Shown in pieces: positions 1 to 64,000 of a DNA stretch of 64,000 bases. The first letter of the stretch is position 1. The number at the start of each line of letters is the position of its first letter. The notes beneath the pieces are model-generated. The model was given only the letters and a program-made list of their open reading frames with translations, was not told the origin of the DNA and searched no databases. Origin of the DNA: an uncultured virus (IMG/VR IMGVR_UViG_3300026522_000846) (taxonomy: Duplodnaviria; Heunggongvirae; Uroviricota; Caudoviricetes); IMG/VR virus record IMGVR_UViG_3300026522_000846; one strand, written 5' to 3'. Both the position numbers and the translations under genes were made by a program.

Positions 1-8288: not shown

Positions 8289-8489
8289 TACTTACGTTCG
8301 TATAAATTTTTATGTTTAGTTTTATCACCTGTTCAGCTTATTCGACCAATGCTTGTTAAGAACTACAAATGTGCATACTGCGATGAACATGAAAACCATT
8401 GAAAACAGCCATGTGTTCACTCTGGCACTATTTATTTTATTCCATTCATCAAGGTAACGTTGTTTCCTACCTTTTTTATGCGTAAAGCG

Positions 8490-9689
8490 TTAATCGGAAA
8501 AAAGCTGTTTCAACAATTTCGCCGTATTCGGACAAGCCTGAGGGAACGTATCGGGATGAAGGACATACTCAGTAAACGCTTCCTCAAACCATTGTGCAGA
8601 ATCTGTGGTTTCTGTTGGAACGAATACTTCGCATTCGTTCCTGGGAGTGGATCTGCGATCCACTCCATCTGTCATGGTACTGTCCATTCCGCTGATTTTA
8701 TCAGACTCCGCCATTGTGTTCTGCCAATCAGACTCCTTTGAATACTGTTTTAGGTCATCGATCTGCTTGGCAAATTCCGTCACGATTTCTGTCTGGATAT
8801 GGCTATCGCTTGCTACGGTGTCCTGATCAACATAGATGGTTCTGGACGTGAGGTCAGAACAAACCGTTGCTCCTGTACTTGGCATAGCGTCTGTTGTTAC
8901 GACCTGTATCGAACCGCCTGCGGACTCGAATACTTGCCGTGCAGACTGCGGAATGGTCTGGTAGACCGACTGTACGATCGCATTGGCGTTATTCTTTTTT
9001 TCTTCATCTGCCTTGGCTTTCTCTGCTTCCTCGGCTGCCTTTTGTGCCTCGATCGATGGAATGGATCTGCGATCCATTCCTAGGAACGGTTCTAAAAGAA
9101 CCGTTCCATTCGCTAGTTGACGCTGCCGTTCCTCTTCCTCCTTCTTTGCCTTTTCCTCGGCGGTCTTTCTATTCACGAACGAAGTCAGAAGGTCATTCAG
9201 CGTATTGGCATCCATATACGCACTTTTATACTTTCCCTTTGACATATCGTCTGCGATAGAAGAAACAAGAGTATTCTTTTCCGCAAGGACATCGTTATCG
9301 CTGTAATATCCGTCATCGCTTGGGAATTTGGACAGCGTATTCGCCTTTTCTGCGATACCTTTGGAATTCCGATATGCCCAGAGGATAGAAGAGTAAGCGT
9401 TTATAGGGTCTTTTTTTAACAGTTCTTCATACTTTTGGCTTGCAGAGTCGGACTGTATCGTCTCGGTAAGCAGTAGCTTTCCTGCCTTTTTGAATGCTTC
9501 TTCCTCGGGGTCTGAAAGCCTTGTATATGTGTATGCGGACAGAGGATTTCCCTTCTTAAGCTCTGCCGTCTTTTTCTTCTCGGATTTCTTTGGGTTCGTT
9601 TTATTTGTTAGTGTACCGAGAAACATTCCAAGTGCCAGACACGGCACGATCATTACCGCAATAAGCGTTCTTCTTGTAGTACGCTTCAC
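8490..9689 (-). CDS. Membrane-anchored coiled-coil protein with a degenerate ATLF/Pro-Pro-endopeptidase-like C-terminal domain
   Basis: N-terminal TM; IVTEFAKQID where HExxH would be expected; WFEEAFTEY...CPNTAKLL; two in-frame palindrome insertions. Confidence 0.5.
   Translation of the reverse strand: MKRTTRRTLIAVMIVPCLALGMFLGTLTNKTNPKKSEKKKTAELKKGNPLSAYTYTRLSDPEEEAFKKAGKLLLTETIQSDSASQKYEELLKKDPINAYSSILWAYRNSKGIAEKANTLSKFPSDDGYYSDNDVLAEKNTLVSSIADDMSKGKYKSAYMDANTLNDLLTSFVNRKTAEEKAKKEEEERQRQLANGTVLLEPFLGMDRRSIPSIEAQKAAEEAEKAKADEEKKNNANAIVQSVYQTIPQSARQVFESAGGSIQVVTTDAMPSTGATVCSDLTSRTIYVDQDTVASDSHIQTEIVTEFAKQIDDLKQYSKESDWQNTMAESDKISGMDSTMTDGVDRRSTPRNECEVFVPTETTDSAQWFEEAFTEYVLHPDTFPQACPNTAKLLKQLFSD
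8617..8666. repeat. Palindromic module pair, in-frame in CDS
   Basis: ggaacgaatacttcgcattcgttcc-tg-ggagtggatctgcgatccactcc; encodes GVDRRSTPRNECEVFVP. Confidence 0.9.
9058..9107. repeat. Palindromic module pair, in-frame in CDS
   Basis: ggaatggatctgcgatccattcc-ta-ggaacggttctaaaagaaccgttcc; encodes GTVLLEPFLGMDRRSIP. Confidence 0.9.
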
Positions 9690-12001
9690 TGTTCATCATC
9701 TCCCTTCATCAATACTTCTGCTTCTTCCAGACTCTTGTCACTCATATCCCCGAATATCGCTGAAAGCTGTTTTCTTGTATCCTTTCGTATGTTCGTGTTC
9801 CTGATTTCTCCCATATCCTCGGTAAGGTCGGCTACGAGATCGTTCCTGCTTTGGTCTGTACCTTTGAAAGATTTTGCCTTTTTAAGCACACTGTTTTCTA
9901 TTGCTACGTCTTTTCTATAATCCCTGACCGTATATCCCTTCTGAATGACTTCGTTCGGAAAGTAGTAGGGGAGCGTTTCACTCTCGTGCGGAATAGTAAG
10001 GTCGATTTTCAGCCTTCCCGTTCCTGCTGCTTCGAAATGAGCAGGCTGTTTTCCATTGACCAGGTTCTGCATAACGTCTTTCCAGAGATATGCCGGAGCG
10101 ACCGATGAGATCTGTCCATCCATGCTTTTTGCGTCATCACGCCCCATCCATACAGAAGCGGTGTAGTAAGGCGAGAATCCCGTAAACCAGACATCCTTGG
10201 TACTGTTGGTCGTTCCTGTCTTTCCTGCGGAATCAATATCGCCATCTATCGGTCCCGCTTTCCTTGCCGTACCTTCCGTCAGAACGCCCTTCATAATTTC
10301 TGCCATCTGGTCGACCGTATCACGACCATAGACCTTCACCTCATCAGGTTCTTCATAGATATTGGTGCCGTTCATATCGAGGACGCCTGTAACGCAGGTC
10401 GGGAATCGGTAATATCCCTGATTGGTAAAAGTGCTGTAAGCCGAAGCCATCTCCACAGGATTTGTGCCATAGGTCATGCCACCAAGGGCAGTCGAAAGGG
10501 AATTATCCTCGGGTGAAAGACCGCCAAAATACATTTTCGACAAAGCGTCCATTCCTGACGAAACACCGATCTTGGCAGAGAGCCAGTAGGCAGGACCGTT
10601 CATGGAACGTGTGAGAGCCGTATATAGATCCACAGGAGCACCACCAAGAGCAAGAACATTTTTACTGTGCTTGGCAACAGACACAGTGATGTTGGTGAGT
10701 TTGGAATTTCGGTCATACCCCCTGTCGATAGCGGGAGCGTAGACAAACAACGGTTTCATGGTAGAACCCGGCTGACGGTAGGACTGATAGGAACGGTCAA
10801 ACGAACCGCCGTTTTCCTGTGACCGACCGCCAACTGTGGCGATTATCTTTCCTGAATTGTTGTCATAGACCGCCATCGCTGACTGAACAGAATACAGACC
10901 ATTGTCACCTGTTTTTGTAAATGACGACATCGCCTTATCAAGAGAACCCTGTGCCAGTTGATAAACCGCCGGGTCAATCGCTGTCTGAATGGTGTATCGT
11001 CTATTGTAGAGCCGTTCCTTTGCTTCGGTATAGGCGGTATTATAGGCATTGTCGTATGCCTTTTTCTCGTCATCGGTATTGAATGTCGACTGAAAGGCAA
11101 ATCCGTTTTCCCTCATCAGCTCTTCTACGGCACAATGAATTGCAAAGGACTTCTCCGCAGGACAGGAAGAAGTGCTGAACGCCTTTGCCGATTCCTGTTT
11201 CGGCTGAACTTGGATTGGCTCTTTTTCTGCCTGTTCCTTTTCGGATGCGGTGATAAATCCGCACTCCGCCATATCGTTTAAGATTTTTCGTTGTCTTTTG
11301 ATAGCGTTGTCTTTATTTTTCCACGGATCGTAGTAGGACGGACTGTTCGGGATCGCACAAAGGTAAGCCGTCTCACCGAGCGTCAGGTCTTTGGCAGGTT
11401 TTCCGAAATAGGCATTTGCTGCCTTCTCGATGCCATAGATGTTATTGGCAAAACAGCAGTTATTTATGTAAAAGGTCAGAATGTCGTCTTTGGAATAATG
11501 CTTTGTCAGTTCATAAGCATAGAACATTTCCTTTATTTTTCGCGAGATGGTCTGCTCGGGAGAGAGAAAGGTCATTTTCGCAAGTTGCTGTGTGATCGTA
11601 GACGCACCATGCCGTTCCTTCCCCTTTGTCATCACAAACCGAAGAAGGACTCGCGTCTGCCCTTTGATGTCAACGCCCTTATTCTTATAAAAGGTTCTAT
11701 CCTCAATGGAAATGAATGCCTGCTTTGTCCATTTGGGGATATCTTTTCCATCAAGATAAGTAAAGGTCTTGTATTCGTTCGTTGCAGTACAAAGCACATT
11801 CCCATCCTTATCAAGGATTCGTGATGCCATATCAGGATAGAAGGTATCTTCCGATGACAAGGTGACATCCTTTTTCGCCTGATCCCAGTCCTTTGACAGG
11901 GTGGGGTAGAAAGCAAGGAAGAAGAGCAGAATGCCTACGATTCCAAGTAGGATCAAATATTTAATTAGATTTCCAAAGATAGCAAAGATTTTCTTCATCA
12001 T
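9686..12001 (-). CDS. Class A penicillin-binding protein (transglycosylase/transpeptidase, PBP1A family)
   Basis: SIEDRTFY, GASTITQQLAK, RKIKE; RQPGSTMKP (SxxK), SMN, KTGT; N-terminal TM. Confidence 0.95.
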   Translation of the reverse strand: MMKKIFAIFGNLIKYLILLGIVGILLFFLAFYPTLSKDWDQAKKDVTLSSEDTFYPDMASRILDKDGNVLCTATNEYKTFTYLDGKDIPKWTKQAFISIEDRTFYKNKGVDIKGQTRVLLRFVMTKGKERHGASTITQQLAKMTFLSPEQTISRKIKEMFYAYELTKHYSKDDILTFYINNCCFANNIYGIEKAANAYFGKPAKDLTLGETAYLCAIPNSPSYYDPWKNKDNAIKRQRKILNDMAECGFITASEKEQAEKEPIQVQPKQESAKAFSTSSCPAEKSFAIHCAVEELMRENGFAFQSTFNTDDEKKAYDNAYNTAYTEAKERLYNRRYTIQTAIDPAVYQLAQGSLDKAMSSFTKTGDNGLYSVQSAMAVYDNNSGKIIATVGGRSQENGGSFDRSYQSYRQPGSTMKPLFVYAPAIDRGYDRNSKLTNITVSVAKHSKNVLALGGAPVDLYTALTRSMNGPAYWLSAKIGVSSGMDALSKMYFGGLSPEDNSLSTALGGMTYGTNPVEMASAYSTFTNQGYYRFPTCVTGVLDMNGTNIYEEPDEVKVYGRDTVDQMAEIMKGVLTEGTARKAGPIDGDIDSAGKTGTTNSTKDVWFTGFSPYYTASVWMGRDDAKSMDGQISSVAPAYLWKDVMQNLVNGKQPAHFEAAGTGRLKIDLTIPHESETLPYYFPNEVIQKGYTVRDYRKDVAIENSVLKKAKSFKGTDQSRNDLVADLTEDMGEIRNTNIRKDTRKQLSAIFGDMSDKSLEEAEVLMKGDDEQ

Positions 12002-13173
12002 CGTTCCAACTCCATTTCTGTTTCTTTTTCCTCTGTCATGGACTCTCGGATGGTCGTTAAGAAACATTGAATCTCCTCTCTATCTGTTCCATTGATTTGT
12101 TCGGGCGGTGTTAATGGAAAGGCAAGACCTTCCGACAAAGAGAGGAACCTCTTGGTCGGGATAGAAAGGGTATATTGAATCCGCCTGTCTTTTTTCCATG
12201 TGAATAGTAAATCGCCCAATGGGAATCCGGAAGTTCGACCTTCGGTCTTTAACCCTGACCCTTTGCAAAGCAAAGGCTCAGAGTCGTCCACTTCTTCCTT
12301 TACAGAAAATCCGGGACATCGATTTTGTATTAAGTCACGATATTCTTTGCATAACCGTTCCCGTTCCGCAGTTAAAAAATACTCGGGATGTTGTTCCATC
12401 TGGTAAAGGAAAAGACTTCTCACACGCTCTATCAGATCTTTGGGATAGATTCCGTCACATTTATCTAAAGACATATCCAAATCTTCTAAAGTATATTTGG
12501 TTCGAAACAAAGAACTTACGCCACAAATTTGTTCAATGGCACACACTTGTAATGGATACGTTTTAGAAAAAGGCAAAGAGAAAGCCATATTCGAAATCGC
12601 TTCCATAGAAAGATCCGGGTGCTGTAATAGCTCCTTGGTCATAAAAGAACGACCATTATCAAAGACGATCGGCAGATACCTTCCGTCTGGTTTTTGAAGC
12701 AGGCTAATGTTTCCAAGATTCCGGTCTGTATTTAATACTAACTGGTCAAATTCCAAAAGTTTGCAGAGAAATGTGCTGATGTCATATCCATCGGTTTTCT
12801 CTTTTGCAAGTTGAATGAACTCTCGAATGGTTTGCTCTGTTGGTTGCTCTTTTCGAAGTCGTTCCGGGTCAAAATTTGCCCCATCAATGATGTCCACTCC
12901 CGTGTAGAACCGATCGCCCTCTTCTCGAAAGTTTGGACTTTCGCATCCACGAAATGTAGAAAGACCTGCCTGAATCTGCACAGGTTGATAATGTGCATGA
13001 AGTCCAATGTTTGATTTATCCAAAAGGTCGGAACATATTGTTTCCGCTAACCCTTCGCAACCGCCATACGATTTTTTATCATCTGCTTTATAATATAAGT
13101 CAGTAACCAAATTATGCCATTTGGGTTGTGTACCGCAGAGTGGTAACTTCCACTTCTTACTTACAATTATCAT
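11998..13173 (-). CDS. HipA/CtkA-like kinase
   Basis: GTQPKW...YYKAD, FDQLVLNTDRNLGNI, VFDNGRSF. Confidence 0.8.
   Translation of the reverse strand: MIIVSKKWKLPLCGTQPKWHNLVTDLYYKADDKKSYGGCEGLAETICSDLLDKSNIGLHAHYQPVQIQAGLSTFRGCESPNFREEGDRFYTGVDIIDGANFDPERLRKEQPTEQTIREFIQLAKEKTDGYDISTFLCKLLEFDQLVLNTDRNLGNISLLQKPDGRYLPIVFDNGRSFMTKELLQHPDLSMEAISNMAFSLPFSKTYPLQVCAIEQICGVSSLFRTKYTLEDLDMSLDKCDGIYPKDLIERVRSLFLYQMEQHPEYFLTAERERLCKEYRDLIQNRCPGFSVKEEVDDSEPLLCKGSGLKTEGRTSGFPLGDLLFTWKKDRRIQYTLSIPTKRFLSLSEGLAFPLTPPEQINGTDREEIQCFLTTIRESMTEEKETEMELER
12219..12285. repeat. Second-type palindromic modules, in-frame in the kinase gene
   Basis: gttcgaccttcggtctttaac and tgaccctttgcaaagcaaaggctca; encodes SEPLLCKGSGLKTEGRTS. 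Confidence 0.75.
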
Positions 13174-13523
13174 GATTGATTATCCTCAATAAACTCGATC
13201 CAACAATCGTCTTGTCCTGCACGTCCTTTGAAAAAGCGGACAAGAGCTTCCGGGTCATATTCTTTCAGATGACAATATTTGAGAATGTCATCCAGATCAC
13301 TTCTTCCTCGTGAAAAAGTTCTCCGTTCGAAGAAAGATAAAACATCGTTCCATGTTGGTGATTGTCTAACACCAAACACGGTCGCCATAGGTTCGTTTTG
13401 ATATTTATAATTTTTGTACTTTACTGTCTGCCGATCTGTCGACACCCAAACCTCGGTGATGGGGCTATCGTCATAATCTCGAAAGATGAAATGAATCGGC
13501 TTCTGCTTTTTCTGAAATATCAT
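13170..13523 (-). CDS. HipA N-terminal-domain-like (HipS-like) partner protein
   Basis: FFERRTFSRGRSDLDDIL...EYDP...GR...DDCWIEF; stop overlaps the kinase start (ATGA). Confidence 0.55.
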   Translation of the reverse strand: MIFQKKQKPIHFIFRDYDDSPITEVWVSTDRQTVKYKNYKYQNEPMATVFGVRQSPTWNDVLSFFERRTFSRGRSDLDDILKYCHLKEYDPEALVRFFKGRAGQDDCWIEFIEDNQS

Positions 13524-13538
13524 AAATTTATCCTTTCT

Positions 13539-14078
13539 TTATTTCTTTGAGAACCCAATATCTGTGATGGTTTTCTGCAAGGCATCCATGTGTTTTCCAT
13601 CCCGGGAGATACCGACCAGAAGAACGGTATGTGACCTTGCACCTGTTCCTGCAGGGCCATTCCCCTCTGCATAAACAACAGAGCGGTGTCTTGTGTCCAA
13701 TTCCACATTGACCGCACCTATCTTTCCCAAATGCTCCTTGACGGCATCCATCATGGCGTCAGCAGTATTCTCCTCGGCGGGGAGAAGAAGATACCAGACG
13801 ATATTGTTGTTCATGTCTACGAACCCTTCCGTGCCGTCAGGGAGATCGTCTTTTGCGATGGTATCGCCATTCAATTTGGTACAATTATGGTTTAGAAGAT
13901 ACGTCTCCACAGACTCCTGTGTGATATTAGGAATCGTGCTTTCAACTTTTTCCTTGTGATAGACCTTTGTCCTGACGGGATCTGTCCAAAACTCATAAAG
14001 GGCAAAAGCGAACAGGGCTTCTGCCAAAATGATAAGACCGATGGTACTGATCCGGTTGACTGTATGTACAAACTTCAT
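13539..14078 (-). CDS. Hypothetical membrane-anchored protein
   Basis: N-terminal TM; first gene after the promoter-like motif at 14119-14129. Confidence 0.7.
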   Translation of the reverse strand: MKFVHTVNRISTIGLIILAEALFAFALYEFWTDPVRTKVYHKEKVESTIPNITQESVETYLLNHNCTKLNGDTIAKDDLPDGTEGFVDMNNNIVWYLLLPAEENTADAMMDAVKEHLGKIGAVNVELDTRHRSVVYAEGNGPAGTGARSHTVLLVGISRDGKHMDALQKTITDIGFSKK

Positions 14079-14237
14079 TCCTTTTTTCCTTTTCTGTTTT
14101 TCTGCTTCCTTTTCTTTTTATGAATAAAATCCTAGGAACAATGCAGATTTGAACAAAAAAAGACAAAAAAAATTCCCATTAGGATTGATCTAATGGGAAA
14201 AATATTTGTATTTTCAAAATGTGGTAAATCTGAAGAA

Positions 14238-14966
14238 TTATCTTTCTAACTCGTCTTTTTCAGCTTTTTCGGCTTTCTGTTTTCCTAACGCTCTATTGAT
14301 AGTTTCTTTTATGACTTCTGAATCCTCGAACCCCCAGATCCATTCATCACCAAAAGCGTCCTTCATTGCCTGATATGTACTATCATCGTCAAACAATTTT
14401 GAATCAATGCCGAAATTATAAGCGAAGAAGTCTTTTACATCTTCTCTTGGCTGATTGAAGTCAATAACAGATTCCGGATTTTCCATTTCATATTCAAAGG
14501 CGTTATCCAATGTGTAGTCGATCTCTTCTTCATTTGTTATTTCAGCCGTTGTTTCTGTAAGAGGCTTGCCCGCCTGATGGTGGTTCAGTGCTTCGGCCTT
14601 ATAAAATACCTGAAGTCCGGGTTCATAATCAACAAAATCATAATAAATATCGAAGGTCAGATTTTCCAGAAACTTTCGATTCTCATTATCTGAACCGTAG
14701 CTGTAGTCAAGCCAATCCCCAAAACTTTCAATATTGGTTTCGTATGTCCATCTGCCTTCCGCAAAAAATGAATCTTCTACAGTTAAGCATTTACCGTCTT
14801 TTTTTATGTCGCACGAAGTTATATCGTACATGTTATCTAACGTCGTAGGATAAGCTTCTTCCCTGAACGAATCGTTTATCAAAGTCACCGCTCTTTCAAG
14901 AGTCTCGAAAGAATCTGTTTCTACAGAAATTCGTATATTTCCCTGTGCATCTGATATATTCGCCAT
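14238..14966 (-). CDS. Acidic hypothetical protein ending ...KDELER
   Basis: ATG at 14966 with AGGAG RBS; the longer ORF call merely runs through the repeat cluster. Confidence 0.7.
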   Translation of the reverse strand: MANISDAQGNIRISVETDSFETLERAVTLINDSFREEAYPTTLDNMYDITSCDIKKDGKCLTVEDSFFAEGRWTYETNIESFGDWLDYSYGSDNENRKFLENLTFDIYYDFVDYEPGLQVFYKAEALNHHQAGKPLTETTAEITNEEEIDYTLDNAFEYEMENPESVIDFNQPREDVKDFFAYNFGIDSKLFDDDSTYQAMKDAFGDEWIWGFEDSEVIKETINRALGKQKAEKAEKDELER

Positions 14967-15026
14967 AGTTTTGCTCCTGTTCTTTTTGGCATTATCACTT
15001 TGTTCTACACATACTATGTGTAAAAT

Positions 15027-15244
15027 TAATGGAAAATGGAAAGGATCATAGATGTTCGCTCTACGAGCTTTAACTCTTCGCCTAATGGAAAGGATCGTAG
15101 ATCCTTTCCTAGGAACGATACTACCGTATCGTTCCATTTTGTGAAACAAAGGCTCAGATCCTTTCCTAGGAGTGGATCTGAGTCATCGCGTAGCGATGAC
15201 GAAGAGTTAAAGACTATAAGTCGAACATCAAAGATCCACTCCAT
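15027..15244. repeat. Large nested palindrome cluster (intergenic)
   Basis: Several GGA..TCC hairpins joined by CCTAGG with nested modules; 94 bp identical to 49359-49452 and 69 bp identical to 27456-27524. Confidence 0.95.
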
Positions 15245-15265
15245 GAAATGGGAAGGCAGAAGTCG

Positions 15266-15775
15266 CTATTTGACAATCTTCTTTCGCTTCGGAATTTTTA
15301 CAAGATCTGCTATTGTCATGATACGTCCATACAGATCACCTTCCTCCGCAACGTGTACCAACGTATCATTATCAACAGACATGATCGTGTAGGTTGTATC
15401 AGAGTAGAGCGACCTGACACGATCTCCGACCTGAAACGTTTCCTTTTTCGTCTTTTTCCTTGGAGATGTTCGCGGAGATGTTCGACCTGCGGTCGTTAAC
15501 TCTTCGTTATCGCTCTGCGATAACTCAGATGTTCGTGCTACGGGCGTTGTCGGCTTGGGCGAAGCTGTCGGTTTTTGTGAGTCTGTCACTTTTCGTTTCG
15601 GACGTTTTCGCATTCTTTCATCGATCTTGCCGTTGTTGTGGCAGGTATATGTTACAGACAATTCTTTCGTCAAAAAGTGCAGCACGTTCTTTTCGGCAGA
15701 CAGAACACGAATATCCTTACCGTATTTCTTCTGTGCTGTTTTCAGCATAAGTTCCTGTTTTTCTTTCTGTATCAT
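15266..15775 (-). CDS. Basic hypothetical protein with in-frame repeat module
   Basis: Operonic position; RTSELSQSDNEELTTAGRTS is encoded by palindromes at ~15465-15535. Confidence 0.65.
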   Translation of the reverse strand: MIQKEKQELMLKTAQKKYGKDIRVLSAEKNVLHFLTKELSVTYTCHNNGKIDERMRKRPKRKVTDSQKPTASPKPTTPVARTSELSQSDNEELTTAGRTSPRTSPRKKTKKETFQVGDRVRSLYSDTTYTIMSVDNDTLVHVAEEGDLYGRIMTIADLVKIPKRKKIVK

Positions 15776-15778
15776 CCT

Positions 15779-16093
15779 TTATGTTTCCGAACGTTCTTTA
15801 CTTTTCAGCCATTCCTTCATACGTTCTCTTGCAACTTTTCTCTGTTCTTCCGTCATCACTCTCGAAGCAGTAGATGACCTGAAACTTATCAGCTTCTTCG
15901 GACATTCAAACGTCTCGCTGACGGTCTCACCATTAGATTTTCCCTGATCTATCTGTTTCCACTCTTTAGGATTCTTCTCTACAAGTTTATGCAATCTTGT
16001 CAGCATCGTGGTATCAGAGGTGTAAATGATTGCCTTATCACTATCCCTCATAAAATTGATTACCGTTTCCTGTTCGTTAATGTGAACGCTCAT
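15779..16093 (-). CDS. Hypothetical protein
   Basis: Translationally coupled ORF; EQETVINF...IYTSD...PKKLISFR...MTEEQR. Confidence 0.75.
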   Translation of the reverse strand: MSVHINEQETVINFMRDSDKAIIYTSDTTMLTRLHKLVEKNPKEWKQIDQGKSNGETVSETFECPKKLISFRSSTASRVMTEEQRKVARERMKEWLKSKERSET

Positions 16094-16509
16094 CGCTCTT
16101 CCCCTCCTTTTTCCATCTCGTTCTCTTTTTCGAATTTCCGAAGGTCGGCGAAAAGAGAATCTAGGTCTTTGTAATCGGAATAGTTAAGTCCCGCAAATCT
16201 GCAAGCACTTTTATATTCTTCGGGTTCAAAGACGCTCCAGTAATCGGCATCGTTGACGTCTTTCAGAAAGTCTCTGAATTGTTCTATCGTTGCGATGTTT
16301 GAATACTTCATAGTCAGTACGTCATAAACTTCGCTCAATTCTTCCTTGCCATCCGTGACATAATAGGCATATACAACGTAGTCAGAGGGGTTATAGCAAT
16401 ATCTCCATTCATTTGAACCGTTCGGATCATCATTTAATTCTTTCAAAATTTCATCGATGTTCTCGCCCTCTGCAAAAACGCGTCCTATACTATCCATTAG
16501 CTTTGTCAT
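16090..16509 (-). CDS. Acidic hypothetical protein ending ...GGEER
   Basis: RBS AAGGGG; overlaps the next gene (ATGA). Confidence 0.75.
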   Translation of the reverse strand: MTKLMDSIGRVFAEGENIDEILKELNDDPNGSNEWRYCYNPSDYVVYAYYVTDGKEELSEVYDVLTMKYSNIATIEQFRDFLKDVNDADYWSVFEPEEYKSACRFAGLNYSDYKDLDSLFADLRKFEKENEMEKGGEER

Positions 16510-16539
16510 TGTTTTCCCCTTTCATGTTTGGCCAATAGG

Positions 16540-16725
16540 TCACGCTTCGACAGTCTCGACCTTGTAATCGTTGTTATCCATACCGATCCAATTCTTGTAT
16601 ATCCTGAAATATCCTTCGTAATACTTAAGATTTGTAACCTTGCAGGCATAACAACTCTTGTATTCTTTGACAACTACCATTTCAGTCACCTCATTTTCCT
16701 TTTTGTTTGTAAATCTGATTTTCAT
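16540..16725 (-). CDS. Small hypothetical protein
   Basis: RBS AAGGAG and promoter-like motif 16749-16759 directly upstream. Confidence 0.6.
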   Translation of the reverse strand: MKIRFTNKKENEVTEMVVVKEYKSCYACKVTNLKYYEGYFRIYKNWIGMDNNDYKVETVEA

Positions 16726-16808
16726 GAAATTTCTCCTTCTGCTTTTTCTATGCGTAAAATCCTAGAAAGCAAACAAAAAAAACAGGAAAATATTAAGTGA
16801 CTTACAGC

Positions 16809-17819
16809 TCAATCTCTTTCAAGAGCGTTTTCATCGTTCGGTTCTTCTGTCTCTTCCTGATTTGTTCCAGTAGGCGTAATGGGAATGCCGCTTCTATCTG
16901 TTAGGATCGCACTCTTGAATTTGGCTTTATCCAGTTGTTCCTTGGCGATAGCGATGCCTGGCATTCTGGAATTATCAAACACAGAGCCGTCAAGTGCTAC
17001 GGGACTTCCCTCTGTGTCCTTATGTACGAAGTCAGCTTTTTCAAGGTCAACATTTGTGAAGTCACAGTTGAGTATTCGTGTGCAGTCACCAAACGATGCT
17101 CTGGTCAGTTCTGCACCTGTGAAATTGGTTCTCTCGATATTCGTATCACGGAATGTAACGTCAGGCATAAATGCGTGAGTAAATGTCGCATTCTCGATAC
17201 TGCAATCATTAAATACCGCTTTCATCACAGTAGCTCTGTCTGCATATGTACCGTCAAAGTTTGTGCTGTCTATGTCAGCCTCGATCAGGCTTGCTCTGCT
17301 TAAGTCGGTCAGGGAAAAGTTTCCGAATATGACGCTCATGCCGGACAGATATGCGTCATTAAACTTCGACTTGGTGAAATCTACTGAATTGATGACGCAA
17401 TCTGAAAGATCCGCATTACTGAAATTGCATCCCCTGAATCCCCTTTCTCTGTCGAACGGCTTATAGCTTGTGTTTGCAAACATTGCTTTTCTGAATTTAG
17501 CACCCTGAAAATCAACATACGGAGCGTAACAGTCTGTAAATTCGGCATTGGAGAGGTCTGCTCCTTCAAATCGGGAGTTTACGATCCTTACGTTTGTCAT
17601 CTGACACTGTTTCATTTTTGTATCAGAAAACGTACAATTTCGAAGCTGAACATTGACAAATCTTGCATAGGAAAGGTCGTATTTGGAAAGGTCTGCATGA
17701 TTTATCGTACAGTCTGATATTACAACCTTAAAATCTTCCCAGTTCGGCACATCCTTCTTGACATAGTGTTCGTTGTTCTTGCAAAGCTCATAAAGTTTAG
17801 TGTTGTCCATAGTGTTCAT
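16809..17819 (-). CDS. Pentapeptide repeat protein
   Basis: Continuous A(D/N)(L/F)xx repeats; N-terminal HYVKKDVPNWED cap. Confidence 0.9.
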   Translation of the reverse strand: MNTMDNTKLYELCKNNEHYVKKDVPNWEDFKVVISDCTINHADLSKYDLSYARFVNVQLRNCTFSDTKMKQCQMTNVRIVNSRFEGADLSNAEFTDCYAPYVDFQGAKFRKAMFANTSYKPFDRERGFRGCNFSNADLSDCVINSVDFTKSKFNDAYLSGMSVIFGNFSLTDLSRASLIEADIDSTNFDGTYADRATVMKAVFNDCSIENATFTHAFMPDVTFRDTNIERTNFTGAELTRASFGDCTRILNCDFTNVDLEKADFVHKDTEGSPVALDGSVFDNSRMPGIAIAKEQLDKAKFKSAILTDRSGIPITPTGTNQEETEEPNDENALERD

Positions 17820-19552
17820 AGCGTTTCCTTTCTTGACTCTTCCAAGTCCTTATCTGCATCGTGTAAGAAACCACGTTTCTTGCCCTCTTCGAGGTGCAAG
17901 ATACCGCGTTCCTTGACTTCTTCGAGCATAGCGTCAAAGTAAGTATTGAATAGTTTTCGTTCTTCTCCGTGCGGAGCAATCATTTCGCCCTCTGCATGAC
18001 CGGAAAGATAATCATCACATATTCCCATCTCTTCGCACTTGTCCTTGATATAGCAGGCACCCGCCCGTGCCAGAAGTTCGACGGGATCTGACCAATAGTT
18101 TCCATGCTCTTTCTGATAGACCTTATCCATTTCGACAGCGTTATTGTAGAAGTCGGTATGTATAAAATAGTCCTTATCCGGGGTCTTTTTATATTCCAAC
18201 GCTTCCATTAACTTTCCAAGTGCAGGAAAGTCGCTATATTGTTGCAGATACATATTGTGGTTGTCGGTAGCAAAGGCAGCCGTACCCGGTCTTCCGAGTT
18301 TCTGTGCGATGGCGACTCCGATCGCATGGTCGAGTGCATGAATCCATTCATGTGACAGACTGCCCGCACCTTTCAGCTTGGTTAAATTGATGACATTCTT
18401 GACCGGTTCAAAGTGTGCCATCGCAGCACCTCGTCCTCTGGCACCAAAGGCGATCGCAAGGTCATGCCCGAGGGAGACATCGGTATCATCTATACCAAGT
18501 GCGGTAGCAAGGTCATGGAATGCGATATAGCACATATTGAGATTGGTTTGCCGTTCTTTCTGCGACTCATACTCACCGAACTCACCGCCACGGAAGCCAA
18601 ACGTCTGCATGAGGTCTTCCCCGGTCTTATCCATACAAAGGATAGGTATGGAGTGATCCGTCTGATCGATATGGGACAGTTCTTTCGGCACATAGCGTTT
18701 CTTTCGTGCCGTCGTCTTTGCGGGTTCATCACTTTCTTGTGCTATTGCCCACTTTTCTGCCATCTCCAAGGTCTGAAATCCGTATGCTTTCAGGCTATGC
18801 CCCTGAACGACAAGATAGCCTGTTTCGTTTTCCAAGTCCGATTTCAGCTTATCCATATCAATTCCCTTATCGGGATAGATGTATTTGGTTATTCCATGTG
18901 CAAATTCGTACCGCAGATATGTTTTACTTCCCTTGCTCCATGAACTGCTTTCAATGGTCATGGTGTTTTTATCCATAGCAGGGAAGGTGTAATGCGACAG
19001 TATCTTTTCCTCCCTCGTCATCAGGAATCCCTTTTTGATCCGCTCGTTGAGGAAGAACAGAAAATCGCCACTTTTCATAGCAAGAGTCACGAACCGTCTG
19101 CTTGCATAAGGGTTCTGTATCATGACGTTGTAGCCTTTAGTCACAAAGCCACGCTCCAACATCCAGTTAATGCCTGACTTTTCCATGTCGGGAATAGTCT
19201 TTATCTTCTCGCACTCATCACGAGCAGCACTCACCAAACGGAAGTAATCTTCGTATGCCCCATGCGGATTGGAATAGTAGTAGTGTTCTGATTTCGGATT
19301 CGACGGCAGGCTGTCACGCAGTGCTTTCCGATAGTACAGAACAACGGGGTCGATTCCTTCCGCTTGCAATTTCTCATAATCAGGTTTCGGGAAAATGTTG
19401 TCTTTTGTCAGATTGGCAAACAACTGATCGTCAGTCATTTGTTCAAAATCAGACATCATCATCGCATCCCCTGTATGCCAACGGTCATACTTGGAATCGC
19501 CTATATGTTCACCGAATGTACGCTTAATTTCTGAACGAATTTCATCTGCCAT
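17816..19552 (-). CDS. Large polyvalent protein-associated LPD1-type protein with zincin HExxH motif
   Basis: FGFRGGEFG, LAIAFGARGRG, AHFEP, INLTKLKGAGSLSHEWIHALD, YWSDPVELLARA. Confidence 0.85.
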   Translation of the reverse strand: MADEIRSEIKRTFGEHIGDSKYDRWHTGDAMMMSDFEQMTDDQLFANLTKDNIFPKPDYEKLQAEGIDPVVLYYRKALRDSLPSNPKSEHYYYSNPHGAYEDYFRLVSAARDECEKIKTIPDMEKSGINWMLERGFVTKGYNVMIQNPYASRRFVTLAMKSGDFLFFLNERIKKGFLMTREEKILSHYTFPAMDKNTMTIESSSWSKGSKTYLRYEFAHGITKYIYPDKGIDMDKLKSDLENETGYLVVQGHSLKAYGFQTLEMAEKWAIAQESDEPAKTTARKKRYVPKELSHIDQTDHSIPILCMDKTGEDLMQTFGFRGGEFGEYESQKERQTNLNMCYIAFHDLATALGIDDTDVSLGHDLAIAFGARGRGAAMAHFEPVKNVINLTKLKGAGSLSHEWIHALDHAIGVAIAQKLGRPGTAAFATDNHNMYLQQYSDFPALGKLMEALEYKKTPDKDYFIHTDFYNNAVEMDKVYQKEHGNYWSDPVELLARAGACYIKDKCEEMGICDDYLSGHAEGEMIAPHGEERKLFNTYFDAMLEEVKERGILHLEEGKKRGFLHDADKDLEESRKETL

Positions 19553-19555
19553 ACG

Positions 19556-20527
19556 TCAGTCCTTTTCTAAATCTTCTTCATCACGAACTTCTTCCGTATC
19601 GATGTTGGTTTTTCCAAAATTCTCTGGCAATCCGATCGGTTCACAGAATCGCTTTAAATCTAACTTCATACCGTCTATTTTTGCATCTGAAAAATCGCAT
19701 TCCAAAAACACAGTGCCGTCAACATTTTGCTTGCAAAAGTCCGCATCGGTAAGGTTTGCCAGAGAAAAGTCGCAATCGCTCAACAATTTACATCCGCCAA
19801 GTTCTGCCTTGGTAAGATTCGCCTTCGTGAAATCTGCATTATCCATTAAGGTTTCGACAAACATAGCATTGTGAAAATCTGCATTTTTGAACGAAACATT
19901 CCGTATCCAACAATCCTGAAACGTGCAAAACGATAAGTCAGCATTCCGCAAATAGGCACCATGTGCAGTAGATTGCTCAATAACGGAATTAGCAAGTGTA
20001 GCATTCTGAAAATCGCACAGCGTAAAATTAGCAGAGTGAATGTCGGCTGCACCCAGATCTGCCATTTGGAAGGATGATTTCGAAAAATTGCCATTCAAAT
20101 AAGCTCCAGACAAATTAGCCTGATCGAAACGGCAGCATTGATAATCGTGAACACTATTACCAAAATCCTTCAGCTGGGCGTAGGAAAGATCTGCTTCTCG
20201 AAAGTTAGCGAGATAGAATTCACCTTGATTTATCATAATAGACTGCATTTTTGCTGATTGAAAATTCGCTCCGCTTGCATATATGTCATTTAGCGTACAG
20301 TCGCATAACCGTGCGTTCGAAAAGTCTGCACATACTAACCATGTACGATTGAAAACAGCCTCCGTCAGGTCGGCATTAGAAAAATCCATATTCTCGTAGC
20401 TAACGTCCGATGAAAAAACCGCCCGACAGTCTTCCCAATCCGGAACATCTCTCTTGAGATAGTGCTGATGTCGTTCTATGATTTCATTCAAATCTTCCTG
20501 TGTGATCGATTTGCGTGGCTTATTCAT
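19556..20527 (-). CDS. Pentapeptide repeat protein
   Basis: Pentapeptide repeats; N-terminal ITQEDLNEIIERHQHYLKRDVPDWED. Confidence 0.9.
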   Translation of the reverse strand: MNKPRKSITQEDLNEIIERHQHYLKRDVPDWEDCRAVFSSDVSYENMDFSNADLTEAVFNRTWLVCADFSNARLCDCTLNDIYASGANFQSAKMQSIMINQGEFYLANFREADLSYAQLKDFGNSVHDYQCCRFDQANLSGAYLNGNFSKSSFQMADLGAADIHSANFTLCDFQNATLANSVIEQSTAHGAYLRNADLSFCTFQDCWIRNVSFKNADFHNAMFVETLMDNADFTKANLTKAELGGCKLLSDCDFSLANLTDADFCKQNVDGTVFLECDFSDAKIDGMKLDLKRFCEPIGLPENFGKTNIDTEEVRDEEDLEKD

Positions 20528-20562
20528 AAATTATTCCCTTTCTCATACCTTGCCTGTGATAT

Positions 20563-21000
20563 TTAATCCTTTCCGAAAGCATTATCCTCATCTAGAGATT
20601 CGGCTTCTTCTAATTCTTCCCGTTTTTCTTCCAGAACCTCGTGAAGACATTCGGGGAGAAGCATAATGCGAATATTGGTGTCTGCAGCTTCCCATTCTTC
20701 GTCATCCATGAACAAATCAAAAAGTTCATCGCTTGTATAGTATGCTTCGAAACACAGACGCTGTAGGAGGTCTATGTTCCCATTTATATGCTCTTTTGCC
20801 GTCTTTTGATCAAATGTGTAAGATCTTGAATAGCCTCCCGTAACAGAATCATTATGAAATATGGACCACAGTTCAATGGGAGGCAATTTATCAAGCTGAT
20901 TTTCCAGTTCTCGAAAGTCGGTATCAGAGTCGATTTCCCCATTGTCGTTAAGATACTCTCGAATATCCTGCTTGATAGCTTCTTTGTAGTCGTACGCCAT
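20563..21000 (-). CDS. Acidic hypothetical protein
   Basis: Operonic ORF with RBS; DSVTGGYSRSYTF segment. Confidence 0.75.
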   Translation of the reverse strand: MAYDYKEAIKQDIREYLNDNGEIDSDTDFRELENQLDKLPPIELWSIFHNDSVTGGYSRSYTFDQKTAKEHINGNIDLLQRLCFEAYYTSDELFDLFMDDEEWEAADTNIRIMLLPECLHEVLEEKREELEEAESLDEDNAFGKD

Positions 21001-21004
21001 TTTT

Positions 21005-21346
21005 TTATCTCTCCTCTTCTAGGTCGGCTTTTTCCTTGACCTCATCAGCAAGGTTTTTTATCTGGTCAAGTTCTCGTAGATCGATGACCTCGTGTACCTC
21101 TCCCACGTTGCAGTTCTCAAAGATGCCGTCCGAGAGCTGCCCTTCCAGTTCATCCTCGACCTGCTCTGCGGTATCTCTCGTAATACGGAGGACGGTGTAA
21201 TCGTGCGTACCCGTCTTGTCGGCATTCAGTTCATCCAAAATGCGCACTTTTCCGTTGTCCGAAAAATCATAATGTGCAGACGGACAAAAACTTTCCCTCT
21301 GTCTATGACCGTCAACACCATAAATTTTGTACGCTCGTGTAACCAT
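21005..21346 (-). CDS. Hypothetical protein ending ...LEEER
   Basis: Operonic; YKIYGVDGHRQRESF...GQLSDGIFEN. Confidence 0.75.
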   Translation of the reverse strand: MVTRAYKIYGVDGHRQRESFCPSAHYDFSDNGKVRILDELNADKTGTHDYTVLRITRDTAEQVEDELEGQLSDGIFENCNVGEVHEVIDLRELDQIKNLADEVKEKADLEEER

Positions 21347-21353
21347 TTTTGAC

Positions 21354-21677
21354 TTACCTCTCTATTTCTTTTTCCTGTTCTCTGGTCTCCAGAAACTCCG
21401 AAGCCAGACCGTCACACAATTCCGAAATACCATGTGCTGTATGTCCTGTTTCGGTATCAATGTCGTAGCAATCAAAGTATTCATCGGGTATCGCCTCGCC
21501 ATAGAAGATGTTTCCATCCTCTTTGGCATTGACATAGAGAACCTTTTCTGTTTCTTCGTCCTGTATCAGACCTTCGTTTTTCTTTGAACCATGAAGTCTG
21601 ATGTCAAAGTACAAATCAGAATAAAGGTCAGGGTATCGTTCTCTGAAACAGCGTTTGATTTCGCTCTGAATACTCAT
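21354..21677 (-). CDS. Hypothetical protein ending ...KEIER
   Basis: RBS AAGGAG; promoter-like motif 21716-21726. Confidence 0.75.
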   Translation of the reverse strand: MSIQSEIKRCFRERYPDLYSDLYFDIRLHGSKKNEGLIQDEETEKVLYVNAKEDGNIFYGEAIPDEYFDCYDIDTETGHTAHGISELCDGLASEFLETREQEKEIER

Positions 21678-21740
21678 AAAAAACTCCTTCTAACGAACTT
21701 TCCTTACGTTGTTTCTATGAGTAAAATCAATTTTTCTACA

Positions 21741-23321
21741 TTACCCCGACTCTAAAAAGTCAGTACCACCTGCGAGTTCAGGAAAGCATTCTTCCCACGA
21801 AAGCGATTTGTCAGGCTCATCCCCTAATGGAACAGTCATTTCCAATGGATCGGATGCAAAACACTCGTTCTTTGACATCTCGGAAGGACAATTCATGTTC
21901 AGGTTTTGTGTCTTAAGATCGACACTCTGTACCACCTTGGTGTCAGTCTGACACAAACTATCCAACAGGTTTGAAACGACAGTATCGGTGTCAGTTTTCG
22001 GAACAGGCTTTGCAACAGGCTTTGTAACCGGAACATCATTCTTTGGCTCTTCTTTCAGGTAGTAGTAGACCGTACGCTTGCTCACACCGAGTTCTATTGC
22101 TATCTCGTCAGCAGACAGTCCGAGAGAACGAAGTTCCTTTGCCCTCGCCTTTTTCTTCTCCCTCTGCTGCTGAAACGTCTTTCCCTTTTCCGTAAGGATC
22201 CGCTTTTTCTCGACCCTGTACGCTCTGCTGTACTCCCTTGAATACTCTGCGTCCTTTGTATGTTCAGGCTCTAGGTTGAATTGGGCATAGAACGTCCTTT
22301 CAGTCATCTTATATACCTTTTTCGTTCTTGCGGAACGTACCTTGGAGGGAGACAGCGGGATCTGGAAGTCGCTGTTGAAGTCAGACATGGCTCTGTACGC
22401 TTCTTCCTTTGAGTCGCCCAGTGAGACGCGGGCATTGCAGAAGTTAAAACACATGGTCTCACGCATACCAATGCAGTTGGATTCTTTCTGCAACCGCTTC
22501 AAAGTCTCGATACGTCTTACAAGATACGAATTGCCACGCTTTACACCGCTGACGTGTATCTTGGCACGTTTCTTCTTTTTAGCCTCTTTCCGGCATTCAT
22601 AGTCCTCGTAGTCCTTTCTGTCAGGCATTACGAAGTCGGCATAATCCTGCATATCCATAGGCACACCATTACCCTTTATGATGTGTACGGGAATGCTATA
22701 CAGAGTTTCACATTTCTCTGTAGCGGGGTTAAAGACTGACTTCCTGTTCACAGAACCTGCAGGTCTGAATGTTGTATGAAGCTTCTGTCCTTCGGCATGA
22801 TAGTTCGGGTTGAGAGTGTTTATGTAGTCAGCATACAGTCCCGTGACCTTCTGCAGGAACTTGAGCGTACGGTTCTTCCTGCCCTTGATGTTCCGAAGGA
22901 TGTAAGGCTTTTTGAGAGCATACAAAAACCTTACCCTGTGACCGTATTCGATGAACGTGGGAAAGGGTATGTAAGAACAGTCGGTATATCCATGTGACAT
23001 ATCGGAATACAACTGCTTTATCACCTGTTCAGGTGTCATTCCCGGGAGGTCGAAGTCTATGTCAATGGCAAACATATTGATGGATGCGAGGTTGGAAAGA
23101 GTACCACCTTTTTTGGGACTAATAAACTCACCGAGACTCATTCCGAGGTTGATGTTGCTTTCCATCACGTTTAAGGGATCTTCGAGTTTATCTGAAGGTA
23201 TGAACTTACCACCCCTGTGGCTACCGTTGTTTATCTTCACATACCCTTTAGAATTCTTGTAGAAAGCAAGTATGTCATTTATGCCTACATCGTAAAATTT
23301 GAACTCGAACTCCATTGACAA
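21741..23321 (-). CDS. rep: Plasmid replication initiator, primase-polymerase (AEP)/PriCT-type, with C-terminal HTH
   Basis: FAIDIDFD (DxD), PFPTFIEYGHRVRFLYAL, FRPAGSVN, GMRETMCF, LSADEIAIELGVSKRTVYYYL. Confidence 0.7.
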   Translation of the reverse strand: MSMEFEFKFYDVGINDILAFYKNSKGYVKINNGSHRGGKFIPSDKLEDPLNVMESNINLGMSLGEFISPKKGGTLSNLASINMFAIDIDFDLPGMTPEQVIKQLYSDMSHGYTDCSYIPFPTFIEYGHRVRFLYALKKPYILRNIKGRKNRTLKFLQKVTGLYADYINTLNPNYHAEGQKLHTTFRPAGSVNRKSVFNPATEKCETLYSIPVHIIKGNGVPMDMQDYADFVMPDRKDYEDYECRKEAKKKKRAKIHVSGVKRGNSYLVRRIETLKRLQKESNCIGMRETMCFNFCNARVSLGDSKEEAYRAMSDFNSDFQIPLSPSKVRSARTKKVYKMTERTFYAQFNLEPEHTKDAEYSREYSRAYRVEKKRILTEKGKTFQQQREKKKARAKELRSLGLSADEIAIELGVSKRTVYYYLKEEPKNDVPVTKPVAKPVPKTDTDTVVSNLLDSLCQTDTKVVQSVDLKTQNLNMNCPSEMSKNECFASDPLEMTVPLGDEPDKSLSWEECFPELAGGTDFLESG

Positions 23322-24600
23322 TCTCCTTCGGATGGAAAAATGACCATTTCTCCTGTCACAAAATCTATGTGTAAAACGTTGTTATTTTTTGCAGAAAAAC
23401 CCCTGTTGTTCCTGAAAAAGTACAATAAATTTATGAGTTCCCATGGAACATAGTTAAAACAGGGTGTAGAGACAGATTGGATAGGGATAGGTATCTGTTA
23501 GAGAGTTTAGGATGGATTTGCTGGGATGGATTTGTAGAGTGTACCTGTTGGATAGCTTTAGGGTTGACTCACAGATTGCATCTGTTGGAGAGTTTGAGAT
23601 AGGCTTACAGATTGTTTCCAGAATGTATTGGGATGGATTTACAGATCGTATCTGAAAACATAGTTCTCTAGGACTGAATGTAGAAGATGTAGGGGGAAGG
23701 TAGAACTATCTAACCGTTACCTAAACCTTTATCTATTCCCTTGGATAGAGTTACAGGGAGAGTGTAGAGGGAATGGATCACAGATTGTGGGACAGATTGT
23801 CCCACCTACAGTTTGTACCTACTTACAGCTTGTACCTACAACCTGTCCTAGGGATAGGTAGATGGATTACAGAATGTGAAACAACCTGTACCACCTACAA
23901 CTTGTATCCACAACCTGACCTATGGAGGGGAAGGATAGGGTGTAGGGGGAGAGTGGAAGTGTGGGTATGAAAAGCATGAGAGAATGCGGGTTTGAATTGG
24001 TACATATAGCAGACTCACTTTTTGCACAAAATTTCCGAAACATTTTCGTAAGTGATTCCCTATACAACGTAGAGTAGCTCGTTAGGGAATATTAGGGTTG
24101 TGACTGTATTGTCATATATTTTCAGAAATGTATAGACAAATAGTAAATATGACAGAAAATATACGCTGATATTTGTGCAAAAAACGAGTCGTTCATATGT
24201 ACCAGTTCAAAAGTTTGTTTTTTTCGCACAAGGTGGGTCACAAGTTGTTTCAAGGGACACATTGTTCCATACACTCTACCTTCAATCTCGATATTCTTCC
24301 AATGCAGATGTCTAACTCTACCTGCATTACAAGGTGTAACAACTCCGTTTCAAAAATTCCAAAAAAAATTTCCCATAAGGAACTCCAGAAAAATTTCCCA
24401 AAAAAATCCAAAATCCTTGCAACTCTACAAACTTTTTATCCATAAGAGTATCAGGTCGGGAAAATGCTCCTATTGTTTCACTGATTGGCTAACGTCGATT
24501 CCATAACGAGCTATCGGTAGGCTTTAGTTTATTTTTGGCATTAACGTTTTAACCATAGAAATGGTGGAAGCTAATTCATACCTGAAACAGAGAGGTTTGC
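23322..24600. other. Putative origin of replication and/or transfer region
   Basis: 1.3-kb non-coding gap between divergent rep and mob; strand-skewed direct repeats (ggatggattt, acagatt, cctacaac) followed by A/T tracts. Confidence 0.55.
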
Positions 24601-25647
24601 ATGGAAATCAAGAAATACCATAAAGGTGACGGTCACCTCTTGTCACACGTTGATAGAAGCACCCGCGAGATAGACGCTACGAGACCATACGAGAGTGGCG
24701 TACTGTCCACCCCGAATGCGAGCGACATAGATCCGAGCCGTACACATCTGAATTTCAATCTGTCGGAGAACAACAGGCACTTGAATGATGTTCTCGACTA
24801 CATTCGGGAGACAACAGGCAGACCTGTGCGGAAGAACGCCGTGCTTTTCTTTTCCACATGGGTGGTCATGCCGAAGCAGTATCAGAGGTTCGATGGTGAT
24901 CTCGAATTCGCTCATCACTTCTTCGAGGACATCTATGACACGCTTCTTCTGTTCTACGGACTGGAAGACAGTGACGTAGCGTCAGCATGGGTACACATGG
25001 ATGAGACGAGACCGCACCTGCACCTATACACATCACCTATATACCGTGCAGAGGACGGCACACTTTCGAACTGTTTTGAGCGTGTCGTACCGAAGCGGAA
25101 GTATTGGAAGCTTCATTCCTTTACAGAGGATATGATGAGGTCAAAGGGGTGGGAAGACATTGAACTGATGTCCGGGACTACGAGAGAAGGCAACTGGGCG
25201 GTGCGAGACCTGAAAAGAAACGGAGCAAAGGAAAAGGTTCGGGAATTGAACGAACTCCTTGCCAAAAAACAGGCAGAACTCGACCAACTCAATCAAAACG
25301 TAAACTCACAGACAGAACTTCTTCGGAAGTTCATGAAAGAGGAACGTGAGAAAGAGAAGCGTTTAAGAGAACTACAGGAAAGCACGGAGATCCTTCAGGG
25401 AGAGATGGACAGGTTGAACCGTGACATCTTACGTTCCAGAACCGAACTGGCAAAGCAGGGAACGCCTGATGCAGAGACAAAGATACTCCTGAACCATAAA
25501 AAGGAGCTGATACGTTCCCTGATCGAGCATCCTGAAAATCTTACGGCAGGAGAACGCATGGAACTTATGAACCTTAACAGTAACCAGAAAGAAGGCTTTT
25601 ATGACATTCATCAAGGAAGATTTGATAAGAGAGGGCATATCCTGTGA
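24601..25647 (+). CDS. MobV/Pre-family relaxase (plasmid recombination enzyme) with coiled-coil tail
   Basis: SHVDR, IDPSRTHLNFNL, VRKNAV, AWVHMDETRPHLH. Confidence 0.85.
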   Translation: MEIKKYHKGDGHLLSHVDRSTREIDATRPYESGVLSTPNASDIDPSRTHLNFNLSENNRHLNDVLDYIRETTGRPVRKNAVLFFSTWVVMPKQYQRFDGDLEFAHHFFEDIYDTLLLFYGLEDSDVASAWVHMDETRPHLHLYTSPIYRAEDGTLSNCFERVVPKRKYWKLHSFTEDMMRSKGWEDIELMSGTTREGNWAVRDLKRNGAKEKVRELNELLAKKQAELDQLNQNVNSQTELLRKFMKEEREKEKRLRELQESTEILQGEMDRLNRDILRSRTELAKQGTPDAETKILLNHKKELIRSLIEHPENLTAGERMELMNLNSNQKEGFYDIHQGRFDKRGHIL

Positions 25648-26089
25648 CAAGGCATTCGACACCGATCTTGTGACAAGAATGAATGTAGAGATCAAAGATG
25701 GAACATATACGTTCCCTGACAATTTAAGCGTTAGGGAACTTTCGTTCCTGTTTCAGCAAGGAGTACCGATAAAGGAAGCCTGTGACAATGCGGGTATTCT
25801 GTTTTTCCTTGAACGCACCATCTTCTGGGGACTGCCTGTAAAACGGCAGTGCAGAATACTTAAGCGTCTGTCTGCGAACCCCAAGGGGCGTGACCTGTAC
25901 GTTGACTGGAATGAGTTTGCAAGGGTGGTAAAGATAAACAGCAAACAGGATAAGTACCTTAAGGATCTCTACAATATGCTGCTGACGGAGTCAGAGAATA
26001 CGGAAGAGATGGAGAAACGGCTTCATGACGATAACAGGATCTCTGCAACCGTGAAGTGGCTGTTTTACTACAGATATTTGCGGAGGTGA
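25601..26089 (+). CDS. Hypothetical protein
   Basis: ORF overlapping the relaxase end; GAAGG RBS. Confidence 0.65.
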   Translation: MTFIKEDLIREGISCDKAFDTDLVTRMNVEIKDGTYTFPDNLSVRELSFLFQQGVPIKEACDNAGILFFLERTIFWGLPVKRQCRILKRLSANPKGRDLYVDWNEFARVVKINSKQDKYLKDLYNMLLTESENTEEMEKRLHDDNRISATVKWLFYYRYLRR

Positions 26090-26094
26090 GATTT

Positions 26095-26694
26095 ATGGCA
26101 TGGGATTTGTTTGTAATTCGACTGTTCGGTATGGCGGTGACGCTTTTAATGGCGAAGTGGTGCGGTGAGAGTCTGTATGTAATGGGATGTAAGAAAAGCG
26201 AGCGATTGATGGCATATGTTGTGACTGTAATATCCTCATACCTGTTCACATTCGTCACGGCAATACTCCTTATGTACCTGTTCACACAGGCTGTGTCCGA
26301 CTTTCGAAGCGGTTTGGTGGATGTGAAACTGAACTTGCAGGCAGGAGCGACCATGTCAGCCTGCGTGCTTTTATTCGTACCACCGATAACAAGTGTGCTT
26401 TGGCTGATCGTCACAACAGTGTTCCTGCATTTTACGGAACGTATCTTTTCATCGGGTGACAGGAAGGGACTGTTTGTGTGTGCCTTATGGGGAATGAATT
26501 TTCTCAATATGGGACAGGGCATATTCAAAAGCGGGTTTGTCATTTCCGTGCCTGCGGTCATTGGATTGGGATTAAGCCTTTTTGCCGCAGCACTGTATGG
26601 ATTTGTTTCAAAGAGACGGTATGACGTACCCATGTTTCCGTGGATGTACCTCGGGTTTGGTATCACTGCGGGAGCGGTAAAGATTTTAGGCTGA
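26095..26694 (+). CDS. Multi-TM membrane protein, weakly prepilin-peptidase (A24)-like
   Basis: GGAGG RBS; several TM helices; SSGDRK and VPMFPWM resemble the A24 GGGDxK and xPFxPF motifs. Confidence 0.45.
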   Translation: MAWDLFVIRLFGMAVTLLMAKWCGESLYVMGCKKSERLMAYVVTVISSYLFTFVTAILLMYLFTQAVSDFRSGLVDVKLNLQAGATMSACVLLFVPPITSVLWLIVTTVFLHFTERIFSSGDRKGLFVCALWGMNFLNMGQGIFKSGFVISVPAVIGLGLSLFAAALYGFVSKRRYDVPMFPWMYLGFGITAGAVKILG

Positions 26695-26709
26695 CTAGAG
26701 GGGACTTGT

Positions 26710-28425
26710 GTGATGTTTGATTTTGATAAATTCTCTGATGTGGATAGCACAACGACATGTTGTAGCAAAAAACCAATTACATATGATAGCAAAAAACCAA
26801 CGATATGTAGTAGCACCATCAGCGATATAAAAAATACCGAAGAGGAAGACGACATGGCTGAAAGCCTTGCCAAGCAGATGGAAGAACTGAACAGAAAGAA
26901 TGAGGAGTCGAACCGGCGTCTTCGGGAACAGGCAGAAGCTGAAAAGCTTAAGAGAGAGAAAGAGGAAGAAGAGCGTGTCCGTGAACTTGAAGCTGCCGTT
27001 GTAAAGCAGAAGATAGATAAAGAAGCGGAAGAGCGGAAAGCGTTCTATGAAGAATTAAAGAGCGAATATGAAAAGGATAAATCCGAGGCTCGCTCTGCGG
27101 AAAAGAAACAGAGCATATTTTCCGCATTTCTCTCACCGAAACAAAAGGCGAACGCCAAACCGACTAATTCTTCCAAAGTTCGTTCTACAAATTCTAAAAA
27201 GCAAAAGGCTTCCAAGTCAGGCGATTTGTTGCCTGACAAAAAGGCAAAGAAACAGACAGATGATCCCTTGAAACGGCTTATACCTTCTGTTCTGAAGAAT
27301 AAATCCGGTGACTCTCCAAATAACTCTGATACTGAAAAAGAGCCTGAAAGCAGGAATGTCGCTGATGAATGGAACGGTTCTGAAAGAACCGTTCCTAGGA
27401 GTGGATCTGAGTTATCGCAGAGCGATAACGAGGGGTTAAAGACCGTAGGTCGAACATCTGAGTCATCGCGTAGCGATGACGAAGAGTTAAAGACTATAAG
27501 TCGAACATCAAAGATCCACTCCATCGAAAAGCCTGAAAGCGAAGAGTTAAAAACTGTTGAGAATACTGTATCGCAGAATGGAGTGGATCACAGATCCACT
27601 TCTAGGAGTGATGCAAAGCATCACTCCATTACCGAGACTGTACCTCAAACCGTATCTCAAAAGGATGAAAGTCCGAAAGACGAAGAGTTAGAGATCGAGA
27701 ATCGAACGCCTGAACCATTACAAACAGATGAACCTTTGCAGAACGAAAGCGAAGAGCCAAAGACTACGCAAACACCTGTTCCAAAAAGCAACTCAATGTT
27801 TGATGTCTTCGGTAGTCTTACGAAGAAGAATGCGAAGAAGCCACCTGTCAAGGCAACAGTCGAAGATAAGCCGAAACTTGGAAAGAAGTACCCTGAAAGA
27901 AACCTTGTGCATGAAAACAAAGAAGAAAAGAAGCTTAAGGAACTTCGGGACAAACTATATCCGGGCAATCTTGAATTAGAGGGTAGCAAAGATAACGAGG
28001 TAGAAGTAAAAACCGAAGAACCCGATGATGACTATCTGGCATGGCAGAAACGGATCGCCGAGAACGAGACCAGATTGAGTGCTGATAAATACCGCAGTAT
28101 GCTTCATGATGTGCAGGAAAGAAGGAATGACGTTGCTGCCATAGCACTCATCACAGCGGATATGAAAAACCTCATCGTAATAAAATCGCTCGATGAGTTC
28201 TTCCAATTCGTGGAAGGCAGGAATTATGACGTAAAGCTTGCTTATGCGTTCGTTGTCTATAAGCACGAAGATCCGCGGTATTACCTCGAAGTACCGAACG
28301 ATCCGCATATACAGGGGATAATGAAGTCGCTCTACGACATGATGATGCACAATTCGGTCATTGTACCGGGTTTGATAGCGAAGATACCGAACATCGGTAT
28401 TTTCGAGAACGTATATTTCAATTAA
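26710..28425 (+). CDS. Coiled-coil/low-complexity protein whose central region is built from palindromic repeat modules
   Basis: 571-aa ORF (alternative start 26854); 27367-27630 encodes WNGSERTVPRSGSELSQSDNEGLKTVGRTSESSRSDDEELKTISRTSKIHS. Confidence 0.7.
   Translation: MMFDFDKFSDVDSTTTCCSKKPITYDSKKPTICSSTISDIKNTEEEDDMAESLAKQMEELNRKNEESNRRLREQAEAEKLKREKEEEERVRELEAAVVKQKIDKEAEERKAFYEELKSEYEKDKSEARSAEKKQSIFSAFLSPKQKANAKPTNSSKVRSTNSKKQKASKSGDLLPDKKAKKQTDDPLKRLIPSVLKNKSGDSPNNSDTEKEPESRNVADEWNGSERTVPRSGSELSQSDNEGLKTVGRTSESSRSDDEELKTISRTSKIHSIEKPESEELKTVENTVSQNGVDHRSTSRSDAKHHSITETVPQTVSQKDESPKDEELEIENRTPEPLQTDEPLQNESEEPKTTQTPVPKSNSMFDVFGSLTKKNAKKPPVKATVEDKPKLGKKYPERNLVHENKEEKKLKELRDKLYPGNLELEGSKDNEVEVKTEEPDDDYLAWQKRIAENETRLSADKYRSMLHDVQERRNDVAAIALITADMKNLIVIKSLDEFFQFVEGRNYDVKLAYAFVVYKHEDPRYYLEVPNDPHIQGIMKSLYDMMMHNSVIVPGLIAKIPNIGIFENVYFN
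27367..27630. repeat. Large nested palindrome cluster, in-frame in CDS
   Basis: ggaacggttctgaaagaaccgttcc-ta-ggagtggatc[four nested modules]gatccactcc; a further pair at ~27578-27630. Confidence 0.95.
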
Positions 28426-28441
28426 AGAAAGGAATTGGCGT

Positions 28442-28729
28442 ATGAAAATGTACGACCCACTTGAAAACAGAAGCGATGACAATATAAGGTCGTTTCATCT
28501 GTTCCAAAACAAAAACTTCTGGATAATCATTATCGTTGTGGTGCTTGGGATAATGTCACACATATTTATCCCTACCAACTATTCAACACCCCGTGAGGTT
28601 GTTGATCAGGCAAAAACATTTGTCAGCGAACTTAAAAGCGGACACTTTGACAGGGGAGAAAAGACAGATAAGGAAGAGAACTCCGACACCGTAGACGAAA
28701 ACGGTATGAATACATTAGGCGGAAAATGA
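28442..28729 (+). CDS. Small single-TM protein
   Basis: AAAGGA RBS; one hydrophobic helix. Confidence 0.7.
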   Translation: MKMYDPLENRSDDNIRSFHLFQNKNFWIIIIVVVLGIMSHIFIPTNYSTPREVVDQAKTFVSELKSGHFDRGEKTDKEENSDTVDENGMNTLGGK

Positions 28730-28859
28730 AGAATTGTACCCTTAAAAGTACAAAAATTTTTTCGAAATTTCTGCACGAATGACCTTTGTTTTACTCATAC
28801 ATAAAAACGGAAGGGGAATTATCCCCGAATAAGTTCACTTCAGTAGAGAGGAGATTTGT

Positions 28860-29783
28860 ATGAGTAAGACAAAAAAATTCAGAAAAAATGATTTAAAGGA
28901 AGCAATAATGAATGAGGAAGATGTGATAGTACAGACGCTTTCTCTTGACACAGATGATAAGAGAAGACGGTTTGTAATGCCACACATTTCAGCAATAGAA
29001 AAGCTTTATCGTGAGTTTGTGAAAAAGAACGGTTTTTGCCCCGTTAACAAACTTACAGGCGATGACTGGGCAAAACTTTTCAAACATTATCTTGAAAAGC
29101 AACTGAAGTCCGGTAATCCGTACTCGAATGACGCTGACACGGTAAAGGCGTATCTCACGACCAATTCTTTCATACAGGCAACGGAAGAGTGTTTTGGCGT
29201 GAAGATAAACAGAAAGATGGCAGGAATGGAGAGAAAAACGCACTGTCATTTCTGCGGAGCGATACTTGTTCCGGTAAAACAGATACAGACGTACAATGAT
29301 TTCGAGATGGAGTGCCGTCACGACATGAAACTGAATGACAACATCAAAGGCGAACGAACCATGATGAAGTGTCCTGTTTGCGGAAGAGAGGCTTGTGCAT
29401 ATCCGGGAACGAATATTCCGTCAAGCAAATTGGTAGGTCCGTATATTCGCTCGATTAGGATAGTCCTGCATGAGAACTTTGATCCCATGTGGTTTACACC
29501 GACGGCTTCAAAATTGGAGAACGATGCAAAACGGCAGTGTGCTTATCATACGCTTGCGTACTATGCAGGTATGCCTGTAAATAGAGTCCATTTTTCAAGG
29601 ATAGAGGGAATAAGGGACGCTGTCATGATCCTCAAGGCTGTTAACCAAATGAGAAAAGCACAAGGACTGCCTGTAAAGGATGAACTTCTGGAAGATGGTT
29701 CTCTTTGGCATAACGGAAGAATGGTAAAGAAGGCTTGTCCTGATAATTGGGTTCCTCTGATGACAGAGCAGTTTGCTGTCTGA
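28860..29783 (+). CDS. Zinc-finger protein, DUF3268-like C-terminal domain
   Basis: CHFCG...CPVCG...AYPGT...HENFDPMW...AYHTLA...HF. Confidence 0.65.
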   Translation: MSKTKKFRKNDLKEAIMNEEDVIVQTLSLDTDDKRRRFVMPHISAIEKLYREFVKKNGFCPVNKLTGDDWAKLFKHYLEKQLKSGNPYSNDADTVKAYLTTNSFIQATEECFGVKINRKMAGMERKTHCHFCGAILVPVKQIQTYNDFEMECRHDMKLNDNIKGERTMMKCPVCGREACAYPGTNIPSSKLVGPYIRSIRIVLHENFDPMWFTPTASKLENDAKRQCAYHTLAYYAGMPVNRVHFSRIEGIRDAVMILKAVNQMRKAQGLPVKDELLEDGSLWHNGRMVKKACPDNWVPLMTEQFAV

Positions 29784-29808
29784 ACTGAACATATAAGAAT
29801 TAATAGAT

Positions 29809-29843
29809 TAATGGAACGGTTCTAAAAGAGCCGTTCTATTTTT
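29809..29843. repeat. Single palindromic module, positioned as a terminator
   Basis: aatggaacggttctaaaagagccgttctatt followed by T-run. Confidence 0.75.
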
Positions 29844-29883
29844 AATTTTACTCATAAAAATTGTGGAAAGGAGAGTTGTGGCT

Positions 29884-30102
29884 ATGAACATCGAAGAATT
29901 CGAGATCACAGACGAAGAACAGAAAAATTGGGAACTGTATATCCAAAAGGAGTACGAACGTCTTGTTGAGAACAACACTGACCCCCTGACGGGCGATTAT
30001 GGAGACCCGTATAGGAACGTGAGAGATGACGACAAAGACGGACAGTACGACTATATGCAGACCGAAGAAAACAAAACAAATGTTTTAGGGATCGATTTAT
30101 AA
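29884..30102 (+). CDS. Small acidic hypothetical protein
   Basis: AAGGAG RBS; promoter-like motif 29846-29856. Confidence 0.65.
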   Translation: MNIEEFEITDEEQKNWELYIQKEYERLVENNTDPLTGDYGDPYRNVRDDDKDGQYDYMQTEENKTNVLGIDL

Positions 30103-30116
30103 AAAGGAGATCAAGT

Positions 30117-30767
30117 ATGAGCAAGAACACACTTAAACTTAATTTAGAAAAATATGAATTTGCAGCGGTACTGCCGTGCCTTCTGAACCCGGAAAGCGAC
30201 CTGTCTAACATACCGCACACATGGATGAATGACCTTGCCGTCGGCTATCAGCTTGTTACCGGCGATGGTGAAGCGAAAAAGCATCATTACATAATCACAA
30301 AGGATGAGGCTACCGTCGAGGAACTCGCCGAAATGGTCAAAAAAACACCGAGAGATGCTTATGAGGTCAGCGTTGTCCCAATAGAAAATATCGTTGGTGT
30401 AGTACCCGGACTCGAGTCCGGACTTCTTGTTGTATCGAATGCTGATGGCGCGCTTGGTGCAGGTGTGATAGCTGCGGACGGTCTACTTGACGAACTGGCA
30501 AACAAAATAGGTGGGAGCTTTTATATGTTGCCGTCAAGCATACACGAGGTGCTGATCATGAAAGACTCCAAAATACCCGGATTCAGCGACGATATTGAAG
30601 AGATAGCGAAAAGACTGAACGAAATGGTTCGGGAAGTAAATGAGAACGAAGTAAAGCCTGAAGATGTTCTTTCCGATCACGCATATCACTATGACGCAAA
30701 GGAACGTCTGTTCGAAACAGCCGACGAGTATGCAGAAAGAGAAAAGGGACTGGAGGAGTCGCTATGA
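30117..30767 (+). CDS. DUF5688-family protein
   Basis: GAGVI, FYMLPSSIHEVLI, MVREVN..EV.PEDVLSDHAYHYD. Confidence 0.8.
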   Translation: MSKNTLKLNLEKYEFAAVLPCLLNPESDLSNIPHTWMNDLAVGYQLVTGDGEAKKHHYIITKDEATVEELAEMVKKTPRDAYEVSVVPIENIVGVVPGLESGLLVVSNADGALGAGVIAADGLLDELANKIGGSFYMLPSSIHEVLIMKDSKIPGFSDDIEEIAKRLNEMVREVNENEVKPEDVLSDHAYHYDAKERLFETADEYAEREKGLEESL

Positions 30768-30769
30768 CT

Positions 30770-30877
30770 AATGGAAAGGGACTTTAGTCCCTTTCCTAGG
30801 AACGAATGTTTTCTGAACCTTTGCGAGGCAAAGGTTCAGCGTTAAAGACTGTAAGTCGAACTTACATTCGTTCCATC
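30770..30877. repeat. Nested palindrome cluster (intergenic)
   Basis: ggaaagggactttagtccctttcc-ta-ggaacgaatgt[tgaacctttgcgaggcaaaggttca + gttaaagactgtaagtcgaac]acattcgttcc. Confidence 0.9.
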
Positions 30878-30969
30878 GAACAGAATTGTTAATTTTTTTT
30901 CTCAAAAATCTGCTTTCTTCTTAATTTTTTAATCATAAAAAAGATAGAAGTAGAAAAATTCGTTCTACT

Positions 30970-31026
30970 AATGGAGCGAATCGCAGATTCGCTCCTAGGA
31001 ACGATTCCTTTAGAATCGTTCCATTA
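30970..31026. repeat. Palindromic module pair in the 5' leader of the topoisomerase gene
   Basis: aatggagcgaatcgcagattcgctcc-ta-ggaacgattcctttagaatcgttccatt. Confidence 0.9.
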
Positions 31027-31054
31027 GAAGAAACACAGAATAAAGGAGAAATTT

Positions 31055-33094
31055 ATGAGGTATTTACTGATAGCTGAAAAACCAAGCCTTATGCGTACCA
31101 TTCAGGACGTATATAAGAAGCACAAAAGCGAGATCGGGTATGACTGTGACTTTCTGGCACAGGCAGGTCACATCATGCGGCTGAAACAGCCCAAGGAACT
31201 CAACTCGAAATACGGAAAGTGGACAAGGGAAAACTATCCTATGGATCTGACCTACTGTTATCGGGTTATCGAGGGCAAGGAAGAACTGTATAAGAAAATC
31301 AAGACCGCCATAGAGTTGGGGAAGTACGACAGGATAATCCATGCAGGAGACCCCGATCAGGAGGGAGAGCTTTTGGTACGGCTTCCGCTCATGCACATGA
31401 AGAACACACTGCCTATTGACAGGTTCTGGTCAAACGACCTGACAGAGGGTGCGGTGCTTTATGCTCTGACACATCTTAAGGACGACAAAGAGTTTGACGG
31501 ATATTATCAGGCAGCTCTTCTGCGTCAGCACATGGATTATCAGTACGGCATGAACCTTACAGGCGTTATGACGCTTGCTATGGGTCCAGTAATAAAGATA
31601 GGGCGTGTGAAAGCACCGATCATACATATCATTGCTGCAAGGGAAAAGGAAATCGAGGACTTTGAACCGCATAGCGATTATGTGCATGAAGCCAACGTGA
31701 AGGGTTTCCGATTCCTTGGTGAGACGAAATATACAACAGACGCTGAAGCAAAGAAAACGCTTCCCTCGAGGTTTGCTATTACGAGTGTGACTGATAAGGA
31801 AACAAAACGGAAAGCGGGAAAGCTATATAAGCTGTCCACCTTGCAGGCCGCTGCGTCATCTCTGTACGGATTTTCAGGAAGTAAGACACTTTCCATTTGT
31901 CAGAGTTTGTACGAAAAAAAGTACACTTCATATCCCAGAACAGACTGTGAATATCTCGCAAGCCATACTGATGCAGAGGGCATTTTGCGGAATCTGGGTG
32001 ACAGGATAAATCTCTCGAAATATCCGTTGCGGAAGATAGGGGATGTAAAGAAAGACGGTTCTTACTTCAATGATAAGGCGATCGGTTCAGAAGGACATAC
32101 CGCTCTGATCCCGACAGGTGAGATACCGAGAGGATTAAGCGGTGATGAAGAAAAGATATTCGATCTGATCTTGCGGAAATTTGCAAGTATCTTTGGAATG
32201 CCAAAGACGGTACGAACCGTGAAGGCTGATGGTGTGAGCGAAAGCAGAGAGAAGTATTCCATGACCGCAGAGGAGGTTCTTGATCCCGGATTTGAGCTTA
32301 TTCTGAATCCTGATTATAAAGGCTCTGTATGTCCGAAAGAACACTTAACAAAGGGTATCTGCGATTCGAAAGACGTTACCTTTGCCACACATGAGATCAA
32401 GGCAAAGTGTCCGAACAGATATACCGACGGTACACTGATTTCCGCTCTTGACCATCCGGTGAATCTGTCAAAGAAACTTGATGAGAATGCAGATGAGACG
32501 AGCGACTATAAGATCGGTACTCCTGCTACAAGGTCGAACATTATTGATGACTGCATAAAGACAGGATATTTCAGGAGAGATAGGGGAAAGTTCGTATGTG
32601 AACCCCTCGCCATGACCTTAATGAAACAGCTTGGATGGGTAAAGATATTCGATATTCAGACCACTGCAAAATGGGAGCATGACCTGTCGAGAGTAAGAAA
32701 CAATGAAGAAACACCGAAGTCAGTCGAAAAGACAATGATGGACACTCTTGACGAGACGATAGATGAAGTGCTTCATGCCGACATCAAGAAGATCGCCTCC
32801 GGCTATCCCGGCGGTAAGCGGACTCCGATCGGGAAGTGCCCTCTTTGCGGTGGAGACGTGTATGAATACACAAAGTCCTTTGGATGCAGCAACTGGAAGT
32901 CGAAGGGTTGTCCTTTCACCCTCTGGAAGAGAAGTTTCATGGACTATTCTATCACAAAGACCGATGCCAAGAAACTGATCGAAGGAAAGACCATCAAGAA
33001 GGTCGTCACATCGAAGAAGGGCAATCATTGGGAACAGGAACTGTTCTATAACAAAGACACGAACAAAGTTGAATTTTACGGATATAAGAAATGA
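31055..33094 (+). CDS. topB: Type IA DNA topoisomerase (Topo III-like) with C-terminal Zn-ribbon/C-terminal repeat
   Basis: LLIAEKPS, AGDPDQEGE, GRVKAP, YTSYPRTD, IGTPATRSNII, CPLCGG...FGCSNW. Confidence 0.92.
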   Translation: MRYLLIAEKPSLMRTIQDVYKKHKSEIGYDCDFLAQAGHIMRLKQPKELNSKYGKWTRENYPMDLTYCYRVIEGKEELYKKIKTAIELGKYDRIIHAGDPDQEGELLVRLPLMHMKNTLPIDRFWSNDLTEGAVLYALTHLKDDKEFDGYYQAALLRQHMDYQYGMNLTGVMTLAMGPVIKIGRVKAPIIHIIAAREKEIEDFEPHSDYVHEANVKGFRFLGETKYTTDAEAKKTLPSRFAITSVTDKETKRKAGKLYKLSTLQAAASSLYGFSGSKTLSICQSLYEKKYTSYPRTDCEYLASHTDAEGILRNLGDRINLSKYPLRKIGDVKKDGSYFNDKAIGSEGHTALIPTGEIPRGLSGDEEKIFDLILRKFASIFGMPKTVRTVKADGVSESREKYSMTAEEVLDPGFELILNPDYKGSVCPKEHLTKGICDSKDVTFATHEIKAKCPNRYTDGTLISALDHPVNLSKKLDENADETSDYKIGTPATRSNIIDDCIKTGYFRRDRGKFVCEPLAMTLMKQLGWVKIFDIQTTAKWEHDLSRVRNNEETPKSVEKTMMDTLDETIDEVLHADIKKIASGYPGGKRTPIGKCPLCGGDVYEYTKSFGCSNWKSKGCPFTLWKRSFMDYSITKTDAKKLIEGKTIKKVVTSKKGNHWEQELFYNKDTNKVEFYGYKK

Positions 33095-33824
33095 GGTAAT
33101 CATTACGATTTATCGAGATGGACCATTAGAGATAGAAACAGAACCGAAAATTAGAACGTTCTTATCTGCTACAGAAGAAGAAATCAAAGAACATGGTTTT
33201 GCTTTGCATTACACAATAGTGGAGCATTCTTTTGACGACTCTACAAGCAAAACGCCTTTCGGTTTCTATGTTGTCATGTGTCGAGACGGTGATTATCAGA
33301 CAGTATTCGGAAACAAGGCAGATGTCGGGACAAGACTCACATATAGCACATGGAATAAAGAAGCATCATTGTATGTGTATTCTCACATTCGACCAAGAAG
33401 GCTAAAAGGCTCAAATACGCTTGGCAATCATAAAAAAACGAAACGGTGTTTTGCCATTGTTGAATTCCGAAAAGAAACAGGAGACCTGCTTTGTGACCTG
33501 TCAGATGTGGAAGATGCAACAAAGATGACAGAGCTTATCAAAGAAACTGCGGACAAAGAAAAGGCGGTTCATAACAAATCTGTCTTGGCTGTACATACCG
33601 CGATCACGAAGAAACAGGATGGACTTTATCATGCTCTGATCTACTTCAGCATCGGATCTCCTGCTCGGGTATTAGCCGATGAGATTGTTACGATAGAGCG
33701 AAACATTCCCGCGAAGAATATGAAGGAATTCTTGTCTGGATTACAGGAAGCAGAACTTTCTTATATCAACAAACGACTGGAATCTCTGAAAGAAGAAGAA
33801 AAATCGGAAGAAATAGAAAGGTGA
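33069..33824 (+). CDS. Hypothetical protein, paralogue 1 of a tandem trio (ends SEEIER)
   Basis: YRDGPLEI...ETGDLLCDLSDV...PAKNMKEFL; start may be ATT at 33102. Confidence 0.7.
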   Translation: MNFTDIRNEVIITIYRDGPLEIETEPKIRTFLSATEEEIKEHGFALHYTIVEHSFDDSTSKTPFGFYVVMCRDGDYQTVFGNKADVGTRLTYSTWNKEASLYVYSHIRPRRLKGSNTLGNHKKTKRCFAIVEFRKETGDLLCDLSDVEDATKMTELIKETADKEKAVHNKSVLAVHTAITKKQDGLYHALIYFSIGSPARVLADEIVTIERNIPAKNMKEFLSGLQEAELSYINKRLESLKEEEKSEEIER

Positions 33825-33829
33825 TTCTT

Positions 33830-34681
33830 ATGGCATTGTATAAAGATGGACCAATAGAGGTAGGATTAGACTCCTACGGAATACAAGAACTGAAGACAGT
33901 TTTGGGTGCTACAGAAGAACAGATTCAGGCAAATGGGTATGAAACATACTTTAGGTGCGGATACTATGACATAGATTGTGAACCGATCGAAGATCCGTTC
34001 GATGGACCGACTCTTGTCGATCCACACCCATTTGCTATGCCGGTTTTCTGGCTCATAATGAGCAAAACCACATGGGAATCTCCTGCTGTGCTTTTCAGAT
34101 ATAGTTCCATTGGTCGGTTAACACAACTGGATATAGTAAGAAACCGAACTGCCTTAACTATAATCCCGCATAAATTTCGATTTTATAGAGAAGCAGGAGA
34201 TCTGATACGAACCCTGTCAGATGTGGAAGATGTAGCCAAAATGGTAGAGCCGATCAAAATAAAGAAAGGTGTGCCAAATCTCTCACAGATCAATGTCGAT
34301 GTGACAAAAGACCAAGAAAACCCTTTTGAAAAGGATACCTATCACGTTCACTTTATCGGAGAGACACCTTATTGGGAAAAGAACGCCATTCAAACCGATT
34401 TGGTCAAATTGGACATCCACGCTAATAACATGAAAGAATTCCTGTCCCAATTACAGAAGGCAGAGCTTTCTTATGTAAATGAACAATCAAAGCATTGGGA
34501 AGAAGAACATACTGTAGAAACAAAGGCGGGAAATCCCAACATAACTCCGTATGAAGAGTTTATTAAATGGAACGGTTCTAAGGATAAAGAACCGACCACG
34601 ACAGAAATTGATTTTATACATAAAGATAATGACCTACCGTTTCAAGAATACGAAGACATGAACAATGATAAAGGAAGGTGA
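33830..34681 (+). CDS. Hypothetical protein, paralogue 2 of the trio
   Basis: YKDGPIEV...EAGDLIRTLSDV...HANNMKEFL. Confidence 0.75.
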   Translation: MALYKDGPIEVGLDSYGIQELKTVLGATEEQIQANGYETYFRCGYYDIDCEPIEDPFDGPTLVDPHPFAMPVFWLIMSKTTWESPAVLFRYSSIGRLTQLDIVRNRTALTIIPHKFRFYREAGDLIRTLSDVEDVAKMVEPIKIKKGVPNLSQINVDVTKDQENPFEKDTYHVHFIGETPYWEKNAIQTDLVKLDIHANNMKEFLSQLQKAELSYVNEQSKHWEEEHTVETKAGNPNITPYEEFIKWNGSKDKEPTTTEIDFIHKDNDLPFQEYEDMNNDKGR

Positions 34682-34687
34682 TTATTT

Positions 34688-34975
34688 ATGGTACTTGAAC
34701 TTGACCGTATTGAAGAACTGACAAATGACGGCGTGCTCGACCACAGTATTCTGGACGGCGTAAAAGCCGTTCAGGAGATGATGATAGAGAACGATCGAAG
34801 TGAGAACATTGAGGACGAAACAAGAAATGGAACGAATGTAAAGCATTCGTTCCTAGGAACGAACCAAGGGTTCGTTCCATTAAATGGAACGGTTCTTTCG
34901 GAACCGTTCCTAGGAGTGGATCAAAGATCCACTCCATTAAGCGATATTGAAGAGGAGGAAGCATGGCAGAGATGA
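34688..34975 (+). CDS. Small acidic protein, about 40% encoded by four palindromic modules
   Basis: GAAGGTG RBS; NGTNVKHSFLGTNQGFVPLNGTVLSEPFLGVDQRSTPL. Confidence 0.55.
   Translation: MVLELDRIEELTNDGVLDHSILDGVKAVQEMMIENDRSENIEDETRNGTNVKHSFLGTNQGFVPLNGTVLSEPFLGVDQRSTPLSDIEEEEAWQR
34826..34938. repeat. Four concatenated palindromic modules, in-frame in CDS
   Basis: Two CCTAGG-joined pairs linked by ccattaaatgg; 67 bp is the exact reverse complement of 49448-49514. Confidence 0.95.
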
Positions 34976-35547
34976 GATTTCGTAATGGTCCGGTCGACAT
35001 CAAAGTCACAGACGGTGTTCCAACGATAGAGCGTGTTCTACAGTCTGACGAATTAAGGATCAGACGGAATGGATTCGTGCCTGTTTACCATCCCGAATGT
35101 TATGAGATGACGGATAGAGGACTTGTCTATTCGAACATAGCACAGAAGAATATGCCGTTTTCCATGTATAGGTCGCTTGATGATCTGTACTTCGGATATG
35201 ACGGTTGGAACGGACAGATATATGTCACATTCAAAGGAACGAACCAAGGAAATGACATAAAGTATGACTTCGTGTTCAACGGAGCGGCGGGGGATCTGTT
35301 TTCCGACCTTGCGGATGTTTCAGCCGTAAAGGAAATGACAAAGAGCATATCCGATCCCGAGGTAGAAACGTTCTATGTCGCCGTCAATAAACAGAATGGT
35401 ATCTACCATGTAACGATAGGCAGGAAGTACGGACAGGCTGATGTCGAAAGAGACATAAGAGCAAAGAATATGAAAGACTTCCTAAATAAGATCGTGGAAC
35501 TGTTTCAGCTTGTAAAAGAAAGAATAGAAAGAGCGTTTGTGAGGTAA
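34963..35547 (+). CDS. Hypothetical protein, paralogue 3 of the trio
   Basis: FRNGPVDI...AAGDLFSDLADV...RAKNMKDFL. Confidence 0.75.
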   Translation: MAEMRFRNGPVDIKVTDGVPTIERVLQSDELRIRRNGFVPVYHPECYEMTDRGLVYSNIAQKNMPFSMYRSLDDLYFGYDGWNGQIYVTFKGTNQGNDIKYDFVFNGAAGDLFSDLADVSAVKEMTKSISDPEVETFYVAVNKQNGIYHVTIGRKYGQADVERDIRAKNMKDFLNKIVELFQLVKERIERAFVR

Positions 35548-35552
35548 TTGCT

Positions 35553-35915
35553 GTGGGGAAGACGTATCAGAATGTTGATGTATTAGCGGGTGCTGTTGTG
35601 GAGAGGGCATATGATGACTATAAGAACTGCCTGCAAGCCGTATTGAGAGATGAGAAAAAGATAGAAAAGGCAAGAGAAAATCATAATAGCAGACAGGAAC
35701 TGGCAGCCGAAGAATCCCTTACCAGACATAAGGAAGATCTGAAGGTTATCGAGAGAGAGTTAACAGGCAAAGGGGTTCAGATGTGGCTTGACGCTATGGG
35801 AATAAAGGAATCACCGGAAGAACTGAAGAGGGAGTTTGATGAACATCACCCCGACCTTTTCTACAAACCGAAAGAAGAGCAAGTCGAGGAGCTTGATGAC
35901 GAGCCTGAAAGATAA
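35553..35915 (+). CDS. Helical hypothetical protein ending ...DDEPER
   Basis: GAGGT RBS with GTG start. Confidence 0.7.
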   Translation: MGKTYQNVDVLAGAVVERAYDDYKNCLQAVLRDEKKIEKARENHNSRQELAAEESLTRHKEDLKVIERELTGKGVQMWLDAMGIKESPEELKREFDEHHPDLFYKPKEEQVEELDDEPER

Positions 35916-35998
35916 TTGTAACAACCTTAACGTTTTATTCATAAGTAGAGTGAGACAATGCTCACTCTACTTTTTTGATTAAAAGGAAAGGAAGTTAG

Positions 35999-36955
35999 AT
36001 GAAGAAAAATTATCGACCTCATAGCATAGACGGAAGAACTGTGTATTACTGGAGCAAAAATAATTCAGAGAAGATCCTGATCCCGCACAAAAGAGCAAGA
36101 CATCATTATCTTGTAGCTATCCCGTTCTATCTTTCCGTTTTCTTTGTTTCCGCAACAGTATTTCAGAACATGGGTGATAGAGCGATCGCAAGACACACAA
36201 GACAGCCAAGAACTATCATAGCAGGCGTTCCGCTTTATTCAGCGTACATGAGTAAGTCAAACGAAGTGTTTTTGAAAAGCCTTAATGTAAGCAGAACATC
36301 AAGCGGACATAAAGCAAAGAATAAGAGCGGGATATATACGGCAATGGAGGAACAGGAAAAGGCGAAGGAGTCAAAGGCGAGGATCGATGAGGAAGTCAGG
36401 ATCAGAGAGGAACAAGCCAAAGAGGAACAAATGAGGGCAGAAGCCGAAGCCGAGGCTGCAAGACAGGCTGAACTGCAAAGACAGGAAGAGGAACGGAAGA
36501 AAGCTGAAGAAGAAGCGAGAGAAAAGGCGTTGGCAGCCGAGGGGAATGTGCCGATGGAAGCAAACCGTTCTGCTCATCCTTATATGCCCTATACCGCCGT
36601 CACCAATCAGGGTTCAAGGCAGTATGCCGTGCTGAACGGAGCGGACGCATGGTCTGACCCCGCAACGGGACTTCGTATGGTAGGCGACCGTATCTGTATT
36701 GCCATCGGGCAGGGATATGGAATGAAAGCGGGGGATAAGGTAGATGTCGTTCTGGATGACGGATCCGTTGTGAAATGTATTCTGGGCGACATGAAGGCTC
36801 TGTGTGATACCGATCCGAACGGACTTTATCATAATACGGATAGGGACGTGGTAGAGATGATAGTAGACTACAATGTATTCTCGAGAAATTCCGATCAGTA
36901 TCTGACGGTGTTCCATGGACAGCCGGTAAAGAAATTAGTCAAGGTAGAGGGTTGA
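35999..36955 (+). CDS. Membrane-anchored coiled-coil protein with C-terminal beta-rich domain (possible cell-wall-active 3D/RlpA-like fold)
   Basis: TM, E/A/K-rich coil, GLRMVGDRICIAIG...GDKVDVVLDDG...ILGDMKA. Confidence 0.55.
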   Translation: MKKNYRPHSIDGRTVYYWSKNNSEKILIPHKRARHHYLVAIPFYLSVFFVSATVFQNMGDRAIARHTRQPRTIIAGVPLYSAYMSKSNEVFLKSLNVSRTSSGHKAKNKSGIYTAMEEQEKAKESKARIDEEVRIREEQAKEEQMRAEAEAEAARQAELQRQEEERKKAEEEAREKALAAEGNVPMEANRSAHPYMPYTAVTNQGSRQYAVLNGADAWSDPATGLRMVGDRICIAIGQGYGMKAGDKVDVVLDDGSVVKCILGDMKALCDTDPNGLYHNTDRDVVEMIVDYNVFSRNSDQYLTVFHGQPVKKLVKVEG

Positions 36956-37019
36956 GTTAATTTTGTCAACAGAATTAAATAGAAGAAGTAAGGAAGCCAG
37001 ATAAAAGGAGGCAGACGAC

Positions 37020-37355
37020 ATGAAGACTATTTGTGAAAAATTAAGAGAAGCAAGGCTCAAACTCGGCTTTTCGCAAGATTATGTGGCAAATTGCCTCGGA
37101 ATCAGCAGATCAGCCGTTACCCAGATCGAGTTTGGAAATCGGAAGGTAAACTCGGATGAGATAACAAGTTTTTGCAAGTTGTATCATCTTTCAGCCGACT
37201 ATCTGCTGAATACTGAAAATGTCGATACGAATCAGGTGGTTTTCGATCGTAATTTTAACGAACTTAAAGATGATGATCAGAAAGAAATATTGAACCTTGT
37301 TGCTTTCAAAAGAACTATGACAGAGCAACAGGGTGAAATGTCATTTGAAAGATAA
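37020..37355 (+). CDS. XRE-family HTH transcriptional regulator
   Basis: LREARLKLGFSQDYVANCLGISRSAVTQIEFGNRKV...SADYLL. Confidence 0.9.
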   Translation: MKTICEKLREARLKLGFSQDYVANCLGISRSAVTQIEFGNRKVNSDEITSFCKLYHLSADYLLNTENVDTNQVVFDRNFNELKDDDQKEILNLVAFKRTMTEQQGEMSFER

Positions 37356-37427
37356 AAAATTTTACAATTTCCTTGCAAATTTCCAAGTTTTTTACCCATA
37401 ATAATAACAGAAGAAGGAAACATATAT

Positions 37428-37483
37428 AATGGAATGAACCAAAGGCTCATTCCTAGGAACGATTCTTTCAGAATCGTTCCATT
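37428..37483. repeat. Palindromic module pair in a 5' leader
   Basis: aatggaatgaaccaaaggctcattcc-ta-ggaacgattctttcagaatcgttccatt. Confidence 0.9.
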
Positions 37484-37499
37484 GAAAGCGAGGACTATT

Positions 37500-38492
37500 A
37501 TGAAAAAGAAACTTATCATCGTTATTCTTGTAGCGGTACTGCTTACAGGTGCAGGTACGGTAGGTGTCTATCACCATAATCAGGTACAGAAAGCTAAAGC
37601 TATAGCAGTCGAGAAAGCAAAGGAAGAAAAGGAAAAAGACGCACGGTTTAAGAAGTTACAGTCGGAATACGATACAGCAGATATGCAGACTGAAAACTCT
37701 CTCTATCCCAATGCAGACGGAACCGTACCTGACGATGCGACCATGAATAGTAGCCGTGACGGAAAGAAAAAGGAACTCGTTGCCTTTCAGGAGAAAATCA
37801 AGAACAAGAAAATGACTAAAAAGGAAGAAACCGATTTCCATACCTTGGTGTCTTCCGTAAAAGACATCTACAATGCATCCAAGACTGCTGTTGACACCCT
37901 GCATACCGAGGTGGCAGGAATAGATCCGAACCAGTATGGCACATACTATACAGACGCTAATAAGACGGACACCGAAAAGAACCTGTCAGCCTATGATAAG
38001 GATTATAAAGACGGAAAGTACAGAGACGCCTATACAGACCTGACAAACGTAAAGACCATCTATGCAAGTGCAGACACGGCAAAGAAACAGGCAGAAGCGG
38101 CATTAGCCGCAAAGCAAGCGGAAGAACAGGCTGCACAGGCACAGAAGTCTGCACAGAAGTCTGCAAAGCAGTCGGCAAATAATTCTACAGGCAATACAGG
38201 GAAGCAGAGGAATACTGCCCCTCAACAGAATAATCAGCAGATGGTACAGCAGACTGCTCCATCAGCACAATCAGCACAACCCCAGACACAAGCTGATAAT
38301 AACGTAACATATACTGATCCTTATAATACGCCGGGTTATAGGAAAGCAAAAGAGTATGCGGATGCTCATGGATATCAAGTAAGTGCATGGTGGCTTGATG
38401 CCGGTAATGGCAAACATTATAGTTATAGCATACTTGATAACCAAAATAATATTACAGGCACAGGATTTTATGAAGATGGATCTATGTATTAA
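37500..38492 (+). CDS. Membrane-anchored/secreted coiled-coil protein with Q/A-rich linker
   Basis: MKKKLIIVILVAVLL N-terminus; GKYRDAYTDL resembles GKYKSAYMDA of 8490-9689. Confidence 0.75.
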   Translation: MKKKLIIVILVAVLLTGAGTVGVYHHNQVQKAKAIAVEKAKEEKEKDARFKKLQSEYDTADMQTENSLYPNADGTVPDDATMNSSRDGKKKELVAFQEKIKNKKMTKKEETDFHTLVSSVKDIYNASKTAVDTLHTEVAGIDPNQYGTYYTDANKTDTEKNLSAYDKDYKDGKYRDAYTDLTNVKTIYASADTAKKQAEAALAAKQAEEQAAQAQKSAQKSAKQSANNSTGNTGKQRNTAPQQNNQQMVQQTAPSAQSAQPQTQADNNVTYTDPYNTPGYRKAKEYADAHGYQVSAWWLDAGNGKHYSYSILDNQNNITGTGFYEDGSMY

Positions 38493-38667
38493 GGATATAA
38501 TGCTTTCTTTTTTCTAAAATACATATCGCATCAATTTCGTTTCGATTTATAAGGCATACCGAAGTATGCCTTATTTTTTTTGTTTTTAGGCAGATTTTTT
38601 TCGTTAGATTTTATTCATAAAAAATGAAGGCTATACTTTTCATATTTTTTAGAAAGGAAAGAGGTTT

Positions 38668-41600
38668 ATGCGAACAAGAAAAGGAAAACCAAAGACGGTT
38701 TTCAAGACGATCCTGAACATGGCATTGGCGATGAGCATAGTTCTGTCGTCAGTTGCCGTTCCAAACGTGGTAAAGCCAATTACTGCACATGCGAAAGCGT
38801 ATAATACTTTAGGTGGTGGTACAGGTAGCAATTATTACCATTTTTCGTACATTTACGATCCCCAAGGTGATGGTATTGCACTACATATTCATACAAATAG
38901 TAATAATGTAGTTGCGATGAATTATCAGAATGACTTTACTTGTTCACGGTCATTTAACCAAAAACTTGAAATGGAAAATCCAAAATGTACGCATACTCTG
39001 GAAGCTGCTATTGGTGACATGAGTGCAGCAACCGGAAGACAGATTGATGTAAACGGTGTATTAAATGACCTTAGGAAACAAGGCTATTATATCGAAGATG
39101 GGGTTCACCATACGCCGGGTATCTGGAGAATAAAAGACGGAAATGGGTTCCGTTATCTTACTTATCTTGATGGAACAGATTGTCCACCTCTTAATGGTCC
39201 TCATTTTGTAGAGACTAAGCACGCTACCTGTACCGAGAGCGGATACGATCTTTGGTCTGACGGCTCACATAGAAATGTGACCTCACCTCTCGGTCACATC
39301 TGGCCTAAAGAATGGACTGATGTCGGAACTCACCATGAGAAAAAGTGCCAGAGAGAGCAGTATGGATGTAACCATACCCTTCTTGATTCCAAACCGCACA
39401 GATATGAGAAGACTAACGGCTACGACTACATTGACGATAAAAACGATGCCACTCACCACAGGGTGTGCGTGGACTGCGGTCATATCGAGACGGATAATCA
39501 CCATTTTACGAAATGGGAAGACGACTCCACTAGACCCGGATGGCAGATACGTCACTGCGAGGGATGCGGTTACAGGACATGGCGTGATGTTGAACCGCCC
39601 AAGGTGATGATCTATGCATCCAAGTCGGGAAAGTGGACGGCAGGCGATGTAAAGATCACGGTACAGGCATGGGATCAGGGTTCAGGCCTTAAGCTCATTC
39701 GCCTTTACAGAACCAATAAGTACACAAAGGAAGTTCAGCAGGTAAAGTCAGGGGTGTTCAAAGGTCAGACCGACTGGCAGAGCATAACCTTTACCGAGAA
39801 AGAGGAAGGCGAATGGACATACAGTGCTAACGCGTTTGATATGTGGCACAATCTCGGCGAGGGTGTATTCGTAAAGAACGGAAATGAAAAGAAGTCTCTG
39901 CTTGAGACCTATAACAATGCTGACAAGACAAAGAAAAGCACCGATGATGTGAAACTTGACCATAGCGATCCTACGCAGGATGTAAAGCTGAACGGCAAGA
40001 ATGCGAAGTCGACCGTCAAGACGGGAACGCATGAGGTCTATCACCCCGGCGAGGAAGCGACGATCACTGAAAAAAAGACCGTACCGAAAGTTCCTGTATA
40101 TGAAGATGTCGCAGACAAGATAAAAGGCAAAGCTGTGGAAGAGAAGTACAATACCATCACATATAATCTTGACGGCGGCGGGTTCTATGCAGACGCTCCG
40201 ACCGAATACATAAACGGAAAAGAGACCTCCATACCAAATCCTCAAAAGTCAGGCTATAAGTTCGGCGGATGGACAATAAAGTGTGACGGTAAGACAATAA
40301 GGACAGGCGAAAAGGATGCCGTGATCTCGGCAAAGTCTTCTGGTAATCTTGAGTTTACCGCCAAATGGATCGGCACTTACGGAATCATGTTTACAAGCCT
40401 TCCTGATGACACCGAGGGCGAGATGAAGGACATCGGCGTTACGGAGATAGAGATGGGCAAGCCTTATAAGCTTCCCAAGAGCCAGTTCACATCTCGTGGC
40501 TATAGGTTCGTAGGATGGAACACAGCATATGACGGCACAGGAAAGCACATAGATGATGAGGCAACGGTGCAGGATCTGACTGACAGATCCCAGTCGAACG
40601 TCATTCTCTTTGCCGAATGGGAACCGCTCGAATATGACATTGTATATGACATGGGCGGTGGCACGGATGCTGAAAATGCCGAGATCCTGAAATATAATGA
40701 GGAGCATAAGGTTTCGTTTCCCAAAACCCACACCTATGACACCGAGACCATTATTCCGAGACCGGTTCGTAAAGGATATACCTTTGCGGGATGGACTGTG
40801 GATGGAGGAACGGAAGGGTATGCGGATGTGAAGATCAGTTCCAAGTATCAGAAAAATGTATCTTTATCCGCGAAATGGAAGAAAAATGAAGTAAGAGATG
40901 ACAGAATCTTTGAATGGGATACGAATTATGGTCATGTGAAGGCAACCATTGGAGAAATCGTCCGTGCAGACGGAACATTTTATTCTGTAGATACGACAGA
41001 AGATCCCGGTGCAATAGAGAACCACAGAACCGCAACTTGGAACCAGTATCCGAGAACCTATGTCGTTTATGTATCCCTGCCGAGCCAGTTAAGTAACGGT
41101 CGTTATCGTGTCTTTCTTCCTACATGGAAAGATTCAGGAGACACACCCGCCGGATGGGATCAAGGTCAGGATGATCTGATCTGGTACGGTAAGGATGATG
41201 CTGACAGTCTGATTGGTTTTGTTCCGACAATGCCGAATGGTGCGACATGGCCTAGTGCTTATAATTCTCAGTATCGTGCTAGTAGCGGCATCGGTTGGGA
41301 ACGAAATGGCGATCATTTTGATTATGCTCAGCTTATAGATGGATATAGTGATACGACACATAGTTCCAGCTCTGGAGTTACGCAGAATTTCAGATGGGAT
41401 TGGGTATATGATCCAAACGGGGATTGGGTATATAATCCAGACGGCAATATATCTTGGACGCATACCGATCTCTATGTATATGATACGCAGACAAAAAGCA
41501 TACTGCAAAACGCTTACGCACACGTTTCGAACGACTATGTGCGTACTCCACCATGCTTTGGTGAGATGAAGTATCAGCTCCGTGGTCATGTATTTTACAA

Positions 41601-41832
41601 CAATAACGATGGCAGCGACGCAAAGACAGATCGAATTATGGACATCAATATGGACATCATTCGTGCTGATATTCCAGAGCAGATTCGTTCTAATCCGACC
41701 AGAAATGGATATACATTCATTGGTTGGGGAACTTCTGCTACTACGGACACGATCTATAGCAAGTGGAATTGGCGACCACAACGCGATCTGAACTTATATG
41801 CTCAATGGATGCAAAACGCTATTACATTGTAA
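38668..41832 (+). CDS. Secreted adhesin-like protein with Cys/His repeats, InlB B (Listeria-Bacteroides) repeats and a GBS Bsp-like segment; C-terminus lies on an invertible segment
   Basis: Signal peptide; repeated ITYNLDGG...PxKxGYxFxGW...LxAxW; VFLPTW...GQDDLIWY. Confidence 0.85.
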   Translation: MRTRKGKPKTVFKTILNMALAMSIVLSSVAVPNVVKPITAHAKAYNTLGGGTGSNYYHFSYIYDPQGDGIALHIHTNSNNVVAMNYQNDFTCSRSFNQKLEMENPKCTHTLEAAIGDMSAATGRQIDVNGVLNDLRKQGYYIEDGVHHTPGIWRIKDGNGFRYLTYLDGTDCPPLNGPHFVETKHATCTESGYDLWSDGSHRNVTSPLGHIWPKEWTDVGTHHEKKCQREQYGCNHTLLDSKPHRYEKTNGYDYIDDKNDATHHRVCVDCGHIETDNHHFTKWEDDSTRPGWQIRHCEGCGYRTWRDVEPPKVMIYASKSGKWTAGDVKITVQAWDQGSGLKLIRLYRTNKYTKEVQQVKSGVFKGQTDWQSITFTEKEEGEWTYSANAFDMWHNLGEGVFVKNGNEKKSLLETYNNADKTKKSTDDVKLDHSDPTQDVKLNGKNAKSTVKTGTHEVYHPGEEATITEKKTVPKVPVYEDVADKIKGKAVEEKYNTITYNLDGGGFYADAPTEYINGKETSIPNPQKSGYKFGGWTIKCDGKTIRTGEKDAVISAKSSGNLEFTAKWIGTYGIMFTSLPDDTEGEMKDIGVTEIEMGKPYKLPKSQFTSRGYRFVGWNTAYDGTGKHIDDEATVQDLTDRSQSNVILFAEWEPLEYDIVYDMGGGTDAENAEILKYNEEHKVSFPKTHTYDTETIIPRPVRKGYTFAGWTVDGGTEGYADVKISSKYQKNVSLSAKWKKNEVRDDRIFEWDTNYGHVKATIGEIVRADGTFYSVDTTEDPGAIENHRTATWNQYPRTYVVYVSLPSQLSNGRYRVFLPTWKDSGDTPAGWDQGQDDLIWYGKDDADSLIGFVPTMPNGATWPSAYNSQYRASSGIGWERNGDHFDYAQLIDGYSDTTHSSSSGVTQNFRWDWVYDPNGDWVYNPDGNISWTHTDLYVYDTQTKSILQNAYAHVSNDYVRTPPCFGEMKYQLRGHVFYNNNDGSDAKTDRIMDINMDIIRADIPEQIRSNPTRNGYTFIGWGTSATTDTIYSKWNWRPQRDLNLYAQWMQNAITL
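40851..40879 (+). repeat. Left 29-bp inverted repeat of the putative inverton
   Basis: gaaaaatgtatctttatccgcgaaatgga, encoding KNVSLSAKW. Confidence 0.95.
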
Positions 41833-41850
41833 GAATAAAAGAAGAGTATA

Positions 41851-41885
41851 AAAAGAGAGGAGTCTGTAAAAGGCTCCTCTCTTTT
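41851..41885. terminator. Bidirectional terminator between the two alternative C-terminal cassettes
   Basis: aaaagagaggagtc-tgtaaaa-ggctcctctctttt. Confidence 0.85.
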
Positions 41886-41896
41886 TATACATTTCC

Positions 41897-42482
41897 TTAT
41901 AGCGTTATAGATTTTGTACTTGGCGTGATTTCGTCAAGATTTTCAATATAGACAGATGCAGATGTAAACCATACATTCTGTCCACCGGTATATTCACCAG
42001 ATATACCGACAAACCACCAATCCGAGCCAAGGTCTCCTGCCGTTTCCTTAAAAATTGATGTGTTGTTTGGCACAAATGCGATATCGGTCCCATTGATTAC
42101 TATATGTGGTTTGAAGACCGATGGCAGTCCGGTAAGACGAATTGTGAGTTCGTCCAAAGGTGCAAGATCTCCGTGAGTAATCAGGTTATATGCGTAGGAA
42201 TAAGAGCCGTCTTTTCCGTATGCTCCATCCCAACCATAACGAGGACTTGGACCCATCGCAGACGTATAGTATTCAACGTGTGCATTGTCAAAAATCGTTT
42301 CGCTTGTATCGAGCATGAAAGCAATTTTTGAAATATATGTGCCTGAAACCGTACCACCAGAATGCTCAAATCCTACATATCTGGAATCATCGTAGATATC
42401 GACAGTTCCATTTTCTACTTCCGTAAAAACATTCAGCTTTGGAATATTGAGTGTCCATTTCGCGGATAAAGATACATTTTTC
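41897..42482 (-). other. Silent alternative C-terminal coding cassette for the adhesin
   Basis: Open frame from the right inverted repeat: KNVSLSAKW-TLNIPKLNVF...IAF-MLDTSETIF...TKSITL*. Confidence 0.85.
42454..42482 (-). repeat. Right 29-bp inverted repeat of the putative inverton
   Basis: tccatttcgcggataaagatacatttttc is the exact reverse complement of 40851-40879. Confidence 0.95.
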
Positions 42483-42512
42483 CGCGCCTTTACCCATCCT
42501 CATAGAATTACT

Positions 42513-42549
42513 TTCAGAGCAGAGAAAAATCTCTGCTCTGTTTTTTTTG
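42513..42549 (+). terminator. Intrinsic terminator
   Basis: cagagcagag-aaaaat-ctctgctctg followed by T-run. Confidence 0.75.
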
Positions 42550-42637
42550 TTTTTACACATAAAAAAAATGAAAGAAGTTCTGCGAATTTAATTTTTACTC
42601 ATAAAAATAGAAAGAGGCTAGCTAGAAAGAGGCTTTT

Positions 42638-43678
42638 ATGGAATACGAAAGAATATCACAAATTCGGTTGAACGAACTGATAGAACAGGCAAAGACCGCA
42701 GGTCGACCTTTAAATCTGTCAGGGTACGACCTGTCAGGACTGGACTTAAGGAATCTGAATCTGTCCGACGCTGACTTTACGAACACAAAACTTAACAGCA
42801 CGGATTTTGCGGGAGCGTGTCTTAACAGAGCGGATTTTTCAGGTGCTGTTGGGGACTTTGTAATGCTTCATAATGCGGTCGGAACAGGAACATTGTTCTC
42901 CGACGTAAAATTCAGGAACGGTTTTTGTTACGATGCCGACTTTACAAACGCTATCTTTACCAATGCGAGCCTTGTGTCCTGCTGTTGGGAGGGATCAAAT
43001 CTTGACTATTCGTACTTTGACGGAGCGGATCTAAAGAATGCGTCTTTTGGAGAAACATCACTTGAAAGAACCGACTTTACGGGTGCAAACATCACCAATA
43101 CCGATTTCGAAAAAGCTAGGAACGATAGTTACATTACGTTCAAGAACGCAAAAGGGGAATATACAAGCTTCAAAAAAGCTATGTTCGTTAATGCGGACAT
43201 GACAGGTCTTTCTGCAAAACATGCCTGCTTTTCCGGAGCTGACCTCGAAGAAGCCGACTTTACGGGTGCAGACCTTGACTGTGCGTTTGCGTACGGCGTG
43301 AATTTTGCAAGAGCCAACTTCTCAAAAACCAATGTTCACGGCATGGTGTTTTCGAACGCAAATCTCGAAAAGACAACATTCAGAGACGCTGACCTTACAG
43401 GGACACGATTCCAGACGGCAAAGATCGAAGGTGCTGAATTTATGAATGTTGACCTTGCAAGAGCCACATTCAAAGACGTTACCGTAAAGGACACGGAATT
43501 TAAAGACGTAAAGAACTTAAGCCTTGCTGACAATCCAGATTTAGCGGTAGCGGTAACAAGAGACAAAATGTCGCTGTCAGGAGTGGTGCAAAGTGCATTA
43601 AAGACTGTAAACGAAAACAAAGAGTTAAAGACTGAAAGCAAAACAGATGATGAAGAATTGATGTGTGAGAGGAGATAA
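42638..43678 (+). CDS. Pentapeptide repeat protein
   Basis: Continuous ADFTG/ANFSK-type repeats. Confidence 0.9.
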   Translation: MEYERISQIRLNELIEQAKTAGRPLNLSGYDLSGLDLRNLNLSDADFTNTKLNSTDFAGACLNRADFSGAVGDFVMLHNAVGTGTLFSDVKFRNGFCYDADFTNAIFTNASLVSCCWEGSNLDYSYFDGADLKNASFGETSLERTDFTGANITNTDFEKARNDSYITFKNAKGEYTSFKKAMFVNADMTGLSAKHACFSGADLEEADFTGADLDCAFAYGVNFARANFSKTNVHGMVFSNANLEKTTFRDADLTGTRFQTAKIEGAEFMNVDLARATFKDVTVKDTEFKDVKNLSLADNPDLAVAVTRDKMSLSGVVQSALKTVNENKELKTESKTDDEELMCERR

Positions 43679-43679
43679 G

Positions 43680-44672
43680 ATGACTTTTGATGAGCACATA
43701 ACGCAGGAAATAGTCAATAATGAAATCGAACGGCATAAGCACTGGCTGAATCGTGACTGCGAGGGTTGGGAAGAAATGCGGGGCGACTTCAGAGGGCATG
43801 ACTTTACCGGCATGGACTTTTCAAACGCCGATCTGTCCTTTGCAAGATTTGAGGATGCAACGCTTGAATGTGACACCTTCAGGAACACGAACCTTTACGG
43901 AGCTGACTTTACAGGCGTGATAGGTGACAGTATCGACTTCACGAATGTTAATGCGGAAGAGGCGAACTTTACGAACGCATGGCTCGACAATACGGATTAT
44001 TCAGGAGCGAACCTCAAAAACTCAAAGTTTGTTGCAGCCGAGATGAACTTCTGTAATTTCACAAAAGCTGATATGACAGGCGTTGACGGACACTGCGATC
44101 CTCCGCATGACTGCTATGAGATGGAAGATCAGGGACTGACAAATGATGATGTTAAACGAATGCGGACGTATTTTGATGACTGTATGTTTGCGTTCACAAA
44201 GATGAATGGTGCTAATTTGAAAGACGCATTCGTTCGTAATACCGACTTTCATAATGCTGAAATGAATAACGTCAACCTGCATTCCGCAAACCTCTGGAAT
44301 TCACGATTCAAGAGCGTGACGGCGAAGAACATGGATATTTCCAATACGACACTAGACCATGCAAAGATACACGACTGCGACTTCGAGGGCGTTAACGTCA
44401 AGTGTGCCGAAGGAAAGTATGTTGATTTTTCAAATACGAACCTTACCAATGCAACATTTGTTGATGCAAGGATAGAGTATTCGACATTCGACAGGACTGA
44501 CATGACAAAGACCAATGTAACGTCAGCACATATAGCAGAAGCTACCGTGATCGATTCTAATTTTGAAAGCGAAACAAGCAAAAATGCTTTTTGTCTTGAC
44601 GCAAAACTTATTGCAAACTCGAACGGATTTGTCCGGGGAGAGAGAAGACCGTATGGGCAGATGCAAAGATAG
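43680..44672 (+). CDS. Pentapeptide repeat protein
   Basis: AGGAG RBS; ITQEIVNNEIERHKHWLNRDCEGWEE cap followed by repeats. Confidence 0.9.
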   Translation: MTFDEHITQEIVNNEIERHKHWLNRDCEGWEEMRGDFRGHDFTGMDFSNADLSFARFEDATLECDTFRNTNLYGADFTGVIGDSIDFTNVNAEEANFTNAWLDNTDYSGANLKNSKFVAAEMNFCNFTKADMTGVDGHCDPPHDCYEMEDQGLTNDDVKRMRTYFDDCMFAFTKMNGANLKDAFVRNTDFHNAEMNNVNLHSANLWNSRFKSVTAKNMDISNTTLDHAKIHDCDFEGVNVKCAEGKYVDFSNTNLTNATFVDARIEYSTFDRTDMTKTNVTSAHIAEATVIDSNFESETSKNAFCLDAKLIANSNGFVRGERRPYGQMQR

Positions 44673-44707
44673 AATCAATTTTTATTAAATCAAAGAGGTA
44701 ACAAATT

Positions 44708-45652
44708 ATGGGAAAGAAAACAGTAGTAACACAGAAGAACATCGATGCAATAATAGAAAATCATCAGCTTTATCTTGATGACCGTGTTGAAAATATCAAC
44801 TTTCGTGCGGTTTTTTCAAACATGAAGTCTTATGGTAAGAGAACAGAAGAATGCCGACACCTTGACTTCAGTAACAAAGATCTCACTCATGCCGAGTTTG
44901 AGAACGTAAAATTTCCGCACTCCAACTTCTCGGGTACTAATCTTTTCTGTGCAACATTCAAGAACTGTGTCTTTGATGAGTCGGACTTCAGCAAGACCGA
45001 TATGAGCCATGTGACATTCATCGACTGTCAGATGAGAGATTGTTCTTTCAGGAATGCAACACTTTATGATACCTCGTTCATATCCTGTGGTAAGAGACCG
45101 CTTGACTTTACAGGGAGTAACTTTGACGGCGTAGATTTTACTCATTCAGAGTTAGATGACGCACTTTTCCGGAGTTGCAGCTTCGACAAGACCGACTTCA
45201 CCGAATGTAATGTCGTCAAGTGTGATTTTTCGTACAGCAAGTCGGAAAGTGCGAAATTCTATACTTCCACATGGGATAGAGTCAATATGCGTGGAATGCT
45301 ATTAGATGAGCCGTATTTCATTTATACCTCATTATGCAACGTAAACATGAGAGAATGTGGTGTCATCTCTCCACATATACATGATACGGTCTGCATACTG
45401 AATGGCGATCATGTCACACTCGATGAGCTGATAAAGCGAAAGAAACATTCGGGTGCAGGTGATGGTGGTGACGTTGACGGTGGCATGGGCGAGAAAGAGC
45501 ATATCATGATCCTTGTTCCCAAAAAGAAAGAGGAAGAGAAACATGAAGACTTCCCGAAAGAACAGGATGACACATATGACTATCTCTTTAGACGAGCCAT
45601 GATTGAAGAAATTGAAGAAGAACACGAAGATGAGGAGGACTGGGAACGATGA
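44708..45652 (+). CDS. Pentapeptide repeat protein with acidic tail (..EEDWER)
   Basis: VTQKNIDAIIENHQLYL cap followed by repeats. Confidence 0.9.
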   Translation: MGKKTVVTQKNIDAIIENHQLYLDDRVENINFRAVFSNMKSYGKRTEECRHLDFSNKDLTHAEFENVKFPHSNFSGTNLFCATFKNCVFDESDFSKTDMSHVTFIDCQMRDCSFRNATLYDTSFISCGKRPLDFTGSNFDGVDFTHSELDDALFRSCSFDKTDFTECNVVKCDFSYSKSESAKFYTSTWDRVNMRGMLLDEPYFIYTSLCNVNMRECGVISPHIHDTVCILNGDHVTLDELIKRKKHSGAGDGGDVDGGMGEKEHIMILVPKKKEEEKHEDFPKEQDDTYDYLFRRAMIEEIEEEHEDEEDWER

Positions 45653-46725
45653 CTGTAAGGAAAGTGAAAATCATAGATGGCACCGATATTAATATAAAGA
45701 AAGAGGTCGAGGACTATCTTTCGTATGCCTATGAAAACGACATAACACCAATACTGGATAAAGACGAAGACGGAAATTACGTTTACAAGTTCTATGCTGA
45801 CTATCGGGATGAACTGAGCGACCATGACATGGCAAATATTCTGGAGAACGATAATCCGGAAAGGTCTGTCTTGGAAGAATTATTATGGGACGCCTATGGT
45901 GAAAGTTGCATGAAAGTCTTGGACGAATTAAACGATAAAGCAACCGCTTATATTGAAGAGAAGTATAGAACAGCTCTCGGAAATGAGACCATTGAACTAG
46001 ATGATGATGAACGTCAGCAGGTCCGTGACATCATCGAAGACCATGTTTGCATAGACTATGATATGGACCACTACCTCGATCAGGATGTCAACATCGACCT
46101 TGCTATTGACACCGGCGATGGGAATTACGACTACTCATTGAACTGTACTTATCCTGCCTATGGTGGCAGCGAAACGATCGATCCTCATAGCAGCCTTGCC
46201 TTTCTTGCAGAATCCCAAGGGTATTCATTGGACGACCTTCAGAAGGCATTACAGAAGGGTGACGTTGCCTACCCCAATGGATTCTTAGAATCCGTCCAAC
46301 AGGAAGTTGCCAATGAAACCAGTTCCATCAATCGTCTGACGGTACTTCTTCGAATGCCCCTGCGGGATGCAATCAAGGTCAACGAACTAGTTCACAAAGC
46401 AGAGCAGACCGGAGGATATGAATACTATCCTTGGAAACGCCCTGACTGTGGCAGTCTCACGATTGGGAAGAATGCGACCCTTGGTCTGTTTGACCCCTGG
46501 AATGGTGGTGGTTCGACCTTCGAGATAGAACTGGAAAAGGATCTGGAGCTTCCGATCAAGTATGTCCACTCGGCTATGCCGGACGTGAAACAGCGTGGCG
46601 AATACTCCATACAGGAGGTCTACGGAATGTGCGGTTCGGCATGGGGTGAAGACCTGAAATCTATCAACGAACCAAAGGGACGGACAGAGGAGCAGACCGA
46701 AGAGGAAGAGGAAGAGAGGGGGTAA
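45649..46725 (+). CDS. Very acidic hypothetical protein
   Basis: Coupled ORF; LGLFDPWNGGGSTFEIELEKD; ends EEEEERG. Confidence 0.75.
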   Translation: MTVRKVKIIDGTDINIKKEVEDYLSYAYENDITPILDKDEDGNYVYKFYADYRDELSDHDMANILENDNPERSVLEELLWDAYGESCMKVLDELNDKATAYIEEKYRTALGNETIELDDDERQQVRDIIEDHVCIDYDMDHYLDQDVNIDLAIDTGDGNYDYSLNCTYPAYGGSETIDPHSSLAFLAESQGYSLDDLQKALQKGDVAYPNGFLESVQQEVANETSSINRLTVLLRMPLRDAIKVNELVHKAEQTGGYEYYPWKRPDCGSLTIGKNATLGLFDPWNGGGSTFEIELEKDLELPIKYVHSAMPDVKQRGEYSIQEVYGMCGSAWGEDLKSINEPKGRTEEQTEEEEEERG

Positions 46726-46821
46726 ACCTCTCTCTACCTTTTGTTTTTAATTTTATTCATAAAATAATACGAGAACAAAAAAGAATTGTTTGCCCTTAAA
46801 GGCAAAAGAAAGTGTGAAGAT

Positions 46822-48033
46822 ATGAAAACCATAAGTGATGAAGAACTGAAAAAGATAATAGAGGATCATCAGCACTATCTCAAAAAGGATGTTCCGAACT
46901 GGGAAAGCATGAAAGCAGACTTTACGGACATGGATCTGTCCGGAAAAGACCTGTCAGGTCAGGATCTGACCGAAGCAACATTCAATAGAACACGTTTAGC
47001 CGATGCTGACCTTACAAACTCTAATCTTTCCCGCACCGTAATAAACAATGTTTATGCGGATGGAGCAAAACTTAACGGCGTTACTATGGATCATACAATG
47101 ATATTTGATTCTGCATTCAGGAATGCTGACCTGACCGATGCAACAATATCCAACGGATCTAAAATAGGAAAATCCGCATTTACCAATGCGGACTTTACCA
47201 ATGCAAATATCTCTGCGACAAAGATCATCAAAGATAATTTTTCAGGCAGTAAATTCATACATGCTACGATCAGAGACATTGAAGAAATTGAAGAAAAGGA
47301 TCGCACAGAGATTTCCGACTCCAAATTCAAGAAGGCTGACCTCACCAATACCAAAATCAATGGTGTTGAAATCAGCGACACCAACTTCACAGGTGCAAAG
47401 CATATCAATACTGCCGAGTTTACAGGCAGTACTATCGCCGGTGCTATTGTTGATAAGGCGACCGATAACGAAATATTGAGTAAGATCAATCGGGAAGATG
47501 CCGGTTTCAATTATAGCAAACATTATACCGTAAAGGATGTTATCACAAAGACGCTCAACACCAATCCCATCTATCAGACTGTAAGAAAGCACGCACAGAA
47601 CTTCGTTAATACTGCTATTACTTACGGCAAACATGTGTATGACAGACTTGCGAGTATGGTAAAGGGAATGGGGAAAGCCATCTCCCACGTTCCTATTCAT
47701 GCACGGCTTGCCGTTGCACATATTAACAAGTTCGGCACAAGCGTTGACAGGTTCAAGAACGAGATTATGGCAAAGATAAACAATGCCGAAAGAGGTCTTC
47801 TTTCAAAGACTGCCAATAAGATGAAGGAATACCTTGATGGTGAAGCCTCAAGGTATGCAGAGTATGCAAATGCGTATGATGAGAAAAAGGGCAACAACAC
47901 CATCAGGGGAAACAATCTCGATAAAAAGATCGAGTCTCTCCAGTCGCAGTTAAAGGATAATAAGGAAGAGCCAACGCCAGATGTACCAGATGGATCAGAT
48001 AGAGATGAAGAAGATTATGGACTCGAACTTTGA
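46822..48033 (+). CDS. Pentapeptide repeat protein with helical C-terminal extension
   Basis: ISDEELKKIIEDHQHYLKKDVPNWES cap followed by repeats. Confidence 0.9.
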   Translation: MKTISDEELKKIIEDHQHYLKKDVPNWESMKADFTDMDLSGKDLSGQDLTEATFNRTRLADADLTNSNLSRTVINNVYADGAKLNGVTMDHTMIFDSAFRNADLTDATISNGSKIGKSAFTNADFTNANISATKIIKDNFSGSKFIHATIRDIEEIEEKDRTEISDSKFKKADLTNTKINGVEISDTNFTGAKHINTAEFTGSTIAGAIVDKATDNEILSKINREDAGFNYSKHYTVKDVITKTLNTNPIYQTVRKHAQNFVNTAITYGKHVYDRLASMVKGMGKAISHVPIHARLAVAHINKFGTSVDRFKNEIMAKINNAERGLLSKTANKMKEYLDGEASRYAEYANAYDEKKGNNTIRGNNLDKKIESLQSQLKDNKEEPTPDVPDGSDRDEEDYGLEL

Positions 48034-48085
48034 GTATCATTATTACCCCGATAGAATAAAAAAGCCTGTTCAACACTAAATAAAT

Positions 48086-48128
48086 AAAGACCTATCAGCA
48101 GAGAAATATCTGTTGGTAGGTCTTTTTA
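48086..48128. terminator. Bidirectional terminator where the two gene blocks converge
   Basis: aaagacctatcagcaga-gaaata-tctgttggtaggtcttttt. Confidence 0.85.
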
Positions 48129-48156
48129 ATTGAGAGTAGAGTGGGAGAGGAGAGAA

Positions 48157-49155
48157 CTACCTCTCCATCCCTTCTCTTTCTTCGCTTTCCTTGGTAAGTT
48201 CTCTTATCATGATTTTGAAGTTATCGATAGCAAGGTCAATCTGCATTCCGCTTACTAACTCTAGCTGCTTCTTCCAAAATACAAGCTGTGCAGTTCTGCG
48301 ATGCAGATTTTTGTCCTTTTCAAGCTGCTTTTCGAATTCAGCGAGTTCTGCACATTTCTTGAACTTGTTTGAGAAGTATGTGTCCTCGGCAGACTCGGTA
48401 TTCCTTTTACCCGTGCAGATGTTTGTGAAATTTTGTTCAGGGAATTTTAGATTAGTTGTATTGTAGTTCATGCACATTTCAGCCATCTGCTCAATGGATA
48501 AAGGGGAGCAGTTCTTGAAAATCATGTCCAGCCGTGTCGTTGTGGACTCTTTCTTCGGAACTTCCTTGCCGAGTTCTATTCTCTTTTTGCGGTTTCTGTC
48601 GTTTGCCTTGATACCTGAATTTAGCTCTACGGTGTGGGAGATGGCATGGAAAAGGTCATCTTTCAGATATTGTACGGGAGATACAGCACCCAGACGTATG
48701 CTTACATCATCGGTCGGAACGACCTCATTTGCCTTTTCTACAAAGTCATCACGATTGGAAAAAGGACAATTCTTTGTACCTACTGTTGATGTAAGTACGG
48801 AAAGCATTTCTTTCAGCCTTCCAAAAGCATTTTCATCGATGATATTTTTGTTCTTGGACTCTTCGAGATCCATAGAGTTGTCAGACTTTGAAACCCTTAT
48901 GTAAAAAGGAGCATATTCTCTGATTTTTGGAACAGCGTAGAGGAATAAATCTTCAAGAATGTCGTCACGCTCTACGCAGCCGTAAAATTCCATGTTGGAA
49001 GTTTTCTTGTGAAGCAAGGGTATGATAGAGTCCTTTACGACCTTAAATACAGAGTTTTCGTCCTTCATGTTTTCGTAAGCACGTACACATACCGCCTGCT
49101 CAAAACCCGTTTTGATGTTTGATGAATACTTGGGAACAGCGTTAAAAAGTATCAT
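48157..49155 (-). CDS. Hypothetical protein, possibly a degenerate sigma-factor-like protein
   Basis: AAGGAG RBS; VERDDILEDLFLYAVPKIREYAP and SAEDTYF weakly recall sigma regions 2 and 3; ends EGMER. Confidence 0.5.
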   Translation of the reverse strand: MILFNAVPKYSSNIKTGFEQAVCVRAYENMKDENSVFKVVKDSIIPLLHKKTSNMEFYGCVERDDILEDLFLYAVPKIREYAPFYIRVSKSDNSMDLEESKNKNIIDENAFGRLKEMLSVLTSTVGTKNCPFSNRDDFVEKANEVVPTDDVSIRLGAVSPVQYLKDDLFHAISHTVELNSGIKANDRNRKKRIELGKEVPKKESTTTRLDMIFKNCSPLSIEQMAEMCMNYNTTNLKFPEQNFTNICTGKRNTESAEDTYFSNKFKKCAELAEFEKQLEKDKNLHRRTAQLVFWKKQLELVSGMQIDLAIDNFKIMIRELTKESEEREGMER

Positions 49156-49293
49156 AATCTATCTCTCCTTCTCGATGACATATATTTGTAATGTGTTGAT
49201 GATGTTTCTGATTACATTATTATTATCCTTCAACCCCCTTATTGTTTCAATAGGATATTTTGTACTTTTTCAGATACATTTTAAAGTGTATTT

Positions 49294-49514
49294 AATGGAA
49301 CGAATGTTTTACATTCGTTCCATTTAATGGAGTGGATCTTTGATGTTCGACTTATAGTCTTTAACTCTTCGCCTAATGGAAAGGATCGTAGATCCTTTCC
49401 TAGGAACGATACTACCGTATCGTTCCATTTTGTGAAACAAAGGCTCAGATCCACTCCTAGGAACGGTTCCGAAAGAACCGTTCCATTTAATGGAACGAAC
49501 CCTTGGTTCGTTCC
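49294..49514. repeat. Large mosaic palindrome cluster (intergenic)
   Basis: At least six GGA..TCC hairpins; blocks identical to 15068-15161, 15200-15244 (reverse complement) and 34856-34922 (reverse complement). Confidence 0.95.
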
Positions 49515-49597
49515 GTATCTGTTCTTTCGAACTGATGTTTTCATCCATATATTGTTCTATCACAAACAGGTGTTCGTGTAAAGGGAAAATATTGCAC

Positions 49598-49627
49598 AAA
49601 AAAAGACCTCCCACAATAGGGAGGTCG
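49598..49627 (-). terminator. Intrinsic terminator of the surface-protein gene
   Basis: aaaaaagacctccc-acaata-gggaggtc. Confidence 0.75.
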
Positions 49628-49642
49628 AAATCAGAAAGACTA

Positions 49643-52600
49643 TCAATCTTTCGTTTTCAGGAACGAACTCATCCGTTCTGCACCAAATACCGCTATTCCG
49701 GAAAGCAGTACAGCGATCAGTCCTGCATAGGAGCCTCTTGCATATCCCGTCTTGGGTGATGTACCCTTGATATGCTCACCTGCTTTTGAGATGTCGTGAG
49801 TGCTTTCAACGCTTTGTGTTTCAGGTACAGCCTTTACAGGTGCAGCCTTTACGGAGAACGCTCCGTTCTCCGAAATACCATAAGCAAAACGGAATGCTAT
49901 GGTGTGTGTTCCTGCAGCAAGAGTCTTAAGATAGTCCTTATGAAGCGTAGCTATGGTAGAGCCTGACTTAAGGTCAAAATCACTTCTTGACACGACATTT
50001 CCATCTATAAGGAGCGTGTCAAAATATTCAAGAGATCCATTTGCCTTGAACGTGAGGTCAGAAGGAAGGGCATTATCAAATACCGCTTTATCTCCATCCG
50101 TAATGTGAAGCAGGTTTTCGGCTATTGCCATATCCGGAATCATATCAGCATATGCCTTATCATAAACGGTCTTTGCGTCAGTCAGAACGGCGTTCTTATT
50201 TGAAACATCTTTCTGTTTTTCAGACACCGTTTCTTCCGCTGTAACAACATTCTTCTTTTCAAGAACAAGAGTGTCGTTCAACTTACCTGATTCCGTATTC
50301 AGATGAATGAGATAGTCAAAAAGCCTCTGTTTTTCAGCCCTTGCTTTAGACTCCCTGTCCTTGGCATTTGAAAGAGCATCTTCTTTATCCAAAATGTTCT
50401 TCCTTGCCTTTACGGATTCCTGATAAGCGTTTGCTTTTGCCCTTGCAACAGACTCGGCATCTGCCTTGGTCTTTGTGGCACTGGAAACAGCCTTTGCTTC
50501 CTCTTCGACATCAGCCTGTGCCTTGGTGACCGCATTGGCAGCCGTCTGAACATCTGCACCTGCCTTTGCTACGGCAGTATCGGCATCGTTCTTTGCCTTG
50601 GTCTTTTCATTGACCATTTCCCTTGCCTTTGTTGCTTTTGCCTGTAATGACGGAATAGCTTTTCCGCTGACAACATCATCGAAAGTTGCTTTTGCATTGG
50701 ATTCTGCCTGTTTTGCATTGGTAAGAATGGTGTTTGCTTTCGACTGATCTGCCACCTTACTGTCATAGAGTGCCTTGGCATTAGCTGTGATAGAATCGGC
50801 TTTCGCTCTTACGTTCTGCACGGCAGTATCATAGGCGGTCTGCTTTGCCTTGGTGTCTGCTTTAGCAGTATTCAGAGCGGTCTTGGCATTGGTCAATGCG
50901 GTTTCTTTCTCCGCAAGGACGCTCTGTGCAGATGTCAGAGCAGTTGCCTTTTCGGTTGCTATCATCTGCTTATCGGAAAGGGCAGTAGCAAGGGTAGTTT
51001 TATTCTTTTCCGCTTCAATCTTTGCCTTCTCTGCCTTGGCAAGGTTTGCCTTGGCAGTATTCACGGCAGTTGTCAGGGAGTCTATATTATTGCCTGCCTT
51101 TGCCTGATCGAGAGCATTCAACTTTTCAGAAAGGGTTGCTTTTGCATTATCCAGTTCAGCTTTTGCCTTGGAGAGGGCAGTATTAGCTGACTCTGCTTCC
51201 TTCTTGGCTGAATCAAGGTTTGCATGGACTTTGTTATAGTAGGCATCAAAAGAAGCCTTATAGGTATCATAGGAAACGCCAGGAATCACATGACCAAAGT
51301 CCTGTACTTGGGTTGTCCATTCATTACGCTCATTGACTGCTAAACCGGTAGATTTTTTATCCCTGTAATCATTATATTTAGTGAGATTGAGATAATGACC
51401 GGTGTTGTTATAATCATTGATATTAAACGCTTCTGTGGCGATATGAGCATACTTGAACTGACCATTTTTTACGGCTTCTTTTGCAGCATTATTGATTTCA
51501 TCTTTGGTCGCATCTGGATGGCTTTTTTTATAATTTTGGATGAATTCGTAAAATTCTTTTTCCTGATAATACCATCCATAATAAGGGTCATGCTTTGTAA
51601 ATAAATCAGAGTCGGATTCATTATCCATTACATCGTTGGAATATCCCCATGCAGCATTTTCGCCACTTACTCTGGAATACCCATATTCCCCTGATGATGG
51701 CATCCAATGATATTTTGTATAGGCTTCCATATTTGCAGATGCCTGTGCATACGCCATAGTGGAATCTGCCACGTTGAATGGGGCAAGATTCGGAAAATTG
51801 TTATCTTTCACGATGATTTGATTTCCCTTGCCAATTAAAGCAATGGCTTTTTTCATATTTTCAAGAGAAGTAGCGTCATCATCTCGACCGAGGTAAGTTA
51901 TTCCTTTTTCTGTTGCGGATTTGGTGCTTTCTTTTGTCGTAGAATAAGTTATGATGTCATAAGCAAGTTTGGCGTCATCTTTTTCGGGCTCTGAAAGAGA
52001 AGCGTCATTCATACGACTTGAAAAGAATCCAAGCGATCCCTGTGCGATGACAGCTTCGGCTGCCTTGACCTTGGCATTCGCATCTTCTAATGCTTTCTGT
52101 GCAGTAGCAACTGCATTGGTAGCGTCTGTAACTGCCTTATTTGCATTCTCATATTCCGTCTGTGCAGTCTCAGTTTTACTACCTGCGTTTGAAAGTGCCT
52201 TCTCTGCATCAGTAACCTGTTCCTGTGCAAGAGTGACTGCATCCGTCTTTGCCTTGACATCTTTCTTTGCATTTTCCAATGCCGTTTCTGTATCCGTAAC
52301 AGCCTTGTCTGCAGTATCTTTTTCCGCCTGTGCCTTTGTAACGGCAGACTTGGCATCGGTTACCGCCTGATTAGCCGTTTCATAAGCCGTCTGCTTTTCG
52401 GATTCATGAGCCTTGGCGGTATTCAGGGCTTCCAGTGCAGCCTTCGCCTTGGTCTCGGCTTCAGTCAGAGCTGTATCGGTATTGGTGACCGTTGTAGGAT
52501 TAGCCTTGACTGATTCCATAGCCTTTGCTGTTGCATTATAATCTGCTTTTGCTTTCTCTACAGCCTTTTCCGCTTCGTCATAAGCAGACTGTGCCTTTTC

Positions 52601-53392
52601 AGTCTCTGCCTTTGCCTTCTGCCATTCCTGATAGCTTTCGGTCTGTTCCTGTGTGGTCTTGTTATCCCGAAGGTCGATAGCGTCGGCTAATGCCTTGTCA
52701 GCAGTTGCCTGATTTGCTTTGGCAGTAGCAAGTTCTTCCTCTGCTTTGGACTGTGCCTTGACAGCAGACTCCTTATCATTAGTTGCTTTCTCTAATGCAG
52801 TCTGATAAGACACCAGAACATCCCTTGCCTTTTCTTCTTCTGCCTGTGTCTTAGCAAGATCGGTCTCTGCCTTCTTTAAGGCTTCGTCAGCAGACTGGGA
52901 TTCTGCCTTCCTCTTGTTCAGTATCTCTTCCGCACCTTCAGGATTTGCCTTTTTGATGTCAGATAGAGCAGTAGCAGCAAGAGCAGCAGCCTTTTCGGCA
53001 TTTGCGATTTCATCTTCGTTTGAAGCCTGTGCCTTTTTTGTGTCGCTGATGTCAGCCTTATTCTTTTCGATGTCGGCATTCGTCTTGACCACGGCGTCTG
53101 ATTTTGCTTTCAAGTCAGCTTCGGCATTAGCAAGAGCGGAATCCGCCTTATTCTTTTCGGCAAGGGCATTGTCATAAACTTTCTGTTTTTCGTCAACAAC
53201 GTCTTGTTTTGCTTTCCAATTCGCTTCAGCAGACTGTATGTCTGTCGCAGTATTGATTTTGCTTTCCTTTTCCTGTGACGGACTGTCAGGCTCTTCTGCA
53301 AATACCGGCATGGCATTTATGCTTGCTCCGCTCAATACCGCAGATAAGGCTAATGCCGTCACTTTTGCGATGTGTTTGTTCCTGTTACTCAT
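49643..53392 (-). CDS. Cell-wall-anchored Ala-rich coiled-coil surface protein with central CAP/SCP-like domain (surface-exclusion/PrgA-like)
   Basis: Signal peptide; long A/K/E heptad stalks; GENAAWGY...WYYQEK...TGHYLNL; X2-like Ig domain; SPKTG + hydrophobic helix + charged tail. Confidence 0.75.
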   Translation of the reverse strand: MSNRNKHIAKVTALALSAVLSGASINAMPVFAEEPDSPSQEKESKINTATDIQSAEANWKAKQDVVDEKQKVYDNALAEKNKADSALANAEADLKAKSDAVVKTNADIEKNKADISDTKKAQASNEDEIANAEKAAALAATALSDIKKANPEGAEEILNKRKAESQSADEALKKAETDLAKTQAEEEKARDVLVSYQTALEKATNDKESAVKAQSKAEEELATAKANQATADKALADAIDLRDNKTTQEQTESYQEWQKAKAETEKAQSAYDEAEKAVEKAKADYNATAKAMESVKANPTTVTNTDTALTEAETKAKAALEALNTAKAHESEKQTAYETANQAVTDAKSAVTKAQAEKDTADKAVTDTETALENAKKDVKAKTDAVTLAQEQVTDAEKALSNAGSKTETAQTEYENANKAVTDATNAVATAQKALEDANAKVKAAEAVIAQGSLGFFSSRMNDASLSEPEKDDAKLAYDIITYSTTKESTKSATEKGITYLGRDDDATSLENMKKAIALIGKGNQIIVKDNNFPNLAPFNVADSTMAYAQASANMEAYTKYHWMPSSGEYGYSRVSGENAAWGYSNDVMDNESDSDLFTKHDPYYGWYYQEKEFYEFIQNYKKSHPDATKDEINNAAKEAVKNGQFKYAHIATEAFNINDYNNTGHYLNLTKYNDYRDKKSTGLAVNERNEWTTQVQDFGHVIPGVSYDTYKASFDAYYNKVHANLDSAKKEAESANTALSKAKAELDNAKATLSEKLNALDQAKAGNNIDSLTTAVNTAKANLAKAEKAKIEAEKNKTTLATALSDKQMIATEKATALTSAQSVLAEKETALTNAKTALNTAKADTKAKQTAYDTAVQNVRAKADSITANAKALYDSKVADQSKANTILTNAKQAESNAKATFDDVVSGKAIPSLQAKATKAREMVNEKTKAKNDADTAVAKAGADVQTAANAVTKAQADVEEEAKAVSSATKTKADAESVARAKANAYQESVKARKNILDKEDALSNAKDRESKARAEKQRLFDYLIHLNTESGKLNDTLVLEKKNVVTAEETVSEKQKDVSNKNAVLTDAKTVYDKAYADMIPDMAIAENLLHITDGDKAVFDNALPSDLTFKANGSLEYFDTLLIDGNVVSRSDFDLKSGSTIATLHKDYLKTLAAGTHTIAFRFAYGISENGAFSVKAAPVKAVPETQSVESTHDISKAGEHIKGTSPKTGYARGSYAGLIAVLLSGIAVFGAERMSSFLKTKD

Positions 53393-53622
53393 ACAATTTT
53401 CCTCCTAATCATGTGATATTTTTTCTTCTGTTTATTCTATGGTTAAAAAAATCGAATGCTTACAAAAAATCATAAATTTTCTTGTAAATTATACCATATT
53501 ACAATCCATGTGAGCGAGAAAATCCATCTATCGGAAAAACGAAAATTTTTCCGATAGATAAATGTGTAGAGTCTCATTTTCTCCACACTTCTTCTATGAT
53601 AAAAACCTTAAGAAACAAAAAA

Positions 53623-53703
53623 AATGGAGTGATATTTCTGTAGCAAGCGATAAATCGCTTGATACTTCTGTATCACTCCTAGGAGTGGATTACGAATCCA
53701 TTA
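53623..53703. repeat. Nested palindrome pair abutting a stop codon
   Basis: ggagtgata[gtagcaagcgataaatcgcttgatac]tatcactcc-ta-ggagtggattacgaatccatt. Confidence 0.85.
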
Positions 53704-55701
53704 CTTGTACTGTAGCTTTCCCGTACCGTGATTGGTAGAAATTCGAACATGAGGGGCAGAAGGCTCTTTTGGCATCGTACCGATCTCATATGCCGGTGTT
53801 CGGTATGCTTTCTTTGTAGTATATGTTGTTCTTCCTGTCAGAATGTCAAGGTTCAAAGCGTATTCCAGTTCGCCCCTCTTAACATTCTTATCGGTCTTAC
53901 TGATGATCGGGAATCGTGTATTATACGTTAAGATCTTTGCAGAGCCTTCCTCGGTCGATCTTGTATTTCCCGCTTCTGAATTATCATTTTCACCAAATCT
54001 CCTGTTGATATACGGAGACTGACTATAGAGAGCGTGTTTCTGAACTACAAGGTCGGACATTCCTGCACCGTTATAGTTAAAATCGGTGTCATATCCCCTC
54101 ACGGCCGAGCCATACGCTATCGATTTTACCGTTGCGAACTCGCCGTACTGGAACTTATTATAGGTATTGTCAAAGAACGCTTTATAGTCGCCTTTGTTCT
54201 TATACGCTCCCCAGATGGTCTGGGCATTCTTGTTTGCGGTCTTTTCACGCTCCGTAACGTATTCGTTATTGAACTTCTCATTCAGCGTATCGTTCCTGAA
54301 AATCGCAGAGGCGGCATCGTAATTGCGTATTTTCCTTTTATCTGTGGAAGTGCCGGTGGGAGGGTTAGGGTCGGGGTTCGGATTGGTGACCTTGTTTTCA
54401 TCAACGCTTGTCTGCTTATTACCGCCCTGATCGGTAATTTCTACCGATATCGTAAGACTGGACGCACCTTCGAGATTACGGTCATTATACAGATTTCCTG
54501 TCCATGTGTATGTTCCCTCGGCATCTGCCGACTTTTCTCTGTTCTTTGTTCCGTCAGTCCGTGTAAGGCTTGTCGGGTTATTATTCGCCTTGCCGTTTTC
54601 CCATGTAAGATATTCCTCTGTACCGTTATTTCCCTGTATCTTTACCAATATGGTCTGAATACCCGACACATCGTTCTTGCCGTGGAAAGCCTTATTGTTC
54701 TGATCTGACACATGAAGCGTGATCGTAGTGGTCATTTTCTCATCGAGTTTCTTGATAATGTCATCATCAGACATCACTTTCCTTGTTTCACCATTCTGAT
54801 TATCCCTCGTGTTCTCGGCGATCCATTTGGATGTAATGCCGATGTCGCCGATGTCGGAAAGCCGTTTCTCGATGTCGGAAAGCCGTTTCTGATCTATCTT
54901 AAGCTTTTCCACAACAGGTTTTGTCTTATCGTACTTCAGCAGATGGTTTTCTTCCGTATAGTGCTTCTTATACGGCAGTCCAAGGTCTTTTGGTATAATA
55001 CTGTCCGGAAATTCATCCTTATCTTCATCTTTACGATACAGATCATCATATGTCCATATCTTCCATTCGGTAGCACCCTCAACAGAGTCTATCGTTTCAA
55101 GGGGCTGACCACCCGTAGATGAATTCTCCTTTTTCGGACTCCAACCTGTACCATCCCAGTCATCATGCAGTTTCTCCGTACCTGCGTAAGATGCCTCTTC
55201 TTTATGACCGATTGCACTTTCACGAATAACGAGCTGTTTTGCAACGCCGGAACCCAAATGTATCTTATCTGCCAGTTTATCATCACTTGTCGTGAGGATA
55301 TGTATGGGATCGGTAGACCACTTGCTTTCATCATACGGCACAGGTCTGGAGTCTGTGTACTTGTAGATCTGTGGAATCCATGCTCCTTCGACGCTATGCT
55401 TCGCCTGACGCGTGAGATACCACGGCTCTGACGTCCTGCTCTGCGTCTCTTTATCACCACGGCTTATATCATACGTCCAACCGTCATTTAAGATGGGATC
55501 CTCATAGATGGTACGTCCGTCAGCACCCTTCTTGATTTTCTTATCGGGATTGTTTACGACGTCCCCATCTTCCGTTCTGTATTTTGTTCTCGACAGACCG
55601 CTGCCTGAACTGTCAAACGATCCTGCATGAACATTCGTTCCCGGCAGACACGCTATCGCAAGTGCAAACAGGAGAGCTTTTAGTGCTTTCTTTCGTTTCA
55701 T
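53701..55701 (-). CDS. Secreted protein with Ig-like segments
   Basis: Signal peptide ending VHA; DKTKPVV...VSD...DVSGIQTI...ITDQGGN; 21-bp tandem duplication at 54849-54890. Confidence 0.75.
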   Translation of the reverse strand: MKRKKALKALLFALAIACLPGTNVHAGSFDSSGSGLSRTKYRTEDGDVVNNPDKKIKKGADGRTIYEDPILNDGWTYDISRGDKETQSRTSEPWYLTRQAKHSVEGAWIPQIYKYTDSRPVPYDESKWSTDPIHILTTSDDKLADKIHLGSGVAKQLVIRESAIGHKEEASYAGTEKLHDDWDGTGWSPKKENSSTGGQPLETIDSVEGATEWKIWTYDDLYRKDEDKDEFPDSIIPKDLGLPYKKHYTEENHLLKYDKTKPVVEKLKIDQKRLSDIEKRLSDIGDIGITSKWIAENTRDNQNGETRKVMSDDDIIKKLDEKMTTTITLHVSDQNNKAFHGKNDVSGIQTILVKIQGNNGTEEYLTWENGKANNNPTSLTRTDGTKNREKSADAEGTYTWTGNLYNDRNLEGASSLTISVEITDQGGNKQTSVDENKVTNPNPDPNPPTGTSTDKRKIRNYDAASAIFRNDTLNEKFNNEYVTEREKTANKNAQTIWGAYKNKGDYKAFFDNTYNKFQYGEFATVKSIAYGSAVRGYDTDFNYNGAGMSDLVVQKHALYSQSPYINRRFGENDNSEAGNTRSTEEGSAKILTYNTRFPIISKTDKNVKRGELEYALNLDILTGRTTYTTKKAYRTPAYEIGTMPKEPSAPHVRISTNHGTGKLQYK

Positions 55702-55768
55702 ATATCTTCCTTTCTAAAATCGTTTTATTACTCTATATTTATTTATGAATAAAACTTAAAACAAAAAA

Positions 55769-55797
55769 ATAGAACGGTTCTAAAAGAACCGTTCTAT
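55769..55797. repeat. Single palindromic module, positioned as a terminator
   Basis: atagaacggttctaaaagaaccgttctat preceded by A-run. Confidence 0.8.
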
Positions 55798-55821
55798 GGT
55801 TGAGTGTTCGGAAAAGAGTTT

Positions 55822-56133
55822 TTACGCTCTCTCTATCTCTTTCTTGTGGTCTTCCATGTACTGAACCAGTTTTGCCTTTTCCTGTTCCAGTTCTGCCCTC
55901 TGTTCGGGGGTGTTGTCCATAGCGAGAAGCTTATCGTAACCGTCTACGATCTTCTGATCGAGCTTTGTGAGTTCGTTGTCGAGATACAGAAGCTTTGCTC
56001 TGTTCTCTGCCGTGTCAGGCTTGGTTCCGAGAAGGTCGATCTTCAGAGCGATTTTTCTTCCCCTTGCCAACAGCTTCTTCTGTTCATGAGACATTCCGAG
56101 AAGTTCTTTCAGGTCTTTCATTGTGTTTGCCAT
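55822..56133 (-). CDS. Small coiled-coil protein ending ...EIERA
   Basis: AAGGAG RBS; promoter-like motif 56188-56198. Confidence 0.75.
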   Translation of the reverse strand: MANTMKDLKELLGMSHEQKKLLARGRKIALKIDLLGTKPDTAENRAKLLYLDNELTKLDQKIVDGYDKLLAMDNTPEQRAELEQEKAKLVQYMEDHKKEIERA

Positions 56134-56276
56134 AATTTTGATCTCCTTTTTCTTTGTTTGTATAGAAATTTTCTTCTACATCTTAATTATGCGTAAAATT
56201 TACAGAAAACAGTCAACTATAGAGAAAAATTTCATCCCAACCATCATTCCTGATAACGATACGATTCGTTACAACT

Positions 56277-56326
56277 GGAACGGTTTTGAAGGAACCGTTC
56301 CTAGGAGTGAACCAAAGGTTCACTCC
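56277..56326. repeat. Palindromic pair supplying the sigma-factor stop codon
   Basis: ggaacggttttgaaggaaccgttcc-ta-ggagtgaaccaaaggttcactcc; TAG within CCTAGG ends the ORF (WSEPLVHS*). Confidence 0.9.
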
Positions 56327-57128
56327 AATATTCGCCTACAGCCTTCATTTTTTTCAAGGCTTTCTTCTCTATCTGCCTTATCCGTTCACGAGTCAGGTTG
56401 TAAACGTCTGCTACCTGATTAAGAGTCATCTGTTCATAAAAACGTTTTTCCACAACGCTCTTTTCCCTATCGGTCAGTCTTGCCCTTTTCATCATACTCT
56501 CGATAACATTCCGATTCAATACCGTTTCGTATTCTTTATCGACACGCTCGTCAGGAATAAAGTCTCCAAGTGTACTTGTTCCATCTGATTTCTCAAGCAG
56601 AGACTTACCAGTCAGAGACTTATCAGTCGATACCGTCTGCAACGTAGCTGCATCTCTCAAATATGGCACAAGGTTCTTGCTTATGTCAAATGTCTTTGCT
56701 ACATCCTCATCAGTCATATCCCTATACTTTTCAAAATCGGCTCTGTATTTATCTGTTATTTCCCGATACCTTACGGGAACGTAGAGTCCGCATACATCCT
56801 CATTCTGCTTACGCTGTACCGCTCGCATGATCGCGACCGTGACATAGGTAGAAAATTCAGTGTCCTGCTTTTTGTCATACGATTTTGCCGACTTTAGAAG
56901 AACTGCGATAGCTTCGGTCACGGCATCTTCCTTATCCGTGCCATAATAGTATTTATCTACCATGCGACAGATAAGTCCCAGATTTCGGCATATAAGTTCC
57001 GTAGCGTCTTTCCCCGCTTTTACGTCTGCAACCATCTTCGACTGCAAAGTTCTATCGTATATATACTCGGGATATGTATTGTGTAGGTTTTTTACAATGT
57101 CTGTTTCTCTTGCATACATAGTTCTCAT
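56301..57128 (-). CDS. Sigma-70 family RNA polymerase sigma factor
   Basis: NLGLICRMVDKY, DKEDAVTEA...SYD...EFSTYVT (region 2); TLNQVADVYNLTRERIRQIEKKALKKMK (region 4). Confidence 0.9.
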   Translation of the reverse strand: MRTMYARETDIVKNLHNTYPEYIYDRTLQSKMVADVKAGKDATELICRNLGLICRMVDKYYYGTDKEDAVTEAIAVLLKSAKSYDKKQDTEFSTYVTVAIMRAVQRKQNEDVCGLYVPVRYREITDKYRADFEKYRDMTDEDVAKTFDISKNLVPYLRDAATLQTVSTDKSLTGKSLLEKSDGTSTLGDFIPDERVDKEYETVLNRNVIESMMKRARLTDREKSVVEKRFYEQMTLNQVADVYNLTRERIRQIEKKALKKMKAVGEYWSEPLVHS

Positions 57129-57190
57129 CTCCTTCTATTTTTTATATGCGTAAAATAGAAGGAGACTTTGCAAACTATATTCTACAAATT

Positions 57191-59650
57191 TTAGTTAGTG
57201 CCATCGCTATATCTTGAACCTTGTCTTATATTCCCATGTTTTACTTTTTCTTTCAGCTCACTGGGTTCACAGGCGAATACCTTAAATATCTCATCAGGAT
57301 TGGTGATTTTAGATATCCTAATAGCATGATTCGGTGTTTCCTGAACATATTTCTGCTGAACGTATCGGCTGATGGGGTATCTGTCATAATCAAACTTCAT
57401 CTTTCCCGATTTTGTATCCTCGGCATAATCAGATGTGTATTTATAGTACGGATGGTCAGGATAGTTGTATTTGTCATCAAGCACAGGATTATGACCTGTT
57501 GAAAGAACAAGCTCCATTCGGTTCGAAAGCCGTCCGATCTGATCGGGTGACATGAGGTCGGATTGTTCCGTCTGCACATTCTGACTTATCTTCTTATTGT
57601 CAACGGACACGCTTGAACCTACCTTGGTGGTCTTTCCGAGTTTAGCAGCAAGCCACTCGACTGTCTCTTTGGCTTTACCGCCAAGGAACACGGTCTGATA
57701 ACATCCTGTATCAATGGTCTCCCAAGTATCCTTATACATTTCCTTCAACTGTGTTACACCCTGTACAATAACATCGCAGGAAATATCATACTTACGAACG
57801 GTAGTAAGTCGTGCAGGGAATGAGGGGATCTTACCGATATTCGCAAACTCATCGAGAAGCATTCGGATATGTGTCGGATTCTTTACCGACTCTCCATCCT
57901 GCTTTACGATCTTTGCCTGTTTCAAGTCTGCAAGATACTGCTCTGCAAGTTCCGCGTCAGGACGACGGCTCACCACTCTGCCCTGATCGTCTATGATCTC
58001 ATAGAAGCAGTCGTCTACCTCCTTATTGACTATGACCTTTTCGATATGGCTGTTCTTAATGCTCTCGACATCCTTTTCGATTGCATCCATATCTGTCCAA
58101 CTCTGGTCGTACCACTTCACCTCTTCACCGTTTTTGAGTCTCAAATGGTGAGTGTTCTGCACCTTATGCTCCCCTCTGTCATAGAGAATGTCGAACATCT
58201 GGGAATAGAGCATGGAGCAAAGGAAGTTATAAGACGAGTTCGACACAGGGATATTGATAAACAGAATGTCACGCCCCGTACCGAAAGTATCAAGGTCGAT
58301 AGAGTCGGTACTGGTGATATTGGCAATATCCTGCACGTTGAAGGCGTCCAGTCGTACCTGTGTCGTTGCAAGGATAGTGTCAGCGGTCTTACCGGGTGTC
58401 GTCTTGAAGTCGCCCCATTTCTTCAGGCAGTACGGATCTATCTTGTTACCATATCCGTCATCGTCCCAGAACTCCTTATGTGTTGCAAGGTTATTGAAGA
58501 TGTGACCGAGGGCAGTCTTATCACTTTCGCTCTTTTCCTGATAAGTCCTGTCATCCCTCCATTTATCATCAAGACGGCGGTTAGTCATTCGTGCTATTTC
58601 GCAGAGGTTCGGGAAGTCTTTCCTGTAAACATATCCGTCCATTATGATAGGATTATCACCATACTTTGTCAGAAGTCCAATGATCGCACAAAGATATGAG
58701 TTCATGGCTGAATCCCAGAAGGGGTCTGCATTACTGTTGCCGTTACTGGTATCAGTATTCGCAATAAAGGTATCAACAAGCGTCTTGATGTCAGCTTCTT
58801 TTCGGCAGTAGTGCATTGGATTATAGGTACTGGTATGATTTTTTGTAGCAATATCGAATATCCTCACGTTATATCCGAACCGATACAGAGTCTCTCCCAT
58901 CTGCTTTACAATGTCGCCTGACGGGTCTGTAACGATATAAGAAGAGTTCATCTGCAAAAGATTCGGCTTAACATATCCACGGGATTTTCCTGTACCGGGT
59001 TCACCGATGACGAGGTTATTGACGTTTGTGATGTCATGGGAAAGGTAACTGATATACATATTCTTGGAAAAGATGTAATTGGATCCGAACTGGGTATGAC
59101 CGGGTTCTCCAAAAGGCTCTGCCATGTTGGTCTCCATCTTCTTTGTGTCGCCCCATTTTGCATTGCCCTTGATACCCTCTTTCCTGTTCTGGAGTCTCGG
59201 CTTTTGAAGCGTATAAAGAAAGAACACCACGAAAACGGCAATAAGGCTTATTCCGAAAGCAGCACCAAGTGCTGAAGCTCCACCGCCATATACCGTATAG
59301 GCACTGTTCCATACAGGCAACTGTTTCAGTCCGGATATGGTCTGAACAGCCTTACAACGGAACGGATAAAACGGTTTGCTTAAAAGGTTCTTTGTCGCAA
59401 GGCTCATTATCTCGTTCGTGGTGGGATCCAATTTACCGTTGAGACTGAACGTGACCTTTGCCGCAGCCCACTGAAGAGAAAGTAAAAGCGACATCACAAA
59501 CATCAAAATTGCACCAATACCATACTGGATTCTTAATTCCCGCTCCTGTTCCTTTAGCGGTTTCTCTCTGCTGAGTTCCGGTGCGTCGGTCGGGTTCTTG
59601 TCCTGAAACGGATTCATAAGCTTAATGGTTTTTTTGAGTTTATCAGACAT
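57191..59650 (-). CDS. virD4: VirD4/TraG-like type IV coupling protein
   Basis: GNAKWG, GEPGTGKSRGYVKPNLLQMNSSYIVTDPSG, DPFWD, LLDEFANIGKIP, VQGVTQLKEMY. Confidence 0.93.
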   Translation of the reverse strand: MSDKLKKTIKLMNPFQDKNPTDAPELSREKPLKEQERELRIQYGIGAILMFVMSLLLSLQWAAAKVTFSLNGKLDPTTNEIMSLATKNLLSKPFYPFRCKAVQTISGLKQLPVWNSAYTVYGGGASALGAAFGISLIAVFVVFFLYTLQKPRLQNRKEGIKGNAKWGDTKKMETNMAEPFGEPGHTQFGSNYIFSKNMYISYLSHDITNVNNLVIGEPGTGKSRGYVKPNLLQMNSSYIVTDPSGDIVKQMGETLYRFGYNVRIFDIATKNHTSTYNPMHYCRKEADIKTLVDTFIANTDTSNGNSNADPFWDSAMNSYLCAIIGLLTKYGDNPIIMDGYVYRKDFPNLCEIARMTNRRLDDKWRDDRTYQEKSESDKTALGHIFNNLATHKEFWDDDGYGNKIDPYCLKKWGDFKTTPGKTADTILATTQVRLDAFNVQDIANITSTDSIDLDTFGTGRDILFINIPVSNSSYNFLCSMLYSQMFDILYDRGEHKVQNTHHLRLKNGEEVKWYDQSWTDMDAIEKDVESIKNSHIEKVIVNKEVDDCFYEIIDDQGRVVSRRPDAELAEQYLADLKQAKIVKQDGESVKNPTHIRMLLDEFANIGKIPSFPARLTTVRKYDISCDVIVQGVTQLKEMYKDTWETIDTGCYQTVFLGGKAKETVEWLAAKLGKTTKVGSSVSVDNKKISQNVQTEQSDLMSPDQIGRLSNRMELVLSTGHNPVLDDKYNYPDHPYYKYTSDYAEDTKSGKMKFDYDRYPISRYVQQKYVQETPNHAIRISKITNPDEIFKVFACEPSELKEKVKHGNIRQGSRYSDGTN

Positions 59651-59651
59651 A

Positions 59652-61217
59652 TTACTCCTCGTTTCTTATCTTTTCGGGGTCAACCTTTGGAACGATCGTT
59701 TGCTCTGCTCGTTCTGCGGTTCGGCTCTCTTTTTCCATTCGTTCCGTTTCCATCAGGGCATCGCCGTCTCTTGCGTCTTTTACGCATTTTCTGATGGACT
59801 CTGCCTTAAACTGTTCGAACCGTTTGGATAATTCTGATGTAAAGTCATCAACAAACCCCTCTGATTCTTTTTGAGCGGAATCAAGCACGCTCTTTATTTC
59901 TTTCGACTTCAGACACTCTTTGACTGCCGAAATACATTCGCCCGCAGACATCTCTGAAATATTCGGATAATATGTTTTCATCCATGTATATATGAGACCT
60001 GTGTTGCCCTTTTTACCAAGTAGCTCGTTTCTCAACCTGCGGTTATACACCTCTTTTTTTATCATTTCAGGGAGACTACATTCGTTCCCATTCTCCCCAA
60101 GCATTTTCTCTCCATAGTCGGCAAGTCCGTCCCAGTTGACCGCAGGATATGCCTTACAGATAACAAGCAAATCCTTCGCCGAGATTTCCCTGCCGTCCTT
60201 ATGTCTTTTTGTTATCGCCCTCAAAACATCTTCCTCGGCTCGGACATACCGCTTGGGATCTTTCAGGTAGCTGTTTTTGTATTCTTCCGCAGAATACGCT
60301 TTCATGTTATGTATCTCGTCAAATCCTGTACTGGCTGCCATCTTTATCAACTGATCGGCATTGTGAAGGTCAAGCACCTCATTTATGCCATCAGCTCTCA
60401 CAAGCACCTTTGTTTCCGCTTTATTCTTAAGAACGATACCCTTATCGGGAGTATATATGAGCCTGTTCTCGGGATTTTTAACATCAATAAGATATACAGG
60501 CAGATTCGTATCTTTCCCTGACTTTATTACCTCTTTAACAAAATCATTCTCTTCCTTTTCGTTCCAAAGTGCCGCTGCTTCCTGCAATACCGACTTCTTT
60601 TTATTGGCATGATTGAGCGACTCTTCTACACAGGCTCGTATCAGATCCATTTTGCTATTGTTATAGTGTATTATGTCGGCACTCTTCATTATGCCGACAA
60701 AACCTTTTCCATTCACATCCCTTGTAATCGAAATGGTACTTCCCATTCCACCCTGAAACAGCTTATCTCTGAACCTGAACGCTTCGGATTCCGTATTAAA
60801 GTGCATTTTTACCGCTTCACGATCGCCGATCTCGGCAAGGTTCTGTGCAAACAGTTCGGTATCAGAATCCCTGTAATATCTCGGATCGTTCTGCTTAAGT
60901 TTCTCCATGAAGTTATAGAATTTACTTGCATCCGCTGCGGAAATGATAGCAAGGCTCTGCTGATTACGGCTTTCACCTCTGATTATCGGACAATACGGAA
61001 GTTTGTTCTGCATTGCGAAATTCTCTACCTTTTCTTCGAGTCCGATTGGAATGAATATCGTTACCCGGTCATCATTCGGTATCTTGATAAGGTCATTAAT
61101 AAGTTTTCTTTTCAGGGGATCTTTTTCCTGTTGCATAAAAATAGACAGCATATCGGTTATGATACGCCCTATCTTTTCCGATTCCGAGTCTATCGCTCTC
61201 TGTATCTCATCAACCAT
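59652..61217 (-). CDS. Hypothetical protein (conjugation operon)
   Basis: 521-aa ORF coupled directly upstream of virD4. Confidence 0.75.
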   Translation of the reverse strand: MVDEIQRAIDSESEKIGRIITDMLSIFMQQEKDPLKRKLINDLIKIPNDDRVTIFIPIGLEEKVENFAMQNKLPYCPIIRGESRNQQSLAIISAADASKFYNFMEKLKQNDPRYYRDSDTELFAQNLAEIGDREAVKMHFNTESEAFRFRDKLFQGGMGSTISITRDVNGKGFVGIMKSADIIHYNNSKMDLIRACVEESLNHANKKKSVLQEAAALWNEKEENDFVKEVIKSGKDTNLPVYLIDVKNPENRLIYTPDKGIVLKNKAETKVLVRADGINEVLDLHNADQLIKMAASTGFDEIHNMKAYSAEEYKNSYLKDPKRYVRAEEDVLRAITKRHKDGREISAKDLLVICKAYPAVNWDGLADYGEKMLGENGNECSLPEMIKKEVYNRRLRNELLGKKGNTGLIYTWMKTYYPNISEMSAGECISAVKECLKSKEIKSVLDSAQKESEGFVDDFTSELSKRFEQFKAESIRKCVKDARDGDALMETERMEKESRTAERAEQTIVPKVDPEKIRNEE

Positions 61218-61791
61218 GTTTCTCTTCTCTTTCTAATAAAATCTGACAGTCGTTTCCCATAAGCACACACGGTTCAGGCATACGAAACAGTAACGGCCGT
61301 CTGTCTCCTATTCCTTCCTGTCGTAGAAAGTTATGAGCCATGCCGTAATTCGGAAATGCCATAGGTATGAACCGTGACTGTTTTCCTTCAGAATCGCTCC
61401 ACTCTATATTCAGTGTGGAAAGAGTTCCGTCCTCGTGAAACCTGATAAGGAAATAAGCTTCCTGTCCAAACAGGGCGTTATATCCTTCCATCCGCTTTTC
61501 TACAACGAATTCTGACAAAAGCCGTTCGATATATCGGGGTCTTATATACATTGCATCGCACCCACGCAAAGTATAAATTCTGCCATTGATCCCATTCATT
61601 CTTCTTATGCCAAGGTTATAAAGCTCGGTAACAAAGGGGTCTATGTCGTGGTCGTCCAGATATTCAGCCTCTATGTCCGGCAGTCCCTTGAAATCTTTGG
61701 GTATTTCGGAAACATCGTTGTAGCAGAACACTTCGTCAGGTCTATCAAACTGACAGAAAAACCCGGTCTTTTTATTTCGCATTACGACCAT
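61210..61791 (-). CDS. Hypothetical protein
   Basis: Coupled ORF in the same operon. Confidence 0.7.
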   Translation of the reverse strand: MVVMRNKKTGFFCQFDRPDEVFCYNDVSEIPKDFKGLPDIEAEYLDDHDIDPFVTELYNLGIRRMNGINGRIYTLRGCDAMYIRPRYIERLLSEFVVEKRMEGYNALFGQEAYFLIRFHEDGTLSTLNIEWSDSEGKQSRFIPMAFPNYGMAHNFLRQEGIGDRRPLLFRMPEPCVLMGNDCQILLEREEKHG

Positions 61792-62127
61792 TTATCTTTT
61801 CCTCTTTTTTCTAATGGAATGGATCACAGATCCATTCCTAGGAACGGTAAATTCCAGTTCAGGTCTGTCATCGTCATATTGCAGAACGCCCTGTGCTTCC
61901 AGTTCTTCATGATTCCACATATACCAACAGTCGAAACAAAATCTGTTTTCGTACATCTTCTCGTCACGCGGGATATAGTGTACGAGATACCCTCGCTTTG
62001 CTGCCCTCCGAATGTCAGCAGTATCGTTGCCTGTGTGGTAAAGTATCACACCTGTCTTTTTACTTCCGCAGTTGGGACAGTTTTCCATTCTCTTTGGCAG
62101 AAATCCCAGAATGTCGGAAAGGCTCAT
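61792..62127 (-). CDS. Zinc-ribbon protein with in-frame palindrome at the C-terminus
   Basis: CPNCGS...CFDC; 61813-61850 encodes FTVPRNGSVIHSIR. Confidence 0.7.
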   Translation of the reverse strand: MSLSDILGFLPKRMENCPNCGSKKTGVILYHTGNDTADIRRAAKRGYLVHYIPRDEKMYENRFCFDCWYMWNHEELEAQGVLQYDDDRPELEFTVPRNGSVIHSIRKKRKR

Positions 62128-63626
62128 TCCTGACCACCCTCTTCCTTGTCATTGCTTTCATTATCACCCTGTGACGACTCTTCGTTATCGCTCTGCGATG
62201 ACTCAGATGTCCGACCTTTGGTCTTTGACTCCTCCAGACTTGTTCCATTCAGTGTTGCTGTTACGTCTCCTGAAAATCCCTTCACGATAATGCTGTTCTC
62301 TTTTCCGTCTCCAGTCACGGTTGCCGAGAATGTTACCGAACCGTCATCGTTTGGTGTCTGTTCAAAGGTCAGTCCGCTTATGGGGTTTTTCATCGTTACG
62401 GATCCGTCTCCGTTCGGTACAGTGACCTTGATTTTGTACTTCTTTCCTTTTTTGAGATCCACATCAAAGGCTTTGTCGGAATTCTCCGCAGTTATGGTCT
62501 GACTCTCTTCTTCCGTTTCCTCTGCATTCTCTTCTGTTCTTGCATATCCGAAAGCGTTCGGATCTTTGGTAGAATATGAGTTCAGTGCAGGAACGGTACT
62601 GTAGCAGGCTGTCTCTCCGATAGGCGACTCTGTAGCCTGATTTGTAGCCGAGTCGTATGTTGCATTTACAGATAGCTGCCTTTTATTAAAGTTTTCAGCC
62701 TTGTCTTCATATTTCGTTCCGTGTACGAGTCTGAATACACCGCCAAAGTTCGGAACATAATATCCGTCAGGAAGATAGTCAGGGAGCTTCAGTTCCTGAT
62801 AGACGCTGTTTGCCTTCAGACCTTTTGTATATTCAGCATACAGTTCCATTCCTGAAAAATAATGTGTGTCTGATTTAACATCGAATGTGTGACATTCTGT
62901 ACCTGAATATATATTTACAGGATATGCCCTGTCTTCGGGTGCAGTCTCGCCCGCCTTGGGATCACTCACAAGTACGTCTGACTTTACAAAACCGCCGATG
63001 GAAAGTATGTCGGGCTTTACCTTTACCGCACTCTTGCCTTTTCCGACACTATCAAAGGTGTAGGTCGTTTTTGAGTTATTAAGTGCTGTGGCGATCGCCT
63101 GTGCTGACGAGTTTGGTCTGACATTTGATTTATCACTGGAACTTGATTCACTCGAAAGATTTATCGTATATGTCTTGTTTGCCTGCTCTGTTACGCCGTA
63201 TATTCCGAACGAATAACCCTCATCCTTATATCTCTCGTAATATATCGTATTAATGGGCGTAGTATTGCTCCTGTAGATCAGCTTGTCTTTATCACCGAGA
63301 TATAGCGTGGGAACGGTTTTGTAAGTTTTTGCGTCCATCATGATAAGCCTTGTAGCATTGGTCGAGTTCTCGGCTCTCTTTGTGACATTCGCCTGCACAT
63401 TAAAGCATATCGGATATGCCTTCCCTTTGTGATAAACATAGTAGTTTCCTGCCGTGATCTTTGACAGGTCTACACCTGTATCAGGCTCATCACCCTTATG
63501 TACTTTCATTTCTATTTTCTGCGGTTTGCCCGATGTATTCTTCATCGTTTTCAAGAGTACACTTCCCGCAATAAAAACTACCAGTAAGACAATAATAGGA
63601 ACCTTTAATTTCTGTATAACTTCCAT
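62124..63626 (-). CDS. Membrane-anchored extracellular protein with repeat-derived acidic tail
   Basis: N-terminal TM; tail KGRTSESSQSDNEESSQGDNE encoded by modules at ~62170-62230. Confidence 0.75.
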   Translation of the reverse strand: MEVIQKLKVPIIVLLVVFIAGSVLLKTMKNTSGKPQKIEMKVHKGDEPDTGVDLSKITAGNYYVYHKGKAYPICFNVQANVTKRAENSTNATRLIMMDAKTYKTVPTLYLGDKDKLIYRSNTTPINTIYYERYKDEGYSFGIYGVTEQANKTYTINLSSESSSSDKSNVRPNSSAQAIATALNNSKTTYTFDSVGKGKSAVKVKPDILSIGGFVKSDVLVSDPKAGETAPEDRAYPVNIYSGTECHTFDVKSDTHYFSGMELYAEYTKGLKANSVYQELKLPDYLPDGYYVPNFGGVFRLVHGTKYEDKAENFNKRQLSVNATYDSATNQATESPIGETACYSTVPALNSYSTKDPNAFGYARTEENAEETEEESQTITAENSDKAFDVDLKKGKKYKIKVTVPNGDGSVTMKNPISGLTFEQTPNDDGSVTFSATVTGDGKENSIIVKGFSGDVTATLNGTSLEESKTKGRTSESSQSDNEESSQGDNESNDKEEGGQE

Positions 63627-63668
63627 ACAACACCTCTCTATTTGTTCAAAAAAAATAGACCTGAAAGT

Positions 63669-63812
63669 CGAAACGATATTTCTGTATCAAGCAACTTGTT
63701 GCTTGCTACGGTAGTATCATTTCACCCTTCAAGTCATTTATGAATAAAATGTAAGTGCTGATTTTTTCTAACTGTTAAAGACCGTAGGTCGAACGTCACA
63801 GATCCACTCCAC
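63669..63812. repeat. Palindromic modules flanking a promoter-like motif
   Basis: gaaacgata[gtatcaagcaacttgttgcttgctac]tatcatttc; gttaaagaccgtaggtcgaac...gatccactcc. Confidence 0.8.
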
Positions 63813-63999
63813 GGAATACGTCATCCATTGTATGCCCTTCTTCTACTGCTTTTATGCAGACGGCTGACAGCTGCTTTACGGCTGTGTCTGTTTGAATTTT
63901 GACGATCGTTGTCCTGTCTCCGAATATACTGCGGAATACCGACTCTATTTTCTTTTGGTCGGCATAAGCTTCTTTTGGAATGTCAAACTCTTCTTTCTT
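63796..63999 (-). CDS. 3' end of a gene entering from beyond the window
   Basis: Open frame KKEEFDIPKEAYADQKKIESVF...DDVFRGVDL*; last codons and stop lie in a palindromic module. Confidence 0.65.
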   Translation of the reverse strand, partial: KKEEFDIPKEAYADQKKIESVFRSIFGDRTTIVKIQTDTAVKQLSAVCIKAVEEGHTMDDVFRGVDL

Positions 64000-64000
64000 C

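Follow-up and report, generated by a model that had tools for sequence, protein, structure and literature searches.

What Are the Nested Palindromes?

The DNA analyzed here (the window, 64,000 nt of a conjugative element from bovine-gut metagenomes, IMG/VR IMGVR_UViG_3300026522_000846) carries many short palindromes, some lying within others, and raises the question of what these repeats are and how they are spread. A preliminary description made from the letters had offered two possibilities, a self-propagating non-autonomous element or structural signals used during conjugative transfer. We conclude, with a probability of about 0.72, that the palindromes represent at least two co-resident families (E1 and E2) of ultra-small, non-autonomous mobile DNA elements that are moved in trans.

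The E1 Hairpin Modules

The E1 module consists of two 10- to 11-nt arms and a 3- to 5-nt loop, and nothing else. The window holds 27 intact, perfect GGA..TCC hairpins of 23 to 25 nt, some decayed copies, and six modules interrupted by nested inserts (15038-15166, 15169-15242, 27398-27522, 30799-30874, 49329-49457, and 53626-53679). Modules are mostly paired through a TA joint (CCTAGG) and capped by AT..AT, each pair being made of two different hairpins; single modules without CCTAGG exist at 49297, 49492, and 55771. With caps, the unit measures 27 to 29 nt when single and 52 to 55 nt when paired. On alignment, the GGA..TCC foot with its AT caps is invariant, giving the ends ATGGARNG and CNYTCCAT, and module flanks read AT..TA or TA..AT in 55 of 75 scanned candidates. 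An 18-mer junction motif from the window, allowed up to 3 mismatches, occurred 13 times compared with 0.03 expected from shuffles. A covariance model built from 74 modules recovered 27 window sites at 20 to 34.6 bits, each on both strands, and the next match (18.2 bits) is the decayed copy at 29813-29837. No Rfam or other match to the modules was found.

The stems are nearly always perfect. In the covariation set, which admitted at most one stem mismatch and thus inflates the paired fraction, 98.8% of 570 stem cells are paired, with G:U in only 3 of them. Covariation was found in 7 of 10 stem pairs and proceeds by Watson-Crick pairs only, with 127 cells changed on both sides versus 36 in shuffles. 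Composite loci folded as single-stranded DNA gave z scores of -13.5 and -9.1. The dispersed, modular, nested palindromes of the preliminary description are confirmed, together with its stem covariation, its TA (CCTAGG) and ATT(T/A)AAT joints, and its AATGG/CCATT caps; its three examples of nesting (30799-30874, 15168-15242, and 27398-27522) read as it described them.

The E2 Unit and the Nesting Grammar

Each 49-nt E2 unit comprises two hairpins and has no inverted repeats at its termini; the 2-nt repeat on its flanks (AT or TT) is compatible with either a duplication or a cleavage motif. The unit ends in a gttaaagac..gtcgaac hairpin, and its other position is taken by gtYatcgc..gcgatRac or tgaRcctttg..caaaggYtca, which had been listed as separate types but share that one position. 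These hairpins had also been placed inside the loops of the GGA modules; the nested cases are real, but units also occur free and within genes, lying outside loops at 12233-12281, 15480-15550, and 62184-62235. The loci are as follows.

8615..8668, E1 pair (25-nt + 23-nt, joint CCTGGG), in frame in ORF 8490-9689 (-), flanks CTG..CTG
9056..9109, E1 pair, in frame in ORF 8490-9689 (-), flanks TCG..TCG
12233..12281, minus strand, E2, 49-nt two-hairpin unit, within ORF 11998-13173 (-)
15036..15244, composite: module split by a reversed E2 holding an E1 pair, TA, module split by E2
15480..15550, minus strand, tandem E2 units without outer GGA module, within ORF 15266-15775 (-)
27369..27524, E1 pair, second module with two tandem 51-nt E2 insertions, in ORF 26710-28425 (+)
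27578..27629, E1 pair, one mismatch in first module, in ORF 26710-28425 (+)
29813..29837, decayed single module with 2 mismatches in its stem, intergenic, 18.2 bits
30771..30876, E1 pair, second module split by E2, begins 3 nt past the stop of ORF 30117-30767
30971..31024, E1 pair, with 31 nt between it and the downstream TopB start codon
34569..34600, decayed module with widened loop, within ORF 33821-34681
34827..34937, two tandem E1 pairs with TAA between, intergenic, stopping 26 nt short of the ATG at 34963
37429..37482, E1 pair, with a promoter-like repeat (37352-37413) on one side and the RBS/start (~37499) of a secreted-protein gene on the other
49295..49516, array: single module, nested module-TA-module (its split module holding a reversed E2, which holds an E1 pair), single module; spacers TTA; DNA fold z = -13.5
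53624..53702, GGA module whose 36-nt loop has a gtaKcaagc..gcttgMtac hairpin, TA, degenerate module
55769..55797, single variant module with AGA..TCT ends, intergenic
56275..56328, E1 pair that extends into the 3' end of ORF 56301-57128 (-)
61814..61848, intact module + TA + truncated second module, last codons of ORF 61792-62127 (-)
62184..62235, minus strand, E2-like unit, within ORF 62124-63626 (-)
63684..63812, degraded composite: gtaKcaagc-type hairpin (63684-63709), E2 3' hairpin and lone GGA right arm (63774-63810)

Five interrupted modules each became perfect once their inserts (51, 102, 51, 51, and 30 nt) were cut out, and four of the five restored modules have the sequence of a simple copy elsewhere. 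Thus, removing 51 nt at 15178-15228 gives the module sequence of 34913-34935, and removing 30813-30863 gives that of the simple copy at 49297-49321. GGA-module loops, which make up about 0.3% of the DNA, hold or adjoin five of some 13 E2 loci. Nesting also runs the other way, a GGA pair lying within a second-set unit at 40146-40232 of a 51.6-kb IMG/VR contig (G001). The nested grammar arises because elements insert in or beside each other's hairpin tips. Landing sites are of three kinds: intergenic, in frame in genes, and at or beside the hairpin tips of other elements.

Empty and Filled Sites among Relatives

Comparison of aligned sequences identifies E1 and E2 as insertions gained or lost between close relatives, and the empty and filled sites that had been sought were found in both directions. 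ORF 8490-9689 has four homologues (P0003 to P0006, with 91, 86, 78, and 77% aligned identity), which were compared as proteins, so that boundaries there were inferred from codons. The pair at 8617-8666 is absent from all four, leaving a 19-residue gap. At 9058-9107, P0004 to P0006 are empty and P0003 has one module, with 10 residues compared with the window's 19. In a contig of Logan run X6, 24 diverged letters link 27342 directly to 27526, so that the 159-nt composite (27367-27525) is absent, and the contig is also short of a net 51 nt at 12232-12291 (joint 12231 to 12292), the site of a window E2; each of these joints rests on one Logan contig placed at 80% likeness. Conversely, the window is empty near 21872-21922, where contigs of X2, X3, and X6 have a GGA pair, and near 27686-27732, where X6 and X7 have second-set letters. 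In the orthologue of 37429..37482 from a Lachnospiraceae metagenome-assembled genome (MAG G002), the first module is decayed and the 27-nt second module (37456-37480) is absent.

The in-frame insertions amount to 19, 19, and 53 codons relative to orthologues. Across 33 loci, core+7 is divisible by 3 in 21 (binomial P = 0.00035), and two paralogue-based comparisons fit core+6 nt, not core+7 nt.

Flanking Repeats

With the AT caps counted as part of the element, perfect 3-nt direct repeats flank 13 of 33 delimited loci and are absent from the other 20; the shuffled mean is 2.3, and none of 2,000 shuffles reached 13. The six that lie outside arrays are diverse (CTG, TCG, GAG, GAA, TGA, and GAA). 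Two of the three orthologue-verified sites have a perfect triplet repeat, and the third matches at 2 of 3 positions. Given the AT..AT caps, E1 ends in TG..CA and is flanked by a 3-bp target duplication, a combination resembling that of the IS3 family. The gain or loss of 27 nt (one module plus TA) falls outside what a 3-bp-duplication model explains.

Distribution and Search for an Enzyme

Apart from Logan contigs from four runs, each of a different study, the searches located the family only in the window, in G001, and in five contigs of the one Lachnospiraceae MAG, all of them independent assemblies. Copy density is 0.4 to 0.9 per kb on one or two mobile replicons. The host-like MAG (2.1 Mb) has at least 8 sites on its 5 contigs, with 150 of 1,030 candidates scored. 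Of 401 Lachnospiraceae genomes, 13 contained the junction motif, a rate similar to that of its reversed control, and among 12 genomes from the genus, 1 had covariance-model matches. Modules are absent from 42 loci (477 kb) around TopB relatives with 28 to 65% identity (one at 65%, the others at 28 to 34%). G001 has the same module and pair types as the window, yet no gene or protein in common with it. Its in-frame copies lie in DnaE, a C5-methylase, and a membrane protein, and those of the window lie in a secreted protein and a disordered linker. The repeats also break short-read assemblies of these replicons, contigs ending at repeats, and they produce spurious or extended ORF calls.

The impression that the window has no visible transposase was borne out by a Pfam scan, which found no transposase family among its 86 ORFs (56 + 30). 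As for the linked HUH/RAYT nuclease that had been suggested as worth seeking, a Y1 transposase (PF01797, E = 2.8e-42) is encoded on G001 together with three TnpB genes, but no Y1 gene was found in the window or in MAG G002, which is incomplete. An E2 3' hairpin copy lies 184 nt upstream of the G001 tnpA, which is not flanked by GGA modules, the nearest being 2 to 2.5 kb away. A search of the MAG for the rve family (PF00665) turned up a single insertion sequence, whose ends are unrelated, and a single match below threshold that has neither inverted ends nor module-like termini. No parent insertion sequence with E1 ends was found in the window, G001, or the MAG, the host genome not being closed.

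Mechanism and Alternative Explanations

The self-propagating, non-autonomous element is the possibility that gained support, from presence and absence in both directions, flanking repeats, stem covariation, and the lack of a transposase in the window. For mobilization in trans of these structure-dependent mini-transposons, we favor a staggered-cut transposase. E1 and E2 would be copied by an enzyme encoded outside the window that may recognize the conserved hairpin foot (ATGGARNG / CNYTCCAT) and require intrastrand pairing of the hairpin, a requirement that would yield perfect Watson-Crick covariation. The enzyme would cut with a 2- to 3-nt stagger, preferring extruded hairpins. A DDE-type transposase is the favored candidate for E1, but a sequence-reading DDE transposase is insufficient by itself to account for compensatory changes over some 25 stem variants. 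The frame-keeping sizes (27, 30, 51, and 57 nt) may reflect selection for tolerated elements in a gene-dense replicon. A fuller version is offered tentatively. In it, at least three to five hairpin mini-elements of 27 to 57 nt that nest in one another would have specialized in colonizing a mobile replicon, entering its coding sequence in frame, and the enzyme would read only the hairpin foot and integrate at extruded tips with a 2- to 3-nt stagger. To our knowledge, no described transposon family covers foot-only recognition together with tip integration; the ends and duplication are DDE-like and the substrate need is HUH-like.

Movement as single-stranded DNA by a Y1/HUH transposase of the RAYT or IS200/IS605 type, without true target duplication, would suit the hairpin-dependent covariation, the tip and loop targeting, and the build of E2, which has a pair of hairpins and lacks terminal inverted repeats. 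The Y1 and TnpB genes of G001, with an E2 hairpin near tnpA, point the same way, as do REP dimers on record within palindromes and ORFs (excerpts of PMC3733652). We nevertheless consider it unlikely. The E1 flanking triplets vary between sites and are duplicated, unlike a Y1 product, the foot has no GTAG or CGTC tag, and a Y1 gene was found neither in the window nor in MAG G002, that of G001 being unflanked by GGA modules. E1 has perfect stems; TnpA-REP, by contrast, depended on non-complementary bases in the stem and left a perfected palindrome uncleaved, according to excerpts of PMC3333891.

That the hairpins are kept mainly for a function of the replicon, as terminators, as stem-loops that stabilize mRNA at its 5' or 3' end, or as single-strand signals for transfer or for replication, with spread secondary, appears improbable. 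About 10 of 15 GGA loci do lie between genes or at gene ends in a window that is 88% ORF; several are just past a stop codon or 19 to 33 nt before a start codon, and the copy at 56275..56328 provides the stop codon of ORF 56301-57128 (56301-56303, the TAG of its CCTAGG joint). However, in-frame copies occur in unrelated ORFs of the window and G001, copies vary between close relatives, and the surroundings of the 42 TopB relatives have none, so the conjugative-transfer signals first proposed as the second possibility found no support. The scarcity of G:U pairs is ill suited to selection at the RNA level, and most copies have no following T-run. Sites for a dimeric DNA-binding protein, or for a site-specific recombinase acting at the CCTAGG joint and mixing modules by recombination, would agree with the perfect dyad symmetry, the central TA in a conserved 8-nt palindrome, and pair types that recur yet are re-assorted. 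We regard this as very improbable: a protein reading the arms would not enforce compensatory changes at variable positions, no protein is common to the window and G001, some single modules lack CCTAGG, and recombination among some 15 dispersed sites would scramble the replicon. Selection as peptide modules, with DNA symmetry a by-product, is scarcely credible, and assembly artefacts equally so. E2 in ORFs does take an orientation and frame that nearly always encode a 17-residue hydrophilic peptide, but GGA loci are mostly non-coding, one and the same module is read in more than one frame, and perfect palindromy with varying loops is a property of DNA; artefacts are opposed by the family's recurrence in independent assemblies.

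If the mobile-element reading is right, these are among the smallest bacterial mobile DNA units documented with nucleotide-level insertion evidence, and a plasmid-like replicon can host a layer of parasites of its own, which introduce short peptide segments into genes. As a natural experiment the set is unusually clean: recent insertions are numerous, public bovine-gut data contain both empty and filled alleles, and several element types target each other's hairpin tips. It could be used for finding the responsible enzyme and for asking how hairpin extrusion directs integration.

Comparison with Known Systems

The small dispersed repeats of cyanobacteria (SDR; Elhai et al. 2008) are reportedly 21- to 27-nt mobile hairpin repeats that nest in one another and have no known enzyme; they are said to differ from the window elements in taxon, chromosomal location, and sequence. 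The short palindromic repeats of Volvox carteri organelles occupy only organellar, non-coding DNA, with one sequence family per compartment, and neither target duplication nor in-frame insertion is described for them. Palindrome-associated elements derived from IS200/IS605 have two subterminal hairpins, neither inverted terminal repeats nor a target duplication, and a Y1 transposase in the same genome. E2, the only unit compared with them, has two hairpins without inverted ends, its AT/TT flanks may be either a duplication or a cleavage motif, and G001 alone carries a Y1 gene.

A close likeness is with REP, BIME, and REPIN sequences, the partners of RAYT (TnpA-REP) transposases, which excerpts of PMC3333891, PMC3733652, and PMC3116915 describe the repeats as non-autonomous 20- to 40-nt palindromes, mostly in pairs or arrays of several types, with some copies inside ORFs or palindromes and some giving TAG stops. 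The earlier opinion that no known analogue mixes and nests modules was too strong, since BIMEs are mosaics of several REP types (excerpts of PMC3333891) and REP dimers lie within other palindromes and ORFs (excerpts of PMC3733652). The REP tag, however, is a GTAG or CGTC tetranucleotide at the hairpin foot (excerpts of PMC3333891 and PMC3733652), and the window modules lack it, GTAG appearing only by chance in some loops. Window stems are perfect and G:T pairs in them very rare, where those of REPs are imperfect. A window pair joins hairpins unrelated in sequence, directly abutted by TA, with a 3-nt target duplication, and the elements are concentrated on one or two mobile replicons rather than chromosome-wide, with no RAYT gene nearby.

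REP hairpins are themselves targeted by transposases of the IS3, IS110, IS4, IS256, and IS5 families (excerpts of PMC1525189), and the choice of palindromes by IS1397, ISKpn1, IS621, and ISPpu9 parallels the tip targeting seen here. Those four are full insertion sequences of about 1 to 1.5 kb with their own transposase, whereas no partner with matching ends was found for the window elements. Bacterial MITEs (Correia, RUP, ERIC, and others) are likewise non-coding and mobilized in trans, with terminal inverted repeats, a short target duplication, and occasional in-frame fusion to genes (excerpts of PMC10969869). E1 has such repeats and duplication but lies outside the MITE size range: MITEs are 70 to 300 bp with 15- to 30-bp inverted repeats (excerpts of PMC3733652), whereas the entire window element is 27 to 57 nt and its arms covary. 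Rickettsia palindromic elements (RPEs) are palindromic repeats in frame in unrelated protein genes, to which they add a peptide segment; at about 100 to 150 bp, they are chromosomal elements of an obligate intracellular alphaproteobacterium, and the excerpts of PMC10969869 report no nesting or pairing grammar for them. The window elements share in-frame insertion in functional protein genes with RPEs and differ in size (27 to 57 nt) and sequence family. They are best read as a variant of the REP/MITE/RPE kind, in which nesting itself has precedents.

Structure and covariation of the hairpin modules

The palindromes of the preliminary description are real: exact-stem scans list them, and all three of its example loci match what was said of them. 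A junction 18-mer, searched with a tolerance of 3 mismatches, is present 13 times where 0.03 occurrences would be expected. The covariance-model scan that had been proposed, run with a model trained on 74 modules, yields 27 sites in the window at 20 to 34.6 bits, each on both strands; a gap follows, and then a decayed copy (29813-29837) at 18.2 bits. Six additional modules are split by nested inserts. When folded as single-stranded DNA and compared with shuffles, 49292-49517 gave z = -13.5 and 27366-27527 gave z = -9.1.

The basic module of the first set, E1, is a perfect 10- to 11-bp stem that starts with GGA, finishes with TCC, and encloses a loop of 3 to 5 nt. Among 75 scanned candidates, one of which was dropped afterwards, lengths of 23, 24, and 25 nt were represented 38, 10, and 27 times, and 55 had AT..TA or TA..AT flanks. 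The majority of modules are paired via TA, with the pair preceded and trailed by AT; because these AT caps border the pair, the E1 unit ends in TG..CA. The usual pair joins a 25-nt GGAACG-type module to a 23-nt module of a different type, pair types recur, and arrays consist of pairs or singles spaced by TAA or TTA. Joints of CCCGGG or CCTGGG in place of CCTAGG were also seen, CCCGGG on contig C42 of a Lachnospiraceae metagenome-assembled genome (MAG), G002, and the others at 18877-18880 of the IMG/VR contig G001 and at 8641-8644 of the window.

Pairing holds in 98.8% of 570 stem cells (57 distinct rows), a fraction inflated because the set was limited to modules with at most 1 mismatch. That limit does not account for the compensatory changes between stem types. 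Seven of the 10 pairs covary, changes on both sides affect 127 cells compared with 36 in shuffles, and sliding the partner by one column lowers pairing to 40 to 56%. Loops vary freely within one stem type. With only 3 G:U cells, the pairing is Watson-Crick only, which favours DNA (one or the other strand, or a cruciform) over RNA as the paired form.

About 60 nt long and 88 to 90% conserved, a promoter-like repeat directly adjoins module pairs at four positions; it could be a portable promoter, or else one more repeat family travelling with the hairpins.
37352-37413, window, promoter-like repeat
995-1056 and 2560-2618, G002 contig C12, promoter-like repeat
1377-1439, G002 contig C61, promoter-like repeat

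Empty and filled sites in relatives

Empty and filled orthologous sites, the comparison suggested in the preliminary description, were found among relatives, with presence and absence in both directions. Four homologues of the protein encoded by ORF 8490-9689 (P0003 to P0006) are 91, 86, 78, and 77% identical to it over the aligned regions. At the protein level, the site at 9058-9107 has 19 additional residues in the window, 10 (one module) in P0003, and none in P0004 to P0006, and the site at 8617-8666 has 19 residues in the window that none of the four share. Since it is the more distant homologues that are empty, the state with hairpins is derived. A MAG contig 85 to 92% identical to 36986-39784 carries a decayed first module, lacks the 27-nt second module (37456-37480), and, past the gene's terminator, has a pair that is absent from the window.

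Logan contigs from four metagenome runs were compared over 8400-28399; two bovine-gut runs hold 0.88 of the sampled words and the remaining two hold 0.16 to 0.18. Most of these contigs end at module loci and most loci are unbridged, so that uncovered parts count neither way. At 80% likeness, one contig from run X6 joins 27342 to 27526 across 24 diverged letters and therefore lacks 159 nt, the whole composite; it also lacks a net 51 nt at 12232-12291, which is the second unit, E2. Each of these joints is seen in a single contig. Conversely, and again at 80% likeness, a GGA pair is present near 21872-21922 in contigs from X2, X3, and X6, and second-set letters near 27686-27732 in those from X6 and X7, both places being empty in the window. 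Module borders in the four runs also have many loose ends, which indicate further module contexts in those samples. Contig ends at modules were seen, for example, at 9080, 15097, 15501, and 27397 (X2, X3, X6, and X7), and the repeats thus fragment short-read assemblies of this replicon. Contigs of X6 and X7 skip 33 nt at 17865-17897 (the joint is ambiguous by 4 nt), an in-frame indel that has nothing to do with the hairpin families.

With TopB as bait, 42 loci (477 kb) in metagenome contigs contained no family modules and hence gave no empty/filled comparison; one TopB relative was 65% identical with upstream sequence that was not syntenic, and the others were about 30% identical. A G001 membrane protein used as bait in IMG/VR matched only itself, and its homologues (39 and 37% identity, best local alignment) are too distant for fixing boundaries.

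Flanking duplications

Manual delimitation gave 33 composite loci, of which 15 are in the window and 18 in G001; loci with degenerate boundaries were left aside (for example, window 53626 and 61816, and about eight G001 loci). If the AT caps are assigned to the element, identical triplets flank 13 of the 33 loci, whereas shuffles average 2.3 and none of 2,000 reach 13. Seven of these triplets are TAA or TTA within or beside arrays, and the other six are diverse (CTG, TCG, GAG, GAA, TGA, and GAA). At three orthologue-verified sites the insert measures the core plus 7 nt, with triplet matches of 3/3, 3/3, and 2/3, and the single module of P0003 accounts for 30 nt (23+4+3). Two paralogue comparisons instead fit the core plus 6 nt, and the stagger may therefore be 2 to 3 nt.

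The E2 unit and mutual nesting

The second set of palindromes is mainly one 49-nt unit, E2, in which a 12-bp hairpin is followed by an imperfect gttaaagac..gtcgaac hairpin. The 12-bp hairpin has two covarying versions, previously listed as the gtYatcgc and tgaRcctttg types. The second set had been placed inside the loops of the first; it does lie there, but not exclusively.
12233-12281, 15480-15550, and 62184-62235, E2 alone or in tandem inside ORFs

By our count, five of about 13 E2 loci lie in or at a GGA loop; such loops make up about 0.3% of the sequence. At four window loci E2 sits just inside the GATC at the top of a stem with AT on each side, and at one it sits in a T-loop with TT on each side. 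Cutting 51 nt out of 15169-15242, 102 nt out of 27398-27522, or 51 nt out of 30799-30874 leaves perfect modules, identical to the simple copies at 34913-34935 and 49297-49321. Likewise in G001, removal of 51 nt gives back a perfect 23-nt module, and removal of 30 nt gives back a sequence identical to a simple copy (G001 18880-18904). G001 also has an E1 pair located within an E2, and nesting therefore runs in both directions. Two more small hairpin types were seen, as inserts of 33 nt (window 53626-53679) and 30 nt (G001 22468-22522).

Gene context and reading frame

About 10 of 15 E1 loci in the window are intergenic or at gene ends, several of them just past a stop codon or 19 to 33 nt ahead of a start codon. 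ORF 56301-57128 (minus strand), which encodes a sigma-70 region-4 protein, takes its stop codon (56301-56303) from the TAG of a CCTAGG joint, and the insertion has therefore rewritten the C terminus of that protein. Within ORFs, the copies lengthen linker-like regions by hydrophilic segments. Inserts measure 27, 30, 33, 51, 54, 57, and 159 nt, the canonical 25+2+23 pair giving 57 nt, and the core plus 7 nt is divisible by three at 21 of the 33 loci (P = 0.00035). We interpret this size bias as selection, in a replicon dense with genes, for sizes that leave the frame intact; ORFs cover 88% of the window in our own ORF set.

The replicon and the distribution of the family

The window is a Firmicutes-type conjugative element, with the following Pfam-supported features.
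24601-25647, MobV relaxase
31055-33094, TopB
57191-59650, coupling protein
16809-20527 and 42638-48033, two clusters with seven ORFs for pentapeptide-repeat proteins
1125-8251, defence/anti-defence gene cluster

Pfam also identified a class A penicillin-binding protein in addition to the many pentapeptide-repeat proteins. The cluster at 1125-8251 includes a SocA/Panacea antitoxin domain, a dCTP-deaminase-like protein, Dam-like and EcoRI-like adenine methylases, a CAP12/Pycsar-type TIR protein, and GmrSD-HNH, and it contains no hairpin modules. Rfam at the gathering threshold and a tRNA scan gave no matches in the window.

Megablast of 10 kb of the window against PLSDB and a 113-nt two-pair query against PLSDB and INPHARED gave no match, and IMG/VR pattern scans (one junction, one module, and one second-set pattern) found nothing besides G001. 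That 51.6-kb contig has about 46 sites and shares no proteins with the window except module-encoded stretches; it encodes ParA, an actin-like protein, helicases, DnaE, RecJ, a C5-methylase, three TnpB proteins, and one Y1 transposase. Contig C12 of G002 is 75% similar to the window and 95.6% similar to G001, so G001 may be a different portion of this kind of replicon and not an unrelated element.

Among candidates scored, the 2.1-Mb G002, from an uncultured Lachnospiraceae bacterium, has at least 8 sites on 5 contigs. On C42, the CCCGGG pair (L198:1502-1551) has a GH36 melibiase gene on one side and a SIR2-family gene on the other; the contig spans at least 28 kb, and the pair may be a chromosomal copy. 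The junction motif occurs in 13 of 401 sampled Lachnospiraceae genomes, with a reversed control about as frequent. Among the 150 first-look candidates scored per genome, one of 12 genomes from the genus of the MAG had model matches, and model R1 matched in 0 of 5 genomes with junction matches. A degenerate junction pattern gave 120 loci in genome contigs, with a real module only in L039, a Lachnospiraceae MAG, and chance matches elsewhere. Full-text literature searches with four module 10-mers returned only unrelated cloning or shRNA oligonucleotides, and we found no paper describing this hairpin family.

Possible mechanism and comparison with known systems

The elements insert, are flanked by short duplications, keep a conserved foot beneath covarying stems, and target hairpin tips. 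They would be mobilised in trans by an enzyme that requires the folded hairpin and cuts its target with a 2- to 3-nt stagger. Gain or loss of 27 nt (one module plus TA) could arise by slippage between repeated GGA triplets or by gene conversion from another pair. TG..CA ends with a 3-bp duplication are reminiscent of DDE transposases, the IS3 family for example. A single-strand HUH enzyme would suit the covariation and the tip targeting better, and E2 resembles a two-hairpin IS200/IS605 derivative. REP hairpins are known targets of insertion sequences of five families (PMC1525189).

Pfam found no transposase among the window ORFs, the Y1 (RAYT) type included; G001 does have one Y1 transposase, and a copy of the E2 3' hairpin (G001 37511-37531) lies 184 nt upstream of its gene.
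37715-38206, G001 (L139:17715-18203), IS200-type Y1 transposase (tnpA)
21010-22170, 28681-29829, and 36226-37353, G001, three TnpB genes

Analysis of insertion sequence ends around the three G001 tnpB genes defined no element boundaries. In the window and G001, the only distant inverted arm pairs were chance matches of 8 to 10 nt. In G002, no Y1 gene was found, and a search for an autonomous parent of the rve family (PF00665) gave one insertion sequence with unrelated ends and a second, subthreshold match without inverted ends or module-like termini. These searches of the window, G001, and G002 found no partner enzyme. The family is of interest to researchers of mobile DNA, mainly because the enzyme and integration at hairpin tips can now be tested.

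The hairpin family works like REP/BIME, MITEs, and Rickettsia palindromic elements (RPEs) but misses defining features of each. Compared with REP/BIME, it has no GTAG or CGTC tag, its stems are perfect, it has no flanking RAYT, and it is not chromosome-wide; it is far smaller than MITE size and is not RPE-sized. Nesting and mosaicism have precedents, the cyanobacterial small dispersed repeats (SDR) reportedly among them.

Follow-up and report, generated by a model that had tools for sequence, protein, structure and literature searches.

The tail of a secreted surface protein in the analysed DNA (a stretch of 64 kb, in the following called the window) is probably exchanged by a programmed inversion of the shufflon type, belonging to the partial intergenic class. 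The anatomy of the locus is conserved in three loci, and the silent cassettes of these loci are under coding constraint. The inversion itself is proposed from the sequences. Crossing-over between two short repeats would flip a segment of 1.6 kb and would join one of two tails, A (317 aa) or b (185 aa), to a constant body of 737 aa that ends at the boundary of a B-repeat. Tail b would otherwise be untranslatable and would be translated after the flip as a fusion to the body. Transcription would be ended by a central hairpin in both states. The variable tail may be the part by which a surface adhesin of a conjugative element binds.

Repeat arms, tails and terminators

The gene of the surface protein (38668-41832, plus strand) encodes a secreted protein of 1054 aa. 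The features of the locus are compiled in Table 1.

Table 1. Features of the surface protein locus and of the putative invertible segment (positions in the window)
Feature	Position	Strand	Remarks
Constant body, residues 1-728	38668..40850	+	Signal peptide, Cys/His-rich N-terminal region, InlB B-repeats; from the ORF and Pfam Flg_new/Flg_new_2
Left inverted-repeat arm	40851..40879	+	Inside the gene; codes for KNVSLSAKW (residues 729-737 by codon arithmetic), end of a B-repeat
Expressed tail A, 317 aa	40880..41832	+	C-terminal B-repeat; final residues QNAITL
Hairpin terminator between the convergent tails, 20-bp stem	41846..41890		Predicted plus-strand terminator; T-rich run after it on the minus strand
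Silent tail cassette b, 185 aa and stop	41897..42453	-	In-frame continuation from the repeat; ends with TKSITL
Right inverted-repeat arm	42454..42482	-	Outside any expressed gene
Six sense codons and in-frame stop (42500-42502) upstream of the right arm	42483..42502	-	L*GWVKAR, then KNVSLSAKW
Hairpin followed by a T8 run, beyond the right arm	42515..42540	+	Plus-strand terminator insulating the downstream pentapeptide-repeat genes

A sequence-only reading of this DNA had described perfect 29-bp inverted repeats at the two arm positions, and these were confirmed: each arm comprises 29 nt, the complementarity is 100%, 1574 nt lie between the arms and the chance expectation is 0. Allowing for up to three mismatches, the 64-kb window contains exactly two copies of the repeat, compared with a mean of 0.00 when it was shuffled 100 times with dinucleotides preserved. 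No other perfect inverted repeat of at least 20 nt within 8 kb occurs in the whole window. Inspected by eye, the shared 18-nt core showed no clear dyad symmetry, a property of the 26-bp crossover sites of Gin/Hin/Cin/Pin segments, which also have a central dinucleotide and are accompanied by an enhancer bound by Fis.

The swap point coincides with a domain boundary according to both Pfam and NCBIfam. The B-repeat at this point was assigned to residues 702-740 by Flg_new_2 (Pfam) and to residues 699-740 by TIGR02543. The matches to the B-repeat family were above the curated cut-offs, with 93.9 bits for Flg_new (PF09479; cut-off 27) and 93.8 bits for TIGR02543 (cut-off 20.95). Pfam detected Flg_new B-repeats only and no pilin family in the surface protein. 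A sequence search of the protein against the PDB gave nothing meaningful, and the region 38668-42700 had no megablast match in plasmid and phage collections.

On the minus strand an open frame extends from 42481 to the stop at 41897-41899. It encodes 194 aa, nine of them by the repeat, which bears out the predicted 185-aa tail in the frame of the repeat and the resulting alternative isoform of 922 aa. The common ending ITL of both tails was likewise found. The stop directly upstream of the right arm bars translation of cassette b by read-in. For the hairpin between the tails a bidirectional function had been claimed. A plus-strand terminator was indeed predicted here, and termination on both strands is plausible, the minus-strand function being suggested by the T-rich run.

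It is very improbable that the minus frame represents an independent gene of 139 aa starting with the ATG at 42316, next to an incidental repeat. The region 41897-42316 on the minus strand is listed as an ORF of this length, a protein atlas record starts at residue 56 of the cassette frame, and the only relative of tail b, P0050, is annotated as a hypothetical protein of 109 aa. However, upstream of this ATG the frame stays open for another 55 codons, up to and through the repeat, and closes six codons beyond it. No ribosome-binding site was visible by reading before the ATG at 42316, and no promoter-like site was found on the minus strand from the right arm to the next gene. Furthermore, the layout with a frame open from the repeat recurs with unrelated cassettes in two other loci, L002 and L017.

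Related loci and exchange of cassettes

The nearest orthologue of the surface protein is P0001, encoded in locus L002 of a Lachnospiraceae isolate genome, with 40% identity over residues 34-738. L002 has perfect arms of 25 nt on homologous codons, the left one (12451-12475) coding for NVSLSASW, and a central hairpin at 12914-12953. Its minus-strand cassette has an open frame from the arm onwards and a stop five codons upstream, and the downstream pentapeptide-repeat genes are syntenic with those of the window. As L002 originates from an isolate-named genome, an isolate carrying the orthologous locus appears to exist. A third copy was found on the metagenome contig L017. One of its arms is identical to the repeat in 29 of 29 positions, the second over the first 22 nt. 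This contig carries two cassettes, V and W, and a central hairpin at about 765-816, and its positions 51-106 match the region of the hairpin/T8 terminator (93% identity over 85 nt aligned). The layout with a stop before the arm is the same in the window, L002 and L017. The anatomy fits the proposed tail-swapping inverton, which is strongly supported by the presence of the same architecture at homologous codons in two more loci. The inverted form was not seen directly.

Within a locus the arms are identical over 29 nt (window), 25 nt (L002) and 22 nt (L017), whereas those of the window and L002 differ from each other at three of 25 positions. This pattern, alike within and different between loci, looks like concerted evolution and would imply ongoing exchange between the arms.

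Each of the silent cassettes b, Q and V is open in one frame only, the one dictated by the repeat; among 20000 shuffles per cassette no open one occurred. Two of the cassettes lack starts close to their 5′ ends, as a start codon first appears at codon 45 after the repeat in b and at codon 93 in Q, whereas codon 6 of V is a GTG. The six tails of the three loci belong to at least five unrelated types, and all of them end with [ST/A]-[IK]-T-[LI], in one case followed by an additional N. Window tail A and cassette W of L017 share 42% identity. For tail b an exhaustive protein search among 1.84 billion representatives gave a single hit, the fragment P0050, which is 68% identical over residues 89-194.

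The content of the cassettes differs between strains inside the same repeat and a flank of 93% identity, hence replacement has occurred. The claim of a two-state switch holds for one element but not across strains, where other cassettes were found (V and W in L017, a variant of b in P0050). These cassettes indicate that the repertoire of the population is larger than two. L017, in which cassette V abuts the right flank, was considered as proof of inversion and rejected: W is the homologue of tail A, so L017 has the orientation of the window, with V in the place of b.

Among 401 Lachnospiraceae genomes 15 contained a single-type match of the repeat core at up to one mismatch, compared with nine hits of the reversed control, and a repeat pair on one contig was found in G001 only. 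The 2.6-Mb genome G001 contains two copies of the repeat. A search of the same 401 genomes with the N-terminal domain gave seven matches, a strong one in G001 only. One of 18 loci from a scan of metagenome contigs with the repeat core was a true relative; the other 17 had no homologous context. The one match of the core in viral contigs was dismissed as a chance hit.

Orientation of the segment and search for a recombinase

The orientation was compared on assembled contigs. A junction of the constant body to tail b was found neither in contigs, RNA contigs included, nor in protein records. Longer products of body and tail b were absent among 860 candidates of a protein search, and the one match among 37 in a near-match search was P0050. 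The absence of such a protein record is weak evidence either way.

In run X1 each of the four repeat edges (40879, 40851, 42482 and 42454) coincides exactly with the start or end of contigs, a result confounded by a second strain and a depth of about 4300-fold. With words of 31 letters, breaks at the edges of a 29-nt repeat need alternative junctions. An L017-like strain is also contained in runs X1-X3, and the join of its cassette V to the right flank yields one of two 'inverted' junction words. The second of these words in X1 could be due to single-base errors or to amplification chimeras at the depth of about 4300-fold. A joint 40880>41800 was examined as a deletion and rejected, as it corresponds to a V-type cassette that has the repeat and 1 nt as well as the final 30-40 nt in common with tail A. 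In run X5, an RNA library, one unbroken contig (38500-41857) covers tail A and crosses the left arm in the orientation of the window only. In this run the gene with tail A reached a depth of 126 and cassette b one of 10, and the right arm had no coverage (depth 0).

In agreement with the sequence-only reading, no recombinase was found in the window: no recombinase domain was detected in 81 ORFs with Pfam or in 21 ORFs with NCBIfam. The Pfam set covered all 77 ORFs of at least 120 aa; the cassette, whose start form has 139 aa, was scanned in its 194-aa form. Matches to Phage_integrase, Resolvase and the IS110 family were absent from the window ORFs scanned. On the related 144-kb contig C6 of G001 the sole Resolvase match was an IS607-type protein with N-terminal MerR HTH, located beside TnpB; tyrosine recombinases (Phage_integrase) and proteins of the IS110/Piv type gave no match on this contig. 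The Resolvase protein, which lies about 68 kb away, was rejected as the candidate recombinase, since it is an IS607 transposase within an insertion of 5.4 kb that is absent from the window. In the whole isolate genome 14 Resolvase, two Phage_integrase and four IS110 matches were counted, some with scores under the curated threshold. A 526-aa HTH protein gave nothing meaningful in a sequence search against the PDB. From these negative results we infer that a site-specific recombinase is encoded outside the window and would act in trans, as proposed in the sequence-only reading.

The lack of a recombinase in the 64 kb and, except for the IS607 transposase, on the related contig could also point to a fossil or rarely used arrangement. 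According to this explanation, the B-repeat end was once duplicated in inverted orientation, which left the cassette stranded, and any present exchange takes place only by infrequent homologous recombination or by replacement of cassettes between strains instead of a programmed, reversible switch. The absence of the inverted form from the records searched agrees with it, as does the replacement of cassettes between strains. A stranded cassette would decay, yet all three silent cassettes are open in the repeat-set frame and each has retained the shared C-terminal motif. The arms, moreover, are perfect over 22-29 nt in three lineages with proteins of down to 40% identity. We therefore regard this explanation as unlikely and prefer a programmed inversion.

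A more specific proposal, which we put forward only tentatively and consider rather doubtful, is that the repeat pair serves as crossover site of an unrecognised recombinase and as docking point of a library of exchangeable cassettes. It is based on the unrelated tails that lie between the same repeat and near-identical flanks with the C-terminal motif kept. The recombinase would be an unrecognised one because, of the serine, tyrosine and IS110 families, only the IS607 transposase was found on the element contig of the relative. If true, this would be the first shufflon-like switch of recipient range in Gram-positive conjugation, acting in the rumen plasmid pool.

Known inversion systems and the conjugative setting

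The type of switch is already known; the target family and the Gram-positive conjugative setting are new. The G segment of phage Mu and the C segment of P1 are inverted by the serine invertases Gin and Cin, and the inversion sets the host range of the phage. As in these systems, the constant 5′ part lies outside the segment, the alternative 3′ parts face each other inside and the repeats are located at the fusion point. In Mu and P1 the inversion exchanges that distal part of a fibre-like surface protein which determines specificity, and the same logic is proposed here for a B-repeat protein encoded on a conjugative element of Gram-positive bacteria. The phage segments are adjoined by a small serine invertase gene and contain a second pair, U/U', inside, whereas the locus described here has one frame per cassette and no invertase in 64 kb. 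No adjacent serine invertase of the Gin/Hin/Cin/Pin type (Resolvase with C-terminal HTH) was found in the window ORFs scanned.

In the IncI shufflons of R64 and TP114 Rci reportedly rearranges the C-termini of PilV, for which a role in recipient specificity during conjugation is said to have been demonstrated. These plasmid-borne systems resemble the window in the swap of the C-terminus of a surface adhesin and in silent cassettes without own starts. They consist of several segments with many sites, act on the tip protein of a type IV pilus in Gram-negative hosts and have their tyrosine recombinase encoded next to them; in the window a single segment is bounded by two arms, and neither pilus genes nor a neighbouring recombinase gene were found. 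In Moraxella the IS110-family DEDD recombinase Piv, encoded beside the segment, swaps the C-terminal coding part of a pilin. A comparable feature is that inversion replaces the coding DNA for the C-terminus of a surface filament protein, but no IS110-family match was obtained among the window ORFs scanned or on contig C6.

In the parts of the surveys available, the inversion of phage Mu is given as a precedent (PMC9881135), and partial intergenic invertons are characterised by one coding arm, one arm outside and a gene facing a shorter startless cassette (Chanin, PMC10028968; Milman, PMC9881135). The window shows this placement of the arms and a startless in-frame cassette, and L002 and L017 do so likewise. 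Targets described there as enriched are PilV, specificity genes of restriction-modification systems, DUF4393 and a pilus/phage-tail fusion (PMC9881135, PMC10028968). The word 'listeria' does not occur in the main text; the catalogue of more than 11,000 predictions could include the locus type of the window.

The context of a conjugative element, claimed for this DNA from the letters alone, was substantiated by Pfam and NCBIfam, which identified a Mob_Pre relaxase, a coupling protein and a PgrA/Sec10-like surface exclusion domain. The surface protein gene is situated near the surface exclusion and coupling protein genes, and the element is syntenic with a related element of G001. An adhesin function of the protein and a role of its tail in mating specificity are suggested by this position. 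With PrgB of pCF10 and the thioester-domain adhesin of pLS20 it shares the large size, the secretion and the location on a conjugative element beside surface-exclusion-like genes. Those adhesins are anchored to the wall, whereas here LPXTG was absent, by reading, from the ends of all six tails and Pfam found no polymer-adhesin or thioester domain. To our knowledge, variation by inversion is not known for adhesins of the PrgB/pLS20 type.

The inversion may be real and the protein no mating adhesin. The tail might then bind plant or host glycans or other rumen surfaces, or its variation might serve to evade phages or antibodies for which the protein is the receptor, an explanation that we consider possible though not probable. 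Beyond the terminal B-repeat of A, Pfam recognised no family in the tails (V and W lay outside the scan). Structure models of tails b and A, with a mean pLDDT of 36 and 30, were unusable. Tail b reached scores of up to 0.89 in the protein atlas, below the meaningful value of 0.9, with glycan-binding-like clusters (DUF5597, CBM27) among the leads. The element stems from the bovine gut, and a 400-aa relative of the N-terminal domain has a housekeeping context in L001. These points are opposed by the position of the gene within a syntenic conjugative element close to surface exclusion and coupling genes. In addition, the plasmid precedents for tail swapping concern the choice of recipients, as far as the available part of the survey goes (PMC9881135).

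Mating adhesins of Gram-positive bacteria are thought of as fixed. An equivalent switch on a large conjugative element of rumen Lachnospiraceae would extend the logic of tail swapping to Gram-positive conjugation and would help to explain the choice of recipients by plasmids within a densely populated gut. Concrete starting points are the repeat core, which is conserved, the orphan tails and the missing recombinase.

Repeat arms and the two tails

The 29-bp perfect inverted repeat proposed by the sequence-only reading was found again; its arms are 100% complementary, with 1574 nt between them. Allowing as many as 3 mismatches, the window has exactly two copies (mean 0.00 in 100 dinucleotide-preserving shuffles), and this is the sole perfect long inverted repeat of the 64 kb with arms not more than 8 kb apart. 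The gene of the 1054-aa surface protein, a presumed adhesin, contains the left arm. As claimed, the peptide of this arm closes a B-repeat of the InlB (Listeria-Bacteroides) kind, whose last strand it forms; Pfam Flg_new_2 (residues 702-740) and TIGR02543 (699-740) match around it. The minus-strand tail is indeed in frame, with 194 open codons from the right arm to the stop at 41897-41899. This frame is closed only 6 codons upstream of the right arm, and its earliest start codon is located 45 codons past it. The arithmetic of the isoforms also holds: 737 residues in common, tails of 317 aa (A, expressed) and 185 aa (b, silent) and an alternative isoform of 922 aa. Both isoforms end in ITL, as had been stated.

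Positions of features at the putative inverton loci and on the surrounding element (L002, locus of the isolate orthologue; L017, metagenome contig; L008, region of isolate contig C6)
Feature	Sequence	Position	Strand	Remark
Adhesin gene, 1054-aa ORF	window	38668-41832	+	contains left arm
Left arm	window	40851-40879	+	encodes residues 729-737, KNVSLSAKW
Right arm	window	42454-42482
Hairpin, 20-bp stem	window	41846-41890		separates the two convergent tails
Second hairpin and T8 run	window	42515-42540		3' of right arm
C-terminal motif sites	window	41818-41832, 41897-41914
C-terminal motif sites	L002	12890-12913, 12953-12975
C-terminal motif sites	L017	about 740-758, 825-845
Arms	L002	12451-12475, 13559-13583
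Hairpin	L002	12914-12953
Mob_Pre relaxase	window	24601-25647
Topoisomerase	window	31055-33094
Type IV coupling protein	window	57191-59650
Sigma factor	window	56301-57128
1249-aa protein with PgrA/Sec10 surface-exclusion domain	window	49643-53392		NCBIfam
Pentapeptide-repeat proteins	window	including 16809-17819, 19556-20527, 42638-45652, 46786-48033		7 on the element
IS607-type element	L008	10997-14146		C6 70997-74146

Related loci and constraint

The adhesin is rare. Only one of 48 database matches aligns beyond the B-repeats: P0001, a 994-aa protein encoded in the genome of a Lachnospiraceae isolate, with 40% identity across residues 34-738. Its locus (L002) has perfect arms of 25 nt on homologous codons for NVSLSASW. 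The minus-strand cassette there is free of stops from the arm to its terminal NNSITL, and 5 codons upstream of the arm its frame meets a stop; the expressed tail ends in NRSITIN.

When metagenome contigs were searched for the repeat core, 18 loci were obtained, of which 17 are chance matches standing by themselves and one, L017 (1704 bp), is truly related. L017 consists of the right flank with hairpin (93% identity), an arm identical in 29 of 29 positions, the 208-aa cassette V, a hairpin, the 284-aa cassette W on the opposite strand and a second arm that is identical in the initial 22 nt; the contig terminates at the outer edge of this arm. W is a homologue of tail A (42% identity), and V has the terminal B-repeat alone in common with A and W. 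For tails b, P and Q (the latter two the expressed and silent tails of L002) no BLASTP relationship was found among themselves or to the remaining tails. Three independent assemblies share one design and jointly carry at least five unrelated tail types.

A 400-aa protein of a rumen Lachnospiraceae MAG (L001, 5340-6542) is 66% identical to adhesin residues 1-372. It is without B-repeats and inverton and has housekeeping neighbours (glutathione peroxidase, hybrid-cluster protein). Thus, the N-terminal domain exists as a stand-alone protein, too.

The two arms of one locus agree completely over 29 nt (window), 25 nt (L002) and 22 nt (L017); those of the window and L002 differ at 3 of 25 positions, and a core of 18 nt is common to all. 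Arms alike within a locus and different between loci form the pattern that concerted evolution between arms would leave. For all three silent cassettes the frame that continues from the arm is the sole open one: each of the remaining five has 4-20 stops, and none of 20000 composition-matched shuffles was open for any of them. The C-terminal motif [ST/A]-[IK]-T-[LI] was found in all six otherwise unrelated tails, one with an extra N after it. The shared ending suggests that the C-terminus is under constraint, perhaps with a role in docking, sorting or strand complementation. A cassette which has no start, is closed just upstream, is still open and ends like an expressed tail is sensible only if joined at times to the constant body (residues 1-737).

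Orientation in public runs and search for a recombinase

Orientation was examined with assembled contigs of public sequencing runs and words of 31 letters. In run X1 each of the four repeat edges (40879, 40851, 42482, 42454) coincides exactly with a contig end or start. With such words and a 29-nt repeat a single orientation gives no branching, so these breaks need alternative junctions. The runs are mixtures of strains, which confounds the edge breaks. A joint 40880>41800 has a depth of 142 in X1 and 74 in X2 (tail A about 4300 and 45), and loose ends occur at 42538 in X2 and X3; both fit cassette V of L017 with its flank. Of the two "inverted" junction words, one is produced where V adjoins the right flank. 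The second (left flank, repeat, first base of b) would account for the two remaining breaks of X1; given a depth of about 4300-fold, it could also come from a single-base error or an amplification chimera. The edge breaks are therefore compatible with inversion, not proof of it.

Word depth of X1 over 38500-44000 is about 4300-4700 in only 592 million letters, hence the element is a large share of this data set. Such a share would be in keeping with an extrachromosomal fraction that was enriched or amplified, and is a warning that amplification chimeras may occur at short inverted repeats.

In the RNA library X5 an unbroken contig (38500-41857, depth 126) runs through the left arm in window orientation into the hairpin. 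Cassette b has a depth of 10 and 42364-42547 none, a weak hint that tail A is expressed and b silent in X5. No fusion of the body with tail b was found in the protein records searched. The sole relative of b is a 109-aa fragment (P0050), 68% identical to residues 89-194; it fits a loose end at 42216 in X2 and X3, the mark of a b allele whose first half differs.

The window was said to hold no recombinase, and no catalytic domain was detected in 81 ORFs with Pfam or 21 ORFs with NCBIfam. The 81 include all 77 ORFs of at least 120 aa; the 139-aa start form of the cassette was scanned as its 194-aa form. A 526-aa protein (21741-23321, minus strand) gave weak HTH matches only. In the 2.6-Mb isolate genome the repeat occurs at the L002 locus only. 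This genome has 14 Resolvase, 2 Phage_integrase (1 above cut-off) and 4 IS110 (3 above cut-off) matches, and no recombinase-like genes were found adjoining L002. Just one of these matches, a Resolvase, is on the element contig; it was rejected as the inverton enzyme, being an IS607-type transposase with N-terminal MerR HTH beside TnpB. This IS607-type element sits inside another IS605-family orfB, within 5.4 kb of inserted DNA that has no counterpart in the window; the insertion is located between the genes of the sigma factor and of a 666-aa protein. As no recombinase was identified, the enzyme would be encoded elsewhere on the replicon or chromosome, or be of no recognised family. The sharp arms of 22-29 nt with their common core would favour site-specific over general recombination.

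The conjugative element and the possible role of the tail

The Gram-positive conjugative setting was borne out by relaxase, coupling protein and surface-exclusion domain: the window is part of a large Firmicute conjugative element. The 144-kb isolate contig is a rearranged relative of it. Megablast against plasmid and phage collections gave no similar sequence; the runs containing the stretch are for the most part bovine gut metagenomes.

Several further features of the element were observed. Four of the seven pentapeptide-repeat genes lie downstream of the inverton, three of them directly, and such genes follow the L002 locus, too. A cluster of defence or anti-defence-like genes (1125-8251) encodes a SocA/Panacea antitoxin domain, a dCTP deaminase-like protein, Dam-like and EcoRI-type adenine methyltransferases, a CAP12/Pycsar-type TIR protein and a GmrSD-HNH nuclease. 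Encoded on the minus strand at 9686-12067 is a class A penicillin-binding protein (transglycosylase and transpeptidase); it shares 90% identity with that of the isolate element, the adhesin only 40%. A terminator-plus-motif block (T-run, then TT..CTCATAAAAA) is common to 38567-38628, upstream of the adhesin gene, and 42534-42612, upstream of the next gene (direct repeats D10-D12); a similar TTACTCATAAAAATATGAGAA is found upstream of the related gene in L001. The block may represent a type of promoter recognised by the sigma factor that the element encodes. An intergenic palindromic motif, GGAACGGTTC...GAACCGTTCC, recurs at 27371-27395, 34886-34910, 49452-49488 and 56273-56309, and the first 42 nt of L017 match repeated sites near 15170-15210, 27400-27490 and 62177-62208. 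Such sites resemble a family of short elements repeated between genes.

The class of tail-swapping inversion is already established. Chanin et al. (PMC10028968) report 733 partial intergenic, shufflon-type invertons, the class in question, and Milman et al. (PMC9881135) predicted more than 11,000 inversions that alter genes, PilV and a pilus/phage-tail fusion among them. Of the working systems, the Mu G segment and the shufflons of IncI plasmids come nearest. The locus belongs to neither: the G segment has an adjacent invertase gene and the shufflons an adjacent Rci gene, neither of which was found among the window ORFs scanned, and segment number differs, too. No shufflon-type system in Gram-positive conjugation was among the literature matches listed, by which absence is not shown. 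The locus is probably an evolved tail-swapping inverton, a reading that is well supported; active switching is predicted, with a putative enzyme and ligand.

Regarding function, tails A, b, P and Q matched no Pfam family except the terminal B-repeat in A. Structure models of tails b and A were unusable (pLDDT 36 and 30, respectively), tail b scored below 0.9 throughout in the protein atlas, a sequence search of the PDB gave no meaningful match, and an LPXTG motif ended none of the six tails. The protein consists of signal peptide, Cys/His-rich N-terminal region, B-repeats and variable distal end, and its gene is located on a conjugative element near a surface-exclusion-like gene. By analogy, our best guess is a surface adhesin whose tail would set the binding target of the donor.
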